Below the pieces are notes generated by a model. That model was not told the DNA's origin. It made no database searches and saw only the letters and a program-made list of their open reading frames with translations. Shown here piece after piece: positions 1-64,000 of a stretch of 64,000 nt of DNA. The translations under genes and the position numbers were made by a program. The stretch is taken from contig NZ_JABEMC010000002.1 in the NCBI RefSeq assembly GCF_013004595.1, positions 310,001-374,000 on the forward strand, in the 5' to 3' direction. This DNA comes from Brevibacterium luteolum. Lineage in GTDB: Bacteria > Actinomycetota > Actinomycetes > Actinomycetales > Brevibacteriaceae. Within the stretch, counting starts at the first letter, position 1, and every line of letters starts with the position of its first letter.

Positions 1-866
1 AGATCTCCCTGGAGCGCTTCGGCTACACCGTCAGCGCGTTCGAAGACGGCCGCGACGGCTACGAGTTCGTCGCCTCCCACGGAGCTGACGTGGTACTGCT
101 CGACCTCATGCTGCCGACGATGAACGGCGCCTCGATCTGCCGGGCGATCCGCGAGAAGTCGACCGTTCCCGTCATCATCATCTCCGCCCGCTCTGAGCCG
201 ATCGATATCGTCCAGTCTCTTGAGGCCGGCGCCGACGACTACCTCGTCAAGCCTTTCGACATGCAGGTCCTCAACGCCCGCATTCGCGCCGTGGTGCGCC
301 GGTTCATCACCGCCGGCAACGAGCCGATGGGCTTCTCGCCCGACGAGATCGGCCCGCCAGCTGAGAAGACCGGCAGCGACGCCGGCACGACCGTCGGCCT
401 CGACGGGATTCCCGAGGTGCTCGGTCCCTCCCCGGGACTGTCGAACCCGGGTTCGCATAACGCCACCTCCGAATCCTCCCCAGCGTCGGTCGCCGCACCT
501 GCCGTCCCGACCGCTCCCATCGGGCCCCGCGCGGGCCAGGCGACCCCTGCCTCGGGAACGGATGCCGCCGACCGCGGGCACTACCGCACGCGGCTGGGTT
601 CGCTCGTGCTCGACAGCGCACGGCTGACAGTGCTCGTCGATGACAAGGAGGTGCATCTGACGCCGACCGAGCTGCGGGTGCTGCTCTTGCTGACCGAGGA
701 GCCGGGGCATGTGTACTCGCGGGAGAAGATCGCCTACACCGTGTGGGGATACGAGTGGGCCGGTGACTCGCGAGTTGTGGATGTCCACATCCAGCGGCTG
801 CGCAAGAAGATCGGCGCACGGATGATCGAGACGGTGCGCGGCTTCGGCTACAGGTTCGCCGGGTAG
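1..866 (+). CDS. OmpR-family response regulator (CseB-like), 5' end outside the window
   Basis: Frame open from base 3 (ISLERFGYTV...VVLLDLMLP). REC motifs GADDYLVKPF; winged helix LTPTE...VDVHIQRLRKK...TVRGFGY. Confidence 0.92.
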   Translation, partial: ISLERFGYTVSAFEDGRDGYEFVASHGADVVLLDLMLPTMNGASICRAIREKSTVPVIIISARSEPIDIVQSLEAGADDYLVKPFDMQVLNARIRAVVRRFITAGNEPMGFSPDEIGPPAEKTGSDAGTTVGLDGIPEVLGPSPGLSNPGSHNATSESSPASVAAPAVPTAPIGPRAGQATPASGTDAADRGHYRTRLGSLVLDSARLTVLVDDKEVHLTPTELRVLLLLTEEPGHVYSREKIAYTVWGYEWAGDSRVVDVHIQRLRKKIGARMIETVRGFGYRFAG

Positions 867-874
867 GGGCGCGC

Positions 875-2164
875 GTGTCCCTCAGGTGGAAGATCGTCCT
901 CCTCATCGTCGTCTCCGTCATCATCGCGGTGCTGTCCTGCGGCGTGGTCGTGCGGCAGTCCGCGGCGGCTGCCGAGGACGACCGGATGCGACAGCGGGTC
1001 TCCGACCAGCTCGAAGACGCGATCTCGATCTACTCCGACACCGGTGTGCTGACCCTCAACGCCACCGTCGACGACCCCGAGCTTCCCGATGAGGCGCAGA
1101 CTGCCGCCCGCAAGGGCGAAAGCGTTACGATCCGCTCGACGGTCGACTGGCAGGAGACGATGTGGGCGGCCGCGCCGATCCAGGTCGGATCGCACACTGC
1201 GGTCATATCCGTGCGCAACTCGACGGAGGAGTCACAGAACCTGCTCAACGAGATCGACCGGGCGATCCTGCTCGGGATGATCGGCGCAGCCGTCGTCATC
1301 GGCGGCATCGGTTCGCTGGCTGCCGGGCAGATCTCCAGGCGCCTGACGCTCGGCGCGCAGGCGGCCCGCAAGATCGCCGGCGGGGACACCTCGGTGCGGA
1401 TCTCGGACGTCATCGAGGCTGGTGATGATGAGGTCGCCGCCTTCGCTGAAGCTGCCGACACCGCCGTGTCACGGCTGGTCGAACGACTGGACTCCGAACA
1501 GCGATTCACCGCTGACCTCGCACATGAGATGCGCACGCCGCTCACCGGTCTGGTGAATGCGGCGAACCTGCTGGAGGAGGATTCCCGTCCTGCTGAACTC
1601 GTCAAGGAGCGGGTGAGCCGGCTGCAGGTGCTCGTCGAGGACCTGCTGGAGGTCTCGCGCTTGGATGCGGGGCGGGCGACCCCGTCGATTGCGCCGATGA
1701 ACGTCGACAACTCCATCCGCTCGCTCGTCTCGACGCTGCAGGGCTCCGGTGCTCTGACCGGCCAGGAGATCGAGGTGGTCTGCGATTCCGACGGGCGGAC
1801 GGTGATGACCGATCAGCGGCGCTTCGAACGCATCATCACCAACCTCATCGTCAACTCCGTGCGTCACGGCACGGCGCCGATCGTGGTGCGGACGACCCCA
1901 AGCTCGGTCATCGTCAGCGATGCCGGATCCGGGTACCCGGCCGATATCCTCGCCTCGGGCCCGACCCGGTTCGTCTCCTCCGGTGGCGGCGGCATGGGCT
2001 TGGGGCTCGTCATCGCCCAGGGCCAGGCGAAGCTGCTGGGCATGCACCTGCTGTTCCGCAATGCGCCGGAGGGCGGGGCGGTCACCGAGGTGGTCTTCCC
2101 CGAGGCACGGGTTGAGGAGGAGATCGTCAAAACCCATACCGGCGCGCTGCCCGAGGTGGGCTGA
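875..2164 (+). CDS. Sensor histidine kinase (CseC-like, HAMP-HisKA-HATPase)
   Basis: Two TM segments, H-box ADLAHEMRTPL, N-box NLIVNS, G-box GMGLGL; directly follows the response regulator. Confidence 0.93.
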   Translation: MSLRWKIVLLIVVSVIIAVLSCGVVVRQSAAAAEDDRMRQRVSDQLEDAISIYSDTGVLTLNATVDDPELPDEAQTAARKGESVTIRSTVDWQETMWAAAPIQVGSHTAVISVRNSTEESQNLLNEIDRAILLGMIGAAVVIGGIGSLAAGQISRRLTLGAQAARKIAGGDTSVRISDVIEAGDDEVAAFAEAADTAVSRLVERLDSEQRFTADLAHEMRTPLTGLVNAANLLEEDSRPAELVKERVSRLQVLVEDLLEVSRLDAGRATPSIAPMNVDNSIRSLVSTLQGSGALTGQEIEVVCDSDGRTVMTDQRRFERIITNLIVNSVRHGTAPIVVRTTPSSVIVSDAGSGYPADILASGPTRFVSSGGGGMGLGLVIAQGQAKLLGMHLLFRNAPEGGAVTEVVFPEARVEEEIVKTHTGALPEVG

Positions 2165-2230
2165 AGCGCCGGGCCCGAGGTGGGCTGAAGCGCCGGGCCC
2201 GAGGTGGGCGAAGCGCCGTGCCCGGGCGGG
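2149..2230. repeat. 24-bp tandem repeat CCCGAGGTGGGCTGAAGCGCCGGG, three copies plus a degenerate fourth
   Basis: Units start at 2150, 2174 and 2198; the first contains the kinase stop codon. Confidence 0.9.
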
Positions 2231-2235
2231 TCAGT

Positions 2236-2255
2236 GACGTCCCCGCGGGGACGTC
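2236..2255. repeat. Palindrome GACGTCCCCGCGGGGACGTC, copy 1 (intergenic)
   Basis: Perfect 20-bp inverted repeat read directly. Confidence 0.95.
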
Positions 2256-2310
2256 TGAGCGGGGGCGTCGGCACGGAGACGTCTCGCCTGGACGGCACAG
2301 AGGAGGCACC

Positions 2311-2823
2311 ATGAGCATGACAGCAGATGAGTACACCAATGGCGATCGCGCGCCCCGTGTGCGTGTTCGAGAGGTGGCTGAGGCGGACGAGCCGCAGTGG
2401 CGGCAGCTGTTCGCTGCCTACCGGGACTTCTACCGGCTCACTCCTGATGAGTCGGTCGTCGACCGGGTGTGGGCGTGGCTCAACGATGAGGGCCATGAGC
2501 TGCGCGGGCTGGTGGCTCTCACCGATTCTGCCGAATCCGCAGGCAGACGAGGTGAGTCGATTGTGGGGATCGGGCATTTCCGCCGGTTCGCCCGCCCTTC
2601 GACGGGTTCGGTCGGGTTGTGGCTCGATGATCTCTTCACCGCTCCCGAGGCCCGCGGGCTCGGCGCCGGCAGCGCGCTCATCGACCGGATCCGCGCCGAA
2701 GCGCGCGCACAGAGCTGCTCGGTCGTCCGGTGGATCACCGCCGAGGACAACTCAACTGCCCGGTCGCTGTACGACCAGTTGGCAGTTCAGACGAACTGGG
2801 TCACCTACGACACGCAGCCCTAG
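2311..2823 (+). CDS. GNAT-family N-acetyltransferase
   Basis: AGGAGG RBS before ATG 2311; acetyl-CoA motif LDDLFTAPEARGLGAG; N..ARSLY. Confidence 0.88.
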   Translation: MSMTADEYTNGDRAPRVRVREVAEADEPQWRQLFAAYRDFYRLTPDESVVDRVWAWLNDEGHELRGLVALTDSAESAGRRGESIVGIGHFRRFARPSTGSVGLWLDDLFTAPEARGLGAGSALIDRIRAEARAQSCSVVRWITAEDNSTARSLYDQLAVQTNWVTYDTQP

Positions 2824-2850
2824 AGCAGGCGCGGTGGGAGAGCATCCTGG

Positions 2851-4530
2851 CTAGGCGGCTAAGCCGAGGTCATCCTGTGGTTTCTCGACGTCGAAGAGCC
2901 AGGAGACGCACTCTGCGAGATTGAAGCCGTAACCGCCGCCGAAGGTGCTGATGCGATCAGGTCCGTAGAGCTGCTCGAACGGGCAGGCCGTGAGATTCAG
3001 CGGCTCTGACATGACCTCGGTGACCTCGTCGAGGTCGTCGGGCGGGTGCTCCGACGGCGTCCAGTCGATGGTGTCCTGCGTGTGTCCTGGGGGTGCCAGG
3101 AGCAGATGGGTTTCGAACTTGCCGACATCCCGGCCGTCTTCGGTGAGGAAGACGAACCCGGTGCTTCCCTGCCGGGCCCCGGAGTGCGGTGCATCGGTGC
3201 GGGCGATGCGCAGGTGGTGCTCATGCACGGCGATGTGGTGGGAGCGGCACAGCAGGATGAGGTTGTCGAGGTCAGTCGGCCCTCCTTCCGACCAGGGCTG
3301 ACGGTGGTGCGCCTCCAGCCGGCGGCGTCTGCCGCAGCCGGGGAACTGGCACAGTCCCAGGTCTCGAACGCTGAGGGCCAGACGCTGTCGAGAGCTCGCC
3401 AGCCGCTTCGTCCGCCCGAGCACCAGCACGTCACCGAATCGGTCGAGTGCGGCACCGATGATCGCCGAGGTGCACGCCAGCCGGGCTGACGACTCCGCAG
3501 AGATCGCCCCGTACCCGTCGACATAGCTCTTCTGCTCTCCCGCAGACGTCCCCGCGGGGACGTCTCCGGCATCGTCGGGTACTGGCTGCGTCTGCACCTG
3601 CGTCTGTATCTGCGCCTGTTCCTGTGTCTGCACCTGTGCCTGCGCCTGCGCGAGGGTGTCGGGTGAGACGTGGACGACCATCGTCGCGCGGGCCGCATCG
3701 GTGCGTGAGCCGTTGGCTGCATCGGAGCCGCAGCGCACGAGCTCCATCAGCGCTTCGGCTTGGGTGGGGAAGCCGTCGGCGTGGACGCTGCTGGGGTTCT
3801 CCGGCACCTCTGGTTCCCCGGCAGCAGCTGCTTCCCCAGCGGCTTCGGCCTGCTCGCGGACGAGCCGGTCATGGGCGGCGTTGACCGCAGCGAGGATCTC
3901 CGCGGCCTCGGTCTCGGGCACGTCGATGAGGATCCGTGCCCGCCCCTGCCCGTTCGGCAGGACGGTGAACCGGTCCTTGTCCCCGCTGATGAGCTCCTGC
4001 CGCTCGTCATGCTTGACGAGCAGTGAGTACGTGCTCACCATCTTCGACAGCTGCTCGGCGGTGGCGAGGACGACGATCTCGGCCGCTCGCCTGCCGTCGA
4101 TGCGATCGGCGACCCGGGTGATCGCCCGGACCTTCGAATACGAGACCCGTCCGACGGCGAACAGCGAGGCCACCTCCGGCAGCTTGCGCAGCGCGCGCAT
4201 GACGCGCAGATATTCGCGTGCGGTGTGCACCTGCACTTCGCACACGAATGACACCCAGTGCGCCAGGCTGCGGATGCCGATCCAGCCTTCCCAGATGCGG
4301 GTGCGCTCGACCTCGTCGAGCAGCGCCAGCAGCCTGGCCTGACACTGCGAGACGTGCGCAATCGCCTGTTTGACGGCGAGCACGAGGGCATCCGGATCCT
4401 CACCGGCCACCCCCAGGGAGGGAAAGCCCTCGATCGTGCTCAGCCGTGCGCCGAGCTCATCGGCCCCGGTTGCTCTGCCTGTCGCGGTATCGATCTCGTC
4501 CGTCTCGGTCATATCCGTCATCGCCATCAC
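2851..4530 (-). CDS. DUF222 (13E12-like) protein with C-terminal HNH endonuclease domain
   Basis: RDLGLCQFPGC...HHRQPWSEGGPTDLDNLILLCRSHH; N-terminal SLAHWVS...G.VSYSKVRAI typical of DUF222. Confidence 0.88.
   Translation of the reverse strand: MMAMTDMTETDEIDTATGRATGADELGARLSTIEGFPSLGVAGEDPDALVLAVKQAIAHVSQCQARLLALLDEVERTRIWEGWIGIRSLAHWVSFVCEVQVHTAREYLRVMRALRKLPEVASLFAVGRVSYSKVRAITRVADRIDGRRAAEIVVLATAEQLSKMVSTYSLLVKHDERQELISGDKDRFTVLPNGQGRARILIDVPETEAAEILAAVNAAHDRLVREQAEAAGEAAAAGEPEVPENPSSVHADGFPTQAEALMELVRCGSDAANGSRTDAARATMVVHVSPDTLAQAQAQVQTQEQAQIQTQVQTQPVPDDAGDVPAGTSAGEQKSYVDGYGAISAESSARLACTSAIIGAALDRFGDVLVLGRTKRLASSRQRLALSVRDLGLCQFPGCGRRRRLEAHHRQPWSEGGPTDLDNLILLCRSHHIAVHEHHLRIARTDAPHSGARQGSTGFVFLTEDGRDVGKFETHLLLAPPGHTQDTIDWTPSEHPPDDLDEVTEVMSEPLNLTACPFEQLYGPDRISTFGGGYGFNLAECVSWLFDVEKPQDDLGLAA
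3544..3565. repeat. Palindrome AGACGTCCCCGCGGGGACGTCT, copy 2 (inside HNH gene, encodes DVPAGTS)
   Basis: Perfect 22-bp inverted repeat. Confidence 0.95.
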
Positions 4531-4577
4531 GGTCCCCTGTCACCGGGCAGTCACCTGCCCATTCGATACGTACATCC

Positions 4578-4599
4578 ACGCTAGACTCCGGCACTGACA
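4578..4599 (-). promoter_or_regulatory. RecA-NDp/PafBC-type DNA-damage promoter of the HNH gene
   Basis: Minus strand TGTCAG-N10-TAGCGT matches the TGTCRG-N10-TANNNT consensus. Confidence 0.7.
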
Positions 4600-4654
4600 T
4601 CGTGGGCTGACCTGGGGCGATGATGGCGAGCGGGGAACCCGCCGGCCAGTCAGC

Positions 4655-5536
4655 TCAGCGGCGGCCACCACCTCGGGAACGGCCACCTCGGGAACGGCCA
4701 CCTCGGGAACGGTCGCCTTGGGAACCGGTGCCGCCACGCGGTGACCAGCCGCAGCCAGCGACCAGCGCGTAGAGGCCAGCCCACTGCTCAGCCGACAGGT
4801 CCTTGGGCAGGGTGCTCGCGCCGAGGCCCTCGCGGGCCAGCCAGCCCTTGACCGCCTGACGGGCGCGCTGCCCGACGATCCGGCTGAGGATCTCGGGCAG
4901 CCCGCGCCCGCGGCCGGTGAACACCGCGTGGACGAACCCGCGGTAGGCCCGCCGGTCGCTTTCGGCGAGCAGGGGCGCAGCGCGCCGGGTCATCCGCAGC
5001 ATCCCGCCGTCGACGCTCGGCATCGGCCGGAAGGCACTGCGAGGCACCCGGCCGAGCAGCGTGAAGTCGATCCACGGCCACCACTGGGCGGTCATCATCG
5101 AGGCACCGCCCACCCCGGCCCGGCGCCGGGCGACCTCCCACTGCACGAGGAGCACCGCCTCCTGCCAGTGCGGGATCGGCAGGATGTGGCGCAGCATCGC
5201 CGTCGTCAGGTGGTACGGCAGATTGCCGACGATGACGCATCTGCCGGCCGGCAGATGCCAGCGCAGGAAGTCGGCGGTGACGATCTCGACCGGCGGCCCG
5301 TCGCTGGGTGCGGTGAGCTCGCGGCGCAGCGCGGCGGCGTTGCGCGGGTCGATCTCCACCGCAGTGAGAGGCCGGCCGAGCGCGGCGAGCCGGTGTGTCA
5401 GGGCGCCGCGGCCGGGCCCGATCTCGATGATCGGTCCGCGGGATTCGGCGACGGCGCCGATGAGGGTGGTGATGGTGTGTGAGTCGATGAGGTAGTTCTG
5501 GCCGTGCTCATGACGGCCGCCACGATACGTGGGCAT
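4655..5536 (-). CDS. erm: Erm-family 23S rRNA adenine-N6 methyltransferase (MLSB resistance; N-terminus resembles Erm(36)/Erm(X))
   Basis: GRHEHGQNYL, IEIGPGRG, AVEID, GNLPY, VQWEVARRRAG, AFRPMPSVDG; upstream leader peptide. Confidence 0.9.
   Translation of the reverse strand: MPTYRGGRHEHGQNYLIDSHTITTLIGAVAESRGPIIEIGPGRGALTHRLAALGRPLTAVEIDPRNAAALRRELTAPSDGPPVEIVTADFLRWHLPAGRCVIVGNLPYHLTTAMLRHILPIPHWQEAVLLVQWEVARRRAGVGGASMMTAQWWPWIDFTLLGRVPRSAFRPMPSVDGGMLRMTRRAAPLLAESDRRAYRGFVHAVFTGRGRGLPEILSRIVGQRARQAVKGWLAREGLGASTLPKDLSAEQWAGLYALVAGCGWSPRGGTGSQGDRSRGGRSRGGRSRGGGRR
4668..4727. repeat. 15-bp tandem repeat CCACCTCGGGAACGG, three copies plus one degenerate (RSRGG tail of Erm)
   Basis: Units start at 4668, 4683, 4698 and 4713. 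Confidence 0.9.
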
Positions 5537-5664
5537 GATGTGGGACGCTCCGAAGAAGTCTGGCGTCCGGGCAGCACAATGTCTCCGCCCGGCTGGTCAC
5601 AGCGGAGCGGCGAAACCTGGGAATGGGGAATTCGAAGCAGGGTCCGCCGCTCAGAAGCGGAGAC
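5537..5664 (-). promoter_or_regulatory. erm translational attenuator (alternative hairpins)
   Basis: Complementary pairs 5657-5664/5581-5588, 5644-5652/5605-5613, and 5563-5568/5543-5548, the last enclosing the GGAG SD. Confidence 0.72.
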
Positions 5665-5695
5665 GGCCCCAAACGATAGCCTCAGTTGCTGACAT
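5651..5695 (-). CDS. erm leader peptide MSATEAIVWGRLRF (alternative in-frame ATG at 5698)
   Basis: Translated by hand; ends in the RLR macrolide-arrest motif; too short for the ORF track. Confidence 0.8.
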   Translation of the reverse strand: MSATEAIVWGRLRF

Positions 5696-8469
5696 CATGA
5701 TGACACTGATGATACCGGTCCCGAGGCGGTGGTGTCGATGTCGACCTCGTCGAGGCCGTCGTCGTCGAGTTCGGCATCGGAGGCCACATCGAGCAGCTCG
5801 TCGAGCTGCTGGGCAACACGGATGTAGCCCAGGTGCGAGTACGCCTGCGGGTGGTTGCCCAGGTGCTGTTCGGCGATCGGCTCGTACTCCTCGGGAAACA
5901 GGCCGGTGGGCCCCATGAGGTTGTCGAGCCGCCGGAACAGGTCGCGGGCATCGGCGATCCGCCCGACCTTGATGAAGGCCTCGATGAGCCAGGTGGTGCA
6001 GATGTGGAAGCCGCCTTCGAGTCCGGGCAGCCCGTCATCGTAGTGGTAGCGGAACACCGTCGGCCCGACCCGCAGGTCGCGTTCGATCGCGTCGACGGTG
6101 GCGATGAACCGCTCATCGTCTGCCGGCAGAAGGCCGGAGAGCCCGACGAACAGGCAGGCCGCGTCGAGGTCGTCCTCGCCGTAGGCCACCGTGTAGGCGC
6201 CGACCTTCTCATTCCAGCCGCGGGTGATGACGTCCTCGGCGATGGTTTCGCGCAGCCGCCGCCACGCCCCGGGCATCGTGCGGCCGAACCGCTCGGCGAT
6301 CCGGATCGCCCGGTCGACGGTCACCCAGCACATCACCTTCGTGTATACGTTGTGCTTCGGGGCCCGGCGGGCCTCCCAGATGCCGTGGTCGGGTTCGTGC
6401 CAGCGGCGCTCAACGGCAGTGACCATATCGCAGGTGAGCTTCCAGTTCTCCTCCGACAGCGTGCCGACGGCCGCGGTGAAGTCGTCGAGCAGCTCGGTGA
6501 CCGGGCCGAACACGTCGAGCTGCACCTGATGCTCAGCGGCGTTGCCCACCCGCACCGGCCGCGAGCCCGCATAGCCGGGCAGATGCTCCAGCACCGCCTC
6601 GGTCGTGAGCGCTGAGCCGTCGACGGCGTAGAGCGGGTGGAGCTGTTCGGGCCCGACCGTCATCTCCAGGATCCCGGCCAGCCATGCCAGGAAGCCCTCC
6701 GCCTCGGCGGTGGAGCCCAGGCTCAGCAGGGTGCGCACGGTCATCGAGCCGTCGCGCAGCCAGCAGTAGCGGTAGTCCCAGTTGCGGATGCCGCCGATCC
6801 CCTCGGGCAGGGAGGAGGTCGCGGCGGCGAGCACGCCGCCGGTGGGCACGTGGCACAGGGCGCGCAGGGTGATCGCCGAGCGGGTGACCTCGTCGGTCTT
6901 GAGTTCGGGCAGGGTGAGGCCGGTGACCCAGTTGCGCCAGTAGCCGGCCGCGCGCCGGCGCACGAAGGACTCTCCGCCGGCGAGCAGGTAGTCCGTATCG
7001 GCGAAGGACCCGCCGCACACGAGCACCAGCACGAGCTTGGCGCGCTCCTGCGTGGTCGGCACGACGCGGGCCACGGCGGTGTCGGAGCCGTCTTCGCTGA
7101 TGATGTCGAAGTCGACGCCGGGAGCGTGGAGCATCACCGGCTCCGAGGTGCCGAGCACCCGCACACCGTCGCCGACCTTCTCCAGCCGGATCGGGTACGA
7201 GCCGAAGTCCGGGCGCGGGGCGAACCGGATCTCGGCCTCGGCGTCGCCGGTGAGCACGCGCACGAGCACGGTGTCGAGGCTGTCCTCGGACACCGGGGCG
7301 AGGTAGTCGCGGGCGGTGAGCCCGGCCCACCGGGTCTCGACGATGGTGGTGTCGCGCTGATAGCGCTGGGTCAGCGACTTCTGCTTGCGGGCATCCGCGC
7401 CCGAGGCGGTGGCTGGGGCGACCGAGTAGTAGCCGGCGGCTGGGGAGCCGAGGATCTCGGAGAACAGGGAGGCCGAGTGGGGCAGTGGGTGCGGCATCCA
7501 GCAGATCCGGCCGCCGGGGTCGATGAGCGCGGTCGACTGCCCGTTGGCGAGTATCGAGTGCCGTTCGATCGGCACGGCGGTCTGGCCGAACAGCCAGGAG
7601 CGGCGCAGCTCGAAGATGCTCGAGAGCACGAGCGAGACGGTCTCGGGGTCGGCAAGCTGGAAGCCTGCGGCGGTGTCGACGCAGGGGCGGCCGGAGACGG
7701 CCTTGCGGCAGTCGAGCGGGGCGACCGTGATGCCCAGGTCGGTGCTCGTCAGGGTCTCCAGAGCCCGCTCATCTGAGGTGTCGTCGCCGATGTAGACGAC
7801 CGCGGCCGCTCCGAGGCGTTCGCGCAGCCCATTCAGCGCCTCGCCCTTGGTGGATTCGACGACGGTGAGGTCGGCGACCTCTTTGCCGCGGACCACGGAC
7901 ACGGCGACGTGCCGGGCCATCTGCGTGATGCCGGCTTCGACGACGGCCCGGGCATCGGGGTCGAGGCCGCGCAGATGCACGGCCACACCGGTGGGTTTGA
8001 GCTCGAACTGCGCCTCGGGCACCATCCGCGCCAAGGAGGCCACCGACTGCTGCAGGTCCTTCAGGGCCGCCTTCGCCTCGGCGTCGAGGGCGTCGATGGC
8101 GTCGATATCGGTCTCCGAGCCGTGGGAGCCGACGAGATGGACCTCACGCGGCAGCCGCGACATCGCTGCGAGGTCGCGCAGGGACCGGCCGGAGATGACC
8201 GCGGCGTTGGTGTCGGGCAGGGCGGCCAGTGCGCGCATGCTGATGAGGCTGATGGGCAGCGGATAGGCGTGGGTGGGCTTGTCGACGATCGGAGCGATGG
8301 TGCCGTCGTAGTCGGTAGCGATGAGCAGCTTGGGGGTCCGGGCCAGGCGGACGATCTCTGCGAACAGCTCGGCATCAAGGGTGCGGGCGGCCTCGGCGAG
8401 GTCGCCGAGCGGGCCCGAGGTGGGGGCTGCGGGATCCCAGGAGTCGAGCAGGTCGAGAGATGCGGTCAT
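5695..8469 (-). CDS. Trehalose-6-phosphate phosphatase (HAD) fused to a GH15 trehalase-like glycoside hydrolase
   Basis: DYDGTIAPIV, ISGR, GSHG, YIGDDTSDE (OtsB-like); RNWDYRYCWLRD, PDHGIWE, GNHPQAYSH (GH15). Confidence 0.9.
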   Translation of the reverse strand: MTASLDLLDSWDPAAPTSGPLGDLAEAARTLDAELFAEIVRLARTPKLLIATDYDGTIAPIVDKPTHAYPLPISLISMRALAALPDTNAAVISGRSLRDLAAMSRLPREVHLVGSHGSETDIDAIDALDAEAKAALKDLQQSVASLARMVPEAQFELKPTGVAVHLRGLDPDARAVVEAGITQMARHVAVSVVRGKEVADLTVVESTKGEALNGLRERLGAAAVVYIGDDTSDERALETLTSTDLGITVAPLDCRKAVSGRPCVDTAAGFQLADPETVSLVLSSIFELRRSWLFGQTAVPIERHSILANGQSTALIDPGGRICWMPHPLPHSASLFSEILGSPAAGYYSVAPATASGADARKQKSLTQRYQRDTTIVETRWAGLTARDYLAPVSEDSLDTVLVRVLTGDAEAEIRFAPRPDFGSYPIRLEKVGDGVRVLGTSEPVMLHAPGVDFDIISEDGSDTAVARVVPTTQERAKLVLVLVCGGSFADTDYLLAGGESFVRRRAAGYWRNWVTGLTLPELKTDEVTRSAITLRALCHVPTGGVLAAATSSLPEGIGGIRNWDYRYCWLRDGSMTVRTLLSLGSTAEAEGFLAWLAGILEMTVGPEQLHPLYAVDGSALTTEAVLEHLPGYAGSRPVRVGNAAEHQVQLDVFGPVTELLDDFTAAVGTLSEENWKLTCDMVTAVERRWHEPDHGIWEARRAPKHNVYTKVMCWVTVDRAIRIAERFGRTMPGAWRRLRETIAEDVITRGWNEKVGAYTVAYGEDDLDAACLFVGLSGLLPADDERFIATVDAIERDLRVGPTVFRYHYDDGLPGLEGGFHICTTWLIEAFIKVGRIADARDLFRRLDNLMGPTGLFPEEYEPIAEQHLGNHPQAYSHLGYIRVAQQLDELLDVASDAELDDDGLDEVDIDTTASGPVSSVSS
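5709..5738 (-). promoter_or_regulatory. Sigma-A-like promoter for leader-erm inside the 3' end of the upstream gene
   Basis: Minus strand TCGACA-N18-TATCAT, 10 nt before the ATG at 5698. Confidence 0.55.
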
Positions 8470-8573
8470 GGTGTCCTCGTGGTGCAGGTGGTGCGGGGGC
8501 GCCCGGTGGGCAAAGCGCATTCAGTGTAGTGGCTTGCCCGCGCCCAGGCGAACGGCCGCCTGCCGCCGGTGTC

Positions 8574-9053
8574 TCAGCGCCTGCCGAGCAGGTGGTCGGG
8601 GAAGCGGTCGCGTTCGTAGGTGACGGTGTCGTAACCGTGTTCGACGGGCCGGCCGTGCTCGTCGAGGCCGACGAAGACGATCTTGTCGATCGAGAGGATG
8701 ATCTCGCCGGTGATGATGTTGCGGACCTGGCAGCGCATCGTCAGGGAGGTGCGCCCGAACTTCACGGCCACCAGCCCGATCTCGATGATGTCGCCCTGGG
8801 TCGCGGAGGCAAGGAAGTTGATCTCGGAGATGAACTTCGTCACGATCCGCTGGTTGCCCAGCTGGATCATCGCGTAGACGACAGCTTCGTCGTCGATCCA
8901 GCGCAGCAGCGAGCCGCCGAACAGGGTGCCGTTGGCGTTGAGGTCTTCGGGCCGCACCCATTTGCGGGTGTGGAAGTTCATCGCCGGGCGGCCGGCCTCG
9001 TCGCGGGCAGTGGATTCGTCGGTGCCGAGCAGGGGATTCGTCGCGTCGCTCAT
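8574..9053 (-). CDS. Acyl-CoA thioesterase (hotdog fold)
   Basis: DLNANGTLFGGSLLRWIDDEA, GDIIE, GRTS. Confidence 0.9.
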   Translation of the reverse strand: MSDATNPLLGTDESTARDEAGRPAMNFHTRKWVRPEDLNANGTLFGGSLLRWIDDEAVVYAMIQLGNQRIVTKFISEINFLASATQGDIIEIGLVAVKFGRTSLTMRCQVRNIITGEIILSIDKIVFVGLDEHGRPVEHGYDTVTYERDRFPDHLLGRR

Positions 9054-9062
9054 GTGCCCAGT

Positions 9063-9761
9063 CTAGGCATCGGGGTTCGCGGCGGGGTCGGTGGCCGGTC
9101 CCGAGGCGGTGGTGCGGCGGGCCTGGGAGCGGCGGGAGTAGCCGCCGAGCATGTAGAGCACGCCGGAGGCGAGCATGCCGGCGCCGGTGAAGCCGATGAC
9201 GGTCAGTGCTCCCATATCGTCGCCGAAGGCGATGATGATGCCGATGAGGGCGTGGATGCCTCCGACGATGAGGAAGTCCGAGGAGCTCGGCAGGCTGCGC
9301 ACCAGCGACCACAGCCACAGTTCGCAGGCGGCGTGCAGCAGCGCCCACACCGCGACGGCGGCGCGCAGCTGGCCGGGCTGTTCGGCGAGGAACAGGAAGA
9401 TGATCGCCGGGATGACGATGACCGCCTGGCCGAGCACCGGGGTGCGGGCGGAGGTGGTGACGGCGCGGGCGAAGCCGAGGATGAGCAGACCCTGGACGAC
9501 GAGGTAGCCGATGAGCAGGTAGTCGGCGGTGTCGACGCGCAGGGCGAGCTGAGCGGGCCCGCCGATCTGCTCGCGGGGGAAGAAGACGGTGACGATGCCG
9601 AAGATGAATGCCGCGGCACCGCGGGCGAACATCCACGTGCCGCGGGCGGACTGACCGGCCCGGATCTCAGCTGGGCTGACCGCCTCATCTGCGCTGTGCG
9701 TCTCGTCTGCGCTGTGCGTCTCGTCGGGCTCTGGTGCTCCTGCGGGGGTATCAGACATCAC
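9063..9761 (-). CDS. Membrane protein (HdeD/DUF308-like)
   Basis: About six hydrophobic segments; W-FARG N-terminal motif. Confidence 0.6.
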   Translation of the reverse strand: MMSDTPAGAPEPDETHSADETHSADEAVSPAEIRAGQSARGTWMFARGAAAFIFGIVTVFFPREQIGGPAQLALRVDTADYLLIGYLVVQGLLILGFARAVTTSARTPVLGQAVIVIPAIIFLFLAEQPGQLRAAVAVWALLHAACELWLWSLVRSLPSSSDFLIVGGIHALIGIIIAFGDDMGALTVIGFTGAGMLASGVLYMLGGYSRRSQARRTTASGPATDPAANPDA

Positions 9762-9828
9762 CGCCCAAGTGTAGCGGCAGGCCCACGCGGTGCGGATGCC
9801 AGCGTCGACGGGCCTGACCCGCCCGACA

Positions 9829-9866
9829 AATCCGTACTTTCAATAATTCCGTATTTCTTGTATAAC
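9829..9866 (+). promoter_or_regulatory. Direct repeats TCCGTA(C/T)TT and -10 TATAAC of a leaderless regulator gene
   Basis: AATCCGTACTTT and ATTCCGTATTTC 17 bp apart; TATAAC 9861-9866 lies 6 nt before ATG 9873. Confidence 0.55.
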
Positions 9867-9872
9867 TGGGGT

Positions 9873-10481
9873 ATGACCGATTCTGCTCCCGATGCACTGC
9901 GCGAGCGGCTCAGCGCGCTCGAAGACCGCATCGCCGCCCTCGAAGCACGCCAGCCCGGCACCGCCGCCGACCCAGCACCCGCCGACCCGGCACCGGGAGG
10001 CCCCGCTTCACCGTACGGATCTGAGGCAACGCCACACGGATCTGAAACGCCAGCACCGCCCGCGGTGGATCCGGCGCGCAGCTCGCTGTGGGCGCTCGAG
10101 GGTCTCAAACAGGCCACCGGCGGGGCCGGCGGGATCCTCTTCACCGGGGATCTGCCGCAGACTCCGGCCGGTCCGGTGTCCTGGCAGTACGGGCGGCCGG
10201 CCGGCTACATCGACGACCTCGACTTCACCGCCGCCGCCACCAGGCTCGACGCCCTCGGCCACCCCGTGCGGCTGGGACTGTTGCAGGAGATCTACCTCGG
10301 CACCACCTCGGTCGCGGGGCTCTCCGAGCTCGGCCGCTTCGGCTCGACCGGGCAGATCTACCACCACCTGCAGCAGCTGGCGAGCGCCGGCTGGCTCGAA
10401 TCACCGCAGCGCGGGCAGTGGCGCATACCCGTCGAGCGCGTCATCCCCGTCCTCACGATCATCATCGCCGCGGTCGGCTGA
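9873..10481 (+). CDS. ArsR-family winged-helix regulator
   Basis: ALGHPVRL...STGQIYHHLQQLASAGW; start reassigned within ORF 8460..10481. Confidence 0.85.
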   Translation: MTDSAPDALRERLSALEDRIAALEARQPGTAADPAPADPAPGGPASPYGSEATPHGSETPAPPAVDPARSSLWALEGLKQATGGAGGILFTGDLPQTPAGPVSWQYGRPAGYIDDLDFTAAATRLDALGHPVRLGLLQEIYLGTTSVAGLSELGRFGSTGQIYHHLQQLASAGWLESPQRGQWRIPVERVIPVLTIIIAAVG

Positions 10482-10536
10482 GCGCCGTCCTGCCACCGAC
10501 TCGCCGCTTTCCGTCAGCAACGCACAGGAGGGACGC

Positions 10537-11697
10537 ATGGCTTACCGCACCTCGCCCACCGAGCACCCGAACACCGAGCACCCGAACACCGCCCACCCGA
10601 GCACCGGCCGCACACCGCGGCGCTTGCTGTGGCCCGGCGCTGCCGCACTCGCCGTGGCGCTGCTGCTCACCGGTCTGTCCCCGCTGTTCCCGCGCCTCGG
10701 CGCACCGACCGGTGACCGCGCGCTCGGAGAAGCGGTCATCGAGGCCGTCGGCTCCCGCGACCGCCATCATGTCGCGATCGCGCAGGTGACGCCGGGTGGC
10801 GATGAGATCCGGTATGCCGGTTTCGGTGCAGATGCGCACACCGAGTTCGAGATCGGCTCGATCACGAAGACCTTCACCGCCGTGCTGTTCGCGCAGGCGA
10901 TCGAACGCGGCGAGGTCACCGCGGACACGACGCTCGGCGAACTGTTCGGCCCCGCGGCCGGCGCCGCCTCCGAGGTGACCCTGCTGCAGCTGGCGACCCA
11001 CACCTCGGGGCTGCCGCGGCTGCCACCGGGGAACCCGCTGCCGAATTTCGTCGCCGCGGTGCTGCACACCGATCCGTACACGGAATCCGCTGACGATCTG
11101 CTCGCCGGGCTCTCCGACATCAGCACCCCCACCGCCGTCGCAGCCGACGCCGCTGCAGGCGAGTACTCGAACTACGGCTACGCCCTGCTCGGCCTCGCAC
11201 TGGCCCAAGCGGCAGACACCGACTATCCGCGTCTGCTGCAGGAGCGGATCCTCACCCCGCTCGGCATGGACGATACATATCTGCCCGTCGAACGCGGCGG
11301 GTTGAGCGCCGGAGCCCCGCGCGGCCTGGCCGCCGGCGGCATCCCCGCCTCACCGTGGACGATGGCTGCCAGCGCACCGGCCGGGGGCATCCGCTCGACT
11401 GCAGCCGATATGGCCCGGTACCTGCAGGCGGTCATGACCACCGACCTGCCCGGCAGCGGCGACGCGACCACACCGCACGCCCTGCTCAATGAGGAGACGG
11501 AGATCGGATACGGCTGGCTCATCGAGGCCCAGGCGGATCCCGCACTGACATTCCACAACGGCGGCACCGGGGGTTTCCGCTCGGTAACCGGATTCACCGC
11601 CGACGGTGCCGGACTCGTCGTGCTCAGCGACACGACGCGCTCGGTCGATGCCGCACTCGATCTGCTGAGCACGCCGGCCGGGAAGGAGACCTCATGA
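10537..11697 (+). CDS. Serine hydrolase, beta-lactamase/AmpC-like family
   Basis: FEIGSITK (SxxK), LATHTSGL, YSN, HNGGTGG; AGGAGG RBS; N-terminal TM. Confidence 0.88.
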   Translation: MAYRTSPTEHPNTEHPNTAHPSTGRTPRRLLWPGAAALAVALLLTGLSPLFPRLGAPTGDRALGEAVIEAVGSRDRHHVAIAQVTPGGDEIRYAGFGADAHTEFEIGSITKTFTAVLFAQAIERGEVTADTTLGELFGPAAGAASEVTLLQLATHTSGLPRLPPGNPLPNFVAAVLHTDPYTESADDLLAGLSDISTPTAVAADAAAGEYSNYGYALLGLALAQAADTDYPRLLQERILTPLGMDDTYLPVERGGLSAGAPRGLAAGGIPASPWTMAASAPAGGIRSTAADMARYLQAVMTTDLPGSGDATTPHALLNEETEIGYGWLIEAQADPALTFHNGGTGGFRSVTGFTADGAGLVVLSDTTRSVDAALDLLSTPAGKETS

Positions 11698-12074
11698 CCC
11701 TGTACGCGACCATCGTCTTCCTCGGACTCATCGTCTTCTACGCCGCCGTGGCGGTATGGCGAGCGCGGCAGGCCAGCCGCGCAGCCGCGTCGGTCTCGCG
11801 CCTCGGGCTCATCGTCTCGATCGCGGCAGCCCTGGCGGTCTTCGTCTTCCAGTGGATGCTCGTGAGCCTGCCCAGCTGGGCGTATCTCATCTGGGTGCCG
11901 GCAGCCCTGGCCCTCGTCTACGCCACGTTCGAGGCCGTGCGCATCGGTCCGCAGCTGCCGTGGCTCAGGCCCGGCCACCGGCGCTCTGACATAGCCGCAG
12001 CGCTGGCTGAAGGGACGTTCGCGCTGCTCGTCATCGCAGCCGTGGTCGCCTCTGTCGTCCTGGCGCTGCAGTGA
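11694..12074 (+). CDS. Small membrane protein
   Basis: ATGA overlap with the hydrolase; four hydrophobic segments. Confidence 0.7.
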   Translation: MTLYATIVFLGLIVFYAAVAVWRARQASRAAASVSRLGLIVSIAAALAVFVFQWMLVSLPSWAYLIWVPAALALVYATFEAVRIGPQLPWLRPGHRRSDIAAALAEGTFALLVIAAVVASVVLALQ

Positions 12075-12078
12075 AACC

Positions 12079-12498
12079 TCAGGCGTCTCCGGTCATGCTG
12101 ATCGTCAGCTCATCGCCTGACTGCGTGATCTTCGCGGCGGCTAAGCCGGTTTCGGCTGGGCCGGAGAGCGGCTCTCCGGTCTTCGGGTCGAACCGGGAGC
12201 TGTGACAGGGGCAGATGATCTCCTCTTCCGTCACCGTCTGCACCAAGCAGCCCTGGTGCGGGCAGATCGCGTTGAACGCGTGGAAGTCCCCCTCGGTGGG
12301 CTGGGCGACGACGTACCGGTCGTCGACGACGACACCTGAGCCGACCGGCACCTCGGCCGCGGCCACGGTCGAGGGCTCGACGATGTCGTCGTCAGTGCCC
12401 GAGCAGCCTGACAGCGCTGCAGTCCCGCCGATGCTGGCGGCACCACCGGCCAGGGCTGACAGCTGCACCATGCGCCTGCGGCTCATCTCGTTGCTCAT
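12079..12498 (-). CDS. Tat-exported Rieske 2Fe-2S (lipo)protein
   Basis: SRRRM signal, LSGC lipobox, CPHQGC and CPCHSSRF motifs; start reassigned to ATG 12498. Confidence 0.88.
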   Translation of the reverse strand: MSNEMSRRRMVQLSALAGGAASIGGTAALSGCSGTDDDIVEPSTVAAAEVPVGSGVVVDDRYVVAQPTEGDFHAFNAICPHQGCLVQTVTEEEIICPCHSSRFDPKTGEPLSGPAETGLAAAKITQSGDELTISMTGDA

Positions 12499-13166
12499 GC
12501 GTTCTCTTCTCCTGTCCTGCTCTTCCCTCGCGGGGTCACGGTGTCCTCGATGACGAGCCTGCCGCTGCCGCCGGGGCTCGTCCATTTCCCGCGCAGCGCA
12601 TCGGCTTCGTCGACGCCCTGCATCATCGTGCGGTCGACCGGCGTGCCGACGGGGATGACGCTCAGCGTCCCGCTCGGCTCCAGGATGACACACTGGGCGT
12701 CCTGCAGCCGTCCCAGCCCCGCCCTGCGCACGGCGATCTGCACATCATCGGCGGTGACGTGCACGCGCCGCATCACCCGGGTGAGCATCGCGCCGTGGGC
12801 GACGATGAGGATCGGCTGGTTGTTCAGCGCCCGGTGCATCGGCAGAGAACTGCGCAGCGCCCCGAACAGCGCCTCCAGGCACATGAGGGTGACGAGCCCG
12901 ATCGCACCGGCGGAGACCGTCGGCGGGTGTCCGATGATGACCCGGCCGGCGACCGCACCGACCATGATGGCGACCACAGCGTCGAAGCTCGTGATGCCGG
13001 AGAGGACGCGGGCGCCGAAGATCCGCAGCAGGATGACGAAGACGGCGTAGATGAGGATCGCGGAGACGATGACGACGGGGATCCGCCACAGTTCGATGCC
13101 GAGCGTCTCGAGCAGCGCCGCCTGCCAGCCCTGCGGCGGAGTCAGGGACACGACGGCAGGGGTCAT
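12495..13166 (-). CDS. DUF421/YetF membrane protein
   Basis: LLRIFGAR..S..TSFD, three TMs, ILEPSGTLSVI. Confidence 0.85.
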   Translation of the reverse strand: MTPAVVSLTPPQGWQAALLETLGIELWRIPVVIVSAILIYAVFVILLRIFGARVLSGITSFDAVVAIMVGAVAGRVIIGHPPTVSAGAIGLVTLMCLEALFGALRSSLPMHRALNNQPILIVAHGAMLTRVMRRVHVTADDVQIAVRRAGLGRLQDAQCVILEPSGTLSVIPVGTPVDRTMMQGVDEADALRGKWTSPGGSGRLVIEDTVTPRGKSRTGEENA

Positions 13167-14260
13167 CGGAGCACCTCGCGCAGCACCGGCCAGGTGCGCT
13201 TCATCCGTTCCCGTCCGTAGGCGGCGCGCGGATCATCGGCCCGGGCGGTGAGTGTGCGGGAGGTCCAGATGCAGGCATTGAGGCACAGCCGGGTGAACGC
13301 GGCGTGCTCGATGAGGCCGAGCTCGGTTCCCGTCAGCTCGGCGGGCGTGCCGGCGACAGCAGTCTGATAGGCGGCCACGGCCTGGCGCAGTGCTGTCAGC
13401 GGCCGGTCCGTGCCGAGCATCGTGTAGGCCGCAGCGATCGCCAGCTCGGCCACCCGTGGGGCGGTGCGCGCATCGCCGAAGTCGATGATCCCGGTGATCT
13501 TCCCGTCGCCGACGAGCAGATTGAAGTCATTGAGGTCCTGGTGGACGACCTGCCTCTCAAGCCCGTCCAGCTGCGGGACGATGTCGGCCTCGAAGCGCTG
13601 CGCGGCCGCCCGGGCCAGGGCGAGGTCGCCGGAGAGCTGGCCGCTGACCTCGGCCGCAACCTGTCCGGCGGCTTCGAGGCTGGCGATGCGCTGACAGGCG
13701 AAGAGGACGTTGGCACCGGTGGTCTCGAACGACCAGGGGTGCACCATGGGACCGGGTTCCCCGGCCATGCCAGCCAGTGCGTTGACCACCGCAGCTGCCG
13801 TCCGGCCCACCTGGGCGGGGTAGTTCTCGGGCAGGTGAGCGCCGGCAGCGACCCGGCCGGGCAGGTACTCCTGGATGCGTATGAGCGCCGGCTGCGTCCC
13901 CGCGGGGACGTCGACGCTGGCGACGAACGGCCGGTGCTCCTCCCCTGCCCGGGTGTGGCCCGCCTCGGCGACCCCCGCGTCGGCAGCGGCGTCTGTCAGG
14001 GCCGGGACCTGGCCGGCGACCGGCAGGCAGGCCCGGGCAGCGGTCTCCTGCACGCGGGTGATCCAGTCGATGTGGCCCGGGCTCATCGTGCGGGTGGGGT
14101 ATTCGGCCTTGAGCACGTAGTCGCGGCCGGCGGCGCGCAGGCGCACGTTGATGGCGATCTCGCCGGGCAGGAACTCGCCGACCTCGGCGTCGAGGCCGAA
14201 GTGGGTGCGGCAGATCTCGGTGAGCTCTGCGGCGGTGAGCGTGTGCAGCGGCCGGTTCAT
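13163..14260 (-). CDS. APH-superfamily phosphotransferase (hydroxylysine-kinase-like)
   Basis: HQDLNDFNLL and GIIDFGD motifs; start reassigned to ATG 14260. Confidence 0.82.
   Translation of the reverse strand: MNRPLHTLTAAELTEICRTHFGLDAEVGEFLPGEIAINVRLRAAGRDYVLKAEYPTRTMSPGHIDWITRVQETAARACLPVAGQVPALTDAAADAGVAEAGHTRAGEEHRPFVASVDVPAGTQPALIRIQEYLPGRVAAGAHLPENYPAQVGRTAAAVVNALAGMAGEPGPMVHPWSFETTGANVLFACQRIASLEAAGQVAAEVSGQLSGDLALARAAAQRFEADIVPQLDGLERQVVHQDLNDFNLLVGDGKITGIIDFGDARTAPRVAELAIAAAYTMLGTDRPLTALRQAVAAYQTAVAGTPAELTGTELGLIEHAAFTRLCLNACIWTSRTLTARADDPRAAYGRERMKRTWPVLREVLR
13895..13910. repeat. Palindrome CGTCCCCGCGGGGACG, copy 3 (inside kinase CDS, encodes VPAGT)
   Basis: Perfect 16-bp inverted repeat. 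Confidence 0.95.
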
Positions 14261-14330
14261 ATGTTCAGGGTATCGGTTCGGGCCGGTGGAATCTGTACCG
14301 TCCGGGCTGAGGATGTGGGACGCTGGGGCC

Positions 14331-15632
14331 ATGGCGCAGATGCACATGGCCAACGCCTTCGATCCCGAATCCGCTCCCGAGGTGCCGGCGCGCACGGCTG
14401 CCCTGCTCGCCCGGCGCGACGCGGCGCTGTCATCGAGCTACCGGCTGTTCTACCGGGAGCCGGTCGAGGTCGTGCGCGCCGAGGGCGCGTGGCTGTACGG
14501 CTCGGACGGCCGCCCGCACCTGGACATGTACAACAACGTCCCGGCGATCGGGCATGCGCATCCGGCCGTGACCGAGGCGGTGACCCGGCAGCTGGGCCGG
14601 CTCAACACGCACACCCGGTATCTGACCGAGGGGATCCTCGACTACTCCGAGGCCCTGCTGGCGACCTTCCCGGCGGCGCTGGACCAGGTCACCTATGCCT
14701 GCTCCGGGTCCGAGGCGGTGGACCTGGCGGTCCGGATGGCCCGGTTCGCCACCGGTCGTGAGGGTGTCATCATCTCCGCCAACGCCTACCACGGCACAAC
14801 GGCGCTGGCAGCGAGCCTGTCGCCGAGCCTGGGGGTCAACAATCCCATCGCCGAGGCGGTGGCGAGAGTCGACATGCGTCCGGGGATGAGCGTGGAGACG
14901 CTGGCCGCTGAGGTGCGGGCGGCAGCAGCCGATCTGGAGGCGCGCGGGCACGGGGTGGCGGCGGTGATCTTCGATTCGATCTTCTCCTCTGATGGGGTGC
15001 TACCCGAACCGGTGGGCGGCTTAGCCGCTGCTGCAGATGTGGTGCGGGCCTTCGGCGGGTGTGTCATCGCCGATGAGGTGCAGGCCGGGTTCGGGCGCAC
15101 CGGTACGATGTGGGGGTTCTCCCGGCACGGCATGGAGCCGGATCTCGTGGTGCTCGGCAAGCCGATGGGCAACGGGATGCCGATCTCCGCGGTCGTCAGC
15201 CGGCGGGAGATCTCCGATGCGTTCGGCGCGAGTGTGCGCTATTTCAACACCTTCGGCGGCAATCCGGTGTGCATCGCGGCAGCCCAGGCAGTCCTCGATG
15301 TCATCACCGGGTCGCTGCTGGCCCGGCATGCAGAGCAGCTCGGGCAGGTGCTCGCCGACGGCTTAGCCGTTCGTGCCGGGCGCACCGACCTGCTCGGGGA
15401 TGTGCGAGCGGCCGGGCTGTTCGTCGGCGTCGATGTGCGCGGGTCCGCTGCGCGGCCACCGGCTGAGGCCGCTGCGGCGATCGTCAACGGGCTGCGCCAA
15501 CGCCGGGTGCTCATCTCCGCCTCGGGACCGGGCGCCGATGTGCTCAAGATCCGCCCGCCGCTGGTCTTCGATGAGCCCGAGGCCGAGGTGTTCTTCGCAG
15601 CACTCGACGACACGCTCGACGAGCTGAGCTGA
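14331..15632 (+). CDS. Class III PLP aminotransferase / phospho-lyase (AGXT2L-like)
   Basis: LDMYNNV..GHAHP, DEVQAGFGRTG, LGKPMGNG, FNTFGGNP, LKIRPPL. Confidence 0.88.
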   Translation: MAQMHMANAFDPESAPEVPARTAALLARRDAALSSSYRLFYREPVEVVRAEGAWLYGSDGRPHLDMYNNVPAIGHAHPAVTEAVTRQLGRLNTHTRYLTEGILDYSEALLATFPAALDQVTYACSGSEAVDLAVRMARFATGREGVIISANAYHGTTALAASLSPSLGVNNPIAEAVARVDMRPGMSVETLAAEVRAAAADLEARGHGVAAVIFDSIFSSDGVLPEPVGGLAAAADVVRAFGGCVIADEVQAGFGRTGTMWGFSRHGMEPDLVVLGKPMGNGMPISAVVSRREISDAFGASVRYFNTFGGNPVCIAAAQAVLDVITGSLLARHAEQLGQVLADGLAVRAGRTDLLGDVRAAGLFVGVDVRGSAARPPAEAAAAIVNGLRQRRVLISASGPGADVLKIRPPLVFDEPEAEVFFAALDDTLDELS

Positions 15633-15641
15633 TCCGGCGAC

Positions 15642-15659
15642 ACGTCCCCGCGGGGACGT
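15642..15659. repeat. Palindrome ACGTCCCCGCGGGGACGT, copy 4 (between convergent genes)
   Basis: Perfect 18-bp inverted repeat. Confidence 0.95.
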
Positions 15660-16483
15660 CACCTGCCGGCACTGGGCGGGCGGCCATCGTCGCCGGTCTC
15701 CCCCGCCTCGGGCGCGGTGTCCGTTTTCGAGGCGGTGGTGTCCTCGGAGGTGACCTCGTCGATGACCTCGCGGGCGACCTCTCGGGCGGTTTCCTTGGCC
15801 CGGCGCACCGGTGCGCGGAAGGCTGAGGCGGTGCGCTTCATGCCGGCGCCCACCCCGCGGTAGCTCCATCCGCGGATGCTGCCTGGGGCCCGCCAGCCGC
15901 GGAGCCAGGCGGTGAGCCGGAAGGCGAAGACGACGCTGGCGGCGGCAATCGTCACCCACACGTTCCAGATGCTCGTCTGCTGGCCGAGTGCTGCCAGCAG
16001 TGCACCGCAGAAGGCGGGGATGATGTAGAGCTCGGAGCCGGAGAACACGGCCGGGATCTCGTTGGCGACGACATCACGCATCAGCCCGCCGCCGACGGCG
16101 GTGATGATGCCGAGCATAATCGAGCCGTAGACGTTCATGCCGTGCTCCAAGGCGATGATCGTGCCGGTGGTGCAGAACAGCGCGAGGCCGGCGGCGTCGA
16201 AGATGACGATCGGCAGACGGGCGCGTTCAGTGTGCCGGCCGATGAAGTAGACGAGGAGGGCGGCCAGCAGCGGGATGAGCAGGTAGATCGGCTCGCGCAG
16301 CGACGTCGGCACCTCACCGAGGACGACATCGCGGATGATGCCGCCGCCCAGGCTGGCAAGGTAGCCGAGCACCACCCCGCCGGTGATGTCGAAGTCCTTG
16401 CGCGCGGCGAGCAGGTTGCCCGAGATCGCGAAGGCGAAGACGCCGACGAGTTCTAAGATGAACAGTGCGACTGAGACGTTCAC
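15659..16483 (-). CDS. Trimeric intracellular cation channel family (YadS/UPF0126) protein
   Basis: FAISG, GGGIIRD and GGGLMRD repeats. Confidence 0.88.
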   Translation of the reverse strand: MNVSVALFILELVGVFAFAISGNLLAARKDFDITGGVVLGYLASLGGGIIRDVVLGEVPTSLREPIYLLIPLLAALLVYFIGRHTERARLPIVIFDAAGLALFCTTGTIIALEHGMNVYGSIMLGIITAVGGGLMRDVVANEIPAVFSGSELYIIPAFCGALLAALGQQTSIWNVWVTIAAASVVFAFRLTAWLRGWRAPGSIRGWSYRGVGAGMKRTASAFRAPVRRAKETAREVAREVIDEVTSEDTTASKTDTAPEAGETGDDGRPPSAGR

Positions 16484-16532
16484 GGCCTCAGCCTACGTCA
16501 CGCGTCACATGCTCGGTCACCGGCTGCTCCTG

Positions 16533-16548
16533 CGTCCCCGCGGGGACG
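16533..16548. repeat. Palindrome CGTCCCCGCGGGGACG, copy 5 (intergenic)
   Basis: Perfect 16-bp inverted repeat. Confidence 0.95.
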
Positions 16549-16583
16549 TGGTTGGGGCGTCGAACGATCTGGAAAGTCGGTAC

Positions 16584-17507
16584 TCAGCCGTCGACGGCGT
16601 CGGCGAGCGCGGTGAGGAGGGCGACCTCGGTGCCGGCTAAGCCGCGGGAGAGGTACACGCGGCGGCCGTCGGTGCGCGGGCGGACCTCGTTGTTGGCGAT
16701 CTGGCCGAGCGGGATGATCGCCTCGGCCCCGCCGGGCGGCAGCAGCGCCTCTGGGTCGGCCAGGTGCTGGTCGCGTGCGTCGGTGACGACGTAGGCGCCG
16801 GTGAGCAGGTCGTCAGGGATCTCCGAGCCCGAGGCGGCGGCTGGCCCGAGAGTGGAGATGAGGCAGTCCTCGGCAAGCCAGCTGGTGTCGATGACCGGGG
16901 TCTGGGAGGTGGTGGCGAGAATGACGATGCTTGCCTCGCGCACCGCCTCTTCGGCGGTCTCCACGGCCGTGGCGGTGAGACCGTAGCTGCTGGCGGCATG
17001 TTCAGCCAGTTCAGCGCGGCGTTTGAGAGTCGGCGCGTAGATGCGCACGTCCTCGATCCCGACGACTGCGCGCAGCGCCCACAGCTGCTGGGCGGCCTGC
17101 CGGCCGGCGCCGATGAGTGCGACCCGGTGCGGGCCATCGCCTGCGACATAGCGGGCGGCCGCACCGCCGAGCGCGCCGGTGCGGCGGTTGCCGAGCAGGG
17201 AGCCCACCGCGATCGCCTCGAGCGCGCCGGTCTCCCGGTTGAAGGCCGTGACGAGCTGCTCTTCTTCTGCGCCACCGGGAAGCTGCCGGTCGCGCACATA
17301 GGACCGGTAGCCCAGATGCGTGGTGGTCGCACCGGCTGTGATGACGAGGGTGCCAGCATCGAGGCCGGCCGCCTGCAGCGGTGCGCGCAGCCGGGGCGGG
17401 CAGGCGAACTCGTCTCGTCCATCGGCGGCGAGCGCGGCGCACATCGTGTCGACGGCCAGGCGCGGGGTCAGGCGGGTGCGGATATCGGCGTCGGTGAAGA
17501 TGCGCAT
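16584..17507 (-). CDS. Ornithine cyclodeaminase/mu-crystallin family protein
   Basis: RTGA, IGAGRQA, ATTS..P, S.GLA; -10 TAGACT 7 nt before ATG 17507 (leaderless). Confidence 0.85.
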   Translation of the reverse strand: MRIFTDADIRTRLTPRLAVDTMCAALAADGRDEFACPPRLRAPLQAAGLDAGTLVITAGATTTHLGYRSYVRDRQLPGGAEEEQLVTAFNRETGALEAIAVGSLLGNRRTGALGGAAARYVAGDGPHRVALIGAGRQAAQQLWALRAVVGIEDVRIYAPTLKRRAELAEHAASSYGLTATAVETAEEAVREASIVILATTSQTPVIDTSWLAEDCLISTLGPAAASGSEIPDDLLTGAYVVTDARDQHLADPEALLPPGGAEAIIPLGQIANNEVRPRTDGRRVYLSRGLAGTEVALLTALADAVDG

Positions 17508-17688
17508 GCCACTGAGTCTAGGCCGCTGCCAGGAACCCGGCCAGACTGTCCGACCAGGCTGTCCGGCCAGGGAACTCTGAGGTTCGGCTGACTGATATTC
17601 CAGCTTCGCTTGCTTGTGTGGGTCATGGCCGGTCACCCACGGCCGGTCGGAGAACGCACAGATCCCAAGTCGTCAGAAAGGTGGATCC

Positions 17689-18408
17689 ATGTCCTCCGCA
17701 ATCCCCGCCCCCTCGACCACAACCCCCTCGACCACGGCGCCGACCCAGCGCCGCCGCACCTTTCTCGCCGCAGCAGTCGGCACCGCTGCAGGCATCGGCC
17801 TGCTCGCCGGTGGGCTCTCCCCTGCCGCCGCCCACGCTGCCCAGGCGACCACCGCCTCGGGAACGGTCGCCGAGCAGTCAGCCGAACAGGCCGCCGAACG
17901 CACCTACAGCTCACCGGTGCCGGCCGGTGCCGGCGCCCCGACCAGCGTGTTCGGCCCACGCGGCGACTCCTTCCACCTCGGCACCGATTACGGGGTGGCC
18001 ACCGGCACCCCGATCACCGCGGTGACCGACGGCGAGGTGCTGCGCGTCGAGACCGGCAAGAAGGTCGGCGACACGAGCCCGAGCTCCGCGCTCAAGCACC
18101 ACACCGGCAACGGTGTCGTCGTCAAGCACGGCGAGATCAGCGGTGATGAGATGTACAGCTACTACGGCCACCTGAGCGAGGTCGACGTCAAGCCCGGTGA
18201 CAAGGTCAAGGCCGGTTCGGTCGTCGGCAAGGCCGGCAACACCGGCAACAGCACCGGCCCGCACCTGCACTTCGGCGTCATGGTCAACAGCGATGAGCCG
18301 AACGGCGCGAAGTGGAAGTCCGCGACGAACACCGGGTTCATAGACCCGCACGACTGGCTCAAGCGCAAGGGCGTCAACGCCGGCTCCGATGCGCCGGTGA
18401 CCCCGTAA
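17689..18408 (+). CDS. M23 metallopeptidase with Tat-like signal
   Basis: RRRTFL signal; HLGTD, YGHL, GNSTGPHLHF. Confidence 0.9.
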   Translation: MSSAIPAPSTTTPSTTAPTQRRRTFLAAAVGTAAGIGLLAGGLSPAAAHAAQATTASGTVAEQSAEQAAERTYSSPVPAGAGAPTSVFGPRGDSFHLGTDYGVATGTPITAVTDGEVLRVETGKKVGDTSPSSALKHHTGNGVVVKHGEISGDEMYSYYGHLSEVDVKPGDKVKAGSVVGKAGNTGNSTGPHLHFGVMVNSDEPNGAKWKSATNTGFIDPHDWLKRKGVNAGSDAPVTP

Positions 18409-18443
18409 CCTGCACATACCCGCGCACGCTGTGTGCATGAGAC

Positions 18444-18476
18444 CCGCGCCCGAGGTGGGACCCGCCTCGGGCGCGG
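18444..18476. terminator. Hairpin between convergent genes made of two inverted CC(A/G)CCTCGGG motifs
   Basis: CCGCGCCCGAGG...CCTCGGGCGCGG. Confidence 0.75.
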
Positions 18477-18503
18477 TCGTGTCTTCAGACGAGATGGCGG
18501 GGT

Positions 18504-19004
18504 TCAGGTGAGCAGCAGCTTGTAACCGGTGTGGCTGGCAGTGAAGCCGAGGCGGTCGTAGAAGCGGTGGGCGTCAGCGCGGGAGTGATCGGTGGTGAGC
18601 TGGACGAGACCACAGCCGCGGGAGCGGGCGTGGGCGATCGCCCACGTGAAGAGCGCCGTGCCCAGGCCCTGTCCGCTGTGGTCGGCGCGGATGCGCACGG
18701 CTTCGATCTGGGCACGCAGCATGCCGTGCCGGGAGATGCCGGGAATGAAGGTCAGCTGGCAGGTGCCCACCACCTCGGGCGCGGGGCCAGGAGTTTCGAT
18801 CACGAGGAGGAGCTGACCGGGGTCGGCATCGACAGCGTCGAAGGCCTGCCGGTAAGCGTCATCGACAGTAGCGGACTCGCGTGACTGCCCGAGCGGGTCG
18901 TCGGCAAGCAGCGCGACGATCGCTGGAAGGTCTCCTGCGCTGGCGCGACGGACGGTGAACTCTGCACCATCGCGAGTGGTCAGGCGGGTGAGCGACTCGG
19001 TCAT
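18504..19004 (-). CDS. GNAT-family N-acetyltransferase
   Basis: AQIEAVRI...GQGLG, VQLTTD..RADAHRFY..LGF. Confidence 0.88.
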   Translation of the reverse strand: MTESLTRLTTRDGAEFTVRRASAGDLPAIVALLADDPLGQSRESATVDDAYRQAFDAVDADPGQLLLVIETPGPAPEVVGTCQLTFIPGISRHGMLRAQIEAVRIRADHSGQGLGTALFTWAIAHARSRGCGLVQLTTDHSRADAHRFYDRLGFTASHTGYKLLLT

Positions 19005-19026
19005 GGCATCAGTGTCGCACGCCTGG

Positions 19027-20346
19027 TCAGAGCAGCAGGTGGGCCAGCGGGGCGGCGATGAGGATCGATAGGGCGACGCGTTCGAACCAGATGACCACGA
19101 GGTGCCACAGCTTGATCGGGATGTCGGTGGCGAGGATCGACGGCACCATGGCGGAGAAGAAGATGATGCCTGAGACCGAGATGATGCCGACGACGAAGCG
19201 GGTGACGAGCGACTCGACATCGGCGACCTGGGTGGAGGGCAGGAACATCTCGACGAGGCCGAGCGAAAGCGCCTGGCCGGCCAGCAGCGGTTCGCTCATC
19301 CGGGTGATCCAGGTGAACGGGTAGAACAGGTAGCCGAACCATTCGAAGAGCGGCGTGTGCTTTGCCAGCAGCAGGCCGATGAGCCCGACCGACAGGATCG
19401 AGGGCAGGATCGAGGCGGCCATGTAGATGCCGTCGCGGAAGTTCAGCAAGATGTTGCGCCCGAAGCTCGGCGCACGGTCGAGCGCCTCAAGGGCTTCACC
19501 CCAGGCCGCGCGCAGGCGGGATCCGGCAGGCTTCTCCTCCGGCTGCGGGGTCGCTTCATGCCAGTAGTCGTGCGGGATCGTCGACAGCGGCGGGATGCGC
19601 ACGGTGATCGCGGTGACGAGGAAGGTGACGAACAGGGTGGTGAAGAAGTACAGCAGCCAGTGGTCCATGAGATCGAGCGCACTGGCGACGATGATCATGA
19701 AAGTCGCTGACACCGTCGAGAAGCCGGTGGCGATGATCGCGGCCTCACGGCCGGTGTACTTGCCCTGGTGGTAGACGCGGTTGGTGATGAGCAGGCCGAG
19801 GGAATAGGACCCGACGAAGGAGGCGACCGCGTCGATCGCCGAGCGGCCGGGAGTGCGCCAGACCGGGCGCATGATCGGCTGGACGAGCACGCCGATGAAC
19901 TCCATGAGCCCGTAGCCGACGAGCATCGCCAGGAAGATCGCACCGACCGGGACGATGAGACCCACGGAGATGACGAGCTTCTCCCACAGGAACGGCCCGA
20001 TGTCCTCAGCCGCCAGCCAGGCCGGCGGGGAGGTGAGGATGAGGATCGCGACGATAAGACCTGCGATGTTGAGGAAGGAGAACACGGTGCGGGTCGGCGA
20101 GTCCCGCCAGCTGCCGGTCAGGAACGGGCGTACAGTGCCCAGCAGGATGAGAGCCAGCACGATGAACGGCACGACCGGTGCGGCGTAGGTCTTGATGCCG
20201 GTGACGATGTGGTCGAGTGGGATCGTGTTGGTGCCGGCAATGGTGATCGGCACGAAGAACATGAAGATGCCGATGGCCGAGAAGACGAAGATGCGCCAGA
20301 TGCCCCGCGGCCGGGTCGGGGAGCTCGGTTCGGTGCGTGCCGTCAT
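19027..20346 (-). CDS. YjiH-family transporter (nucleoside recognition gate)
   Basis: YGLMEFIG..VQPIMRP, PGRSAIDAVASFVGS, TGFSTVS. Confidence 0.85.
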   Translation of the reverse strand: MTARTEPSSPTRPRGIWRIFVFSAIGIFMFFVPITIAGTNTIPLDHIVTGIKTYAAPVVPFIVLALILLGTVRPFLTGSWRDSPTRTVFSFLNIAGLIVAILILTSPPAWLAAEDIGPFLWEKLVISVGLIVPVGAIFLAMLVGYGLMEFIGVLVQPIMRPVWRTPGRSAIDAVASFVGSYSLGLLITNRVYHQGKYTGREAAIIATGFSTVSATFMIIVASALDLMDHWLLYFFTTLFVTFLVTAITVRIPPLSTIPHDYWHEATPQPEEKPAGSRLRAAWGEALEALDRAPSFGRNILLNFRDGIYMAASILPSILSVGLIGLLLAKHTPLFEWFGYLFYPFTWITRMSEPLLAGQALSLGLVEMFLPSTQVADVESLVTRFVVGIISVSGIIFFSAMVPSILATDIPIKLWHLVVIWFERVALSILIAAPLAHLLL

Positions 20347-20561
20347 GGTCGGTTCTCCGCGGAGGTTCAGTGGAGCTTTCCCGCTCACTGTAACGCACGT
20401 CACCTGTGCTATGAGCGCCCGGGCATGGTTCGCTGTCCGATATCGCGGAATTCCGGCTGGCGTGCCGGGCCGATACTCACAGGCGGGAATGAGCGATTCT
20501 CAGCTCGAATGTCAGCGGTGTTGTTTATGCTTGGGTCAGGGGAGCGAGAAAGGTGAAAGCC

Positions 20562-20906
20562 ATGACGCCGCAGATCCAATGGGAAGACTGTCTCGACAAC
20601 CAATCCATCCTCAACGACCTCACCGAAGCCGCTGAGCAGTCCCGGCGCGAAGTCGCCCGCTGCGAACAGTGCCTGCGCATCACGGCCGGTGATCCGAACC
20701 TCGACGGCGATGAACGCGAAACCCTCATCGAAGCCGCTGACGAAGCCCGCGAATCCCACGCCGAACTCCTCGCCGAACGGCTGCTGCTGGAGGAGAAGCT
20801 CCATTCCGACATCGCGCATCTGACGCGCGAGGCGATCGACGAGTTCGTCCTCGTCTACGGCGAGCGCCAGACGGACTCACCCGGCAGCCCGTCGGCCGGC
20901 GTCTGA
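20562..20906 (+). CDS. Hypothetical helical protein
   Basis: AAGGTG RBS; host-like codon usage; no recognisable motif. Confidence 0.65.
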   Translation: MTPQIQWEDCLDNQSILNDLTEAAEQSRREVARCEQCLRITAGDPNLDGDERETLIEAADEARESHAELLAERLLLEEKLHSDIAHLTREAIDEFVLVYGERQTDSPGSPSAGV

Positions 20907-21024
20907 CAAACACCGCCGCTGCCATCGCCGAACCGCTACACTGACCCAGGTGCTGCCGCCTGGGGGTCGCGTGATGCCCGGGCTGTGCACCTGAGATGAC
21001 GCTGCACATGACGGGAGGATTCCG

Positions 21025-21420
21025 GTGGCCGGGACGGCTGAAGCACCACGGCGGCTGCGCGGCTGGATGCTGCTCATCGTCGCGATCATCGCCGAGGTGT
21101 CCGGGTCGCTGTCGCTCAAGGGCGCGCTGACCCACCCGGCGCTCTACGCCGTCGTGGTGGCCGGCTTCCTCATCGCTTTCACGTGCCTGGCCGGGGTGCT
21201 GCGCGCCGGCATCAGCCTGGGGGTCGCCTACAGCGTGTGGGCGGCCTTCGGAGTCGCGCTCACCGCGGTGCTCTCGGTCATCATCTACGCCGAGCCGTTC
21301 TCCTGGCTCATGGGTGCAGGCATCATCGTCATCATCGCCGGGGTGCTGTGCATCGAACTCGGCGCCCACGCCGCGAACCGTTCAGTCGATGGGCTCGGAA
21401 CCGCTGAGGGGCCGGCATGA
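21025..21420 (+). CDS. SMR/DMT family efflux subunit
   Basis: W..L..AI..EV.G...LK, GVAYSVWAA.G. Confidence 0.88.
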   Translation: MAGTAEAPRRLRGWMLLIVAIIAEVSGSLSLKGALTHPALYAVVVAGFLIAFTCLAGVLRAGISLGVAYSVWAAFGVALTAVLSVIIYAEPFSWLMGAGIIVIIAGVLCIELGAHAANRSVDGLGTAEGPA

Positions 21421-21731
21421 TCGCCTGGGTGTTCCTCACCGCTGCGATCGTCTCCGAGGTCGCCGGCACCCTGTGCCTGCGCATGGCCGTCACCGGCGGC
21501 CGCATCTGGTACGCCGCCGTCGGCCTCGGCTATGTCATCGCGTTCTCGTGCCTGTCGCTCACACTTGCCAGCGGCATGGATCTGGCCGTCGCCTACGGCA
21601 TCTGGGCCGCCGGGGGTGTCGCCCTGACCGCGCTGCTGTCTCACCTGCTCTTCCGCGAACCGCTCACCTGGGTGATGGGATTGGGCATTGTGCTCGTGGC
21701 AACCGGTGTGCTGATGGTTGAACTCGGATAG
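21417..21731 (+). CDS. SMR/DMT family efflux subunit (paired)
   Basis: AAIVSEVAGT, AVAYGIWAAGG; ATGA overlap. Confidence 0.88.
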   Translation: MIAWVFLTAAIVSEVAGTLCLRMAVTGGRIWYAAVGLGYVIAFSCLSLTLASGMDLAVAYGIWAAGGVALTALLSHLLFREPLTWVMGLGIVLVATGVLMVELG

Positions 21732-21821
21732 GGGCTGAGTACCCCGCCGCCGAGGTGGTCCTGGCGCAGTCTGGCAGCATGCCGTCAGCGTCCGGTCCCG
21801 TCGTTGCAGAGGCAGCCAGGA

Positions 21822-22343
21822 CCGTGCACGATCTTCGGTGCTCGGGTTCCCGAGTCCGTTCCTGCGGTGGTCTGGTCAGCTGGCCGCGATCTCAACCCCC
21901 TCGACGTCACCGGCGAGTCGGATCTGCGATGGCTGGAGTCGCTCGTCTGGCCCGAGCACGAGGCTCGAAGGCAACGGCTGCGGGCAGCCGCTCAGATCGT
22001 CGCCGCAGACCCGCCGCGAATTGTCACCGGGAATCTGCTCACCGACCTCGATTCCCTCATCGCCGAGGCTCCGGCAGAAGCGACCGTCGTTGTGTTCCAC
22101 TCGGCGGTGCTCGCCTACGTGCATGCAGAAGCCCGCCGAAAGTTTGCTGATTCGATGGCCGCGCAGCCCTCAGTGGTGTGGATCAGCAATGAAGGCGCAG
22201 GCGCGTTCCCGGAATTCGATGAAAGCGTCGCCCAGCAGGCCAAGGGACGGTTCGTCCTCGCAGTCGACGGCGAACCCGTCGCATTCACTGGACCGCATGG
22301 TCAGTCGTACCGGGGACTCACCCCGAGACCCGCCGACTTCTAG
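21822..22343 (+). pseudogene. 5'-truncated DUF2332-like remnant
   Basis: AGRDLNPLDV...WLESLVWPEH..R..RL, VVVFHSAVLAYV, WISNEG match the C-terminal half; no start codon or RBS. Confidence 0.65.
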
Positions 22344-22415
22344 GCAAGACCCACAGCCGCTACCCCGGGTCTATTGCCGACGCTCAAGATAGAGAAATTC
22401 CTCTTCCCTCAAAGC

Positions 22416-22432
22416 GTATTACGTAATACAAT
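22416..22432 (+). promoter_or_regulatory. Operator palindrome GTATTACGTAATAC overlapping -10 TACAAT
   Basis: Perfect 14-bp palindrome 22416-22429; TACAAT 22427-22432 lies 7 nt before ATG 22440. Confidence 0.75.
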
Positions 22433-22439
22433 AAGAAGT

Positions 22440-22700
22440 ATGTCGAAGCGCATTATCAATGGACACGAAGTCTCGGACGAGCAAGTACAGGCCTGGGCAG
22501 ACGAAGCAGAAGCCGGTTACGACGTCGATCAGCTGAAGCGGCGCTGGGGACGGCCACCCCGTGCTGAGAAGGCCTCCCAGGTCATTCCGACACGCTTTTC
22601 CGACTCCGAGCTGGCAGAGCTGATGGAGCGCGCGGATCGCGAGGGCATGGACCGCTCGACCGCAATCCGCACTGCAGTGCGAGAGTGGTCAGCAAAGTGA
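22440..22700 (+). CDS. Putative antitoxin with C-terminal ribbon-helix-helix (CopG-like)
   Basis: WADEAEAGYD...GRP...TRF...RSTAIRTAV. Confidence 0.75.
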   Translation: MSKRIINGHEVSDEQVQAWADEAEAGYDVDQLKRRWGRPPRAEKASQVIPTRFSDSELAELMERADREGMDRSTAIRTAVREWSAK

Positions 22701-22936
22701 TCATCTCGCCATCGGCTCGAAAGCACGGGATCAGCGATGAAGACGCCTTGTGCGCCGCGACGGCAGTTCTCGCCGGTGGCCCACTGGATGACGAGCACCC
22801 GCGACGGGAACTGCGCATCGGTCTCGACATTAAGGGAAGACTCCTCGAAATTGTGGTGCTCATATGGGACGACGGAGAGATTGAGATCATCCATGCGATG
22901 AAGGCACGAGCCGAATATCGCCGCCTCGTGTTCTGA
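22697..22936 (+). CDS. Putative type II toxin (BrnT/RelE-like fold)
   Basis: SARKHGIS..D, IG.D..GRLLEIVV, IIHAMKAR; GTGA overlap. Confidence 0.72.
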   Translation: MIISPSARKHGISDEDALCAATAVLAGGPLDDEHPRRELRIGLDIKGRLLEIVVLIWDDGEIEIIHAMKARAEYRRLVF

Positions 22937-23020
22937 CGTCACGGCAGCCAGATCGGTGACGGCTTCGCGATCCACGACGCGTTTCACGACTTCTGTTCGC
23001 CCGCCGACCGCAACGCCCCG

Positions 23021-24367
23021 TCAGTGCGGCATGTTCGCAAAGCGCGAGCGCGCACCCTGGAAGGCGACCTTGATCTCGCCGGTCGGGCCGTTGCGGTGCT
23101 TGGCGACGATGATGTCGGCCTCACCGGCGTGCGGGGACTCCGGATCGTACATGTCCTCACGGTGGATCAGCAGCACCATATCGGCATCCTGCTCGATCGA
23201 ACCGGACTCGCGCAGATCCGAGATCATCGGCCGCTTGTCGGTGCGCTGCTCAGAGGACCGGTTGAGCTGCGAGAGCGCGATGACCGGAACCTCGAGCTCC
23301 TTGGCCAGCAGCTTGAGCGACCGGGAGAACTCCGAGACCTCCTGCTGACGCGACTCCACACGTTTGCCGGATGACATCAGCTGCAGGTAGTCGATGACGA
23401 TGAGCTGCAGATCGTGCTGCTGTTTGAGCCGGCGGCACTTCGCGCGGATCTCGGTCAGCGCCATGTTCGGCGAGTCGTCGATGTACAGCGGCGCATCGTG
23501 CATCCGCGACATCTTCGCCGCCAGCGTCGTCCAGTCCTGTTCGGAGACCTCACCCCGGCGCAGGTTCTGCAGCGGCACCCCGGATTCGGCGCTGAGCAGG
23601 CGCATCGACAGCTCCTGCTTGCCCATCTCCAGGGAGAAGATGACGGTGCACTGACGCGCGGCGATCGCCGCCGAGCGGGCCATATCGAGGGCCAGCGTCG
23701 ACTTGCCAACGCCAGGGCGGGCAGCGATGACGATCATCTGGCCCGGATGCAGACCGTTGGTGAGGTCATCGAACTCGGTGAAGCCGGTCGGCACGCCCAC
23801 GGTGTCATCGCCGTGCTCGCCCATCCGCTCGATCTCGTTGGCAGTGCTCTCCATGATCTCGCCGAGGCGCACATAGTCCTCAGCGGTGCGCCGCTCGGTG
23901 ACCTGGTAGATCTCGGCCTGCGCGCGATTGACCAGATCGTCGGTGTCGCCCTCGGCGTCGTAGCCCATCTGCACGATCCGGGTGCCGGCTTCGACCAGCT
24001 TGCGCAGCATCGCGCGTTCGCGCACGATCTGGGCATAGTAGCCGGCGTTCGCCGCAGTCGGCACCGAGGCGATGAGCGTGTGCAGGTAGGTTGCCCCGCC
24101 CACTCGGGCCAGCGACCCGGCCTTCTGCAGGGCGTTGGCGACGGTGACCGCGTCGGCGGGCTCACCGCGGGCGTAGAGGTCGAGGATGACGTCGTAGATC
24201 GTCTCGTTGGCCGGCTTGTAGAAGTCCTCGCCGCGCACCGTTTCGACAACGTCTGCGATCGCGTCCTTCGACAGCATCATGCCACCGAGGATCGACTCCT
24301 CGGCATCGAGATCCTGGGGCGGGGTCCGCATTCCGGCCTCTGCCCGCTGCCACTGATCGTCTGTCAT
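23021..24367 (-). CDS. dnaB: Replicative DNA helicase (no intein)
   Basis: PPQDLDAE, AARPGVGKS, IDYLQLM, SDLRESGSIEQDAD, KHRNGPTG; start could be 24427. Confidence 0.97.
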   Translation of the reverse strand: MTDDQWQRAEAGMRTPPQDLDAEESILGGMMLSKDAIADVVETVRGEDFYKPANETIYDVILDLYARGEPADAVTVANALQKAGSLARVGGATYLHTLIASVPTAANAGYYAQIVRERAMLRKLVEAGTRIVQMGYDAEGDTDDLVNRAQAEIYQVTERRTAEDYVRLGEIMESTANEIERMGEHGDDTVGVPTGFTEFDDLTNGLHPGQMIVIAARPGVGKSTLALDMARSAAIAARQCTVIFSLEMGKQELSMRLLSAESGVPLQNLRRGEVSEQDWTTLAAKMSRMHDAPLYIDDSPNMALTEIRAKCRRLKQQHDLQLIVIDYLQLMSSGKRVESRQQEVSEFSRSLKLLAKELEVPVIALSQLNRSSEQRTDKRPMISDLRESGSIEQDADMVLLIHREDMYDPESPHAGEADIIVAKHRNGPTGEIKVAFQGARSRFANMPH

Positions 24368-24536
24368 CGGCGCCTTTCCATCAGCTGTCTGCTGTCCCAC
24401 TGTAGCCGCTCGGGAACCAGCCGACATATCGCCCGCAGGCGGGTGTGAACGGCCCGCACGCGAGGTGCCGGTCGCGTGTGGACGCGACCGGCACCTCGGC
24501 GACGGCGACTGTGGAGACTGGCTGCGCCAGCCGGAA

Positions 24537-25511
24537 TCAGCGCGTGGTGACCTTGCCCGACATCTGCGCGACCGGCTGCAGGAACAGTGGGCGGGCGGCG
24601 ATCCAGCCGACGGCCAGGACGATCATCGCGATGGCGAACATGATGAAGCCCCACCAGCTGGTGGCGTTGTCACCGGTCCACGAGAACATCATGTTGAGGT
24701 TGTGCCGCATGCCGGTGGTGAAGACGAGCAGCACGTGGATGACGATGAAGGCCACGAAGTAGAACATCACCGGCAGGTGGATGGCACGCGCGACCGGAGC
24801 CGGGTAGGCCTTGGAGATCGGCCAGGTGTTCTGCCAGATCGGCGACATCCGCACACCGGAGATCGCTGCCAGCGGGGCGGCGATGAAGATCGTGACGAAG
24901 TAGGCCATCACCTGCAGGGCGTTGTAATTGACCCAGGCCATCTCCTGTGGCCAGTCGAACGACAGGTACTGCAGGCCGGCTGAGACCATGTTCGGGAAGA
25001 TGTCCCAGCTGACCGGCACGACGCGCGCCCAGTGGCCGCTGGCGAACAGCAGAATGACGAAGATGAAGCCGTTGAGCAGCCACAGCACATCGAGGCTCAG
25101 GTGCAACCACAGGTAGATGCTCATCTTCGTCGGTTCGGCTGCGCCCTTCTTCCGCTTCTTCACGGTCCGCGTCCAGTAGGCCTCCGGCTTCTGCTGCACG
25201 CGCACGAGCCACCCGGAGCGGATGATGAGGACCATGAGGAAGATGTTGAAGAAGTGCTGCCACTGCGCCCACCACGGGAAGCCCTCCGGGGTGCCTGCAG
25301 GCAGCTCTGAGTGGCCGGGATACTTGGCGAGGAACTCCTGGCCGCTGGCCGAGCCCAGGAACATGCGCGCGAGCACGCCGGCAATCGCCAATACGACGAG
25401 TGCGATCGGGACGATCCAGACGAGCTTGAAGAACGGCGATTCGCGGAACGGGGTGCCGCCGCTCTTCTTCTTTTTCTTCTTGCGCTTCTTCTTGCTGTCC
25501 GCTGCTGCCAT
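24537..25511 (-). CDS. Cytochrome b/b6-domain membrane protein
   Basis: TM His residues in WQHFFN, WLHL, AIHL, VIHV; YNALQ motif. Confidence 0.75.
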   Translation of the reverse strand: MAAADSKKKRKKKKKKSGGTPFRESPFFKLVWIVPIALVVLAIAGVLARMFLGSASGQEFLAKYPGHSELPAGTPEGFPWWAQWQHFFNIFLMVLIIRSGWLVRVQQKPEAYWTRTVKKRKKGAAEPTKMSIYLWLHLSLDVLWLLNGFIFVILLFASGHWARVVPVSWDIFPNMVSAGLQYLSFDWPQEMAWVNYNALQVMAYFVTIFIAAPLAAISGVRMSPIWQNTWPISKAYPAPVARAIHLPVMFYFVAFIVIHVLLVFTTGMRHNLNMMFSWTGDNATSWWGFIMFAIAMIVLAVGWIAARPLFLQPVAQMSGKVTTR

Positions 25512-25547
25512 GAGGGTCTCCTCCGCCGAAGTTCCACAGCCTGATGG

Positions 25548-25904
25548 TCATTGACTCTGACACCTGACTTTAGCGCCTGTCATCGCCCGACGGAGCATCG
25601 GGTCCCGTTCCCGAGGTGCAGACCAGGCTGCCAGCGCCATCCTCCCCTGCAGCGGCCGGGTCAAGGACAGGCTGGCGCGCACGATGAGTGCACCGAGGAC
25701 GACCGAAGCGGGCATGGTCGCCATCGTGACAGGTGAGAGAACCATCGCGAGTCCGGCAGGCGGGGCGACGAGCAGCAGTCCGATCGACGCCGCGGCTGCT
25801 GATCTTGCAGGGCTGCCGACCGCGATGCCGGCCAGGGTCACGGCGCGGCCGGTGACGGGGATGATGCCGATCAACGCGTGCGCGGTGAGGATCGGTGTGT
25901 TCAT
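25548..25904 (-). CDS. Hypothetical membrane protein
   Basis: GGAG upstream of ATG 25904; hydrophobic segments; no motif. Confidence 0.4.
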   Translation of the reverse strand: MNTPILTAHALIGIIPVTGRAVTLAGIAVGSPARSAAAASIGLLLVAPPAGLAMVLSPVTMATMPASVVLGALIVRASLSLTRPLQGRMALAAWSAPRERDPMLRRAMTGAKVRCQSQ

Positions 25905-26166
25905 ATTCCCAGTCTCCGCCTGTGGCCGGCTGAGCAGAATGCGGTTCTCCCTGCAGCCCGGTCCGGAAATCCCCACCCTCGGCACCACCGGTGACCCCCA
26001 CCTCGGGAGCGGGAACTGCAGCGGCACGCATCCCCCATCGGCCCCTGACAGCACGGGCAGGCAGTGCTAGGGTCGAATGTGCGGCAGGTCACACCCCAGG
26101 TCCTTCCGCCCGGACGGCGCCGTCCGGCAGACATCACATCCCCACCCCGAAGGACACCCCTCCGAC

Positions 26167-27081
26167 ATGCCCCCGACTCATCCCCACTCCCGTTCCGGTG
26201 CCGCGCGCCTGACGCTGCTGCCCGCGCTGGCCTTCATCGCCGCCCTCCTGCTCGGTGCTGAACTCCTCACCAGCCCAGCCGCAGCTGCCCAGACTGCCCC
26301 GCTGCGCGTGCCGGTGACCTCGATGTCCGACGAGGCGGGCAGCCAGGCCGTCCTCATCGCCGACCCTGTGCCGCTGCCGGCAGGCGCCACCACCTCGCAG
26401 CTCGAACTCGACCTGCCCGGAGGCTGCCACCTGGGCGAGGGCGCCGAGCTCACCTGCACTGACAGCTCCTTCACCTTCACCGCGATGATCGCCACCCCAG
26501 ACGGGTTCAGCGACCCGGCCGTGAGCGCCACTGACACCGGTGTCGAGGTCACGACCGCCGAGCCGGCCGGTGAAGGCGAGCTGCTCGTGCCGATCTTCAG
26601 CCCCGCCGGGCTCGATGTCGATGACACCGCCTCGAAGCAGATGCTCGCCGAGCTGGTCCTCGGCAATGGCACCGCCGCGGCGCCTGACACGGCCGAGACC
26701 GCCGGCGCACCGCCGAGCCTGGCCCCGTATGCCGAGGCGATCGAGCGCCCGGAGCAGGTCACGGTTCCCAGCGACTACATCTACGACCCGGATCATGTGC
26801 AGAAGGCGCTGCACGACTACTGCACCTGGTCGCCGGACGCGTGGGGCAAGGCCGACTTCCGCGGGCCGTGCGCCCGGCACGACATGTGCATCGAGGTCGA
26901 CCTCGACCTGCCGCGCCCGGAGCGCAGGGAGCGCCGCAAGATCTGCGACAGCACTTTCCTCGACCATCTCGTGCAGAACTGCGACTACGGCTACTACGAT
27001 GCCGGCGTCAAACGCCGCGGCTGCCGAGTGATCGCCGGCCACTACTATGTCGCCGTGGCCGGGAAGACCGCGATCTCGTGA
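26167..27081 (+). CDS. Secreted protein with C-terminal prokaryotic phospholipase A2 domain
   Basis: Signal peptide ending AAA-Q; DYCTWSPD...DFRGPCARHDMC...CD..F...L..NC. Confidence 0.85.
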   Translation: MPPTHPHSRSGAARLTLLPALAFIAALLLGAELLTSPAAAAQTAPLRVPVTSMSDEAGSQAVLIADPVPLPAGATTSQLELDLPGGCHLGEGAELTCTDSSFTFTAMIATPDGFSDPAVSATDTGVEVTTAEPAGEGELLVPIFSPAGLDVDDTASKQMLAELVLGNGTAAAPDTAETAGAPPSLAPYAEAIERPEQVTVPSDYIYDPDHVQKALHDYCTWSPDAWGKADFRGPCARHDMCIEVDLDLPRPERRERRKICDSTFLDHLVQNCDYGYYDAGVKRRGCRVIAGHYYVAVAGKTAIS

Positions 27082-27470
27082 CCGGACGGATCCTGCCGCC
27101 GGTGCTCGTGGCCGCCTCGGTGGCGCTCATGTTCATCGGCGGGGCCATGCCGAGCCGGGCTGGGCTCGTCGTCGTCGACCTGCTGGCGATCGCGGCGGTG
27201 GCGGCTGCTGCCGGTCTCATCCTCATGCTGAGTCTGCGCGCCGCGCGCGAGGCGGTGGCTGGCGAGCGCTGGCTGCGGCGGGGAATCGCCGGGGTCGCGG
27301 TCGCCGCGGCGATCGGTGCGGTCGTGGCGATCGGGATGAACATCGCCGATCCGCTCGGCATCAGCTTCGCTGTGCCGATCATCTGGCTGCCCGCCTCGCT
27401 CGTGCTGCTGACGACCTCGCTCCTCGTCCTCGCACTGCCGAGTGGGCCGGCGCCGAGATGGCAATTGTGA
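27078..27470 (+). CDS. Four-TM membrane protein coupled to the PLA2 gene
   Basis: GTGA overlap; hydrophobic throughout. Confidence 0.65.
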   Translation: MTGRILPPVLVAASVALMFIGGAMPSRAGLVVVDLLAIAAVAAAAGLILMLSLRAAREAVAGERWLRRGIAGVAVAAAIGAVVAIGMNIADPLGISFAVPIIWLPASLVLLTTSLLVLALPSGPAPRWQL

Positions 27471-27484
27471 CGCCGACCCATCGA

Positions 27485-27790
27485 TCACTCTCTATCGCCG
27501 GCGGCGTTGCGCCGGGATAACCGGCTTGCGCGTCTCATCCTGAGGAGAAGTCCGCAGACACCAGCAGCGATCCACAGCAGCACAATGGCTGTATACCCGC
27601 CCGTCGACACCGTCGCCGCACCGGCCGGGCTCTCACGCAGCCAGAACCCGGCTCCGAACACCGCAAGGCCAACCGGCAACATGATCAGGGTCGTGCGCCA
27701 GCGCGCGACGAGCCGGGCTGCGGCGTACCAAAACCAGCCGAAGAGAAATGCAAGCGGCAGCGCTCCTAGCACCAGCAAGATAGTCGACAT
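27485..27790 (-). CDS. Small three-TM membrane protein
   Basis: GAGGGAG RBS; three hydrophobic segments. Confidence 0.6.
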   Translation of the reverse strand: MSTILLVLGALPLAFLFGWFWYAAARLVARWRTTLIMLPVGLAVFGAGFWLRESPAGAATVSTGGYTAIVLLWIAAGVCGLLLRMRRASRLSRRNAAGDRE

Positions 27791-27939
27791 GACTCCCTCA
27801 TCTCCTGAGATTCTTTACAATCGCGCCGCATGACCCGAGCCCAAAGAAGTTGGCATCTTCGCCGCTGCGAAGTGCCGTGGATTGCCGCGCGTGGTGTGAT
27901 TCGCAATGAGCGGAATCCTGCTGCTGCCGCGGCCTCGGG

Positions 27940-29253
27940 CTACGGCAGCAGCAGAATCACCCCGTGCAGGAACAGTCCGACGAGCGCGCCGATGACGGTG
28001 CCGTTGATGCGGATGTACTGCAGGTCCTTGCCGACGTAGAGCTCGATGCGCTCGGAAGCCTCCTTCGCATCCCAGCCGGCGATCGTATCGGAGATGACGC
28101 TGGCGATCTCCGGGCCGAAGGACTCGGCCAGGTCGCCGACGGTGATCGCGAGCCGATTGTCGATCGCGTGGGAGAACTCTGCGTCTTCGACCATCCGGGT
28201 CGCGGTCTGGTTGAGCAGCGCACGCAGCCGCTGGTGCACCTCGCCGGAGGTGTCGAGCACCGCCCCGCGCAGCAGCCGCTTGAGCGAGGACCACACATCG
28301 AGGACGGCTTGGACGACGCCCTCTTCGCGCAGCAGGTCGTCGATGACGTTCTCGGCGCGCTTCGCGATCGAGGTGTCCTCGCGCAGGTTGGCGGCGAGTT
28401 CGAGCAGCCACCGGTCGAGGGCCTGCCGGGCCTTGTGGTAGCGGTTGTCGCGCACATCGGAGATCCATTCGAGGACTTCGCGGCGCAGCCGGCGCGCGAC
28501 CCCTTCGTTGACGAAGGCCGGCACCCAGTCCGGGGCCTTCTGCGCGACCACGTCGTCGATGACCTGCGGGTTGGCCGCCAGCCACGTGTACGCCTCCCCG
28601 ACGACGAGGTCGACGAGCCGGTGGTGGGCCCCGTCCTGCACGATCTCGTGGACGAGCCGGCCGAGCACCGGCGACTTGTGCGTATCGACGAGCTTGGGCA
28701 CCAGCACCTCGCGGGTCAGCGCCTCGATCGCATCATCATCGACGCGCCTGAGCACATACTCCAGGCCCTGCCCGGCACGGGTGACGACGATCTCCTGGTT
28801 GCCCGGCTCCTTCAGCCAGCCGCCGATGCGCGCGGTCACCTGGGCGTTGCGGATCTTCGCGGCGACGGTGACGGAGGTGAGGAAGTTCGCGGCGACGAAG
28901 TTCGACATGCTCTCGCCCAGCACGTCCTTCTTGCGCGGGATGATCGCCGTGTGCGGGATCGGCAGCCCGAGCGGGTGGCGGAAGAGCGCGGTGACCGCGA
29001 ACCAGTCGGCGATCGCCCCGATCATCGCCGCCTCGGACCCGCGGGCGACGAACCCCCACACGCCGGTCAGGTCGGTGAAGACGTGGGTGAGAACGAAGAT
29101 GCACGCCGCCAGCACGAGCAGCGCGGTCGCCAGCTGGCGCATCTTCCTCAGCGCACGCGCCCGCTCGAGGTCGCCGAAGGTGTCGTCGATGCGCGCCGGT
29201 GCGGTCGGTCCGGTGGATCCGGCCGCCGCCGAGGTGGTGGGCGAGTGAGTCAT
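27940..29253 (-). CDS. DUF445 family membrane protein
   Basis: ADWFAVTALFRHPLGLPIPHTAIIP and DLQYIRINGT motifs. Confidence 0.92.
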   Translation of the reverse strand: MTHSPTTSAAAGSTGPTAPARIDDTFGDLERARALRKMRQLATALLVLAACIFVLTHVFTDLTGVWGFVARGSEAAMIGAIADWFAVTALFRHPLGLPIPHTAIIPRKKDVLGESMSNFVAANFLTSVTVAAKIRNAQVTARIGGWLKEPGNQEIVVTRAGQGLEYVLRRVDDDAIEALTREVLVPKLVDTHKSPVLGRLVHEIVQDGAHHRLVDLVVGEAYTWLAANPQVIDDVVAQKAPDWVPAFVNEGVARRLRREVLEWISDVRDNRYHKARQALDRWLLELAANLREDTSIAKRAENVIDDLLREEGVVQAVLDVWSSLKRLLRGAVLDTSGEVHQRLRALLNQTATRMVEDAEFSHAIDNRLAITVGDLAESFGPEIASVISDTIAGWDAKEASERIELYVGKDLQYIRINGTVIGALVGLFLHGVILLLP

Positions 29254-29254
29254 G

Positions 29255-29877
29255 TCCCTATTCTGACACCTCGGCCCGGACTCCCCACCCGGAAGACACG
29301 ACTGCCCGCTCTCGCCCTTGCCGCCTCGATCGCGGTGCTCGGCACCGCCTGCTCAGCACCTTCGCACAGCGGCGGATCCTCAGCAGCTGCCGGTGCAGAT
29401 CAGCAGGCGGCCTCGGAATCCGCCCGCGCGCTCAGTGAGAAGATCGCCGCGCACTGGCCGCTGGTGGCGAAGGCCCGGCCCGGGACGGACTGCTCCGGCC
29501 ACGTCGCAGTCCTCTTCCACCGCGACGACAAGGGCGAGATCGTCACAGGGGCCTGACACCTCGGGCACCCGGAAGCTCGCCGACTCCGAACGCACCGGCC
29601 TCACCTCTCCCCCGGGCGGGCGGGTGCAGCCCGGGTGAGTTCGGCGGCAAGCCGGCAGTTCTGCTGGCTTGCCGCCGATCAGCAGATGCTGGATGACCCT
29701 CGAGCTGAGGAGTTCTGCCTGCTCGCCACGCATGGGCTCGGGCGGTGCGCACTTCATCGTCGTCGACGGCAGGGAAGTCACCACCGGCTTCACCAACACC
29801 TATCCGATGGGGTATCGGCGGAGAGAACCACCGATGCCGATGGCCGGGCCGTCTATACGGTCACGGCCACCGGCTGA
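29255..29877 (+). pseudogene. Possible degraded lipoprotein gene
   Basis: Lipobox-like LAASIAVLGTAC, stop at 29556, then short fragments in other frames; no clear start. Confidence 0.4.
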
Positions 29878-29886
29878 GGCCGGAAC

Positions 29887-30681
29887 TCACTGCCATTCGG
29901 CAGTCTCCGGGTCCACACCTCGGGCGAAGGCGCCGGCAGCGATCACCTCGACGAGCCAGGCGGCTAAGCCGTCTGCGCGCTCATCGTAGTGCGCGGCGAA
30001 GCGCGGGTCGCTGACGTAGAGGCGCGAGATGCACACCTGCTTCTCGATGGTCATGTCGAACCACTGGCCGATCGAGGCGCGGTGCCGCTCGGCCAGCATG
30101 TTCGCCTCCTGGCTGCCGGGCTCGACTCCGCGCGTGAACGCGGCGACGAGTTCTGCCTCGAAGGCGTCCATGTCGTTCTTGACCTGCTGCCAGTCGGCGG
30201 CGGTCATCTTCTGCTTGATCGACTCGGACTGGGCCCATTCGTCGGTTTGGCCCCAGCGCTGCTGCGCTTCGGCCTCCCACTCGGGGTTCCAGTTCGGGCC
30301 GAGGATCTCAGCCTGCTGGGCTGCTGTCAGTTTCTCCATAGTGGTGGTCTCCATCATCCGTTCGACTGCAGAGACAACTCTCTGCAGCTGGTCGATACGT
30401 GTCAGGAGGGATTCCCGCTGTTCAGCCAGCTCTGCTGCCAGGTCGATGTCCGGATCGTCGAGGATCCGGCCGATCTCTGCCAGCGGCAGGCCGAGTTCGC
30501 GGAAGATGAGCACGCGGCGCAGCCGCTGCATATCGGCTGCCGTGTAGATGCGGTAGTCGGCCCACGTGCGTTCGCTCGGGCTGGCCAGCCCGATGGCGTC
30601 CCAGTGGTGCAGGGTTCGCACGCTGACGTCAAGCAGCCGGGCGGCCGCGCCGACTGTCAGCTCCGTGGTGTGCTCGTCCAT
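29887..30681 (-). CDS. MerR-family regulator with TipAS domain (TipA-like)
   Basis: VRTLHHWDAIGL..P, YRIY, EAQQRWG.T, LYVSDPRF. Confidence 0.9.
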   Translation of the reverse strand: MDEHTTELTVGAAARLLDVSVRTLHHWDAIGLASPSERTWADYRIYTAADMQRLRRVLIFRELGLPLAEIGRILDDPDIDLAAELAEQRESLLTRIDQLQRVVSAVERMMETTTMEKLTAAQQAEILGPNWNPEWEAEAQQRWGQTDEWAQSESIKQKMTAADWQQVKNDMDAFEAELVAAFTRGVEPGSQEANMLAERHRASIGQWFDMTIEKQVCISRLYVSDPRFAAHYDERADGLAAWLVEVIAAGAFARGVDPETAEWQ

Positions 30682-30706
30682 TCCCTCAGTATCGTCCACA
30701 TCCACC

Positions 30707-30737
30707 ACGTTCGGCCCTGACGCAGCGTGAGGGTCAA
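30707..30737 (-). promoter_or_regulatory. MerR-type promoter/operator
   Basis: TTGACC, 19-bp spacer with dyad CCCTCACGC-T-GCGTCAGGG, then GAACGT. Confidence 0.8.
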
Positions 30738-30753
30738 GTCCGACCCACACGCG

Positions 30754-30795
30754 CACAGGCCCCGGAACCGCGTGGGGCGGGTTCCGGGGCCTGTG
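30754..30795. terminator. Hairpin downstream of rplI
   Basis: 16-bp stem CACAGGCCCCGGAACC/GGTTCCGGGGCCTGTG. Confidence 0.85.
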
Positions 30796-30832
30796 AGAGC
30801 TGCGTCAGCTCAGTGGCAGTTCAGCGAGCGGC

Positions 30833-31291
30833 TCAGCGCTTGCCGATGACGTCGAACTTCGCGTTCGCGGTGATCTCGTCGTGCACGCGCACGGTGGCGG
30901 TGTAGCTGCCGGGCTCCTTGACGTGGCCGGGCAGGGCGATCTGCCGGCGATCGAAGGTGGTGCCGTGTGCCTCGGTCAGTGCGTCGGCGACGAGTGCGGC
31001 GGTGACAGCGCCGAAGAGGCGGTTGTTCTGTCCGGCCTTCATCTCGATCTTCGCCGAGCTGCCCTCGAGCTTCTCCTTGAGTGCGAGTGCTTCGTCGCGG
31101 TCGGCCAGCTGGCGGGCCTGGCGCGACTTGCGCAGCGACTCGATCTGCTTCTCAGCACCTGCGGACCAGGTGGTGGCCCAGCCGCGCGGGATCAGCAGGT
31201 TCCGGGCGTAGCCGGCCTTGACCTCGACGACGTCGCCGGCGGCTCCGAGGCCGTCGACTTCCTGGTTGAGAATGACCTTCTTGGTAGCCAT
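30833..31291 (-). CDS. rplI: 50S ribosomal protein L9
   Basis: LGAAGDVVEVKAGYARNLLIPRG. Confidence 0.97.
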   Translation of the reverse strand: MATKKVILNQEVDGLGAAGDVVEVKAGYARNLLIPRGWATTWSAGAEKQIESLRKSRQARQLADRDEALALKEKLEGSSAKIEMKAGQNNRLFGAVTAALVADALTEAHGTTFDRRQIALPGHVKEPGSYTATVRVHDEITANAKFDVIGKR

Positions 31292-31309
31292 TGTTCTACT
31301 CCCCTCGTC

Positions 31310-31549
31310 TTATCGGGTCGAGCCCGAGTAGGGCAGCAGCGCCATCTCGCGGGCGTTCTTGACGGCCTTGGCGATGATGCGCTGTTCCTGCACGTTGACA
31401 CCAGTCACGCGACGAGCGCGGATCTTGCCGCGGTCGGAGATGAACTTGCGCAGGGTTGCGGTGTCCTTGTAGTCGATCTGGGCTGCCTCGCCGAACTTCA
31501 GCGGGTTCGCCTTCTTCTTGATGGGCTTCCGGGGATCCGGCTTTGCCAT
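31310..31549 (-). CDS. rpsR: 30S ribosomal protein S18 (Cys-free)
   Basis: IDYKD...[15 protein letters not shown]...AREMALLPY. Confidence 0.97.
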
Positions 31550-31609
31550 GATGTGCTCCTGTCAGAAAATCTGTTGATCAGCGGCAGGCACGCGCCTGCC
31601 GGGGTGTGA

Positions 31610-32197
31610 TCAGAATGGTGGTTCGTCCGAGGTCGGGCTGCCCCAGCCTCCGCCGGGGTTGGCCTGCGGGTTCGAGCTGGCCCACGGGTCGTTCGACTGA
31701 CCCTGGCCGCCCTGCTGCCCGCCGAAGCCGCCGGGGTTCTGTCCCCAGCCGCCGCCCTGCTGCTGACCGCCGCCTTGCTGTCCGCCACCGGAGAATCCTC
31801 CCTGGCCGCCTCCTGAGAAGCCGCCGCCGGAGAACTCCTTCTTCGTCACGTTGGCCGTGGCGTAGCGCAGGCTCGGGCCGATCTCGTCGACGTCGAGCTC
31901 GAAGACGGTCCGGCGTTCGCCTTCCTTCGTCTCGAAGCTGCGCGACTTCAGCCGGCCCTGCACGATCGTGCGGGTGCCGCGCTGCAGGGTCTCGGTGACG
32001 TTCTCAGCAAGATCCCGCCACGCGTTGCAGCGCAGGAACAGGGTCTCGCCGTCTTTCCATTCGTTGCTCTTGCGGTCGAACATGCGCGGGGTCGACGCCA
32101 CTGTGAAGTTCGCGACCGCAGCCCCGTTGGGCGTGTAGCGCAGTTCGGGGTCGGCGGTGAGGTTTCCCACCACAGTGATGATCGTGTCGCCTGCCAT
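31610..32197 (-). CDS. ssb: Single-stranded DNA-binding protein
   Basis: [13 protein letters not shown]; Gly-rich tail ending DEPPF. Confidence 0.97.
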
Positions 32198-32248
32198 GAT
32201 GCTCCTTACAGCGTGGGGGTCAGCGGTTCCGAGCTCGGATCTGCTGGA

Positions 32249-32539
32249 TTACTTCGCGTCGGGACGCAGGATCTTCGAGCGCAGAACGGTCTCGTTGAGG
32301 CCGAGCTGGCGGTCGAGTTCCTTGGTCGTGTCGGGCTTGGCGTGGAAGTTCACCACAACGTAGGTGCCTTCGGCCTTCTTGTTGATCTCGTAGGCGAAGC
32401 GGCGACGGCCCCACACATCGACATTGTCGACGGTGCCGCCGTCAGCGGGAACCACCTTCAGCAGCTTTTCGACAGTGGTGTCAACGGAACGGTCTTCGAG
32501 TTCCGGATCCAGAATGAGCATCAGCTCGTAATGACGCAC
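32249..32539 (-). CDS. rpsF: 30S ribosomal protein S6
   Basis: [12 protein letters not shown]...[10 protein letters not shown]. Confidence 0.97.
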
Positions 32540-32545
32540 GTGTCA

Positions 32546-32595
32546 CCCACCTCCTCTGGTCTCAGCGGCCATGGTCGGTCCATGGCAGGAGGGTA
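32546..32595 (-). promoter_or_regulatory. Putative S6:S18 autoregulatory leader RNA
   Basis: In the mRNA CCCUCCU can pair with the AGGAGG SD; inner CCAUGG stem followed by CCG. Confidence 0.5.
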
Positions 32596-32649
32596 TATGC
32601 GTTGCGTCTGGCCGGGTGCGGAATCGGTCCGCAGCGGACACAGACTGGT

Positions 32650-33978
32650 TCATTCTAGTGTGTTCGCGCCCGCCTCGCCAGCTGAGGCGCCGGCTTCCGT
32701 GCCCGAGGCGGTGGTCGCCGTGCCCGAGGCGGGGCTCACCTCGGACTCGGGGGCCGGCTGGGGGCTGCGGTCGAGTTCGAGAGCGGCGGCGGTGATGACG
32801 GCGACGACGGCCGCCAGTCTCAGGCAGGTGAAGAGCAGCAGCCAGGCTGGGGAGAGTCCCTTGCTGGCTTCGAAGGCGGTGATGTCGGAGAGGTTGACGG
32901 CGATGACGAGGGCCGCCTCGGCCAGTGCCCAGGCGATGAAGACCCACAGCCGGCGGATCGCCAGTGCTGCGAAGGGCAGCAGCCACAGGGCGTGGGTGAT
33001 TGGGGCTGAGGGCAGTGTGACAACGGCGAGCCCGAGCACCACCGTGAGTGCGGCGTACAGGTTCGGCCGGGGCCTGCGGGTGATGTAGGCGAGTGCTGCG
33101 ATGACGGCGATCGCGCAGGCGGCGAGGCTGACAGCGGCCAGCAGCTGCGGATCGGTGCCGTCGCCGTAGGCGAGCAGGGAGACGAGTGAGCCGCGGTCGA
33201 TCGGCTCCTGCCACCACATGGTCAGCCGGTAGAAGATGAGCCCGTCGATGGCGAGGAGGAGGCCGACGGTGATGAGGGCCGCCCCGCCGATCGACAGCAG
33301 GTCGGAGCTCTGCCCGGCCCGCCACAGCAGGACGATGACGGTCAGCAGTGCGAGGATGCCGAGCGGGTTGATAAGGGCGGCGATGGCGAAGAGCACTCCG
33401 GCCCCGAGGTTCGAGTGGGGGCCGGCCGCGGTCGGATTGAGCAGCACGAGCGCCCACACGAGGCAGGCCACACCGACGGGGTCAAACGACTGACCCATCG
33501 AGAAGATGATCGCCGGGGAGATGCAGGCGACCGGCAGCCAGGCGAGCGTGCGCATGAGCACGGCGACGCCGAGTGCCATGGCGGCTATGGCGATGGTGTT
33601 GATGACGAGCAGGAAGGCCATCATGTCCCCGGCCCCCAGGCCGGCACTGAGCATGAAGCCGAGTTCGACGAACCATCCGGTCACCGGGTCGAGCGCGGCA
33701 GGTGCGCCGGTGGCCCGGCCGGGTCCGGCGGGGAACTCGGTGCCGGTGAGCGCATTGGCCACCGGTGAGGCGCACATCCGCGCCGAGGCGCCGGGCAGCT
33801 CGTAGCCGGGCATGCACGCCCCGTGCAGCAGGATACCGATCCCGGCGGTGCCGAAGGCGGCCAGCATGCACATGAGCGCGGCCGTCGTCCGGAACGGCGA
33901 GGGGCCCGACGCCGCATGGGCGCCGGGCCTGCCGCCGAGCAGCGGCTCAGCAGCTCTGAGGGGGCTCACACCTGGCAT
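32650..33978 (-). CDS. Polytopic membrane protein, GT87/DUF2029-like
   Basis: About ten TMs; conserved position between ponA and rpsF; motifs divergent. Confidence 0.6.
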   Translation of the reverse strand: MPGVSPLRAAEPLLGGRPGAHAASGPSPFRTTAALMCMLAAFGTAGIGILLHGACMPGYELPGASARMCASPVANALTGTEFPAGPGRATGAPAALDPVTGWFVELGFMLSAGLGAGDMMAFLLVINTIAIAAMALGVAVLMRTLAWLPVACISPAIIFSMGQSFDPVGVACLVWALVLLNPTAAGPHSNLGAGVLFAIAALINPLGILALLTVIVLLWRAGQSSDLLSIGGAALITVGLLLAIDGLIFYRLTMWWQEPIDRGSLVSLLAYGDGTDPQLLAAVSLAACAIAVIAALAYITRRPRPNLYAALTVVLGLAVVTLPSAPITHALWLLPFAALAIRRLWVFIAWALAEAALVIAVNLSDITAFEASKGLSPAWLLLFTCLRLAAVVAVITAAALELDRSPQPAPESEVSPASGTATTASGTEAGASAGEAGANTLE

Positions 33979-33997
33979 GCGCCTAGGCTATCGCGCC

Positions 33998-36310
33998 TCA
34001 CAGGACGCTGACGGTTCCCTGGCGGATGAAGCCGGGCATGATGAAGCCTGCCCCTTGGAAGCCACCGTTCTTCTTGTCTTCCTTATCCTTCTTGTTCTCG
34101 TCCTTGGGCGGCTCTGGCTTCTGCGTCGGAGGCCTCGGCGGATCGACCGTCGGAGGATCGTTCTTCGGCGGCTCCGATGGCTTCGGATCCTCCTTCGGCT
34201 TCTCCTCTTCCTTGGTCTCGTCGTCCTTCGGCTCCTCGTCCTTCGGCTTGTCGTCCTTGGGCTTGTCGTCCTTCGGCTTCTCGTCCTGCGTGGTCTTCGG
34301 CTTCGGCGACGGCTTGGGCTTCGGGCGCTGGTTCGGCACGCCGGACTTCGGCTTCGGCTTCTCCACCTGCGGCAGCTTGCCACGCTTGGGGAACTGTTTG
34401 ACCGGTTCGTCCTTGAGCGCGTCCTTCATGTACTTCGTCCACGTCTGGGTCGGGAACGAACCACCGGTGATCGAACCGCGGCCGCCGTAGGGACCGATCT
34501 CGACCGGATTGCCCTCTCCGTCATCGCGGAAGATCGACACCGTGGTCGTGAGGTTCGGGGTGTAACCGGCGAACCAGGCCGAGTAGTTGTCCTGCGAAGT
34601 ACCGGTCTTGCCGGCTGCCGGACGGCCCAGCGTCGAGGCGTACGAGCCCGAACCACCGGTCACCACGCGCGAGAGCGCGTAGGTGGTCTCGGCCATGACG
34701 TTCTTGTCGAAGTTCCGCTTACCCTCAGTATCGGGCTCGTAGAGCTTCTCACCCTCCGGGGTGACCGCGGCCTTGACGGTGTGCGGCGTGTGCGTGATGC
34801 CGTTAGAGGCGAACGTGTTGTAGGCCGTGGCCATGTCCTTGACCGTCGGGCTAGCGGTGCCGAGCACGTTGGCGGCGTTCTTCTCCAGGCCCTCGGTGTC
34901 CTTCGGCAGGCCGGCACGCTCAGCCACGTCGACCGTCTTCTCCGGGCCGACCTCGATGTTGAGCTGCGCGTAGGCGGTGTTGACCGAGCTCTGGGTCGCC
35001 TTGAGCAGGCTGACCGGGCCGTAGCTGGCGCCGCCGTAGTTCTTCGGGCTCCAGCGGGTTCCCTCGTAGTTCATCGGGGTGCCCGAGGTGCCGGTCAGGT
35101 AGTCGGTGAGGCGGTAGCCGTTCTCCAGGCCGGCCACCAGCGTGAACGGCTTGAACGTCGAACCGGCCTGGGTGATGTCCTCGGTCGCAGCACTGTGCTG
35201 GCGCTCGAGGAAGTCCTTGCCGCCGTACATCGCCACGATGCCGCCGGTCTCCGGGTCCATCGACACGAGTCCGACGTGCATGCCCTCCTTGAGCTTCGGC
35301 AGGTCCTCGACGGCCTCGATCGCCGCGTCCATCTTCTTCTTCGAGAAGGTGGTGGTGATCTCGAGCCCGCCGCGGTCGATGACCTCGTCCTCGATGCCGT
35401 TGCGCTTGAGCTCCTTGCGCACCTCATCGAGCAGATAGCCGTTGGGGCCGGCGAACTGGTTGTCGGTCTGCGCGGCCCGGACCTCGGGCATCTCAGTGCT
35501 GGCGGCCTCATCCTCGGTGATGTAGCCGAGTTCGGCCATGTTCCCCAGCACATACTTGAAGCGGTCCTCGTACTTGCCGGGGTCCTCAGCCGGGTCCGCC
35601 AGACCCGGACGCTGGATCATCGCAGCCAGCAGTGCGCTTTCGGCCACGTCGAGTTCGCTGGCCGGCTTGTCGAAGTAGTTCTTCGAAGCGACCTCGATGC
35701 CGTACGATTGGCGGCCGAGGTAGATGGTGTTGAGGTAGTTGGCGAGGATCTCGTCCTTCGACAGCTCCTGGTCGATCTTGAGCGCGATGAACATCTCCTT
35801 GACCTTGCGGTCGAGGGTGCGCTCATTGGTGAGGTAGAAGTTCTTGACGTACTGCTGGGTGATCGTCGAACCGCCGCCGGCGTAATTGTCAGTGGCCACA
35901 CCGATGACCGCACGCGACAGGCCCTTGATGGAGATGCCGCGGTTCTCGTAGAAGCTGTTGTCCTCAGCGGCGATGGCGGCCTGCTGCATCGGTGTCGAGA
36001 TCTTGTCGATCGTGACGTTCTTGCGGTCCTCGGTCTTGAAGGACCCGAGCACGGTCTCGCCGTCGTCGTAGTAGACCGTCGAGGTCTGTCCGGCGGCTTC
36101 CTTGTTCGGTTCGGGGACGTCGGTGACGGCATAACCGATGCTGAAGAGGCCGATGACGACGACGCAGGCGGTGAGGATGCCGACGCCGATGAGCCGCAGC
36201 GAGGGCAGCCAGCGAGTCCAGCCGGTCACGCCCTGGCGCGGATAGTTGAGCAGGCCTTTGTTCACGTCCCGGCGCGCGCTTCGGCTCGCCTTCGGTGCGG
36301 TTTTGGCCAC
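33998..36310 (-). CDS. ponA: Class A penicillin-binding protein
   Basis: AAEDNSFY, GGSTITQQYVKN, GSTFK, SVN, AGKTGT; Pro/Lys/Asp-rich tail; start may be 36352. Confidence 0.93.
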   Translation of the reverse strand: MAKTAPKASRSARRDVNKGLLNYPRQGVTGWTRWLPSLRLIGVGILTACVVVIGLFSIGYAVTDVPEPNKEAAGQTSTVYYDDGETVLGSFKTEDRKNVTIDKISTPMQQAAIAAEDNSFYENRGISIKGLSRAVIGVATDNYAGGGSTITQQYVKNFYLTNERTLDRKVKEMFIALKIDQELSKDEILANYLNTIYLGRQSYGIEVASKNYFDKPASELDVAESALLAAMIQRPGLADPAEDPGKYEDRFKYVLGNMAELGYITEDEAASTEMPEVRAAQTDNQFAGPNGYLLDEVRKELKRNGIEDEVIDRGGLEITTTFSKKKMDAAIEAVEDLPKLKEGMHVGLVSMDPETGGIVAMYGGKDFLERQHSAATEDITQAGSTFKPFTLVAGLENGYRLTDYLTGTSGTPMNYEGTRWSPKNYGGASYGPVSLLKATQSSVNTAYAQLNIEVGPEKTVDVAERAGLPKDTEGLEKNAANVLGTASPTVKDMATAYNTFASNGITHTPHTVKAAVTPEGEKLYEPDTEGKRNFDKNVMAETTYALSRVVTGGSGSYASTLGRPAAGKTGTSQDNYSAWFAGYTPNLTTTVSIFRDDGEGNPVEIGPYGGRGSITGGSFPTQTWTKYMKDALKDEPVKQFPKRGKLPQVEKPKPKSGVPNQRPKPKPSPKPKTTQDEKPKDDKPKDDKPKDEEPKDDETKEEEKPKEDPKPSEPPKNDPPTVDPPRPPTQKPEPPKDENKKDKEDKKNGGFQGAGFIMPGFIRQGTVSVL

Positions 36311-36473
36311 AGATCCCCCAAGAGTGAGTGTGCGGTGTGTCGATTCAGCCAAACATTCAAAGATTGGAAGTCGATGAAGATCACCTGACGCCGGTCACAG
36401 CGCAGGCAGGCCGCATGCGCGTGCTTGTCCGAATCGCACTGCATGTGACCTGCAATTTTAGCGCACAACCCGA

Positions 36474-36509
36474 CGCACCGACCAGACCATGGGTCATCTG
36501 ATCGGTGCG
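36474..36509. terminator. Hairpin downstream of the acyl-CoA synthetase
   Basis: CGCACCGACCAGA/TCTGATCGGTGCG with one mismatch. Confidence 0.6.
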
Positions 36510-36568
36510 CCGGGACGTGAGCAATCACACGTCGGCAGGGCAGGGATGCTCAGCTGACAGCCGGTTCC

Positions 36569-38281
36569 TCAGCCCTTGAGGTCGGGGAAGTCAGTGTCGG
36601 CCCACTCCTGATGCTCAACGGTCGCAGTGCCCTCGAAGGGGTGGAGTTCGCGTTCGCGGGCACGCAGCTCGACACGGCGGATCTTGCCCGAGATCGTCTT
36701 CGGCAGCTCGGTGAATTCGATGCGCCGGATCCGCTTGTAGGGGGCGAGGTTCTCGCGGCAGAAGCGCAGGATGTCCTTGGCGGTGTCGGCATCGGGTCGC
36801 CAGCCGGCGGTGAGCACGACATAGGCCTTCGGCACCGCCAGGCGCACCGGGTCCGGGGACGGCACGACGGCGGCTTCGGCGACGGCTTCGTGTTCGATGA
36901 GCACGCTTTCGAGTTCGAAGGGCGAGAGCCGGTAGTCGCTGGCCTTGAACACGTCGTCGGCCCGGCCGACGTAGGTGATGTAGCCGTTCGCGTCGCGGCT
37001 GGCGACATCGCCGGTGTGGTAGACGCCGTCGGCGAACGCCTCGGCGGTCTTGGCCTCGTCTCCCCAGTAGCCCTGGGTCAGGCCGGCCGGGCGGGGGTCG
37101 AGCTGCAGGCAGATCTCCCCCTCATCACCGATCTCCCCGGTCGCCGGGTCACGCAGGATGACGTCGTAGCCGGGCAACGGCTTGCCCATCGAGCCGTAGA
37201 CGATCGGCTCCCCGGGCGGGTTGCCGATCTGCAGGGTCGTCTCGGTCTGGCCGAAGCCGTCGCGGATGTCGACGTTCCAGTGCTTCTTGACCCGGTCGAT
37301 GACCTCGGGGTTGAGCGGCTCACCGGCGCCGAGCGCCTTGACCGGCGGGTTCGTCAGCTGAGACAGGTCGGCCTGGATGAGCATCCGCCACACCGTCGGC
37401 GGGGCGCAGAAGCTCGTGACGCCCACCCGGCCCATCGTCTCCATCATCGCTGTCGCATCGAAGCGAGTGTAGTTGTACAGGAACACGCAGGCTTCGGCGA
37501 TCCACGGGGTGAAGATGTTCGACCAGGCGTGCTTGGCCCAGCCGGGTGAGGCGACGTTGAGGTGGATGTCGCCGGGCTCCAGGCCCATCCAGTACATCGT
37601 CGACAGGTGGCCGACCGGGTACGAGGTGTGGGTGTGGGCGACCATCTTCGCCTTCGAGGTCGTGCCCGAGGTGAAGTACAGCAGCAGCAGGTCATCGGCC
37701 GGGGTCGGGCCGTCGGGTTCGAAGGTCTCGGGGAAATCCGCAGCCGAGGTGTAGGCGAGGTCGTTCTCGCGGGCCGGCTCGGCGCCGACGACGATCCGGG
37801 TGAGGTCGACGTCGACCTCGTCGAACTTCGCGGCATCGGCGGCACCGGCGATGACGAAGGAGGCTTCACCGCGTTCGGCGCGGTCGGTCAGGTCGATGGG
37901 GCCCAGCTGGGTGGTCGTCGGCAGCAGCACGGCGCCGAGCTTGATCCCGGCGAGCATCGACTCCCACAGCTCGACCTGGTTGCCGAGCATCACCATGACG
38001 TGGCTGCCGCGGGTGACGCCGGCAGCGCGGAGCATGTTGGCCACCTGGTTCGACCGGCGGGAGAGCTGGGAGAAGCTGTAGATGTTCTCGGTGCCGTCCT
38101 GTTCGCAGATCCACAGGGCCGGCTTGTCGTTGCCCTCGGCGATCCCGTCGAACCAGTCGAGGCCGAAGTTGAAGTGCTCGAAGCGCGGCCACTGGAATTC
38201 GTCCTTCGCCTGCGCGTAGTCCAGGCGCAGCTCCAGCAGCCGGTCGCGTGCCGCCCGGTACTGTTCGGTCACGGTCGTCAT
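36569..38281 (-). CDS. AMP-binding acyl-CoA synthetase
   Basis: YFTSGTTSKAK, GFGQTE, YHTGD, LPKTISGKIRR. Confidence 0.93.
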   Translation of the reverse strand: MTTVTEQYRAARDRLLELRLDYAQAKDEFQWPRFEHFNFGLDWFDGIAEGNDKPALWICEQDGTENIYSFSQLSRRSNQVANMLRAAGVTRGSHVMVMLGNQVELWESMLAGIKLGAVLLPTTTQLGPIDLTDRAERGEASFVIAGAADAAKFDEVDVDLTRIVVGAEPARENDLAYTSAADFPETFEPDGPTPADDLLLLYFTSGTTSKAKMVAHTHTSYPVGHLSTMYWMGLEPGDIHLNVASPGWAKHAWSNIFTPWIAEACVFLYNYTRFDATAMMETMGRVGVTSFCAPPTVWRMLIQADLSQLTNPPVKALGAGEPLNPEVIDRVKKHWNVDIRDGFGQTETTLQIGNPPGEPIVYGSMGKPLPGYDVILRDPATGEIGDEGEICLQLDPRPAGLTQGYWGDEAKTAEAFADGVYHTGDVASRDANGYITYVGRADDVFKASDYRLSPFELESVLIEHEAVAEAAVVPSPDPVRLAVPKAYVVLTAGWRPDADTAKDILRFCRENLAPYKRIRRIEFTELPKTISGKIRRVELRARERELHPFEGTATVEHQEWADTDFPDLKG

Positions 38282-38343
38282 GGTGCCTCCTCACGGCGTG
38301 TCCCATTCATTGGTCTCAAGGTAACAGGCCCCTGTGGCAGTCA

Positions 38344-38359
38344 GGTGAACCGGGTCACA
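38344..38359. promoter_or_regulatory. Putative CRP/GlxR box
   Basis: GGTGA-N6-TCACA, one mismatch to TGTGA-N6-TCACA, about 65 bp upstream of the synthetase. Confidence 0.5.
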
Positions 38360-38405
38360 GTGCAGCCGTATGCGGCAGCCCGCTGCCCAGTCCGCCGGGG
38401 CCGGG

Positions 38406-40028
38406 TCACTGCGGCTGCGAGGAGCCGCCGTCCTGTTCGGCCCACCACTGGCGCAGCACCTCTTCGGCGCGCTGCTGACCGAGCGGGCCGTGTTCCATCC
38501 GCTGGGCGAGCAGAAACTGATAGGCCTGCCCGACCGCCGGACCGGGGCTGATGCCGAGGATGTCCATGATCTGCCGGCCGTCGAGGTCCGGGCGCACGGC
38601 ATCGAGCTTCTCGCGTTCGGCCAGCTTCTCGATCCGGTGCTCGAGGTCGTCGTAGGCGTGGGCGAGGCGTTCGGCCTTGCGCCGGTTGCGGGTGGTGACA
38701 TCGGAGCGGGTGAGGATGTGCAGGCGGGTGAGCAGCTCACCGGCATCGGTGACGTAGCGGCGCACTGCCGAGTCGGTCCAGCCGGCATCGCCGTAACCGT
38801 AGAAGCGCAGGTGCAGCTCGACGAGCCGGCTGACGGCCTTCGTCGTGGCCTTGTCGAAGCGCAGCGCCTTCATCCGCTTGCGCGTCATCTTCGCTCCGAC
38901 GACATCGTGGTGGTAGAAGGTCACCGCCCCGTCAGGGGTGAATCGGCGGGTCGAGGGCTTGCCGATGTCGTGCATGAGGGCAGCGAACCGGACGATGAAA
39001 TCAGGCACGGCGATGCGCTGGGTGTCCTCGGCGACCGCAGTGACCGGCCCGGCAGGCGCGTCCTGTGCCCCGGCGCCCTCCGCCCCGGGCGCGGCGCCCG
39101 GCGGCGTGGACTCTGCCTCCTCGGCAGTCTTCTCAGTGCCGGTCTTCTCGGCGGCGGTCTTCTCGGCGGCCGCCGCGGCCTGGCGGGCGGCGTAGACAGC
39201 CTCGAGGTCGACGGCCTGGTCGAGGACGGTAAGGCTGTGCTGGTAGACGTCCTTGTGCCGGTGATGCTCGTCGCGTTCGAGCTGCATGTCGGTGACCTCG
39301 GGCAGGATCCGCTCGGCGATCCCGGTCTCGACGAGCAGTTCGATGCCGGCCCGCGGCCGGATCCCGCAGATGAGCTTGACGAGTTCGTCGCGGACGCGCT
39401 CAGCGGAGATGATGTCGATGCGCTCAGCCATCTGGGTCATCGCCTCACGCACCTCAGCGTCGACGCCGAAGCCGAGCTGGGAGACGAAGCGGGCGGCGCG
39501 CATCATGCGCAGCGGGTCATCGGAGAAGCTGTCGACGGCCTTGCCCGGCGTGCGCACAAGCCCGTTCGTCAGGTCGGCGAGTCCGCCGAAGGGGTCGGCG
39601 AAGACGCGCTCGGGCAGCCGGACGGCCATCGCCCCGATCGTGAAGTCCCGGCGGACGAGGTCGTCATCGAGGTCGTCGCCGAAGGCCACCGTCGGCTTGC
39701 GAGAATCCGGGTCATAGGCCTCGGCGCGGTAGGTGGTGATCTCGATCTGCAACTCGTCCTTGAGCAGCCCGATGGTGCCGAATGCCCGGCCGATCTCCCA
39801 CACCGCATCGGCCCACGGATTCACGATCGCCAGGATCGCATCCGGGTCGGCGTCGGTGGTGAAGTCGAGATCGGGCATCGGCCGGCCGAGCAGCCCGTCG
39901 CGCACCGAACCGCCGACGAGGGCGAGCTCCCGACCGGCAGCGGAGAACATCCGGCCCAGCGGCTCGAGGATGTGCTCGTGCGCATCAAGGGCGGTGAGCA
40001 GGCGTGCATGGGCTTCGGCCAGGGACAC
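38406..40028 (-). CDS. cca: CCA tRNA nucleotidyltransferase with HD domain
   Basis: VGGSVRD..DLDFTT, RRDFT, DDPLRMMRAARF, ALMHDIGKP. Confidence 0.93.
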   Translation of the reverse strand: MSLAEAHARLLTALDAHEHILEPLGRMFSAAGRELALVGGSVRDGLLGRPMPDLDFTTDADPDAILAIVNPWADAVWEIGRAFGTIGLLKDELQIEITTYRAEAYDPDSRKPTVAFGDDLDDDLVRRDFTIGAMAVRLPERVFADPFGGLADLTNGLVRTPGKAVDSFSDDPLRMMRAARFVSQLGFGVDAEVREAMTQMAERIDIISAERVRDELVKLICGIRPRAGIELLVETGIAERILPEVTDMQLERDEHHRHKDVYQHSLTVLDQAVDLEAVYAARQAAAAAEKTAAEKTGTEKTAEEAESTPPGAAPGAEGAGAQDAPAGPVTAVAEDTQRIAVPDFIVRFAALMHDIGKPSTRRFTPDGAVTFYHHDVVGAKMTRKRMKALRFDKATTKAVSRLVELHLRFYGYGDAGWTDSAVRRYVTDAGELLTRLHILTRSDVTTRNRRKAERLAHAYDDLEHRIEKLAEREKLDAVRPDLDGRQIMDILGISPGPAVGQAYQFLLAQRMEHGPLGQQRAEEVLRQWWAEQDGGSSQPQ

Positions 40029-40097
40029 GTGATCTCCATTCGAGGGGGTCGGTTCAGCATAAGGTTATCGTCAGGTTGCGGATATACAGTAGAAGCT

Positions 40098-40601
40098 ATG
40101 CCTCGACCATTGCCGAAGCCGGGGGTCATGCCGGCACGTTCGAACACCGTGGAGGAGGTCTCCGCGGGCGGCGTCATGGTCGACTTCGATTCGCCCACCT
40201 TCGAGGTGGCGATCATTGCACGCATCAACCGGGCCGGCAGGCTCGAATGGTGTCTGCCGAAGGGTCACCTGGAACTCGGCGAGACACCCGCCCAGGCGGC
40301 CCGTCGCGAGGTGGCTGAGGAGACCGGCGTGCACGGCGATGTCGTCACCGCCCTCGGCAGCGTCGACTACTGGTTCTCCGTCGGCGGCTACCGCATCCAC
40401 AAGCTCGTCCACCATTTCCTGCTGCGCGCCACCGGCGGCTACCTCACCGTCGTGAACGACCCGGACCAGGAGGCCGTCGACGCCGCCTGGATCCCGCTTG
40501 ATGCGCTGCCGGAGCACCTGTCCTTCGCCAATGAACGGCGCATCGTCGCCGCTGCCCGCTCCGTGCTGCCGTACTACCATTCCGTCATCCAGTCGACGTG
40601 A
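40098..40601 (+). CDS. NUDIX hydrolase
   Basis: Nudix box PKGHLELGETPAQAARREVAEETG; -10 TACAGT 7 nt before ATG. Confidence 0.92.
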   Translation: MPRPLPKPGVMPARSNTVEEVSAGGVMVDFDSPTFEVAIIARINRAGRLEWCLPKGHLELGETPAQAARREVAEETGVHGDVVTALGSVDYWFSVGGYRIHKLVHHFLLRATGGYLTVVNDPDQEAVDAAWIPLDALPEHLSFANERRIVAAARSVLPYYHSVIQST

Positions 40602-43150
40602 TCTCCGCCCGCCGCCTGCCCCACCCGCGCCGCTGTGCGGCGCTGGCTGCTGTCTGCACCCTCATCGCGGTGCTGCTGGGCACCGGAGTGCCCACCGCCT
40701 CGGCGACGGCCGCCCCCACCCAGCCGAGCTTCCCCTCCCCCGTCCCGGCAGCACCCGGAGACGGTACGGACGAGGAGACCGCTGGGTCGCCCGGAGACAG
40801 CGACATCGCCGCAGCCGGAGTGGAGCTGGCCTTCGACGAGATCAGCCCGGTTCTCACAGCCGAGGGCACGCTGACGATCAAGGGCCGGATCATCAACTCC
40901 AGTGCCGTGGAGATCCCCGAGCCGCGCCTGGACTTCCGCATCAGCCGTCGGGTGCTCGACTCCCGCGATGCGATCAACGAGTGGAAGGACCAGCCGGCGC
41001 GCTACCGGCAGCTCGGTGACACCGCCTCCGCGGCTGCCCAGCAGGACACCGCCGGTGGCGCCGAGGACGCCGACGACGCCCCGAGGATGGACATCGAGAC
41101 GCTGCCGGAGTCAGTCGCGCCCAAGAGCGAGGCGGCGTTCACCCTCACCGCCGATGCCGAGACGCTCGGGCTGCCGCGCAGCCAGCCGCTGACCTCGTGG
41201 GGGGCCTACGGGCTGGCCGTCAAGCTCAGCAGCGAAGCAGCAGCAGCCAGCGCGCAGCCGTCGCTGTCACTGACCCGCACCGCCTTCACCACCTGGTATC
41301 CCGATCCGCAGCTGCTGCCGAGCAAGGTGACGTTCCTCGTGCCGGTCACGCTGCCGGGCTTCGACCCCAGCGGGCAGGTCGCAGCCGACACGCTCGAGCA
41401 GGCCGCCGGTCCCGAGGGGCAGCTCACCTCGGCATTGGCCGCCGTCACTGCCGCTGACGAGGTGGCCCTCGCCATCGACCCGCGGCTCATCGGCAGCATC
41501 GAGGACGTGCTCGGCGTCGACCGCCCAGAGGCCGACCCAGACGATGGAGCCGGCGATCCCGCTGACGACGGCACCGAGGAGGGCACTGAGGAGAGTACTG
41601 AAAAGGGCGCGGATCCGGCCGAACCGGGCGCAGCACCGGCGGACGAGACGCCCGCTGATGCCACCGAGGCCCCAGAGGGTGACGACGGCGAGGAGACCAC
41701 TGCCCCCGGTGAAGACACCAGCGGTGAGCAGACCGCGCCAGCGCCGAGCCCGCAGGCCGATCGCTACCCGCAGCTCAACGAGTGGTACACCTCCTTCGTC
41801 GCCGCCGCCGAGCAGCGCACCGTCATCGCCCTGCCCTACGCCGATGCCGACCTCACCGCGCTGAGCGCTGCTGATGAGTCGGTGCTCGCACGCGCGGCCG
41901 AAGCCGCCGCCGATGACCTGCGGGCCACACTGCCCGAAGCCCGCACCGACATCACCTGGCCGGCTTCCGGCAGCCTCACCCCCGACTTCGCCGAACGCGC
42001 CGCACAGGCTGGGGCGAAGACGATGCTCGTCTCCGACATCCAGCAGCCGAGCGTGCGCAGCTACACCTCCTCAGCCCCCTCCACCCTGCCGGTCGGTGAG
42101 GATCAGCACGGCCTCAACTCCCTGGCCGTCGACACCGGCCTGTCGGAGGCCGCCGAACTCGCCGGCCATGACGACACACGCGTGCTCGGGCTCAGCGAGC
42201 TCATCGCCGAAAGCTCGGCGATCACCACCGAGCGGCCGTTCGACCCGCGCAGCCTGCTCATCACCCTCCCCCGCCGGGCCGCCGACCCGCACTGGGCCGA
42301 GGCGATCAGGCAGACCGCGGCAGCACCGTGGATCGACCTGCAGAGCCTGGCGGACCTGAGCGAATCCGAACCGGTCCAGCGCGCCCCGCTGACCGAACCC
42401 ACCCGCGAGGCCGGGGATCGGGCCGCCGGTCTGAACCGCCTCGGCGAGGTGCACTCCACCGGCGCTGAGGCGTCGACCGCCTTCGCCGATCCCGAGGCGG
42501 TGGCCACCCGCCTGAGCCGGGCCACCCTGACGTGCACGTCGACGGCCTGGGGTGAGACGGCCAATGACGGCGGCTTCTCCTCCTGTGTCGACGCGGCCGC
42601 CGATGAGGTCAGCTCACTCACCGGCGGGGTGAAGCCCGAGGAGGGCTCGGCTGTGCTGCTGGTGACCGGTGAGAAGACGACGATCCCGGTGCGCATCGAC
42701 AATACGACCGCCGAGTCCGCCCATGTCATGGTCCGGGTGGTGCCGGCGACCCCGCAGCTGCGCACGCAGGTGTCCGAACCGGTCGTCGTCAGCCCCGGTG
42801 AGCAGGCCCGCGTCGAGGTCCCGGTCGAAGGATTGGCCAATGCCGATGTGCAGACCCGCATCGAACTCGTCGCCGCCACCCCGCCCGGCGACAGCGATTC
42901 CACAGCCACGACGGAAACCGGTCCGGGCCCGGCGGCGGCTGCCGGGCATTTCGTGCTGCCGGAGACGACCTCGCTGACGGTGCGCGTGCGCACCGACTGG
43001 GAGAACATCGGGGCTGCGGTGATCGGGGCCGGTCTCGTCATCGTGCTGCTCATCGGCCTGTATTCGTCTGTCTCCCGCGGACGGCGTAAGATTCCCAAGA
43101 GCCAGCTGGACGCCGCCGTCGCGCGAGCGCACGAGAACGACCCGGGCTGA
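40598..43150 (+). CDS. DUF6049-like exported protein
   Basis: Signal peptide, LAIDPRL, LPYADAD, C-terminal TM; conserved position before murJ. Confidence 0.78.
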   Translation: MISARRLPHPRRCAALAAVCTLIAVLLGTGVPTASATAAPTQPSFPSPVPAAPGDGTDEETAGSPGDSDIAAAGVELAFDEISPVLTAEGTLTIKGRIINSSAVEIPEPRLDFRISRRVLDSRDAINEWKDQPARYRQLGDTASAAAQQDTAGGAEDADDAPRMDIETLPESVAPKSEAAFTLTADAETLGLPRSQPLTSWGAYGLAVKLSSEAAAASAQPSLSLTRTAFTTWYPDPQLLPSKVTFLVPVTLPGFDPSGQVAADTLEQAAGPEGQLTSALAAVTAADEVALAIDPRLIGSIEDVLGVDRPEADPDDGAGDPADDGTEEGTEESTEKGADPAEPGAAPADETPADATEAPEGDDGEETTAPGEDTSGEQTAPAPSPQADRYPQLNEWYTSFVAAAEQRTVIALPYADADLTALSAADESVLARAAEAAADDLRATLPEARTDITWPASGSLTPDFAERAAQAGAKTMLVSDIQQPSVRSYTSSAPSTLPVGEDQHGLNSLAVDTGLSEAAELAGHDDTRVLGLSELIAESSAITTERPFDPRSLLITLPRRAADPHWAEAIRQTAAAPWIDLQSLADLSESEPVQRAPLTEPTREAGDRAAGLNRLGEVHSTGAEASTAFADPEAVATRLSRATLTCTSTAWGETANDGGFSSCVDAAADEVSSLTGGVKPEEGSAVLLVTGEKTTIPVRIDNTTAESAHVMVRVVPATPQLRTQVSEPVVVSPGEQARVEVPVEGLANADVQTRIELVAATPPGDSDSTATTETGPGPAAAAGHFVLPETTSLTVRVRTDWENIGAAVIGAGLVIVLLIGLYSSVSRGRRKIPKSQLDAAVARAHENDPG

Positions 43151-43207
43151 TTCGATCCCCGCGCGCGACCAACGCGCCAACGCCCCTGAGACCGGCAAGG
43201 AGCCGCA

Positions 43208-44986
43208 TTGTCCTCCACCGACCCCTCCGAGACCGCACCGGACCGCGCCGCTGACGCGCACGCGGCCGGCGGTGCCGGCAGCACCGCAGCCGGCGCTGTG
43301 ACTCCGGAGACGGCCGGGCACCCGGAAGCCGAAGCCACCGCCGAGGCGCCGGGCGGGGGTGCGAAGCTGAGCTCGCTGGCGAAGTCCTCAGCGATCATGA
43401 CCGCCGGCACTCTCGTGTCGCGGGTGCTCGGATTCGTCAAAGCCGGCATGCTCGCCTTGGCGATCGGCGTCACCTACGGCGGGGTCGCTGACGCCTTCGA
43501 CGTGGCGAACAAGGTGCCGAACAACCTGTACATGCTGCTCGCCGGCGGCATCCTCAATGCGGTCCTCGTCCCCCAGATCGTGCGCGCCACCCGGCGGCCC
43601 GACGGCGGGAGGGACTTCACCAACCGGCTGCTGACTCTGGCGATCCTCATCCTGTTCGGCGTCACCGTGCTCGCCACGGCCGCCGCTCCCCTGCTCGTGC
43701 GCGTGTACTCCTCGTCGACCTGGAGCAGCGAGCAGACCGCCCTGGCGGTGGCGTTCGCGTTCTGGTGCCTGCCGCAGATCTTCTTCTACGGCCTGTACAC
43801 GATGCTCGGGCAAGTCCTCAACGCCCACTCGTCGTTCGGGCCGTACATGTGGGCGCCGGTCATCAACAACCTCGTCTCCGTCGCCGGGCTCGGCATCTTC
43901 ATCGCCCTCTTCGGCACCGGTGAGTACGGTGAGCACGCGATCGACACCTGGGACGTCACCAAGATCGCCGTGCTCGCCGGATCCGCCACCCTGGGCGTCG
44001 TCTGCCAGGCGCTCGTGCTGATCTGGCCGCTGCGTCGCATCGGCTTCCGCTTCACCCCGACCTTCGGGTTCCGCGGTGTCGGCCTCGGCACCGCCGGCAA
44101 GGTCGCCTCCTGGACCTTCGGTGCGGTGCTCATCGGCCAGCTCGGCTTCATCGTCATCTCGCAGGTCGCCTCTCTGGCCTCAGCGACCGCCGACAGCGGC
44201 CCGAGCCCATCGAACGCCGCCTACACGTACAGCTACCTCATCTTCATGCTCCCCCATTCGCTCATCGCGGTGTCGCTGGCGACCGCACTGTTCACCTCGA
44301 TGAGCACCTCGGCTGCCGACCGCGACACCGAGGCGGTGCGCGCCTCCTTCGGCCTCGGCGTCCGGCTCGTCGGCTTCGTCAACGTCTTCGCCACCGTCGC
44401 CTTCATGACACTCGGCGCCCAGACAGCGATGGTCCTCGCCCGCGGCTCGGTCGAGCAGGCCGTCTCGCTCAGCGTCGTCATCGCCGCCATGATCCTCGGA
44501 CTCGTCCCGTTCTCGGCCAACTACCTGTTACAGCGGGTGTTCTACGCCTATGAGGACGCCCGCACCCCGTTCTGGGTGCAGGTCCCGCAGGTCGCCCTCA
44601 CCTCCGCCGGGGTCATCGCGTCTGGCCTGCTGCTGCCCAAGCACTACATCGTCGCCGGCATCGGCCTGTCGATGAGCCTGGGCTACGGTCTCGCCTGCCT
44701 CATCAGCGCCTGGCTGCTGCGCCGCCGCCTGCACCACCTCGGGACCAAGCGGATCCTGCTGGCCCACCTGAAGTTCGTCATCGCCGGTGCGCTGGCCGGC
44801 ATCGTCGGCGTGTTCATCGTCCGCGCGATCGGCACCGATGCCTGGGACACCCGGACGACCGCGTTCATCACGATCGCGTGGGTCGGGCCGGTCATGCTTG
44901 CGGTCTATCTGGTCGTCTGCTGGATCCTCCGTGTGAGCGAGCTGCGCAGCCTTGCCGAGACTGTCCGGCGGAAATTGAAGCGCTAG
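43208..44986 (+). CDS. murJ: Lipid II flippase
   Basis: GTLVSRVLGF, ANKVPN, LPQIFFYG, RVFYAYEDARTP. Confidence 0.93.
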   Translation: MSSTDPSETAPDRAADAHAAGGAGSTAAGAVTPETAGHPEAEATAEAPGGGAKLSSLAKSSAIMTAGTLVSRVLGFVKAGMLALAIGVTYGGVADAFDVANKVPNNLYMLLAGGILNAVLVPQIVRATRRPDGGRDFTNRLLTLAILILFGVTVLATAAAPLLVRVYSSSTWSSEQTALAVAFAFWCLPQIFFYGLYTMLGQVLNAHSSFGPYMWAPVINNLVSVAGLGIFIALFGTGEYGEHAIDTWDVTKIAVLAGSATLGVVCQALVLIWPLRRIGFRFTPTFGFRGVGLGTAGKVASWTFGAVLIGQLGFIVISQVASLASATADSGPSPSNAAYTYSYLIFMLPHSLIAVSLATALFTSMSTSAADRDTEAVRASFGLGVRLVGFVNVFATVAFMTLGAQTAMVLARGSVEQAVSLSVVIAAMILGLVPFSANYLLQRVFYAYEDARTPFWVQVPQVALTSAGVIASGLLLPKHYIVAGIGLSMSLGYGLACLISAWLLRRRLHHLGTKRILLAHLKFVIAGALAGIVGVFIVRAIGTDAWDTRTTAFITIAWVGPVMLAVYLVVCWILRVSELRSLAETVRRKLKR

Positions 44987-45052
44987 ACTGAGAAGCGAAG
45001 GACTATTCGCCCTGCACAGCTCACCTGTGCAGCGCATTCACAAGGGGGTCTG

Positions 45053-47452
45053 GTGATCGGCATCGAACGCGGAACGGTTGTCGCCGAGCGCTATGTGGTC
45101 TCCGACATCGTCCGCCCCTGGTTCGCCGACCACCCCGACAGCGGCACCGTCTGCATCGCCCTCGACGCCATCCTCGACATGGCCGTCACCCTCTACGTCG
45201 CGCCCTCGGAGACCTCCGGCGACCTGCTCGATGCCGCCCGCCGCTCAGCGCTGCTGACCGATCCGCGGATCCCCACCGTCCTTGACGTCGGACGCGCTGA
45301 CGGACTCGACTTCGTCGTCTTCGAACGCTCCTTCGCCACTCCCCTGCCGGCCATCCTGCGCAACGGCCCGCTGGCTCCCGAGGCGGCACGCGCCTTCGTC
45401 GGCGAGCTCGCCACCGCACTGGCCCACGCCAGCTCCCGCGGCCTGTACCACCTGTGCCTCGGCCCCGAGTGCGTGGGGCTGAAGGACAACTTCGACGCCA
45501 CCGTCACCGGAGTCGCCATCGACGCCGCTGTCGCCCACACCGCCTACGGCCTCGATCTTGAGGCGATGCCGACAGCAGCGAAGAAGCGCGAGGACGCGCT
45601 GGCGCTCATGAACATCTTCTACGCCGCGCTCACCGGTCACTGGCCCAGCGATGAGCCGCGCGCCGGCCTGCCGGTGGCCCAGCGGCGCAACAACCGCTTT
45701 GTGCGCGTCTCCGAGCTCGTCGACGGGGTGCCGAGTGACCTGGAGGAGTTCGTCTCCGGCGTCGTCATGAAGATCGAGCCCGGCCCGCGCTCAGCCAGCG
45801 AGGTGGTGCGCTTCCTCGACGAATGGGACGTCCACCAGCTGCGCCAGCTCTCGACGGGCAGCCCGCGCCCGGACGGCGATGAGCTGCGCCGCACCGAGGA
45901 CGAGAAGTTCTCCGGCACCGAGGCGGCCACCGGCGCGTCCTCGGCCCGCCCGACGACCAAGGCCGACCCGGCCACCGCCTCGGGAGCGGCTGCTCTCACC
46001 CCACCACGGCCGGCCACGCCGCCTGCAGCGGCAGGTGCCCCAGCACCGGAGAAGCGGGCGACACCCGCCCAGCTGCGGGCCGCGCTCACTCGCATCGGCC
46101 TCACCCGGCCCGGCGCCTCGGGCCTGGCAGCCGGCCGGTTGGCTGACAGCGAGACCCCGTATGACGACCGGATGCAGATGCGGCAGGCGGCCGTCTTCCC
46201 GATCTCCTGCGAACAGCTCGCCTCGGCTGAAACCGATGAGTGGCAGCCCGAGGACACTTTCGCCTCCTATGAGCAGTACGCCGATGCCGAGGCCGACGCG
46301 AACGAAACCCAGCGCATCGCCGATCGTTCGCGCATGTTCACCAGCGACGAGGAGCTCAGCGTCGACGATACGCAGGTCATCAGCATCGACCAGGAAGCCG
46401 TTGAGGACCCTGAAGCCGACGAGGACGAGGACGATGGTTCCTGGTTCCTCGGCGGCATGTTCACCACCCGCGAGGAAGAGCTCGAACGCCAGCGCGCCGA
46501 GTACGAGCGCGAGCGCCGCCTGCAGCAGGAAGCTGAGGAGCGGGCACGCGCCCAGGAGCAGTCGCGCCGGAAGTCCGCTGCAGCGCCTGCCGCCGGCCTG
46601 GGCGCCGATCTCGCAGACGACACCGCACAGTCCGATGCCACCGAACGCGAGAGCGACCAGCAGCCCGCGAATCCTGCTCCCGCTGCTGCTGGCAGCGAGA
46701 GCAAGCCGAAGAGTGGCCCCGGCCGGAAGCCGAATGCCACGGGTGGTGCTGCCACTTCCGCTGCCGCAGCCGCGCCCGCTGCTGCGGCTGGTGGCTCCGG
46801 TGGCAAGGGATCCCGCCCACCGGCTGAGGATGATGCGTCTGCCGACAAGCCGTCTCGGCCCCTGGTCCCGATTCTTATCGGCGTCCTGGCACTGCTGGTC
46901 GTCGGCGCGCTCATCGTCGGGATCATCGTCGGCACGCAGGGCGATGATGAGCCCACCGCTGAGGAGCCGACGGCCGAGACCGAACCGACTGAGGAGCAGC
47001 CTCCGACCGAAGAGGAGCCGCAGGGCCCGAAGCCGGTGATCGCCGATGTGTCCGCCCTTGATCCTGAAGGCGACGAGACCGAGAACGACGATGCGGCATC
47101 GAATGTCCTCGATGACGATGATTCGGCGTGGCGGACCGACCGCTACAATTCCTCGAAGTTCGGCAACCTCAAATCGGGTGTCGGCCTGGCACTCGAGCTC
47201 GAAGAGTCAGCCACCGTCTCCCAGGTTGAGCTGACCTCCGATCACGAGGGAAGCGACTTCGAGGTCCGGATCGGCGACTCCGATGACCCGGAGGACGCCA
47301 CGGTTGTCGGCAAGGGAACGACGGAGGACGGAAAGACCACCGTCGACCTCGATGACGGCGCCGAGGGATCTGTCGTCATCATCTGGTTCACCGAGCTCGG
47401 CTCTGCCGACGGTGGATACCGCGCGTACGTCAGCCACGTCGGACTGTCCTGA
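45053..47452 (+). CDS. Kinase-like (pseudokinase) membrane protein with extracellular C-terminal domain
   Basis: N-terminal kinase-like region without HRD/DFG; long linker; one TM; C-terminal W.T..Y....FGNLKSGVGL. Confidence 0.75.
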   Translation: MIGIERGTVVAERYVVSDIVRPWFADHPDSGTVCIALDAILDMAVTLYVAPSETSGDLLDAARRSALLTDPRIPTVLDVGRADGLDFVVFERSFATPLPAILRNGPLAPEAARAFVGELATALAHASSRGLYHLCLGPECVGLKDNFDATVTGVAIDAAVAHTAYGLDLEAMPTAAKKREDALALMNIFYAALTGHWPSDEPRAGLPVAQRRNNRFVRVSELVDGVPSDLEEFVSGVVMKIEPGPRSASEVVRFLDEWDVHQLRQLSTGSPRPDGDELRRTEDEKFSGTEAATGASSARPTTKADPATASGAAALTPPRPATPPAAAGAPAPEKRATPAQLRAALTRIGLTRPGASGLAAGRLADSETPYDDRMQMRQAAVFPISCEQLASAETDEWQPEDTFASYEQYADAEADANETQRIADRSRMFTSDEELSVDDTQVISIDQEAVEDPEADEDEDDGSWFLGGMFTTREEELERQRAEYERERRLQQEAEERARAQEQSRRKSAAAPAAGLGADLADDTAQSDATERESDQQPANPAPAAAGSESKPKSGPGRKPNATGGAATSAAAAAPAAAAGGSGGKGSRPPAEDDASADKPSRPLVPILIGVLALLVVGALIVGIIVGTQGDDEPTAEEPTAETEPTEEQPPTEEEPQGPKPVIADVSALDPEGDETENDDAASNVLDDDDSAWRTDRYNSSKFGNLKSGVGLALELEESATVSQVELTSDHEGSDFEVRIGDSDDPEDATVVGKGTTEDGKTTVDLDDGAEGSVVIIWFTELGSADGGYRAYVSHVGLS

Positions 47453-47516
47453 GTCTGCAGCTCCTCTGTATCGGATATCCGCGTGAACTGCCCAGTGTCC
47501 TCCGGGGACATAGGGT

Positions 47517-47543
47517 GGAATAAACCTGCCGAACCCCAGTGTT
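47517..47543 (+). promoter_or_regulatory. SigH/SigR-type promoter of trxB-trxA
   Basis: GGAAT-N19-GTT, about 35 nt upstream of the ATG at 47578. Confidence 0.72.
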
Positions 47544-47577
47544 CGGGTTAACGGAAACATCCCCAAGAGGAGGCTTT

Positions 47578-48504
47578 ATGACAGCTCAGCGACTCGTCAT
47601 CGTCGGATCGGGTCCAGCCGGCTACACCGCTGCCGTGTATGCAGCTCGTGCCAGCCTGGAACCGATCGTCATCGCCGGTTCCGTCACCGCTGGCGGCGAG
47701 CTGATGAATACGACAGATGTTGAGAACTTCCCCGGATTTCCTGCCGGGATCCAGGGCCCTGAGCTCATGGAGAACATGCGCCAGCAGGCAGAGCGCTTCG
47801 GCGCGACCGTCATCTACGACGACGTACAGGAACTCGTCCTGCAGCCGGGAGCTCACAAGATCACCACGGCTCTCGGCGAGAGCTACACCGCCGAGGCGGT
47901 CATCCTCGCCACCGGCTCGGCCTACCGAAAGCTGGGCCTGCCCAACGAGGACAAGCTCTCCGGCCACGGTGTCAGCTGGTGCGCCACCTGTGACGGCTTC
48001 TTCTTTAAGGACAAGCACATCGCCGTCGTCGGCGGCGGAGATTCAGCTATGGAGGAGGCGACCTTCCTGACGAAGTTCGCATCCAAGGTCTCCGTCATCC
48101 ACCGCCGTCAGGAGCTGCGCGCTTCGCAGGCGATGCAGGACCGTGCGAAAGCCGATCCGAAGATCGAGTTCATCCTCGATTCGGAGATCTCCGAGATCCA
48201 TGGAGATGACGCACTGACCGGAGTGACTGTCCGCAACGTCGTCACCGGTGAAGAGTCGCCGCTTGATGTCACCGGCCTGTTCATCGCCATCGGATCGGAT
48301 CCGCGCACCGAGCTCTTCGCCGATCAGCTCGAACTGCGCCCCGACGGCTACCTCAAGGTCGACGGACGCGCTTCGCTGACGAACGTCGAAGGAGTCTTCG
48401 CAGCCGGCGACCTCATTGACCCGGTCTATCGCCAGGCGATCACCGCAGCCGGATCCGGATGTTCGGCTGCCATCGACGCCGAACACTACCTGTCCAACCG
48501 CTGA
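47578..48504 (+). CDS. trxB: Thioredoxin reductase
   Basis: GSGPAG, CATC, GGGDSA, YRQAITAAGSG; GAGGAGG RBS. Confidence 0.97.
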   Translation: MTAQRLVIVGSGPAGYTAAVYAARASLEPIVIAGSVTAGGELMNTTDVENFPGFPAGIQGPELMENMRQQAERFGATVIYDDVQELVLQPGAHKITTALGESYTAEAVILATGSAYRKLGLPNEDKLSGHGVSWCATCDGFFFKDKHIAVVGGGDSAMEEATFLTKFASKVSVIHRRQELRASQAMQDRAKADPKIEFILDSEISEIHGDDALTGVTVRNVVTGEESPLDVTGLFIAIGSDPRTELFADQLELRPDGYLKVDGRASLTNVEGVFAAGDLIDPVYRQAITAAGSGCSAAIDAEHYLSNR

Positions 48505-48586
48505 CGTTGTCACTCGACGACCCAGCCTGTCCAACCAAGTCGTTCAACCCCGGCCGGCCGGCCGGCCAATCACGTAAGGAGCAGCA

Positions 48587-48907
48587 ATGACTGCAGATGT
48601 CACTGACGCAAACTTTGAGGCCGAGGTCCTCCAGGCAGACAAGCCCGTCCTCGTCGACTTCTGGGCGCCGTGGTGCGGACCGTGCCGCATGGTCTCCCCC
48701 ATCGTCGACGAGATCGGTGAGGAGAACGCCGACAAGCTCAAGGTCGTCAAGGTCAACACCGACGAAAATATGCAGACCGCCTCGACCTACGGCATCACCT
48801 CGATCCCGGCACTGTACGTCTTTAAGGACGGCCAGGTGGCCAAAACGATCATCGGTGCCCAGCCGAAGCCCATGCTGATGCAGCAGCTCGAGGAGTTCCT
48901 CGGCTGA
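48587..48907 (+). CDS. trxA: Thioredoxin
   Basis: WCGPC active site. Confidence 0.97.
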
Positions 48908-48925
48908 CCCTCCTATCAGCTAACA

Positions 48926-48961
48926 CACTGGCGCCTGTTGTAGTATCAACAGGCGCCAGTG
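48926..48961. terminator. Hairpin after trxA
   Basis: Perfect 15-bp stem CACTGGCGCCTGTTG/CAACAGGCGCCAGTG. Confidence 0.85.
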
Positions 48962-49020
48962 GCTGTTAGGCCTACCAGCAACAACCCAGTCAATCCCGAC
49001 TCCTAGCCCAGCGAGACGAT

Positions 49021-50154
49021 ATGACCTCACCATCTGCCTACCCCACCCTCACACGGGGCGACTCCAGCACAGTCTTGCTGGCCACTAAGGCACAGCTGGA
49101 TCGCCTGGGAATCAAGGTCGGCGATGTGGCGTCGCCCGAATTCGATCGCACGTTCGAATTAGCGATTCTCGCTTTCCAGCAGAGTCGCGGCATCACGACG
49201 GACGGGATCTTAGGCCCGGAGACATTCGAGCAGATTGAACTCGCACGCTACCGCTTCGGCGATCGCGTGCTGCGCTTCGACCCTGTCCGGCCACTCGTCG
49301 GAGACGACGTCGGTACCCTTCAAAAGCGCTTGTCGAAGCTCGGGGTCTACACCGATCGCATCGACAGTGTCTTTGCGGAGGGCACTGATGCCGCCGTCCG
49401 GGAGATCCAGAGCGGACTGGGTCTGCGCACCGACGGCGTTGTCGGTCCGAACACCATCTCTGGCCTTGACTCGATCAACCGGAATCACAGTACCGGGAAC
49501 CTCTACGCGCTGAGAGAGCACGCTCGCGTCACATCCTCGGGTCCTTCGCTTGCAGGACGTGTCATCGTCATCGAAGCTGCAACGTCCGCACGAGATTTCA
49601 AGGCCACGCCCTATACCTCCGAGCAGCGACGACTCGAAGAAGAGTACTCGATCGACATCGCCCGCCGCCTCGACGGCCGTCTGAGCGCCCTTGGCGCTGC
49701 GACAGTACTCGTCAGCTCCCCCGTGGCACACCAGACACTCGCCGACGAGCTCGGAGCCTCCGCAGTCGTGACGATCACGCAGGACTCCTCGCTGTCAGAA
49801 TCAGCGAACGGAGTCGCAACCTTCTATTTCGGTCGTGCAGACGACGACGAGGTCTACTCCCCCGTCGGCAAACGGCTAGCCGAACTCGTGCAGAAGGAAG
49901 TCAAAGCCCGAACGGACTTCCTCGACTGCCGAACTCACGCCCGGACCTGGCAGAGCCTGGCCGCAGTACGCAGCCCGAAGGTCCACGTTGTCGCCGGCTA
50001 CGTCAGCCATGAACGCGATCGCGAAATGCTCGCTGACGACCTCACCCGGGATCGGATTGCAGATGGCATCGCCGCGGCGCTCCAGCGCCTTTACCTCGCT
50101 CGGGATTCCGATCCCGAGACGGGGGCATTGAACATCCAGTCGATCACGAACTGA
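49021..50154 (+). CDS. CwlM-like protein (two PG-binding domains plus degenerate Amidase_3)
   Basis: FQQSRG..DGILGPET, GL..DGVVGP.T, ANGVATFYFG; position after trxA. Confidence 0.82.
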   Translation: MTSPSAYPTLTRGDSSTVLLATKAQLDRLGIKVGDVASPEFDRTFELAILAFQQSRGITTDGILGPETFEQIELARYRFGDRVLRFDPVRPLVGDDVGTLQKRLSKLGVYTDRIDSVFAEGTDAAVREIQSGLGLRTDGVVGPNTISGLDSINRNHSTGNLYALREHARVTSSGPSLAGRVIVIEAATSARDFKATPYTSEQRRLEEEYSIDIARRLDGRLSALGAATVLVSSPVAHQTLADELGASAVVTITQDSSLSESANGVATFYFGRADDDEVYSPVGKRLAELVQKEVKARTDFLDCRTHARTWQSLAAVRSPKVHVVAGYVSHERDREMLADDLTRDRIADGIAAALQRLYLARDSDPETGALNIQSITN

Positions 50155-50158
50155 TCTC

Positions 50159-50172
50159 GTTTCACGTGAAAC
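50159..50172. promoter_or_regulatory. parS site 1
   Basis: GTTTCACGTGAAAC. Confidence 0.95.
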
Positions 50173-50349
50173 ACCCATCAGAGCTGCCATCATTGTTGCT
50201 TCGATGAACTGATGTACCGACCGCGCAGTTAGTGCAAGCCCATCCCTGGTGGATGTAGCTCGTGATGACCCTAGCCTCGCTGCCATCGTCGACCGGAATA
50301 CAAACGGCTCGCTCTCGTCAGCGTTCTATGCGGCCGACAGCCGAAAGAT

Positions 50350-50363
50350 GTTTCACGTGAAAC
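50350..50363. promoter_or_regulatory. parS site 2
   Basis: GTTTCACGTGAAAC. Confidence 0.95.
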
Positions 50364-50364
50364 G

Positions 50365-50394
50365 GAAGGGCCCCGGCATGTGCCGGGGCCCTTC
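50365..50394. terminator. Hairpin between cwlM-like gene and parB
   Basis: GAAGGGCCCCGGCA/TGCCGGGGCCCTTC. Confidence 0.85.
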
Positions 50395-50414
50395 GTGTAT
50401 CTAGCTGTATTGTG

Positions 50415-51605
50415 TTAGGCCTCGTCTTCGATGCCAAGAGCAGTGAGGATTCGCTTCAAATCGTCTTGATTCGCAAACTCCACGCTGATTCTGCCTTTGC
50501 GCTTGCCCATGACGATGTTCACACGAGTATCGAGCTTATCCCCCACACGGTCTGCGATCTGCGCCAGTTCCGGCGAAAGCTGCTTCGTTTCACGTGAAAC
50601 GCGTGGCTTCTCGCCACGGTTCAGCAACACGACAGCTTCTTCAGTTGCCCGTACCGAGAGGCCTTCAGCCACAATGCGCTGAGCCAGAACTTCCATATTC
50701 GCCGGATCCTCGACTCCGAGGATCGCACGTGCGTGTCCCTGCGAGATGACTCCGGCGGCGACCCTCCTCTGGACCAGCGGCGGCAGCCGCAACAGGCGCA
50801 GCGTATTCGAGATCTGCGGACGCGACCGACCGATCCGTTCAGACAGCTCCTCCTGAGTACACTGGAAGTCGCTCAGCAGCTGCTCATAGGCCGCGGCTTC
50901 TTCGAGTGGGTTGAGGTCAGAACGGTGCAGGTTCTCGAGAAGTGCGTCACGAAGCAGCTCGGTGTCTTCGACTGCTCTGATGATCGCCGGAATTGTTGTG
51001 GTTCCAGCAAGCTCTGACGCCCGGAAACGCCGTTCACCCATGATGAGCTCGTAGGAAGGCTTCTTTTCATCGACAAGGCGCACCACGACAGGCTGAAGCA
51101 CACCGACTTCACGGATCGATTGCACCAGCTCATCAAGGGCGTCTTCATCAAATACCTGGCGCGGCTGCCGTGGGTTAGGGCTGATCTGCTCCAGGGGGAT
51201 CAGACCGAAAGCTGTGCCGGGGACTTCCTGCAGGACTGTTTCACGTGAAACATCCGACGTGCCGAGGGTGACCGAATCCGTTCCGGACTCACTTGGAATG
51301 ACCGTTGACTTCTTCGTCGGTGCCCCTTTCGAATCGGCCCGCTGGGTCTTCTTCGCAGCTGTGGGCGCAGAGTTCTTTACCGCGGGGGAGGAGCCCTTCT
51401 TCGCCGGCTTCGCAGAGGTCCGCTTCGCAGCCCGCGCCTTCCGCATGCCTTCAGCCGGATCCTTCGAACGCGGTGTTTCACGTGAAACATCGGTTTCTTG
51501 TTCGCCTTGCTGCCCGAAGAAAACGTCTACCGGACGCTCATCAGTCACAACATCCGGGATGAGGGCTCCCAGACCCCGACCCAATCCTCGTTTACGCTCA
51601 GCCAT
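50415..51605 (-). CDS. parB: Chromosome partitioning protein ParB
   Basis: GLGRGLGALI, PNPRQPR, GERRFRA, ENLHRSDLNPLEEA. Confidence 0.97.
   Translation of the reverse strand: MAERKRGLGRGLGALIPDVVTDERPVDVFFGQQGEQETDVSRETPRSKDPAEGMRKARAAKRTSAKPAKKGSSPAVKNSAPTAAKKTQRADSKGAPTKKSTVIPSESGTDSVTLGTSDVSRETVLQEVPGTAFGLIPLEQISPNPRQPRQVFDEDALDELVQSIREVGVLQPVVVRLVDEKKPSYELIMGERRFRASELAGTTTIPAIIRAVEDTELLRDALLENLHRSDLNPLEEAAAYEQLLSDFQCTQEELSERIGRSRPQISNTLRLLRLPPLVQRRVAAGVISQGHARAILGVEDPANMEVLAQRIVAEGLSVRATEEAVVLLNRGEKPRVSRETKQLSPELAQIADRVGDKLDTRVNIVMGKRKGRISVEFANQDDLKRILTALGIEDEA
50587..50600. promoter_or_regulatory. parS site 3 (in parB)
   Basis: GTTTCACGTGAAAC, encodes VSRET. Confidence 0.95.
51238..51251. 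promoter_or_regulatory. parS site 4 (in parB)
   Basis: GTTTCACGTGAAAC, encodes VSRET. Confidence 0.95.
51475..51488. promoter_or_regulatory. parS site 5 (in parB)
   Basis: GTTTCACGTGAAAC, encodes VSRET. Confidence 0.95.
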
Positions 51606-52497
51606 GATCTGTTACTCCTCGATGTGCAATTTCTTCGGCTGCTTCCCGATAGGACAGAGCGCCGGACGATGAAGGTTCATAGGTAATGACAGTTTGTCCG
51701 TAACTCGGAGCCTCGGAGATTCGGACAGATCGGGGGATAGTCACCTCAAGTACTTGGTTCGGGAAGTGCGCCCGTACATCATCAGCAACCTGACGGCTGA
51801 GATTGGTGCGCCCATCAAACATGGTGAGCAGAATCGTCGAGATCTCCAGAGCTGGATTCAGATGCTTCTGGATCAGCTGAATATTCTTCAACAGCTGGCT
51901 CAAGCCCTCAAGAGCATAGTATTCGCACTGAATTGGAATGAGCACCTCATTTGCCGCAACAAACGCGTTGACCGTCAGCAAGCCCAACGATGGGGGACAG
52001 TCAATGATGACGTAGTCGACCCGATCTCCCGCATCTTCGCGCTCCTTAAGATACGCCCGAAGCGCTCGGGCGAGACGCTGCTCGCGCGCAACAAGAGAGA
52101 CGAGTTCAATCTCGGCCCCGGCCAGATCGATGGTCGCCGGCACGCACGTGAGAGTTTCGATGTCGGAACATTGCGCCACGGCTTCCGAGACGGGCAGATC
52201 CTCGATCAGGACGTCGTAGATACTGTTGACCTCTGTCGAATGCTCAATGCCGAGAGCTGTACTCGCATTGCCCTGGGGATCAATGTCGATGACGAGAACC
52301 TTCAGGCCCTGGGCAGCGAGTGCTGCAGCGATATTCACCGCCGTGGTGGTCTTGCCCACCCCGCCCTTCTGGTTGGCGACGGTGAAGATCCGTGTCGAAT
52401 CGGGGGGTGGAAATGTCGTCGCCGCGAGGCGCTCTGCGCGACGGTGGTCCCGCGCGATCTGAGCACCCAACGGAGTCGACTCATCCATGATGGGCAT
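51598..52497 (-). CDS. parA: Chromosome partitioning ATPase ParA
   Basis: NQKGGVGKTTT, DPQGNAS, IDCPPSLG, SEAPSYG. Confidence 0.97.
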   Translation of the reverse strand: MPIMDESTPLGAQIARDHRRAERLAATTFPPPDSTRIFTVANQKGGVGKTTTAVNIAAALAAQGLKVLVIDIDPQGNASTALGIEHSTEVNSIYDVLIEDLPVSEAVAQCSDIETLTCVPATIDLAGAEIELVSLVAREQRLARALRAYLKEREDAGDRVDYVIIDCPPSLGLLTVNAFVAANEVLIPIQCEYYALEGLSQLLKNIQLIQKHLNPALEISTILLTMFDGRTNLSRQVADDVRAHFPNQVLEVTIPRSVRISEAPSYGQTVITYEPSSSGALSYREAAEEIAHRGVTDHG

Positions 52498-52659
52498 ACA
52501 GAACTCCGTTCATCAACAAGAGCCGACTGGCTCGCAAACCGTCTCTAAGTCTACCCAAGTACAAGGACATCAGCAGACAAGAATGACGCGACTTCAGGCG
52601 TCAAAACGAACGACTCTAGGCGAAGCGCCGATCGTCCACCGGAGCAACTGGAATTCGAT

Positions 52660-52673
52660 GTTTCACGTGAAAC
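52660..52673. promoter_or_regulatory. parS site 6
   Basis: GTTTCACGTGAAAC, upstream of parA. Confidence 0.95.
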
Positions 52674-52743
52674 ACGACTGCCCTTCGGCTCCACCCGCGG
52701 ACCGAAGAGCACCACCTATTCGAACGCTATTAGAACGAGCGGT

Positions 52744-53412
52744 TCATCGGCGCCGCAGTTCAAGTACCGTAGTAGGGACCTCGAGGAACTCTGTCCCGAG
52801 GGTGTGAACCTTCGGCTGGGACAATCGATAGCGCTTGATGTGCTTAGCGGCCTTCTTGATCTCGGCTTCGTAGGACTGGCCCTTGATCGCGAGCAGACGA
52901 CCATCCGGGCCGAGGACTGGGGTGCACCATTCGATGAGCACCGGCAGTGATTTCACGGCACGTGCCGTAGCGACGGTGAAGATCTCCTCGTCAACGAGCT
53001 CTTCGACTCGGGAACGGACGATCCTGACGTTGTCGAGGTCCAAGTCGTCGACGACCATCTGCAGCCATTCGACGCGCCGCTCCATCGCCTCCACGAGCAC
53101 GAAACGAGTGTTGGGTCGCGCGATAGCCAGGGCAATGCCGGGCAGGCCGGCGCCGGAGCCGATATCGCCGACCACGTCGCTGTCGTCGAGGAGTTCGGCC
53201 ATGACGGCGCAGTTGAGGATATGGCGGCTCCACAGACGAGGGAGCTCGCGGGGACCGAGAAGACCCCACTCGACTCCGGTGGTTGCCAGGTGGCCGGCGA
53301 AGCGGCGTGCGAGCTCAATGCGATCACCGAAGATCTCGGCAGCTGCCTGGGGTTCGGACTCGATGTTCTCGAGTTCCGGCGCTTCGCCGGCGGGGGAGTG
53401 GGTGCTGTCCAT
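52744..53412 (-). CDS. rsmG: 16S rRNA m7G527 methyltransferase
   Basis: RHILNC, DIGSGAGLPG, TARAV. Confidence 0.95.
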   Translation of the reverse strand: MDSTHSPAGEAPELENIESEPQAAAEIFGDRIELARRFAGHLATTGVEWGLLGPRELPRLWSRHILNCAVMAELLDDSDVVGDIGSGAGLPGIALAIARPNTRFVLVEAMERRVEWLQMVVDDLDLDNVRIVRSRVEELVDEEIFTVATARAVKSLPVLIEWCTPVLGPDGRLLAIKGQSYEAEIKKAAKHIKRYRLSQPKVHTLGTEFLEVPTTVLELRRR

Positions 53413-53424
53413 CAGCGTGCCAAC

Positions 53425-54018
53425 TCAGGCTGTCTGGATGACCACACGACGACGATCGCCTTCGCCGGCGGATTCGGAGTACAGTCCGGCCTTGGCGACT
53501 TCGTCGTGCACGACCTTGCGTTCGAAGGAGTTCATCGGCTGGCACTCGAACGAGTCACCGGACTGCTTGACCTTCTCGATGCCCTTGCGAGCGATCTCGC
53601 GGACGTCTTCCTTCCGCTGGTCGCGGTAGCCGTCGATATCGAGCATCAGCCAGGAACGCTGTCCCGTCGCCGTCTGCACTGCTAAGCGGGTGAGCTCCTG
53701 CAGCGCCGAGAGCGTACGACCCTGCTTGCCGACCAGAGTCGACAGGTTGCTGTCGCCCTCGTCGCAGACGATGGCGACCTCTGCACGGCTGTCGGCGACA
53801 TCGATGTCGATGTCCCCGTCGATATCGGCGATATCGAGCAGCTCTTCAAGGTAGTCGGCCGCGATCTCGCCCTCTTCTTCGAGCAGCTCCGCGCGGGTCG
53901 GCTTGGTCTCTTCGACCTGCCCGTCGGCGTTGTCGCCACCGTTGGCGGTGTCAACGGACTGGTCTGTGTCCGTCGTGCTGAGTTCGTCGGCGGTGTTGAC
54001 CATCGAGTCTTCGGACAT
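53425..54018 (-). CDS. jag: Jag/KhpB KH-R3H RNA-binding protein
   Basis: EEEGEIAADYLEELLDI, ERKVVHD (R3H). Confidence 0.92.
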   Translation of the reverse strand: MSEDSMVNTADELSTTDTDQSVDTANGGDNADGQVEETKPTRAELLEEEGEIAADYLEELLDIADIDGDIDIDVADSRAEVAIVCDEGDSNLSTLVGKQGRTLSALQELTRLAVQTATGQRSWLMLDIDGYRDQRKEDVREIARKGIEKVKQSGDSFECQPMNSFERKVVHDEVAKAGLYSESAGEGDRRRVVIQTA

Positions 54019-54027
54019 GCGTCGGCT

Positions 54028-54984
54028 CTACCTCTTCCTCTTCTTCTTCTGGCGTGCCTTGCCGACCGGCTGCTTGCGCTGGCCTGAGGCAGGCTGGGGG
54101 TTCTGGGGTTCCTCGCTGATCGGCTTTGAGCCCGGCAGCGGAGACTTGCCCTTGCGGGCGCGGCGCTCCATGAGCTCCTTTTCGGCGCGCGAGCCGGGAG
54201 CAGGCATGTTGCGGATGACGATGAACTGCTGAACCATCGTCCAGGAGTTCGACACGAGCCAGTAGATGAGCACACCGAGCGGGAAGTACACACCGCCGAC
54301 GGCGAAGACCACGGGCATGATGTAGAGCAGCATCTTCTGCTGCTGCATGAACGGGTTGTTCATGGCAGCTTCCGACATGTTCTTGCTCATCATCTGCTTC
54401 TGGGTGATGAATTGGGTCGCGCCCATGATGATGATGAGGATCGCAGTGAGGATCTTGACTGAGATGTCACCGGTGAGGAAGGTCTCGGACAGCTGCACAC
54501 CGAAGATGGTGGCGCGCTCGGCCTCCTGGGCCAGTGACTGCGTCAGACCGCCGATGGGGTCGGTCTCACCGCGGGCAACCATCGGCATGTTGAAGATGAC
54601 GCGGTACAGCGAGAAGAAGATCGGCAGCTGTGCCAGCAGCGGCAGGCACGAAGCCCACGGATTGGTGCCGTGCTTCTTGAACAGGGCCATCTGCTCTTCG
54701 GCCATGGCCTGGCGGGAGAACTGATCCTTCTTGCCCTTGTACTTCGCCTGCAGGCGCTGCACATCCGGCTGCAGCAGCTGCATCTTGCGCTGCGACTTGA
54801 TCTGGTAGACGAAGAGAGGAATGAGGACCGCCCGCACGACCATCGTCATGCATGCAATCGACAGCACCCAGGTCCACCCGCTGTCCGAGGGCATGCCGAG
54901 CATCTCGAAGATCTGGTGGAAGATTGTCAGAATCCAGGCTATGACCCACTTCAGTGGCCATAGAACACTGTCAATCCAGTTCAT
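54028..54984 (-). CDS. yidC: Membrane protein insertase
   Basis: SCLPLLAQLPIF, PLGVLIYWLVSN. Confidence 0.95.
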   Translation of the reverse strand: MNWIDSVLWPLKWVIAWILTIFHQIFEMLGMPSDSGWTWVLSIACMTMVVRAVLIPLFVYQIKSQRKMQLLQPDVQRLQAKYKGKKDQFSRQAMAEEQMALFKKHGTNPWASCLPLLAQLPIFFSLYRVIFNMPMVARGETDPIGGLTQSLAQEAERATIFGVQLSETFLTGDISVKILTAILIIIMGATQFITQKQMMSKNMSEAAMNNPFMQQQKMLLYIMPVVFAVGGVYFPLGVLIYWLVSNSWTMVQQFIVIRNMPAPGSRAEKELMERRARKGKSPLPGSKPISEEPQNPQPASGQRKQPVGKARQKKKRKR

Positions 54985-55066
54985 TCATTCTCTCCTCGAC
55001 CGCGGCCGATGCACGGTCTGCTGGTTCTATATCTCGTATATTGTGCCACTATTGTGGCGCCGACCA

Positions 55067-55450
55067 TCAATCGCCTGATCGGCTGCGGTGCCGTTCCCGG
55101 CCGGCCGCTGTTCCCTTATTCAGAAGCTCCGACTGCTGCTCCAGAACAGAGCCGGAGACGTAGTCGATTCCGCCGGGGGAGAAGGGGTTGCAGCGCAGCA
55201 GCCGCCAGATCGTCATGACTGTGCCGCGCACGGCTCCCTTGACCTCGAAGGCATCGAGTGCGTACTTCGAGCAGCTGGGGTAGTAGCGGCAGACCTGGCC
55301 GTACAGCGGCGAGATCGCCAGCCGGTACAGCCGCATGAACCACACGAACGGCATCCGCGGGGCGATGCGCAACCAATGCAGGGTCCTGGCGCCGGTTCCC
55401 GCCGGCGCCAGCGGCAGGGAGGAGCGGGTGTGCTCAGCTGAGTGCTTCAT
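55067..55450 (-). CDS. yidD: Membrane protein insertion efficiency factor
   Basis: CRYYPSCSKY, RLLRCNPF. Confidence 0.92.
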   Translation of the reverse strand: MKHSAEHTRSSLPLAPAGTGARTLHWLRIAPRMPFVWFMRLYRLAISPLYGQVCRYYPSCSKYALDAFEVKGAVRGTVMTIWRLLRCNPFSPGGIDYVSGSVLEQQSELLNKGTAAGRERHRSRSGD

Positions 55451-55814
55451 GCCGGCTGCGCCTTTTCTCCTCGCTGGTCAGTCCGAGCCTGTCCATGCCC
55501 TTGGTCAGGGCACGCTCGAGTGCGGCGAAGTCCGCGTCGGCCGCGGCCGGCAGCGCACGGATGACGAGCAGCGTGCCGTTCCCGAGGTGGTGAAGCCGCG
55601 GGCGCATGAGCTCCCGCAGCCGGCGTTTGACTCGGTTGCGGACCACAGCGTTGCCCACTGCCTTGGAAACGACGAAACCCACGCGTGGAGCGTGGGCGTC
55701 GTCGGAAGTCCGCAGGCAGTGGACGACCAGCTGACGGGATCCGGCTTTGGTGCCCGCACGGAAGACCGACCGAAACTCATCGGGCAGTCGCATACGGTTC
55801 ACCGCAGGGAGCAC
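55434..55814 (-). CDS. rnpA: RNase P protein component
   Basis: VGFVVSKAVGNAVVRNRVKRRLR. Confidence 0.95.
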   Translation of the reverse strand: MLPAVNRMRLPDEFRSVFRAGTKAGSRQLVVHCLRTSDDAHAPRVGFVVSKAVGNAVVRNRVKRRLRELMRPRLHHLGNGTLLVIRALPAAADADFAALERALTKGMDRLGLTSEEKRRSRHEALS

Positions 55815-55890
55815 AGGGTCCTCAGATCCCCGAACCCGTACCTGCGCATGCGCAGGAGTGAGGGTGCGGCAGGGTCGTCGACTGTGGCGC

Positions 55891-56028
55891 TCAGGCCGAG
55901 AGGGCCTTGCGTCCCTTGCGGCGGCGGGCAGCCAGAACGGCGCGGCCGGCGCGGGTGCGCATGCGCAGGCGGAAGCCGTGCTTCTTCGAGCGCTTGCGGT
56001 TGTTGGGCTGGAAGGTGTGCTTGCTCAC
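55891..56028 (-). CDS. rpmH: 50S ribosomal protein L34
   Basis: Translated by hand: [45 protein letters not shown]; absent from the ORF track. Confidence 0.97.
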
Positions 56029-56289
56029 AAGTGTCTCCGTCTATCTGTTGTTGCTTTCAGCCGCCGCAGGAATGCGGGCGGTTCGCACGCAGCTGGTCTC
56101 AGCTCTTGCGAGCGCAGCTGGTGGTGACGCTCCTGCGCCGAGTGGCCAAACGGGGAAGTTCGCTCAATCACAACTCAAGTGGGCCCGCAACACAGGACAC
56201 TCAAGTCTACGAGCGCCTGCTGGGCAGGGTCAAACTCGGTTGCACCGGGGGATGAACGGGACATTCCGGCGTCACACCGCGGTCAACCT

Positions 56290-56450
56290 GAATCCACATA
56301 GTGCCATGAACAACCACGTCCACAACTCACAACGATGTATTTTCCACACGTTTCTCCACCGATGTGGATGATTCCGGCACCGTTGTCGTTTTTTTCCACC
56401 GTCTGTGGAAAACTATGTGGAAGTGATGTCCCCTTGTTATCCACAGCTGA
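56290..56450. promoter_or_regulatory. DnaA-box cluster upstream of dnaA
   Basis: TTTTCCACA 56340, TGTGGATGA 56363, TGTGGAAAA 56404, perfect TTATCCACA 56437-56445. Confidence 0.85.
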
Positions 56451-56463
56451 GGAGGGAGTGTTC

Positions 56464-57996
56464 ATGCCCGAGAACACGGACACCGAGCACCTGCTGACCA
56501 CCTGGCACACGGTGCTGGCGAATCTGCTGAACGACCCGACGATCACAGCCCAGCAGAAGGGCTTCCTGCAGCTGGCAGTGCCCAAGGCAATGGTCGGGGA
56601 CAATCTCGTGGTCCTCTCAGTCCGCGATGACCTCACCCGCTCCACCCTCGAGCGGAACCTCCGCGAGCCGCTGGCGGCCGAGTTCTCCTCCGTCCTCGGT
56701 CACGATGTCAGCTTCGCCATCGCGATCGAACCGGATCTCGATCCGCCGCTGGCCACCCGCGAGAGCCCCGGCGAAACCCCAGCTGAGACTTCCCCTGCCG
56801 AACCCACGGGGCCGGCCACCCCAACCGCTCCGACTGCCAACGCGCCCACCGCCTCGGGCACGGAGACTGCCGCTGCGACCAGCGATGAGATCGACGACGC
56901 AGCCATCGAACAGGTGCTCACACCTGCCCCGGAAGACCAGGCCGGGGGAGTAAGCCAGCTGAATGAGAAGTACACCTTCGACACCTTCGTCATCGGCTCG
57001 TCGAACCGCTTCGCCCACGCCGCTGCCTTCGCCGTGGCCGAATCGCCGGCCAAGGCCTACACCCCGCTGTTCATCTACGGCGATTCGGGACTGGGCAAAA
57101 CCCACCTGCTGCATGCGATCGGGCACTACGCCGCGCAGCTCTACCCGAATATCCGGGTCAAATACGTCTCCAGCGAGGAGTTCGTCAACGACTTCATCAA
57201 CACCATCGGCTCCTCGACGTCTGGTTCGCTGCGCCCGAAGTTCCAGCGCCGGTACCGCGAAGTCGACATCCTCATGATTGATGACATCCAGTTCCTGCAG
57301 GGCAAGGACGCCACCGTCGAGGAGTTCTTCCATACCTTCAACGCCCTGCACAACGAGCACAAGCAGGTCGTCATCACCTCCGACCAGCCGCCGAAGATGC
57401 TCAAGGGCTTTGAGGAGCGGCTGCGCTCGCGCTTCGAGTGGGGGCTGCTGACCGATGTGCAGCCGCCGGACCTCGAGACCCGGTTTGCGATTCTGCGCAA
57501 CAAGTCGATCGCCGAGGGCCTGCAGGTGCCTGACAACGTTCTGGAGTACATCGCCTCGCGGGTGTCCTCGAACATCCGCGAACTCGAGGGCGCGCTCGTG
57601 CGGCTGACGGCTTTCGCCAATCTCAACGACCAGGAGATCGACATGTCCCTGGCTGAGACGGTGCTTAAGGACTACATCACCCATGAGGACACCCCGGAGA
57701 TCACCGCGACCGACATCATGGGCCAGACCGCGGCGTACTTCGGGCTCACGCTCGAGGATCTGTGCGGCTCGAGCCGGTCACGGACGCTGACGACTGCCCG
57801 GCAGATCGCGATGTACCTGTGCCGTGAGCTCACTGATCTGTCGCTGCCGAAGATCGGCCAGGAGTTCGGCGGCCGTGACCACACGACAGTCATGCATGCC
57901 AACAAGAAGATCCGCACGCAGATGGCCGAGCGGCGCAATCTCTACACGCAGGTCACCGAACTGACAAACCGCATCAAACAGCAGCACCGTCTCTGA
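56464..57996 (+). CDS. dnaA: Chromosomal replication initiator
   Basis: YTFDTFVIG, GDSGLGKTHL, IDDIQFL, GGRDHTTVMHA; GGAGGGAG RBS. Confidence 0.98.
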   Translation: MPENTDTEHLLTTWHTVLANLLNDPTITAQQKGFLQLAVPKAMVGDNLVVLSVRDDLTRSTLERNLREPLAAEFSSVLGHDVSFAIAIEPDLDPPLATRESPGETPAETSPAEPTGPATPTAPTANAPTASGTETAAATSDEIDDAAIEQVLTPAPEDQAGGVSQLNEKYTFDTFVIGSSNRFAHAAAFAVAESPAKAYTPLFIYGDSGLGKTHLLHAIGHYAAQLYPNIRVKYVSSEEFVNDFINTIGSSTSGSLRPKFQRRYREVDILMIDDIQFLQGKDATVEEFFHTFNALHNEHKQVVITSDQPPKMLKGFEERLRSRFEWGLLTDVQPPDLETRFAILRNKSIAEGLQVPDNVLEYIASRVSSNIRELEGALVRLTAFANLNDQEIDMSLAETVLKDYITHEDTPEITATDIMGQTAAYFGLTLEDLCGSSRSRTLTTARQIAMYLCRELTDLSLPKIGQEFGGRDHTTVMHANKKIRTQMAERRNLYTQVTELTNRIKQQHRL

Positions 57997-58535
57997 AACG
58001 ACACAGAACACGATCTTCACAGCTGTGGAAAAGTCTGTGTGTAAGGGGGTTCACACCGGGGTGCGACCGGTGTACGATTCCGGGTCGTCGGTGGACGCGT
58101 GTGGAAGCACATCGGTGTGATTTACAGGGTGTGGAGCGCCGTGTGCAGTTTGTCAACAGCTCATCCACCGGGCTGAATCGGACCTCGACCGCCTGGATGC
58201 TCGATGACATCGATGTGATTACACAGGATCCACAGGTGCTACTGACACGACTGCCTATTCATCTATCGAGCTTCCGAAGCGCACCGCTCATTGCTCGGCG
58301 GGCTGTGGATGAGCGAACGACCGGACAGGGGAGTGACATGCTGACTGCGGTGTGACATGGTGCTTCGCACGGCAGCAATGACAAAGCTCCTGGTCAAGCA
58401 CGATTTCGGCCTCCATGCAATTGCCCACGCCGATAGCCCGGTGTAAAGTTTCAGTGCGCTGTCGTGTCCGCATCCAGGGCACGGCAGAAGACCATTCACC
58501 ACACCGGCCAGCACCCTCGATACCGCAGGAGAACC
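57997..58535. other. oriC (dnaA-dnaN intergenic region)
   Basis: Degenerate DnaA boxes at 58024, 58161, 58226 and 58304; trio-like tract at about 58239-58267. Confidence 0.85.
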
Positions 58536-59681
58536 GTGAACACCGACGCAGCGCAGCCCGTGAAGTTCAAAGTCGATCGCGACGTCCTGGCCGAGGCTGT
58601 CACCTGGGCGACCAAGAGCCTCCCACAGCGTCCCGCTGTTCCCGTCCTCACCGGTATCCTCATCACCGCCGATGCCAGCGGCTCGGTGCAGTTGGCCGTC
58701 TTCGACTACGAGGTCTCCTCGCGTGCCGAGATCGCCGCTGAGGTCGAATCCGCCGGCACCGTGCTCGTCTCCGGCCGGCTGCTCGCCGAGATCGCCAAGG
58801 CGCTGCCGAACCAGCCGGTGATCCTCGAGCAGCAGGACAACAAGGTGTCCCTGACCTGCGGTTCCTCCCGGTTCGCACTCATGACGATGCCCGTCGAGGA
58901 GTACCCGGCCCTGCCGGAGATCCCCGAGACTTCGGGCATGGTCGCCTCCAGCGACTTCCAGCACGCCGTCTCCCAGGCCACCATCGCCACCTCCAAGGAC
59001 GACACGCTGCCGATCCTCACCTCGGTCCGCGTCGAGATCGAAGGCGAGACGATCACCCTGCTGGCCACCGACCGCTACCGCCTGGCCGTGCGCGAATTCA
59101 CCTGGAACCCGCGCCGACCGGACTTCTCGGCCACGGCCCTGGTCAGGGGCCGGACCCTCTCAGACGCCGCGAAGGCGATGGGCGGGGACGTCGAGATCGC
59201 CCTGGCCGAATCCGGTGGCAAGGAGATGCTGGCCTTCTCCGCCAACGGCAGGGTCACCACCTCTCTGCTCGTCGAGGGCGACTACCCGAAGGTCCGCTCG
59301 CTGTTCCCCAAGGACGTCGCCATCACCGCCGTGTGCGAGACCGCCACGCTGCGGGAGGCGGTGCGCCGCGTCAGCCTCGTCGCCGAGCGCAACACCCCGA
59401 TCAAGTTCGAGTTCGCCGACGGTGCACTCACCCTGCGCGCCGGCGCCGGCGACGACGCCCAGGCCAGCGAATCGCTGCCGGTCGACATCAGCGGTGAGGA
59501 CATCTCCACCGGCTTCAACCCGCACTTCATCGCCGAGGGCCTGGCCGCCATCGACAAGCCCTACGTCCGGTTCTCCATGACCGAGCCGAAGAAGCCGGTC
59601 GTCATCTCCGGCCAGGACGAAGCCGACAGCGAACTCGACACCTCTTACCGCTACCTGCTCATGCCGGTCATGCGGTTCTGA
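58536..59681 (+). CDS. dnaN: DNA polymerase III beta sliding clamp
   Basis: ATDRYRLA, LVEGDYP, FNP, YLLMPV; GTG start after AGGAG. Confidence 0.97.
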   Translation: MNTDAAQPVKFKVDRDVLAEAVTWATKSLPQRPAVPVLTGILITADASGSVQLAVFDYEVSSRAEIAAEVESAGTVLVSGRLLAEIAKALPNQPVILEQQDNKVSLTCGSSRFALMTMPVEEYPALPEIPETSGMVASSDFQHAVSQATIATSKDDTLPILTSVRVEIEGETITLLATDRYRLAVREFTWNPRRPDFSATALVRGRTLSDAAKAMGGDVEIALAESGGKEMLAFSANGRVTTSLLVEGDYPKVRSLFPKDVAITAVCETATLREAVRRVSLVAERNTPIKFEFADGALTLRAGAGDDAQASESLPVDISGEDISTGFNPHFIAEGLAAIDKPYVRFSMTEPKKPVVISGQDEADSELDTSYRYLLMPVMRF

Positions 59682-60829
59682 TGTGGGTTTCGCGACTTCT
59701 TCTCCGCAACTTCCGCTCCTACCCGCAGCTCAGCCTTGATCTGCAGCCGGGTGTGACGACCTTCGTCGCACCCAACGGCTGGGGGAAGACGAATCTCGTC
59801 GAATCGATCGGCTACCTCGCAGCCCTGCGCTCCCACCGGGTGGCCGGCGATCAGCCGCTCGTGCGCACCGGTGCCGAGCAGGCGACGATCTCCGCTCTGG
59901 CCCACCGCGGGCCCCGCCAGGTCACCCTCGAGGTCACGATCCGGTCCAAGGGTGCCAACCTTGCCCGCATCAACCGCTCACCGGTGCGCGCCCGCGATGT
60001 CCTCGGCCTCGTCCGCGCCGTCGTCTTCGCCCCGGAGAACCTCGCCCTCGTCAAGGGCGACCCGGCCGAGCGCCGCCAGTACCTCGATGACCTGCTCATC
60101 GCCCGCCAGCCGCGCTTCGCCGGGGTCATCGCCGATCACCAGCGAGCATTACGCCAGCGCAACGCGCTGCTCAAGAGCCTGCGCTCCAACCGCGATCCCG
60201 GTCTCGAGGCCACCCTCGACATCTGGGATGAGGCATTCGCCGAGGCCAACGCGCAGCTCGTCCTCGGCCGCCGGCAGCTGCTCGAAGAGCTGCGCGCACC
60301 GGTCACGGCCGCCTTCGCCCACATCGCCTCCGGTGCCGCCGAGGCCCGCCAGCAGGTCGACCTCGACTACACCTCACGTCTCGACTACCGCGGCATCGAC
60401 GATGCCCGTGCCGCCGCCGAGGTGGTCGTCGCGGGGCTCGCCCAGCGCCGCCGCGTCGAGATCGAGCGCGGGCTCACCCTCGTCGGCGCTCAGCGCGATG
60501 ACGTCGAGCTGCTCATCGGGGGAGTGCCGGCCAAGGGCTATGCCTCACACGGGGAATCATGGTCACTGGCCCTGGCGCTCCAGCTGGCCGGCTGGGAGCT
60601 GCTCAGCGGCGAGGACGGGTCACCGGACGATCAGCCAGTGCTCGTGCTCGATGACGTCTTCGCCGAACTCGACGCCGATCGCCGCCGCCGGCTCGCCGAA
60701 CGGATCGACGGCGCCGAACAGGTGCTCATCACCGCCGCCGTCGCCGGCGACATCCCGGACAATCTCAGCGGGCGCATCGTCGACCTGCCCGCACACGTCG
60801 CCGAGGCGGCAGGCAATGAGCAGTCCTGA
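59681..60829 (+). CDS. recF: DNA replication/repair protein RecF
   Basis: NFRSY, PNGWGKTNL, SHGE, LDDVFAELD. Confidence 0.96.
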   Translation: MWVSRLLLRNFRSYPQLSLDLQPGVTTFVAPNGWGKTNLVESIGYLAALRSHRVAGDQPLVRTGAEQATISALAHRGPRQVTLEVTIRSKGANLARINRSPVRARDVLGLVRAVVFAPENLALVKGDPAERRQYLDDLLIARQPRFAGVIADHQRALRQRNALLKSLRSNRDPGLEATLDIWDEAFAEANAQLVLGRRQLLEELRAPVTAAFAHIASGAAEARQQVDLDYTSRLDYRGIDDARAAAEVVVAGLAQRRRVEIERGLTLVGAQRDDVELLIGGVPAKGYASHGESWSLALALQLAGWELLSGEDGSPDDQPVLVLDDVFAELDADRRRRLAERIDGAEQVLITAAVAGDIPDNLSGRIVDLPAHVAEAAGNEQS

Positions 60830-61334
60830 GCACCTCGTGCCCGTCGCCAGCCTGGAGGCACTCGACCGGATCCGGCGGATGGCCGATTCCGAGTTTAGGC
60901 CGCTTCACCGCGGGCCGCGCCGCAGCCTGGCCGGAATGCGGCGAGCGGAGATCGCCTACACGTCTGCCCGGCCGGACTCGCGTGATCCGCAGCCGCTCGA
61001 TGCCAGCCTCAAGGCGCTGGTGAAGAACCAGGGCTGGACGAACAACCTCGACGTCGGCGCGGTGCTCGGCCGCTGGGACGAGCTCGTCGGCAAGAACGTC
61101 GCCGCCCACTGCACCCCGGAGAAGTTCGACCCACCGGTGCTCGTCATCCGCGCCTCCTCGACGACGTGGGCGACCCAGCTGACGATCCTGCGCACACAAC
61201 TGCTCGATCGGTTCGAACGCGAACTCGGCCGCCGCATCATCGACGACATCGAGATCATCGGACCGGTGCAGCGGTCGTGGAAACACGGCAGACGCTCAGT
61301 CAAAGGTCGGGGACCTCGCGACACCTACGGATAG
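60816..61334 (+). CDS. DciA/DUF721 family protein
   Basis: RWDELVG..VAAH, SSTTWATQL, GRGPRDTYG; ATG at 60816. Confidence 0.9.
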   Translation: MSSPEHLVPVASLEALDRIRRMADSEFRPLHRGPRRSLAGMRRAEIAYTSARPDSRDPQPLDASLKALVKNQGWTNNLDVGAVLGRWDELVGKNVAAHCTPEKFDPPVLVIRASSTTWATQLTILRTQLLDRFERELGRRIIDDIEIIGPVQRSWKHGRRSVKGRGPRDTYG

Positions 61335-61347
61335 ACTCCGGATCGAT

Positions 61348-62094
61348 ATGCCTGCCACCATCCTCCTTGCCCAGACGCGCACCGGCGAGCTGCTCGAGCG
61401 CCTGAGCGCCCACACCCCGCCGGCCCACGGCACACTCATCTTCCTGCTCATCGGCGCGATCATCGCCGCCGTCCTCGTCATCCCGCGCGGCATGTGGCGG
61501 CTCACCGGCCTCATCGTCACCATCGTCCACGAACTCGGCCACGGATTCGCCGGACTCATGCTCGGCCGCAGATCCCTGGCGATCCGCATCTCACCTGACC
61601 AATCCGGCCTCGCGCTCTCCCGCGGGACCGGCACCTCGGCGCCGTGGATGACCTTCTGGGGATATCCGGCACCGGCACTCATCGGCTCCCTGCTCATCTT
61701 CGCCGCCCTCTTCGGCTATCCGGCCCCAGCCCTGGCAGCAGCTGCCGTGCTGCTGATCATCTCGCTCGTCTTCATGCGCGGGTTCCTCGCCGTGGCCGTC
61801 ACCGCACTGACCGCCGTGATCGCCGGGTTGCTCGTGTTCTGGGCGCCGCCGGTCATCGCCTCCTATGCCGCGCTCGGCGCGGGGCTGTTCCTGCTGCTCG
61901 GGGCATGGAAGGCCTTCGGCAACCTGCTCGGTGCCCACGCCCGGGGTGATCGCGGCCAGTCCGATGCCGCGATCCTCGCCCGCGCCACCCGCGTGCCGGC
62001 AGGCGTATGGATCGTGCTCATGCTCCTGGCGATGGCCGGATTCACCGCCCTGAGCGCCTGGGGTGTGTGGCACCATCTCCAGGTCCTGGGCTGA
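61348..62094 (+). CDS. M50B-like membrane metallopeptidase
   Basis: HELGH, GYPAP, SDAAILA; multiple TMs. Confidence 0.85.
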   Translation: MPATILLAQTRTGELLERLSAHTPPAHGTLIFLLIGAIIAAVLVIPRGMWRLTGLIVTIVHELGHGFAGLMLGRRSLAIRISPDQSGLALSRGTGTSAPWMTFWGYPAPALIGSLLIFAALFGYPAPALAAAAVLLIISLVFMRGFLAVAVTALTAVIAGLLVFWAPPVIASYAALGAGLFLLLGAWKAFGNLLGAHARGDRGQSDAAILARATRVPAGVWIVLMLLAMAGFTALSAWGVWHHLQVLG

Positions 62095-62247
62095 GCTGAA
62101 ATCGAGCGCCCAGACCGAGTCCGCAGACCGCGTTGAGAGCCGCTGAGAGCCCCTGAGACGAGTCGGAGTACGTTTGCAGGCCTGAAAACATGGAAAAAGG
62201 CCGATTGCGGGCCGCGCAGGGCATAATCTCGCCGCGCGAGCAGGTAG

Positions 62248-64000
<1,753 letters not shown>

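Follow-up and report, generated by a model that had tools for sequence, protein, structure and literature searches.

The window analyzed here is a 64-kb stretch of the genome of Brevibacterium luteolum. It contains a DUF222-HNH gene encoding 559 aa (2851..4530, minus strand), whose product matches Pfam PF02720 (46.3 bits; cut-off, 24.4) followed by PF01844 (37.3 bits; cut-off, 21.4). A gene for an Erm-family 23S rRNA methyltransferase (4655..5536, minus strand; NCBIfam Erm23S_rRNA_broad, 266 bits; cut-off, 212) lies directly upstream, and a GNAT acetyltransferase gene (2311..2823, plus strand) belongs to the same context. The HNH nuclease domain (residues ~380-460; 3151..3393, minus strand) was delineated by Pfam, an alignment of homologues, and structural matches. 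Seven of its residues (C394, C399, H408, H409, C428, H432, and H436) are invariant in 113 homologues, and N423 and H431 are nearly so; judged from its sequence, the domain is intact, with the catalytic and zinc residues present and conserved. The window also holds a canonical parABS system with six true parS sites around parAB (50159..52673), a separate system used for comparison only. Three of these parS sites lie inside parB and read VSRET, as the original prediction stated.

Exact copies of a 16-mer palindrome start at 2238, 3547, 13895, 15643, and 16533, precisely the five copies that had been predicted, and no further match with up to two mismatches exists in the whole 64-kb window. Under a fifth-order Markov model, 64 kb would be expected to hold 0.00003 copies and the whole genome 0.0014; the earlier rough estimate was less than 0.001 copy per window. 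Shuffled controls gave a mean of 0.23, and 0 of 100 reached five. The genome has ten exact copies in total; those outside the window are two on C2, one at C12:186750, and one each on C17 and C21. The presence of five of the ten within 14.3 kb was not matched in any of 200,000 simulations. Palindromy is perfect over 20, 22, 16, 18, and 16 bp at sites 1-5, respectively. A terminator or a known RNA was rejected as the nature of the palindrome, given the absence of any terminator-like site in 2000-5800 and of any Rfam match in 1-20000.

Site 1 (2236..2255; core, 2238-2253) lies between a sensor-kinase gene and the GNAT gene, ~600 bp beyond the stop of the DUF222-HNH gene, and counts as intergenic if the GNAT gene starts at the ATG at 2311. 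Site 2 (3544..3565; core, 3547-3562) is within the DUF222-HNH gene, where it reads VPAGT at residues 324-328, in a stretch modeled as disordered (pLDDT <50). Site 3 (13895..13910) is also read in frame as VPAGT, in a phosphotransferase gene. It falls at residue 163 of that frame, the first residue of the Pfam APH match, so that it probably makes a turn on the border of the domain and is not part of a free linker; at the orthologous position, two more distant relatives have VDVDGT or VDIDGS and lack the site. Site 4 (15642..15659; core, 15643-15658) adjoins a stop codon between convergent aminotransferase and transporter genes, and site 5 (16533..16548) is intergenic. Thus, the description of three intergenic copies and two coding copies read as VPAGT stands, with the proviso given for site 1, whereas the placement of both coding copies in linkers holds for 3547 but not for 13895.

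The site is tied to this particular gene. Six DUF222 genes are present in the genome, and only one carries the site, although the other five have similar linkers. In 132 of 160 homologous loci, a perfect 14-bp palindrome centered on CCGCGG or CAGCTG is found near the gene, in agreement with the predicted co-location, and the density of sites falls from 198 in 387 kb near the gene to 26 in 384 kb farther out. VPAGT and VSAET peptides, which the original prediction mentioned for other DUF222 proteins, do occur in 49 and 18 of 120 homologues. It is the DNA palindrome and not just the peptide that is conserved: among 30 Brevibacterium orthologues, 25 of 28 VPAGT peptides are encoded by exactly palindromic codons, against an expected 0.5%. 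Across the 160 loci, palindromic codons underlie 37 of 38 VPAGT and 62 of 70 VSAET peptides, and synonymous mirror pairs occur. Moreover, in 25 of 28 genomes the sites found elsewhere than at the locus are most often of the variant that the gene carries (179 copies versus 12); in the other three, this match is broken or tied. Some of these outside copies sit in paralogous copies of the gene.

One protein position varies together with the site. Residue 102, a histidine in the window's protein (codon 4225..4227, minus strand), lies in the first turn of the predicted recognition helix and ranks highest of 68 columns for covariation with the site across homologues (z, 19.7). His-102 accompanies GTCCCCG in 10 of 11 homologous loci, Arg-102 accompanies G at site position 6 in 23 of 24, and Gly-102 accompanies T at the same position in 54 of 57. 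Applied prospectively, the histidine rule fitted both of the site-bearing His loci and one further genome, and GTT was present in 45 of the 46 other loci. In the set of homologous loci from which the rule was drawn, one His protein has GGTCCCG. Three Brevibacterium with His-102 have an asymmetric variant and 0-2 perfect sites. When phylogeny is considered, well-supported branches yield two independent pairs for Arg and three for His, none of which contradicts the rule, and these numbers are too few for phylogenetic significance. In an alignment to the window's ParB, residue 102 falls beside ParB R173, which, according to PMC7383237, reads the outer G of parS. By comparison of loci, it is well supported that site and protein belong together and that the outer bases of the site are set in part by residue 102.

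We then considered the structural models of the DUF222-HNH protein. Residues ~60-175 (4006..4353, minus strand) model as a ParB/Noc-like DNA-binding domain, with weak support from sequence; the assignment draws on the model, its structural matches, and the alignment to the window's ParB. The best matches were Noc 7ng0 (Z, 8.1; rmsd 2.8 over 101 aligned residues) and the Noc-type 7ol9 (Z, 8.0), followed by Spo0J-parS 4umk (Z, 7.7) and ParB-parS 6t1f (Z, 7.2). Z scores to Noc, ParB, and Spo0J ranged from 6.4 to 8.1 over ~93-103 residues, and for helical domains the tool itself describes Z scores of 6-8 as common. In the unbiased structural search, ParB, Spo0J, and KorB likewise came out on top for this region. 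Foldseek with the model gave nothing at E 0.001 or better, a profile search of the PDB returned no ParB, an Atlas search returned no significant ParB match, and hhalign assigned the ParB relation a probability of just 6-10%. A single-sequence model of residues 41-192 was poor (pLDDT 64) and uninformative, matching only helical hairpins. ParB_N, the CTPase part, had no match in the DUF222-HNH protein, whereas the window's ParB has one, and the model shows only a helix ahead of the ParB/Noc-like domain. The protein also models as a dimer, with a score of 0.70 versus 0.00 for the best control; in the benchmark, 20 of 30 solved pairs attained this value, as did 1 of 23 single chains. The dimer runs share at least 73% of contacts at a pLDDT of at least 63.

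The DUF222-HNH protein had been proposed as the binder, and the linkage, the variant match, the modeled fold, and the covariation at residue 102 all point to it. We consider it highly probable, from these sequence comparisons, that the protein binds the palindrome as its cognate site. The palindrome is most likely a docking site of the protein whose gene carries a copy, and the suggested likeness to parS is strengthened by the ParB-type fold in the model and the sites in the binder's gene.

In other Brevibacterium, the gene usually has a different place. Of 30 Brevibacterium loci, 26 have the gene next to imuA'/imuB, and so do 3 of the 155 other homologous loci. At the imuA'/imuB locus of the window's genome, we found neither the gene nor any site with up to three mismatches, and the interval syntenic to the cluster contains no site in eight relatives. 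These observations suggest that the cluster followed the gene, which would have been relocated from imuABC in a single event. The gene is missing from 24 of 61 genus genomes and is broken in the two closest relatives. A search for hidden orthologues in the 24 gene-less genomes gave, among the matches listed, only matches to the HNH half, and no gene remnant was seen near the sites in one such genome. Inside a single clade, the median number of perfect sites is 7 in 11 gene-less species (fraction perfect, 0.50), compared with 12 in 25 species that have the gene (fraction perfect, 0.65); the 13 gene-less genomes outside that clade have 0-2 perfect sites, and 8 of the 24 gene-less genomes keep 5-12. 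The comparison suggests that sites decay where the gene is lost.

Our preferred explanation is that the palindrome would be the cognate site of a DUF222-HNH homodimer, its two half-sites read by a ParB/Noc-type helix-turn-helix domain in a protein that would have an intact HNH nuclease and no ParB CTP clamp. Site copies in and just before the gene could let the protein limit its own expression. Less securely, the active protein, damage-linked in many homologues, might nick or cut near bound sites, and repair might now and then write a new site into tolerant DNA such as spacers, loops, and tails, most often near the gene. Sites would persist while the protein is present and decay after its loss, and the cluster in the window would be the local footprint of a gene moved from the imuA'-imuB-dnaE2 locus, its proximity to oriC being incidental. 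Taken as a whole, from cognate binding and self-limitation to site writing, decay, and the relocation footprint, we judge this explanation to be somewhat favored. A bolder extension, which we regard as rather doubtful, would make the subfamily widespread site-writing nucleases, in which a ParB-derived reader with a simple residue-to-base code guides the HNH nuclease; when DNA is damaged, and perhaps together with the ImuA'BC mutasome, they would create and maintain their own palindromes all round the chromosome and use these to move and to reshuffle neighboring genes.

The palindromes had originally been taken to mark an origin-proximal domain, as a second parS-like system. In the window, the five copies, half of the genomic total, do lie 34-48 kb from parS, the proposed binder has a ParB-type domain in the model, and site clusters in related genomes show a mild excess on the origin side (43 of 70 in the origin-proximal 40%). 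Of the remaining chromosome in these genomes, the stretch at 0.6-0.8 of the origin-terminus distance has 5 of the 70 clusters, and at the terminus clusters are present around the gene. Against an origin marker, seven relatives with complete genomes have sites spread round the chromosome, only 1 of 104 within 60 kb of parS, and the orthologous gene is at the terminus in all five complete relatives that have it (0.94-1.0 of the origin-terminus distance); the gene is near oriC only in the window's lineage. With no CTPase domain, no ParA partner, and a canonical parABS already present, this reading is largely refuted, and we give it very little credence. A REP-like repeat spread by another enzyme or by hairpin errors, with the DUF222-HNH gene as a tolerant landing place, would account for the 0-31 dispersed copies per Brevibacterium genome, with tandem pairs, for the copies that occupy spacers or the loops of unrelated proteins, and for the sites that persist in gene-less species; intragenic REPs are known (PMC3733652). 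It would not account for the way in which, in several phyla, the site sequence follows residue 102 and the variant in the gene, nor for the five site-free DUF222 genes, and the tag, stem, and loop of CGTC-REPs are all absent from this element, making such a repeat improbable.

Roughly as improbable is a role in defense or self-marking, in which chromosomal sites would hold or license the nuclease and DNA without sites, or with unprotected ones, would be cut. In its favor, the HNH domain is similar to those of McrA, Cap5, and type IV restriction nucleases, the gene is patchily distributed, and the borders of a restriction-modification island coincide to the base with one pair of sites. On the other hand, no family of defense protein models in PADLOC matched at E 0.01, the neighbors include no cognate methyltransferase, a 14-16-bp site is too rare for invaders, and ten sites are too few for 3 Mb. 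A more serious rival, although still an unlikely one, is that of a domesticated DNA-damage factor, which would bind the cognate site, dock in a Noc-like manner, and aid repair or error-prone synthesis, with sites arising by mutation and selection instead of nuclease writing. The imuA'/imuB neighborhood speaks for it, as do a LexA-like box that precedes the gene in 46 of 139 loci versus 4 of 78 control windows, coding sites that are often same-length substitutions in loops, site retention (against two close relatives, 10 of 16 comparisons are perfect), and carriage on none of 72,556 plasmids and on one phage record. It is weakened by the absence or breakage of the gene in the genus, by the lack of any conserved partner (or ParA) among 127 neighboring genes, by a Brevibacterium LexA box that lies between the 3' end of the gene and imuA', and by the clustering at the gene's new place, which selection alone leaves unexplained. 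SOS control of the window's own copy was rejected, because 4301-4800 contains no LexA-like box at up to two mismatches from a consensus that may not be the host's.

The preferred explanation, cognate binding with occasional site writing, can be set beside known systems. ParB-parS, Noc-NBS, and KorB-OB share with it a loopless 14-16-bp palindrome in the same outer frame; PMC7383237 gives the consensus parS as TGTTTCAC-GTGAAACA and the consensus NBS as TATTTCCC-GGGAAATA. The DUF222-HNH models show the DNA-binding fold and dimer of ParB and Noc, and in these systems, too, sites lie in coding sequence and in the binder's gene and few residues set specificity; in dispersal, the sites are closer to NBS than to parS. 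Unlike ParB and Noc, the protein lacks a CTPase and ParA and has a C-terminal HNH nuclease instead, and its gene is patchy, mobile within chromosomes, and not tied to the origin. Covariation falls on the equivalent of ParB 174, adjoining R173, and the G201 equivalent is an invariant Ser. ParB-CTPase-HNH fusions also join a ParB-family part to HNH, but they use the CTPase fold and their description mentions DUF222 nowhere (PMC12704722); DUF222-HNH has, in the model, a DNA-binding domain without CTPase.

REP-RAYT systems (REPtrons) and CGTC-REPs resemble the present one in their short dispersed palindromes, species-specific variants, clusters round a nuclease gene, and some coding copies. RAYTs are HUH enzymes that work on single strands. 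Here, CGTC is inside a loopless palindrome, and the associated gene is not a HUH transposase but a DUF222-HNH nuclease with a modeled double-strand reader. According to PMC3733652, REPs form stem-loops that bear an unpaired tag, GTAG or CGTC, and CGTC-REPs have an 8-9-bp stem, a 4-5-nt loop, an unpaired tag, and no dedicated transposase. Homing and HNH nicking endonucleases share a long recognition site, a zinc-binding HNH, and a gene that shifts position. A homing endonuclease gene interrupts its own site and is thereby self-protected, whereas the DUF222-HNH gene keeps intact sites in and around itself and the host keeps more. The window's protein is itself a member of the 13E12 repeat/DUF222 (PF02720)-HNH family, which includes REP13E12 of Mycobacterium tuberculosis, and the site is tied to one subfamily, the five paralogues in the genome being without it. 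DUF222 has been named merely as an HNH-fused domain with no function (PMC3592412), and a 2026 preprint describes REP13E12 regions as gene-conversion hot spots that "lack defined biological function" (PMC13061034). In a literature search that covered mainly open-access main texts, we found no description of a DNA site or ParB-like domain for DUF222, or of the residue code, relocation, and decay of sites.

DUF222/13E12-HNH genes, to which no function has been assigned, are frequent in Actinomycetota as well as in other phyla. The predicted site, the predicted dimeric ParB-type reader, and the residue-102 rule (His, Arg, Gly) make the function of the family testable. If correct, they would add a CTP-independent nuclease to the ParB/Noc family and account for the VPAGT/VSAET-type peptides of unrelated proteins as DNA sites; a compact nuclease that recognizes 14-16 bp may also become available. 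Site writing, if true, would define a new kind of semi-selfish element, different from both REP-RAYT and homing endonucleases, and would provide a long-site nuclease scaffold that is naturally reprogrammable.

Finally, we assessed sequence variants and breaks around the sites. The GTT variants included in the original prediction proved rare in the genus (6 of 61 genomes, one copy each), and none of 400 random actinobacterial genomes contains more than three copies of the variant found here. In the wider set, 4 of 33 synteny breaks fall within 30 bp of a site, which by a rough estimate is about what placement at gene boundaries gives, and we make no claim that sites are recombination hot spots. 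Among the joints listed for contigs of four other strains, none was a site-to-site joint or excision. Perfect extension to at least 24 bp occurs in 14 of 37 sites of at least 20 bp and in 8 of 23 other genome palindromes; extensions of 24-50 bp, no commoner than in these controls, were thus discarded as a sign of nuclease-driven fold-back. With breaks unenriched, site-to-site joints absent among those listed, and extensions at control level, cutting at sites is unsupported by the comparison. Exact junctions at sites occur in three loci. In the window, the GNAT gene is part of a block that more distant relatives lack at the syntenic locus, and at the point of site 4 one close relative carries an insertion of 2.6 kb. 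Site 5 is exact in two relatives, in one of which the flanks have diverged and different DNA follows past the site.

The palindromic site is a real feature of this genome. The five perfect 16-mers stand where they had been reported in the window (2238, 3547, 13895, 15643, and 16533), with no further match there within two mismatches and a shuffle mean of 0.23. The 2.97-Mb genome, in which the window spans 310001–374000 of contig C12, holds 10 exact copies, compared with 0.0014 expected, together with 2 copies carrying one mismatch and 8 carrying two, making the 16-mer its commonest perfect 16-bp palindrome, with parS ranking behind. Five of these ten copies are packed into 14.3 kb, which none of 200,000 random placements reached. 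A second repeat with the core ACCGCCTCGG is far commoner (~500 genome matches; positions 2150–2207, 4668–4707, 5720, 7400, and 17851 in the window) and appears to be the usual REP-like family of this species.

The original prediction associated these sites with the DUF222-HNH gene (window 2851–4530, minus strand; 559 aa), whose product shares 93% identity with a protein named from Brevibacterium luteolum. Our comparisons bear out both this co-location and conservation at the DNA level: 29 of 30 fetched orthologue loci carry a perfect or near site, in the reading frame or within ~900 bp, the sole exception being an internally deleted gene copy, and 25 of the 28 VPAGT peptides in these frames are written in exactly palindromic codons, for which codon usage predicts 0.5%. 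Within the genus, the 16-mer is present in 49 of 61 genomes (0–31 copies each) and an orthologue in 37, with a median of 12 copies in genomes with the orthologue versus 1 in those without. In 400 other actinobacterial genomes sampled (2 flagged as unpublished), the 14-bp core never exceeds 3 copies per genome. A further set comprised 160 loci drawn from genomic and metagenomic data, of which five are from Brevibacterium and may overlap the genus sample. Close to the gene, 132 of the 160 have a perfect 14-bp palindrome with CCGCGG or CAGCTG at its center; the near regions contain 198 sites in 387 kb and the outer flanks 26 in 384 kb. Because five other DUF222 genes of the window's genome have no such site, it is a trait of a subfamily. 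Two near-identical DUF222-HNH paralogues with 531-aa frames (contig C1, 182409–184004; contig C12, 214927–216522) share a different 20-bp palindrome in their coding sequence, which has only 2 genome copies.

Site variants differ by mirror changes, some of which are synonymous in both halves: VPAGT is encoded by GTCCCCGCGGGGAC as well as GTTCCCGCGGGAAC, and VSAET by GTTTCCGCGGAAAC as well as GTTTCAGCTGAAAC. A count of three variants across 50 genomes found one of them at the locus in 29. Of these, 28 also had copies elsewhere in the genome, and in 25 of the 28 the most frequent variant elsewhere was the one at the locus (179 copies versus 12); some of these copies sit in additional copies of the gene. 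In species G017, G056, and G018 (loci L018, L019, and L020), the perfect site gives way to an asymmetric variant, CGTCACAGCGGGGACG or CGTCCCAGCGGGGACG, and tandem arrays with a period of 14 or 16 bases occur.

The site sequence covaries with residue 102 of the protein. In the genome set, the GTC-type site accompanied His102 in 8/8 cases and GTT was found in 40/40 others. A prospective test on 80 new metagenome loci, 48 of them with a site, gave the window's variant at both His102 loci and GTT at 45 of 46 others; in a blind test of two His-type genomes, three perfect copies turned up in one and imperfect copies only in the second. Arg102 proteins had no site of the first-defined family, and a blind palindrome search at their loci returned GGTTCCGCGGAACC or TGTTCCGCGGAACA. 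Over all loci, the base at position 6, counted from the center, is G with Arg102 (23/24) and T with Gly102 (54/57), and His102 pairs with GTCCCCG (10/11). Residue 102 was the best of 68 columns for the position-6 base in 93 non-redundant proteins (z = 19.7, relative to shuffles that ignore kinship). On a tree of 86 of these proteins, built with the DNA-binding region left out, residue and site base each change nine times and one row disagrees; well-supported branches give two (Arg) and three (His) independent pairs and no contrary one, too few for a test. In the accessible text of PMC7383237, ParB R173 bonds the outer G of parS. Residue 102 directly follows the equivalent of R173 in an alignment to the window's ParB, a position that therefore fits a role in reading the site. 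Further site types, GCTTCCGCGGAAGC and GATTCCGCGGAATC, accompany Val, Thr, or Lys102 (L181, L196, L215, L232, L087, and others), and covariation was also seen between site position 4 and residue 136 and between position 2 and residue 158.

The structural model is confident over residues 61–170 (pLDDT 92–98 in ten-residue blocks) and good over the HNH domain, whose catalytic and zinc residues vary little or not at all among homologues; the site-encoded peptide falls in a disordered region. For residues 60–190, ParB, Spo0J, and KorB topped an unbiased structural search (Z 5.5–6.6), and a second comparison gave Noc (Z 8.1, root mean square deviation 2.8, 101 aligned), Spo0J-parS (7.7), and ParB-parS (7.2), which for a helical domain are moderate values. 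No significant match came from Foldseek, and ParB was not among the matches of a PDB profile search. Weak sequence support came from alignment to the window's own ParB (26% over 62 columns, E = 0.0066) and from a profile score of 20.8 versus at most 16.3 in shuffles. A homodimer is supported by modeling, which scored 0.70 versus 0.00 for the best control (contact agreement at least 73%, pLDDT at least 63); scores this high were obtained for 20 of 30 solved pairs and for 1 of 23 single chains. From sequence and models, the dimeric protein very probably binds the palindrome through a ParB-type domain.

Sites accumulate around the gene and decay after its loss, as indicated by one relocation event, whose locus holds the cluster, and by the fewer and less perfect sites of gene-less species. 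In 26 of 30 Brevibacterium loci (L016–L045), the orthologue lies just upstream of imuA'-imuB. The imuA'-imuB-dnaE2 locus of the window's genome is on another contig (C15, ~350,000–355,800), and 10.5 kb there contain no DUF222-HNH gene and no site within three mismatches. G056 and G017 lack the GNAT-DUF222-erm block at the syntenic locus, and the interval holding the sites at 13895, 15643, and 16533 has none in G056, G017, G018, or five complete relatives. The site in the phosphotransferase gene (13895) stands in place of VDVDGT or VDIDGS without target duplication; other sites in coding sequence either replace loop segments of equal length or are short loop insertions. In two close relatives, 16 site comparisons gave 10 perfect, 4 imperfect, and 2 lost by deletion. 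In a clade delimited by how similar the ImuB proteins are, and composed of kin rather than independent species, 11 gene-less species have a median of 7 perfect sites versus 12 in 25 with the gene, and the perfect fraction is 0.50 versus 0.65 (0.61 once two gene-borne copies are removed). Eight gene-less genomes retain 5–12 sites, and 13 outside this clade have 0–2. The two closest relatives, G052 (L128) and G044 (L126), have broken gene copies (an internal deletion and two frames, respectively) and keep nine perfect sites each.

The DUF222-HNH family, of which the window's protein is a member, has a link to DNA damage. A LexA-like box lies upstream at 46 of 139 family loci versus 4 of 78 controls; in Brevibacterium it precedes imuA', and the window's gene copy has none. 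Outside Brevibacterium, imuA/B are neighbors at three loci, the homologue lying between imuA and imuB in L086 and L203 and before imuB in L237. Recurrent neighbors of distant homologues, listed with no background comparison, are Ku, PriA, UvrB, UvrA, spore photoproduct lyase, and DnaB (L066, L070, L089, L092, L098, L099, and L055), and one site lies within an insertion in DnaE2 of G033. Three sites coincide exactly with junctions of variable DNA, and some sites have short tandem duplications. In 87 site-centered loci, however, only 4 of 33 synteny breaks lie within 30 bp of a site, and the gene region is collinear in four other strains. Long palindrome extensions as a sign of cutting were rejected, as they are not site-specific.

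We propose that the dimer would dock on the palindrome through its ParB-type domain, that the in-gene and upstream copies may let the protein restrain its own gene, and that nicking near bound sites could lead repair to create and maintain sites, mostly nearby. Taken whole, this account is somewhat favored. Its main rival, in which the protein is a domesticated repair factor and the sites are products of selection, shares the DNA-damage link and appears appreciably less likely. The working mode would resemble that of Noc-NBS and ParB-parS, but the system departs from both in origin association and in CTPase, as no CTPase domain was found in the protein. A generic REP is repeated and palindromic too, yet fits poorly and is improbable; GTAG/CGTC REPs have an unpaired tag and a loop (accessible text of PMC3733652), and thus the palindrome is not one of them. 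A defense marker also fits poorly, and we give it the same small weight as the REP.

Least probable of all is the marking of an origin-proximal domain, as the original prediction proposed. Indeed, parAB, six parS, and dnaA are also in the window, with the cluster 34–48 kb from parS, and 43 of 70 collapsed site clusters lie in the origin-proximal 40%, a figure given little weight as the genomes share ancestry. However, the idea fails because in seven complete relatives sites are dispersed round the chromosome, with 1 of 104 within 60 kb of parS, and the gene lies at 0.94–1.0 of the origin-terminus distance in all five that have it. In complete relatives, 19 of 85 sites are within 20 kb of the gene (lengths partly rounded).

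The accessible portions of PMC3592412, PMC10589994, PMC13061034, and PMC12704722 describe neither the palindromic site nor a ParB-like domain of DUF222, nor do the main texts of the openly available papers searched. Elsewhere in the genome, a low-GC island that encodes Vsr-like, type II restriction, and cytosine methylase proteins is bordered to the base by a site pair (contig C2, 72099 and 72133; L251). In two relatives, different genes extend to the same base; in two more distant ones, the DNA there is variable and contains no site. The window block at 9800–12080 (ArsR-like regulator and β-lactamase-like protein) is 73–78% identical to close relatives versus 88–95% around it, which suggests replacement by recombination. 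Finally, window 4655–5536 (minus strand) encodes an Erm-family 23S rRNA methyltransferase of the macrolide-resistance type, which scores above the family cut-off and below that of every named allele and is covered in four other strains.
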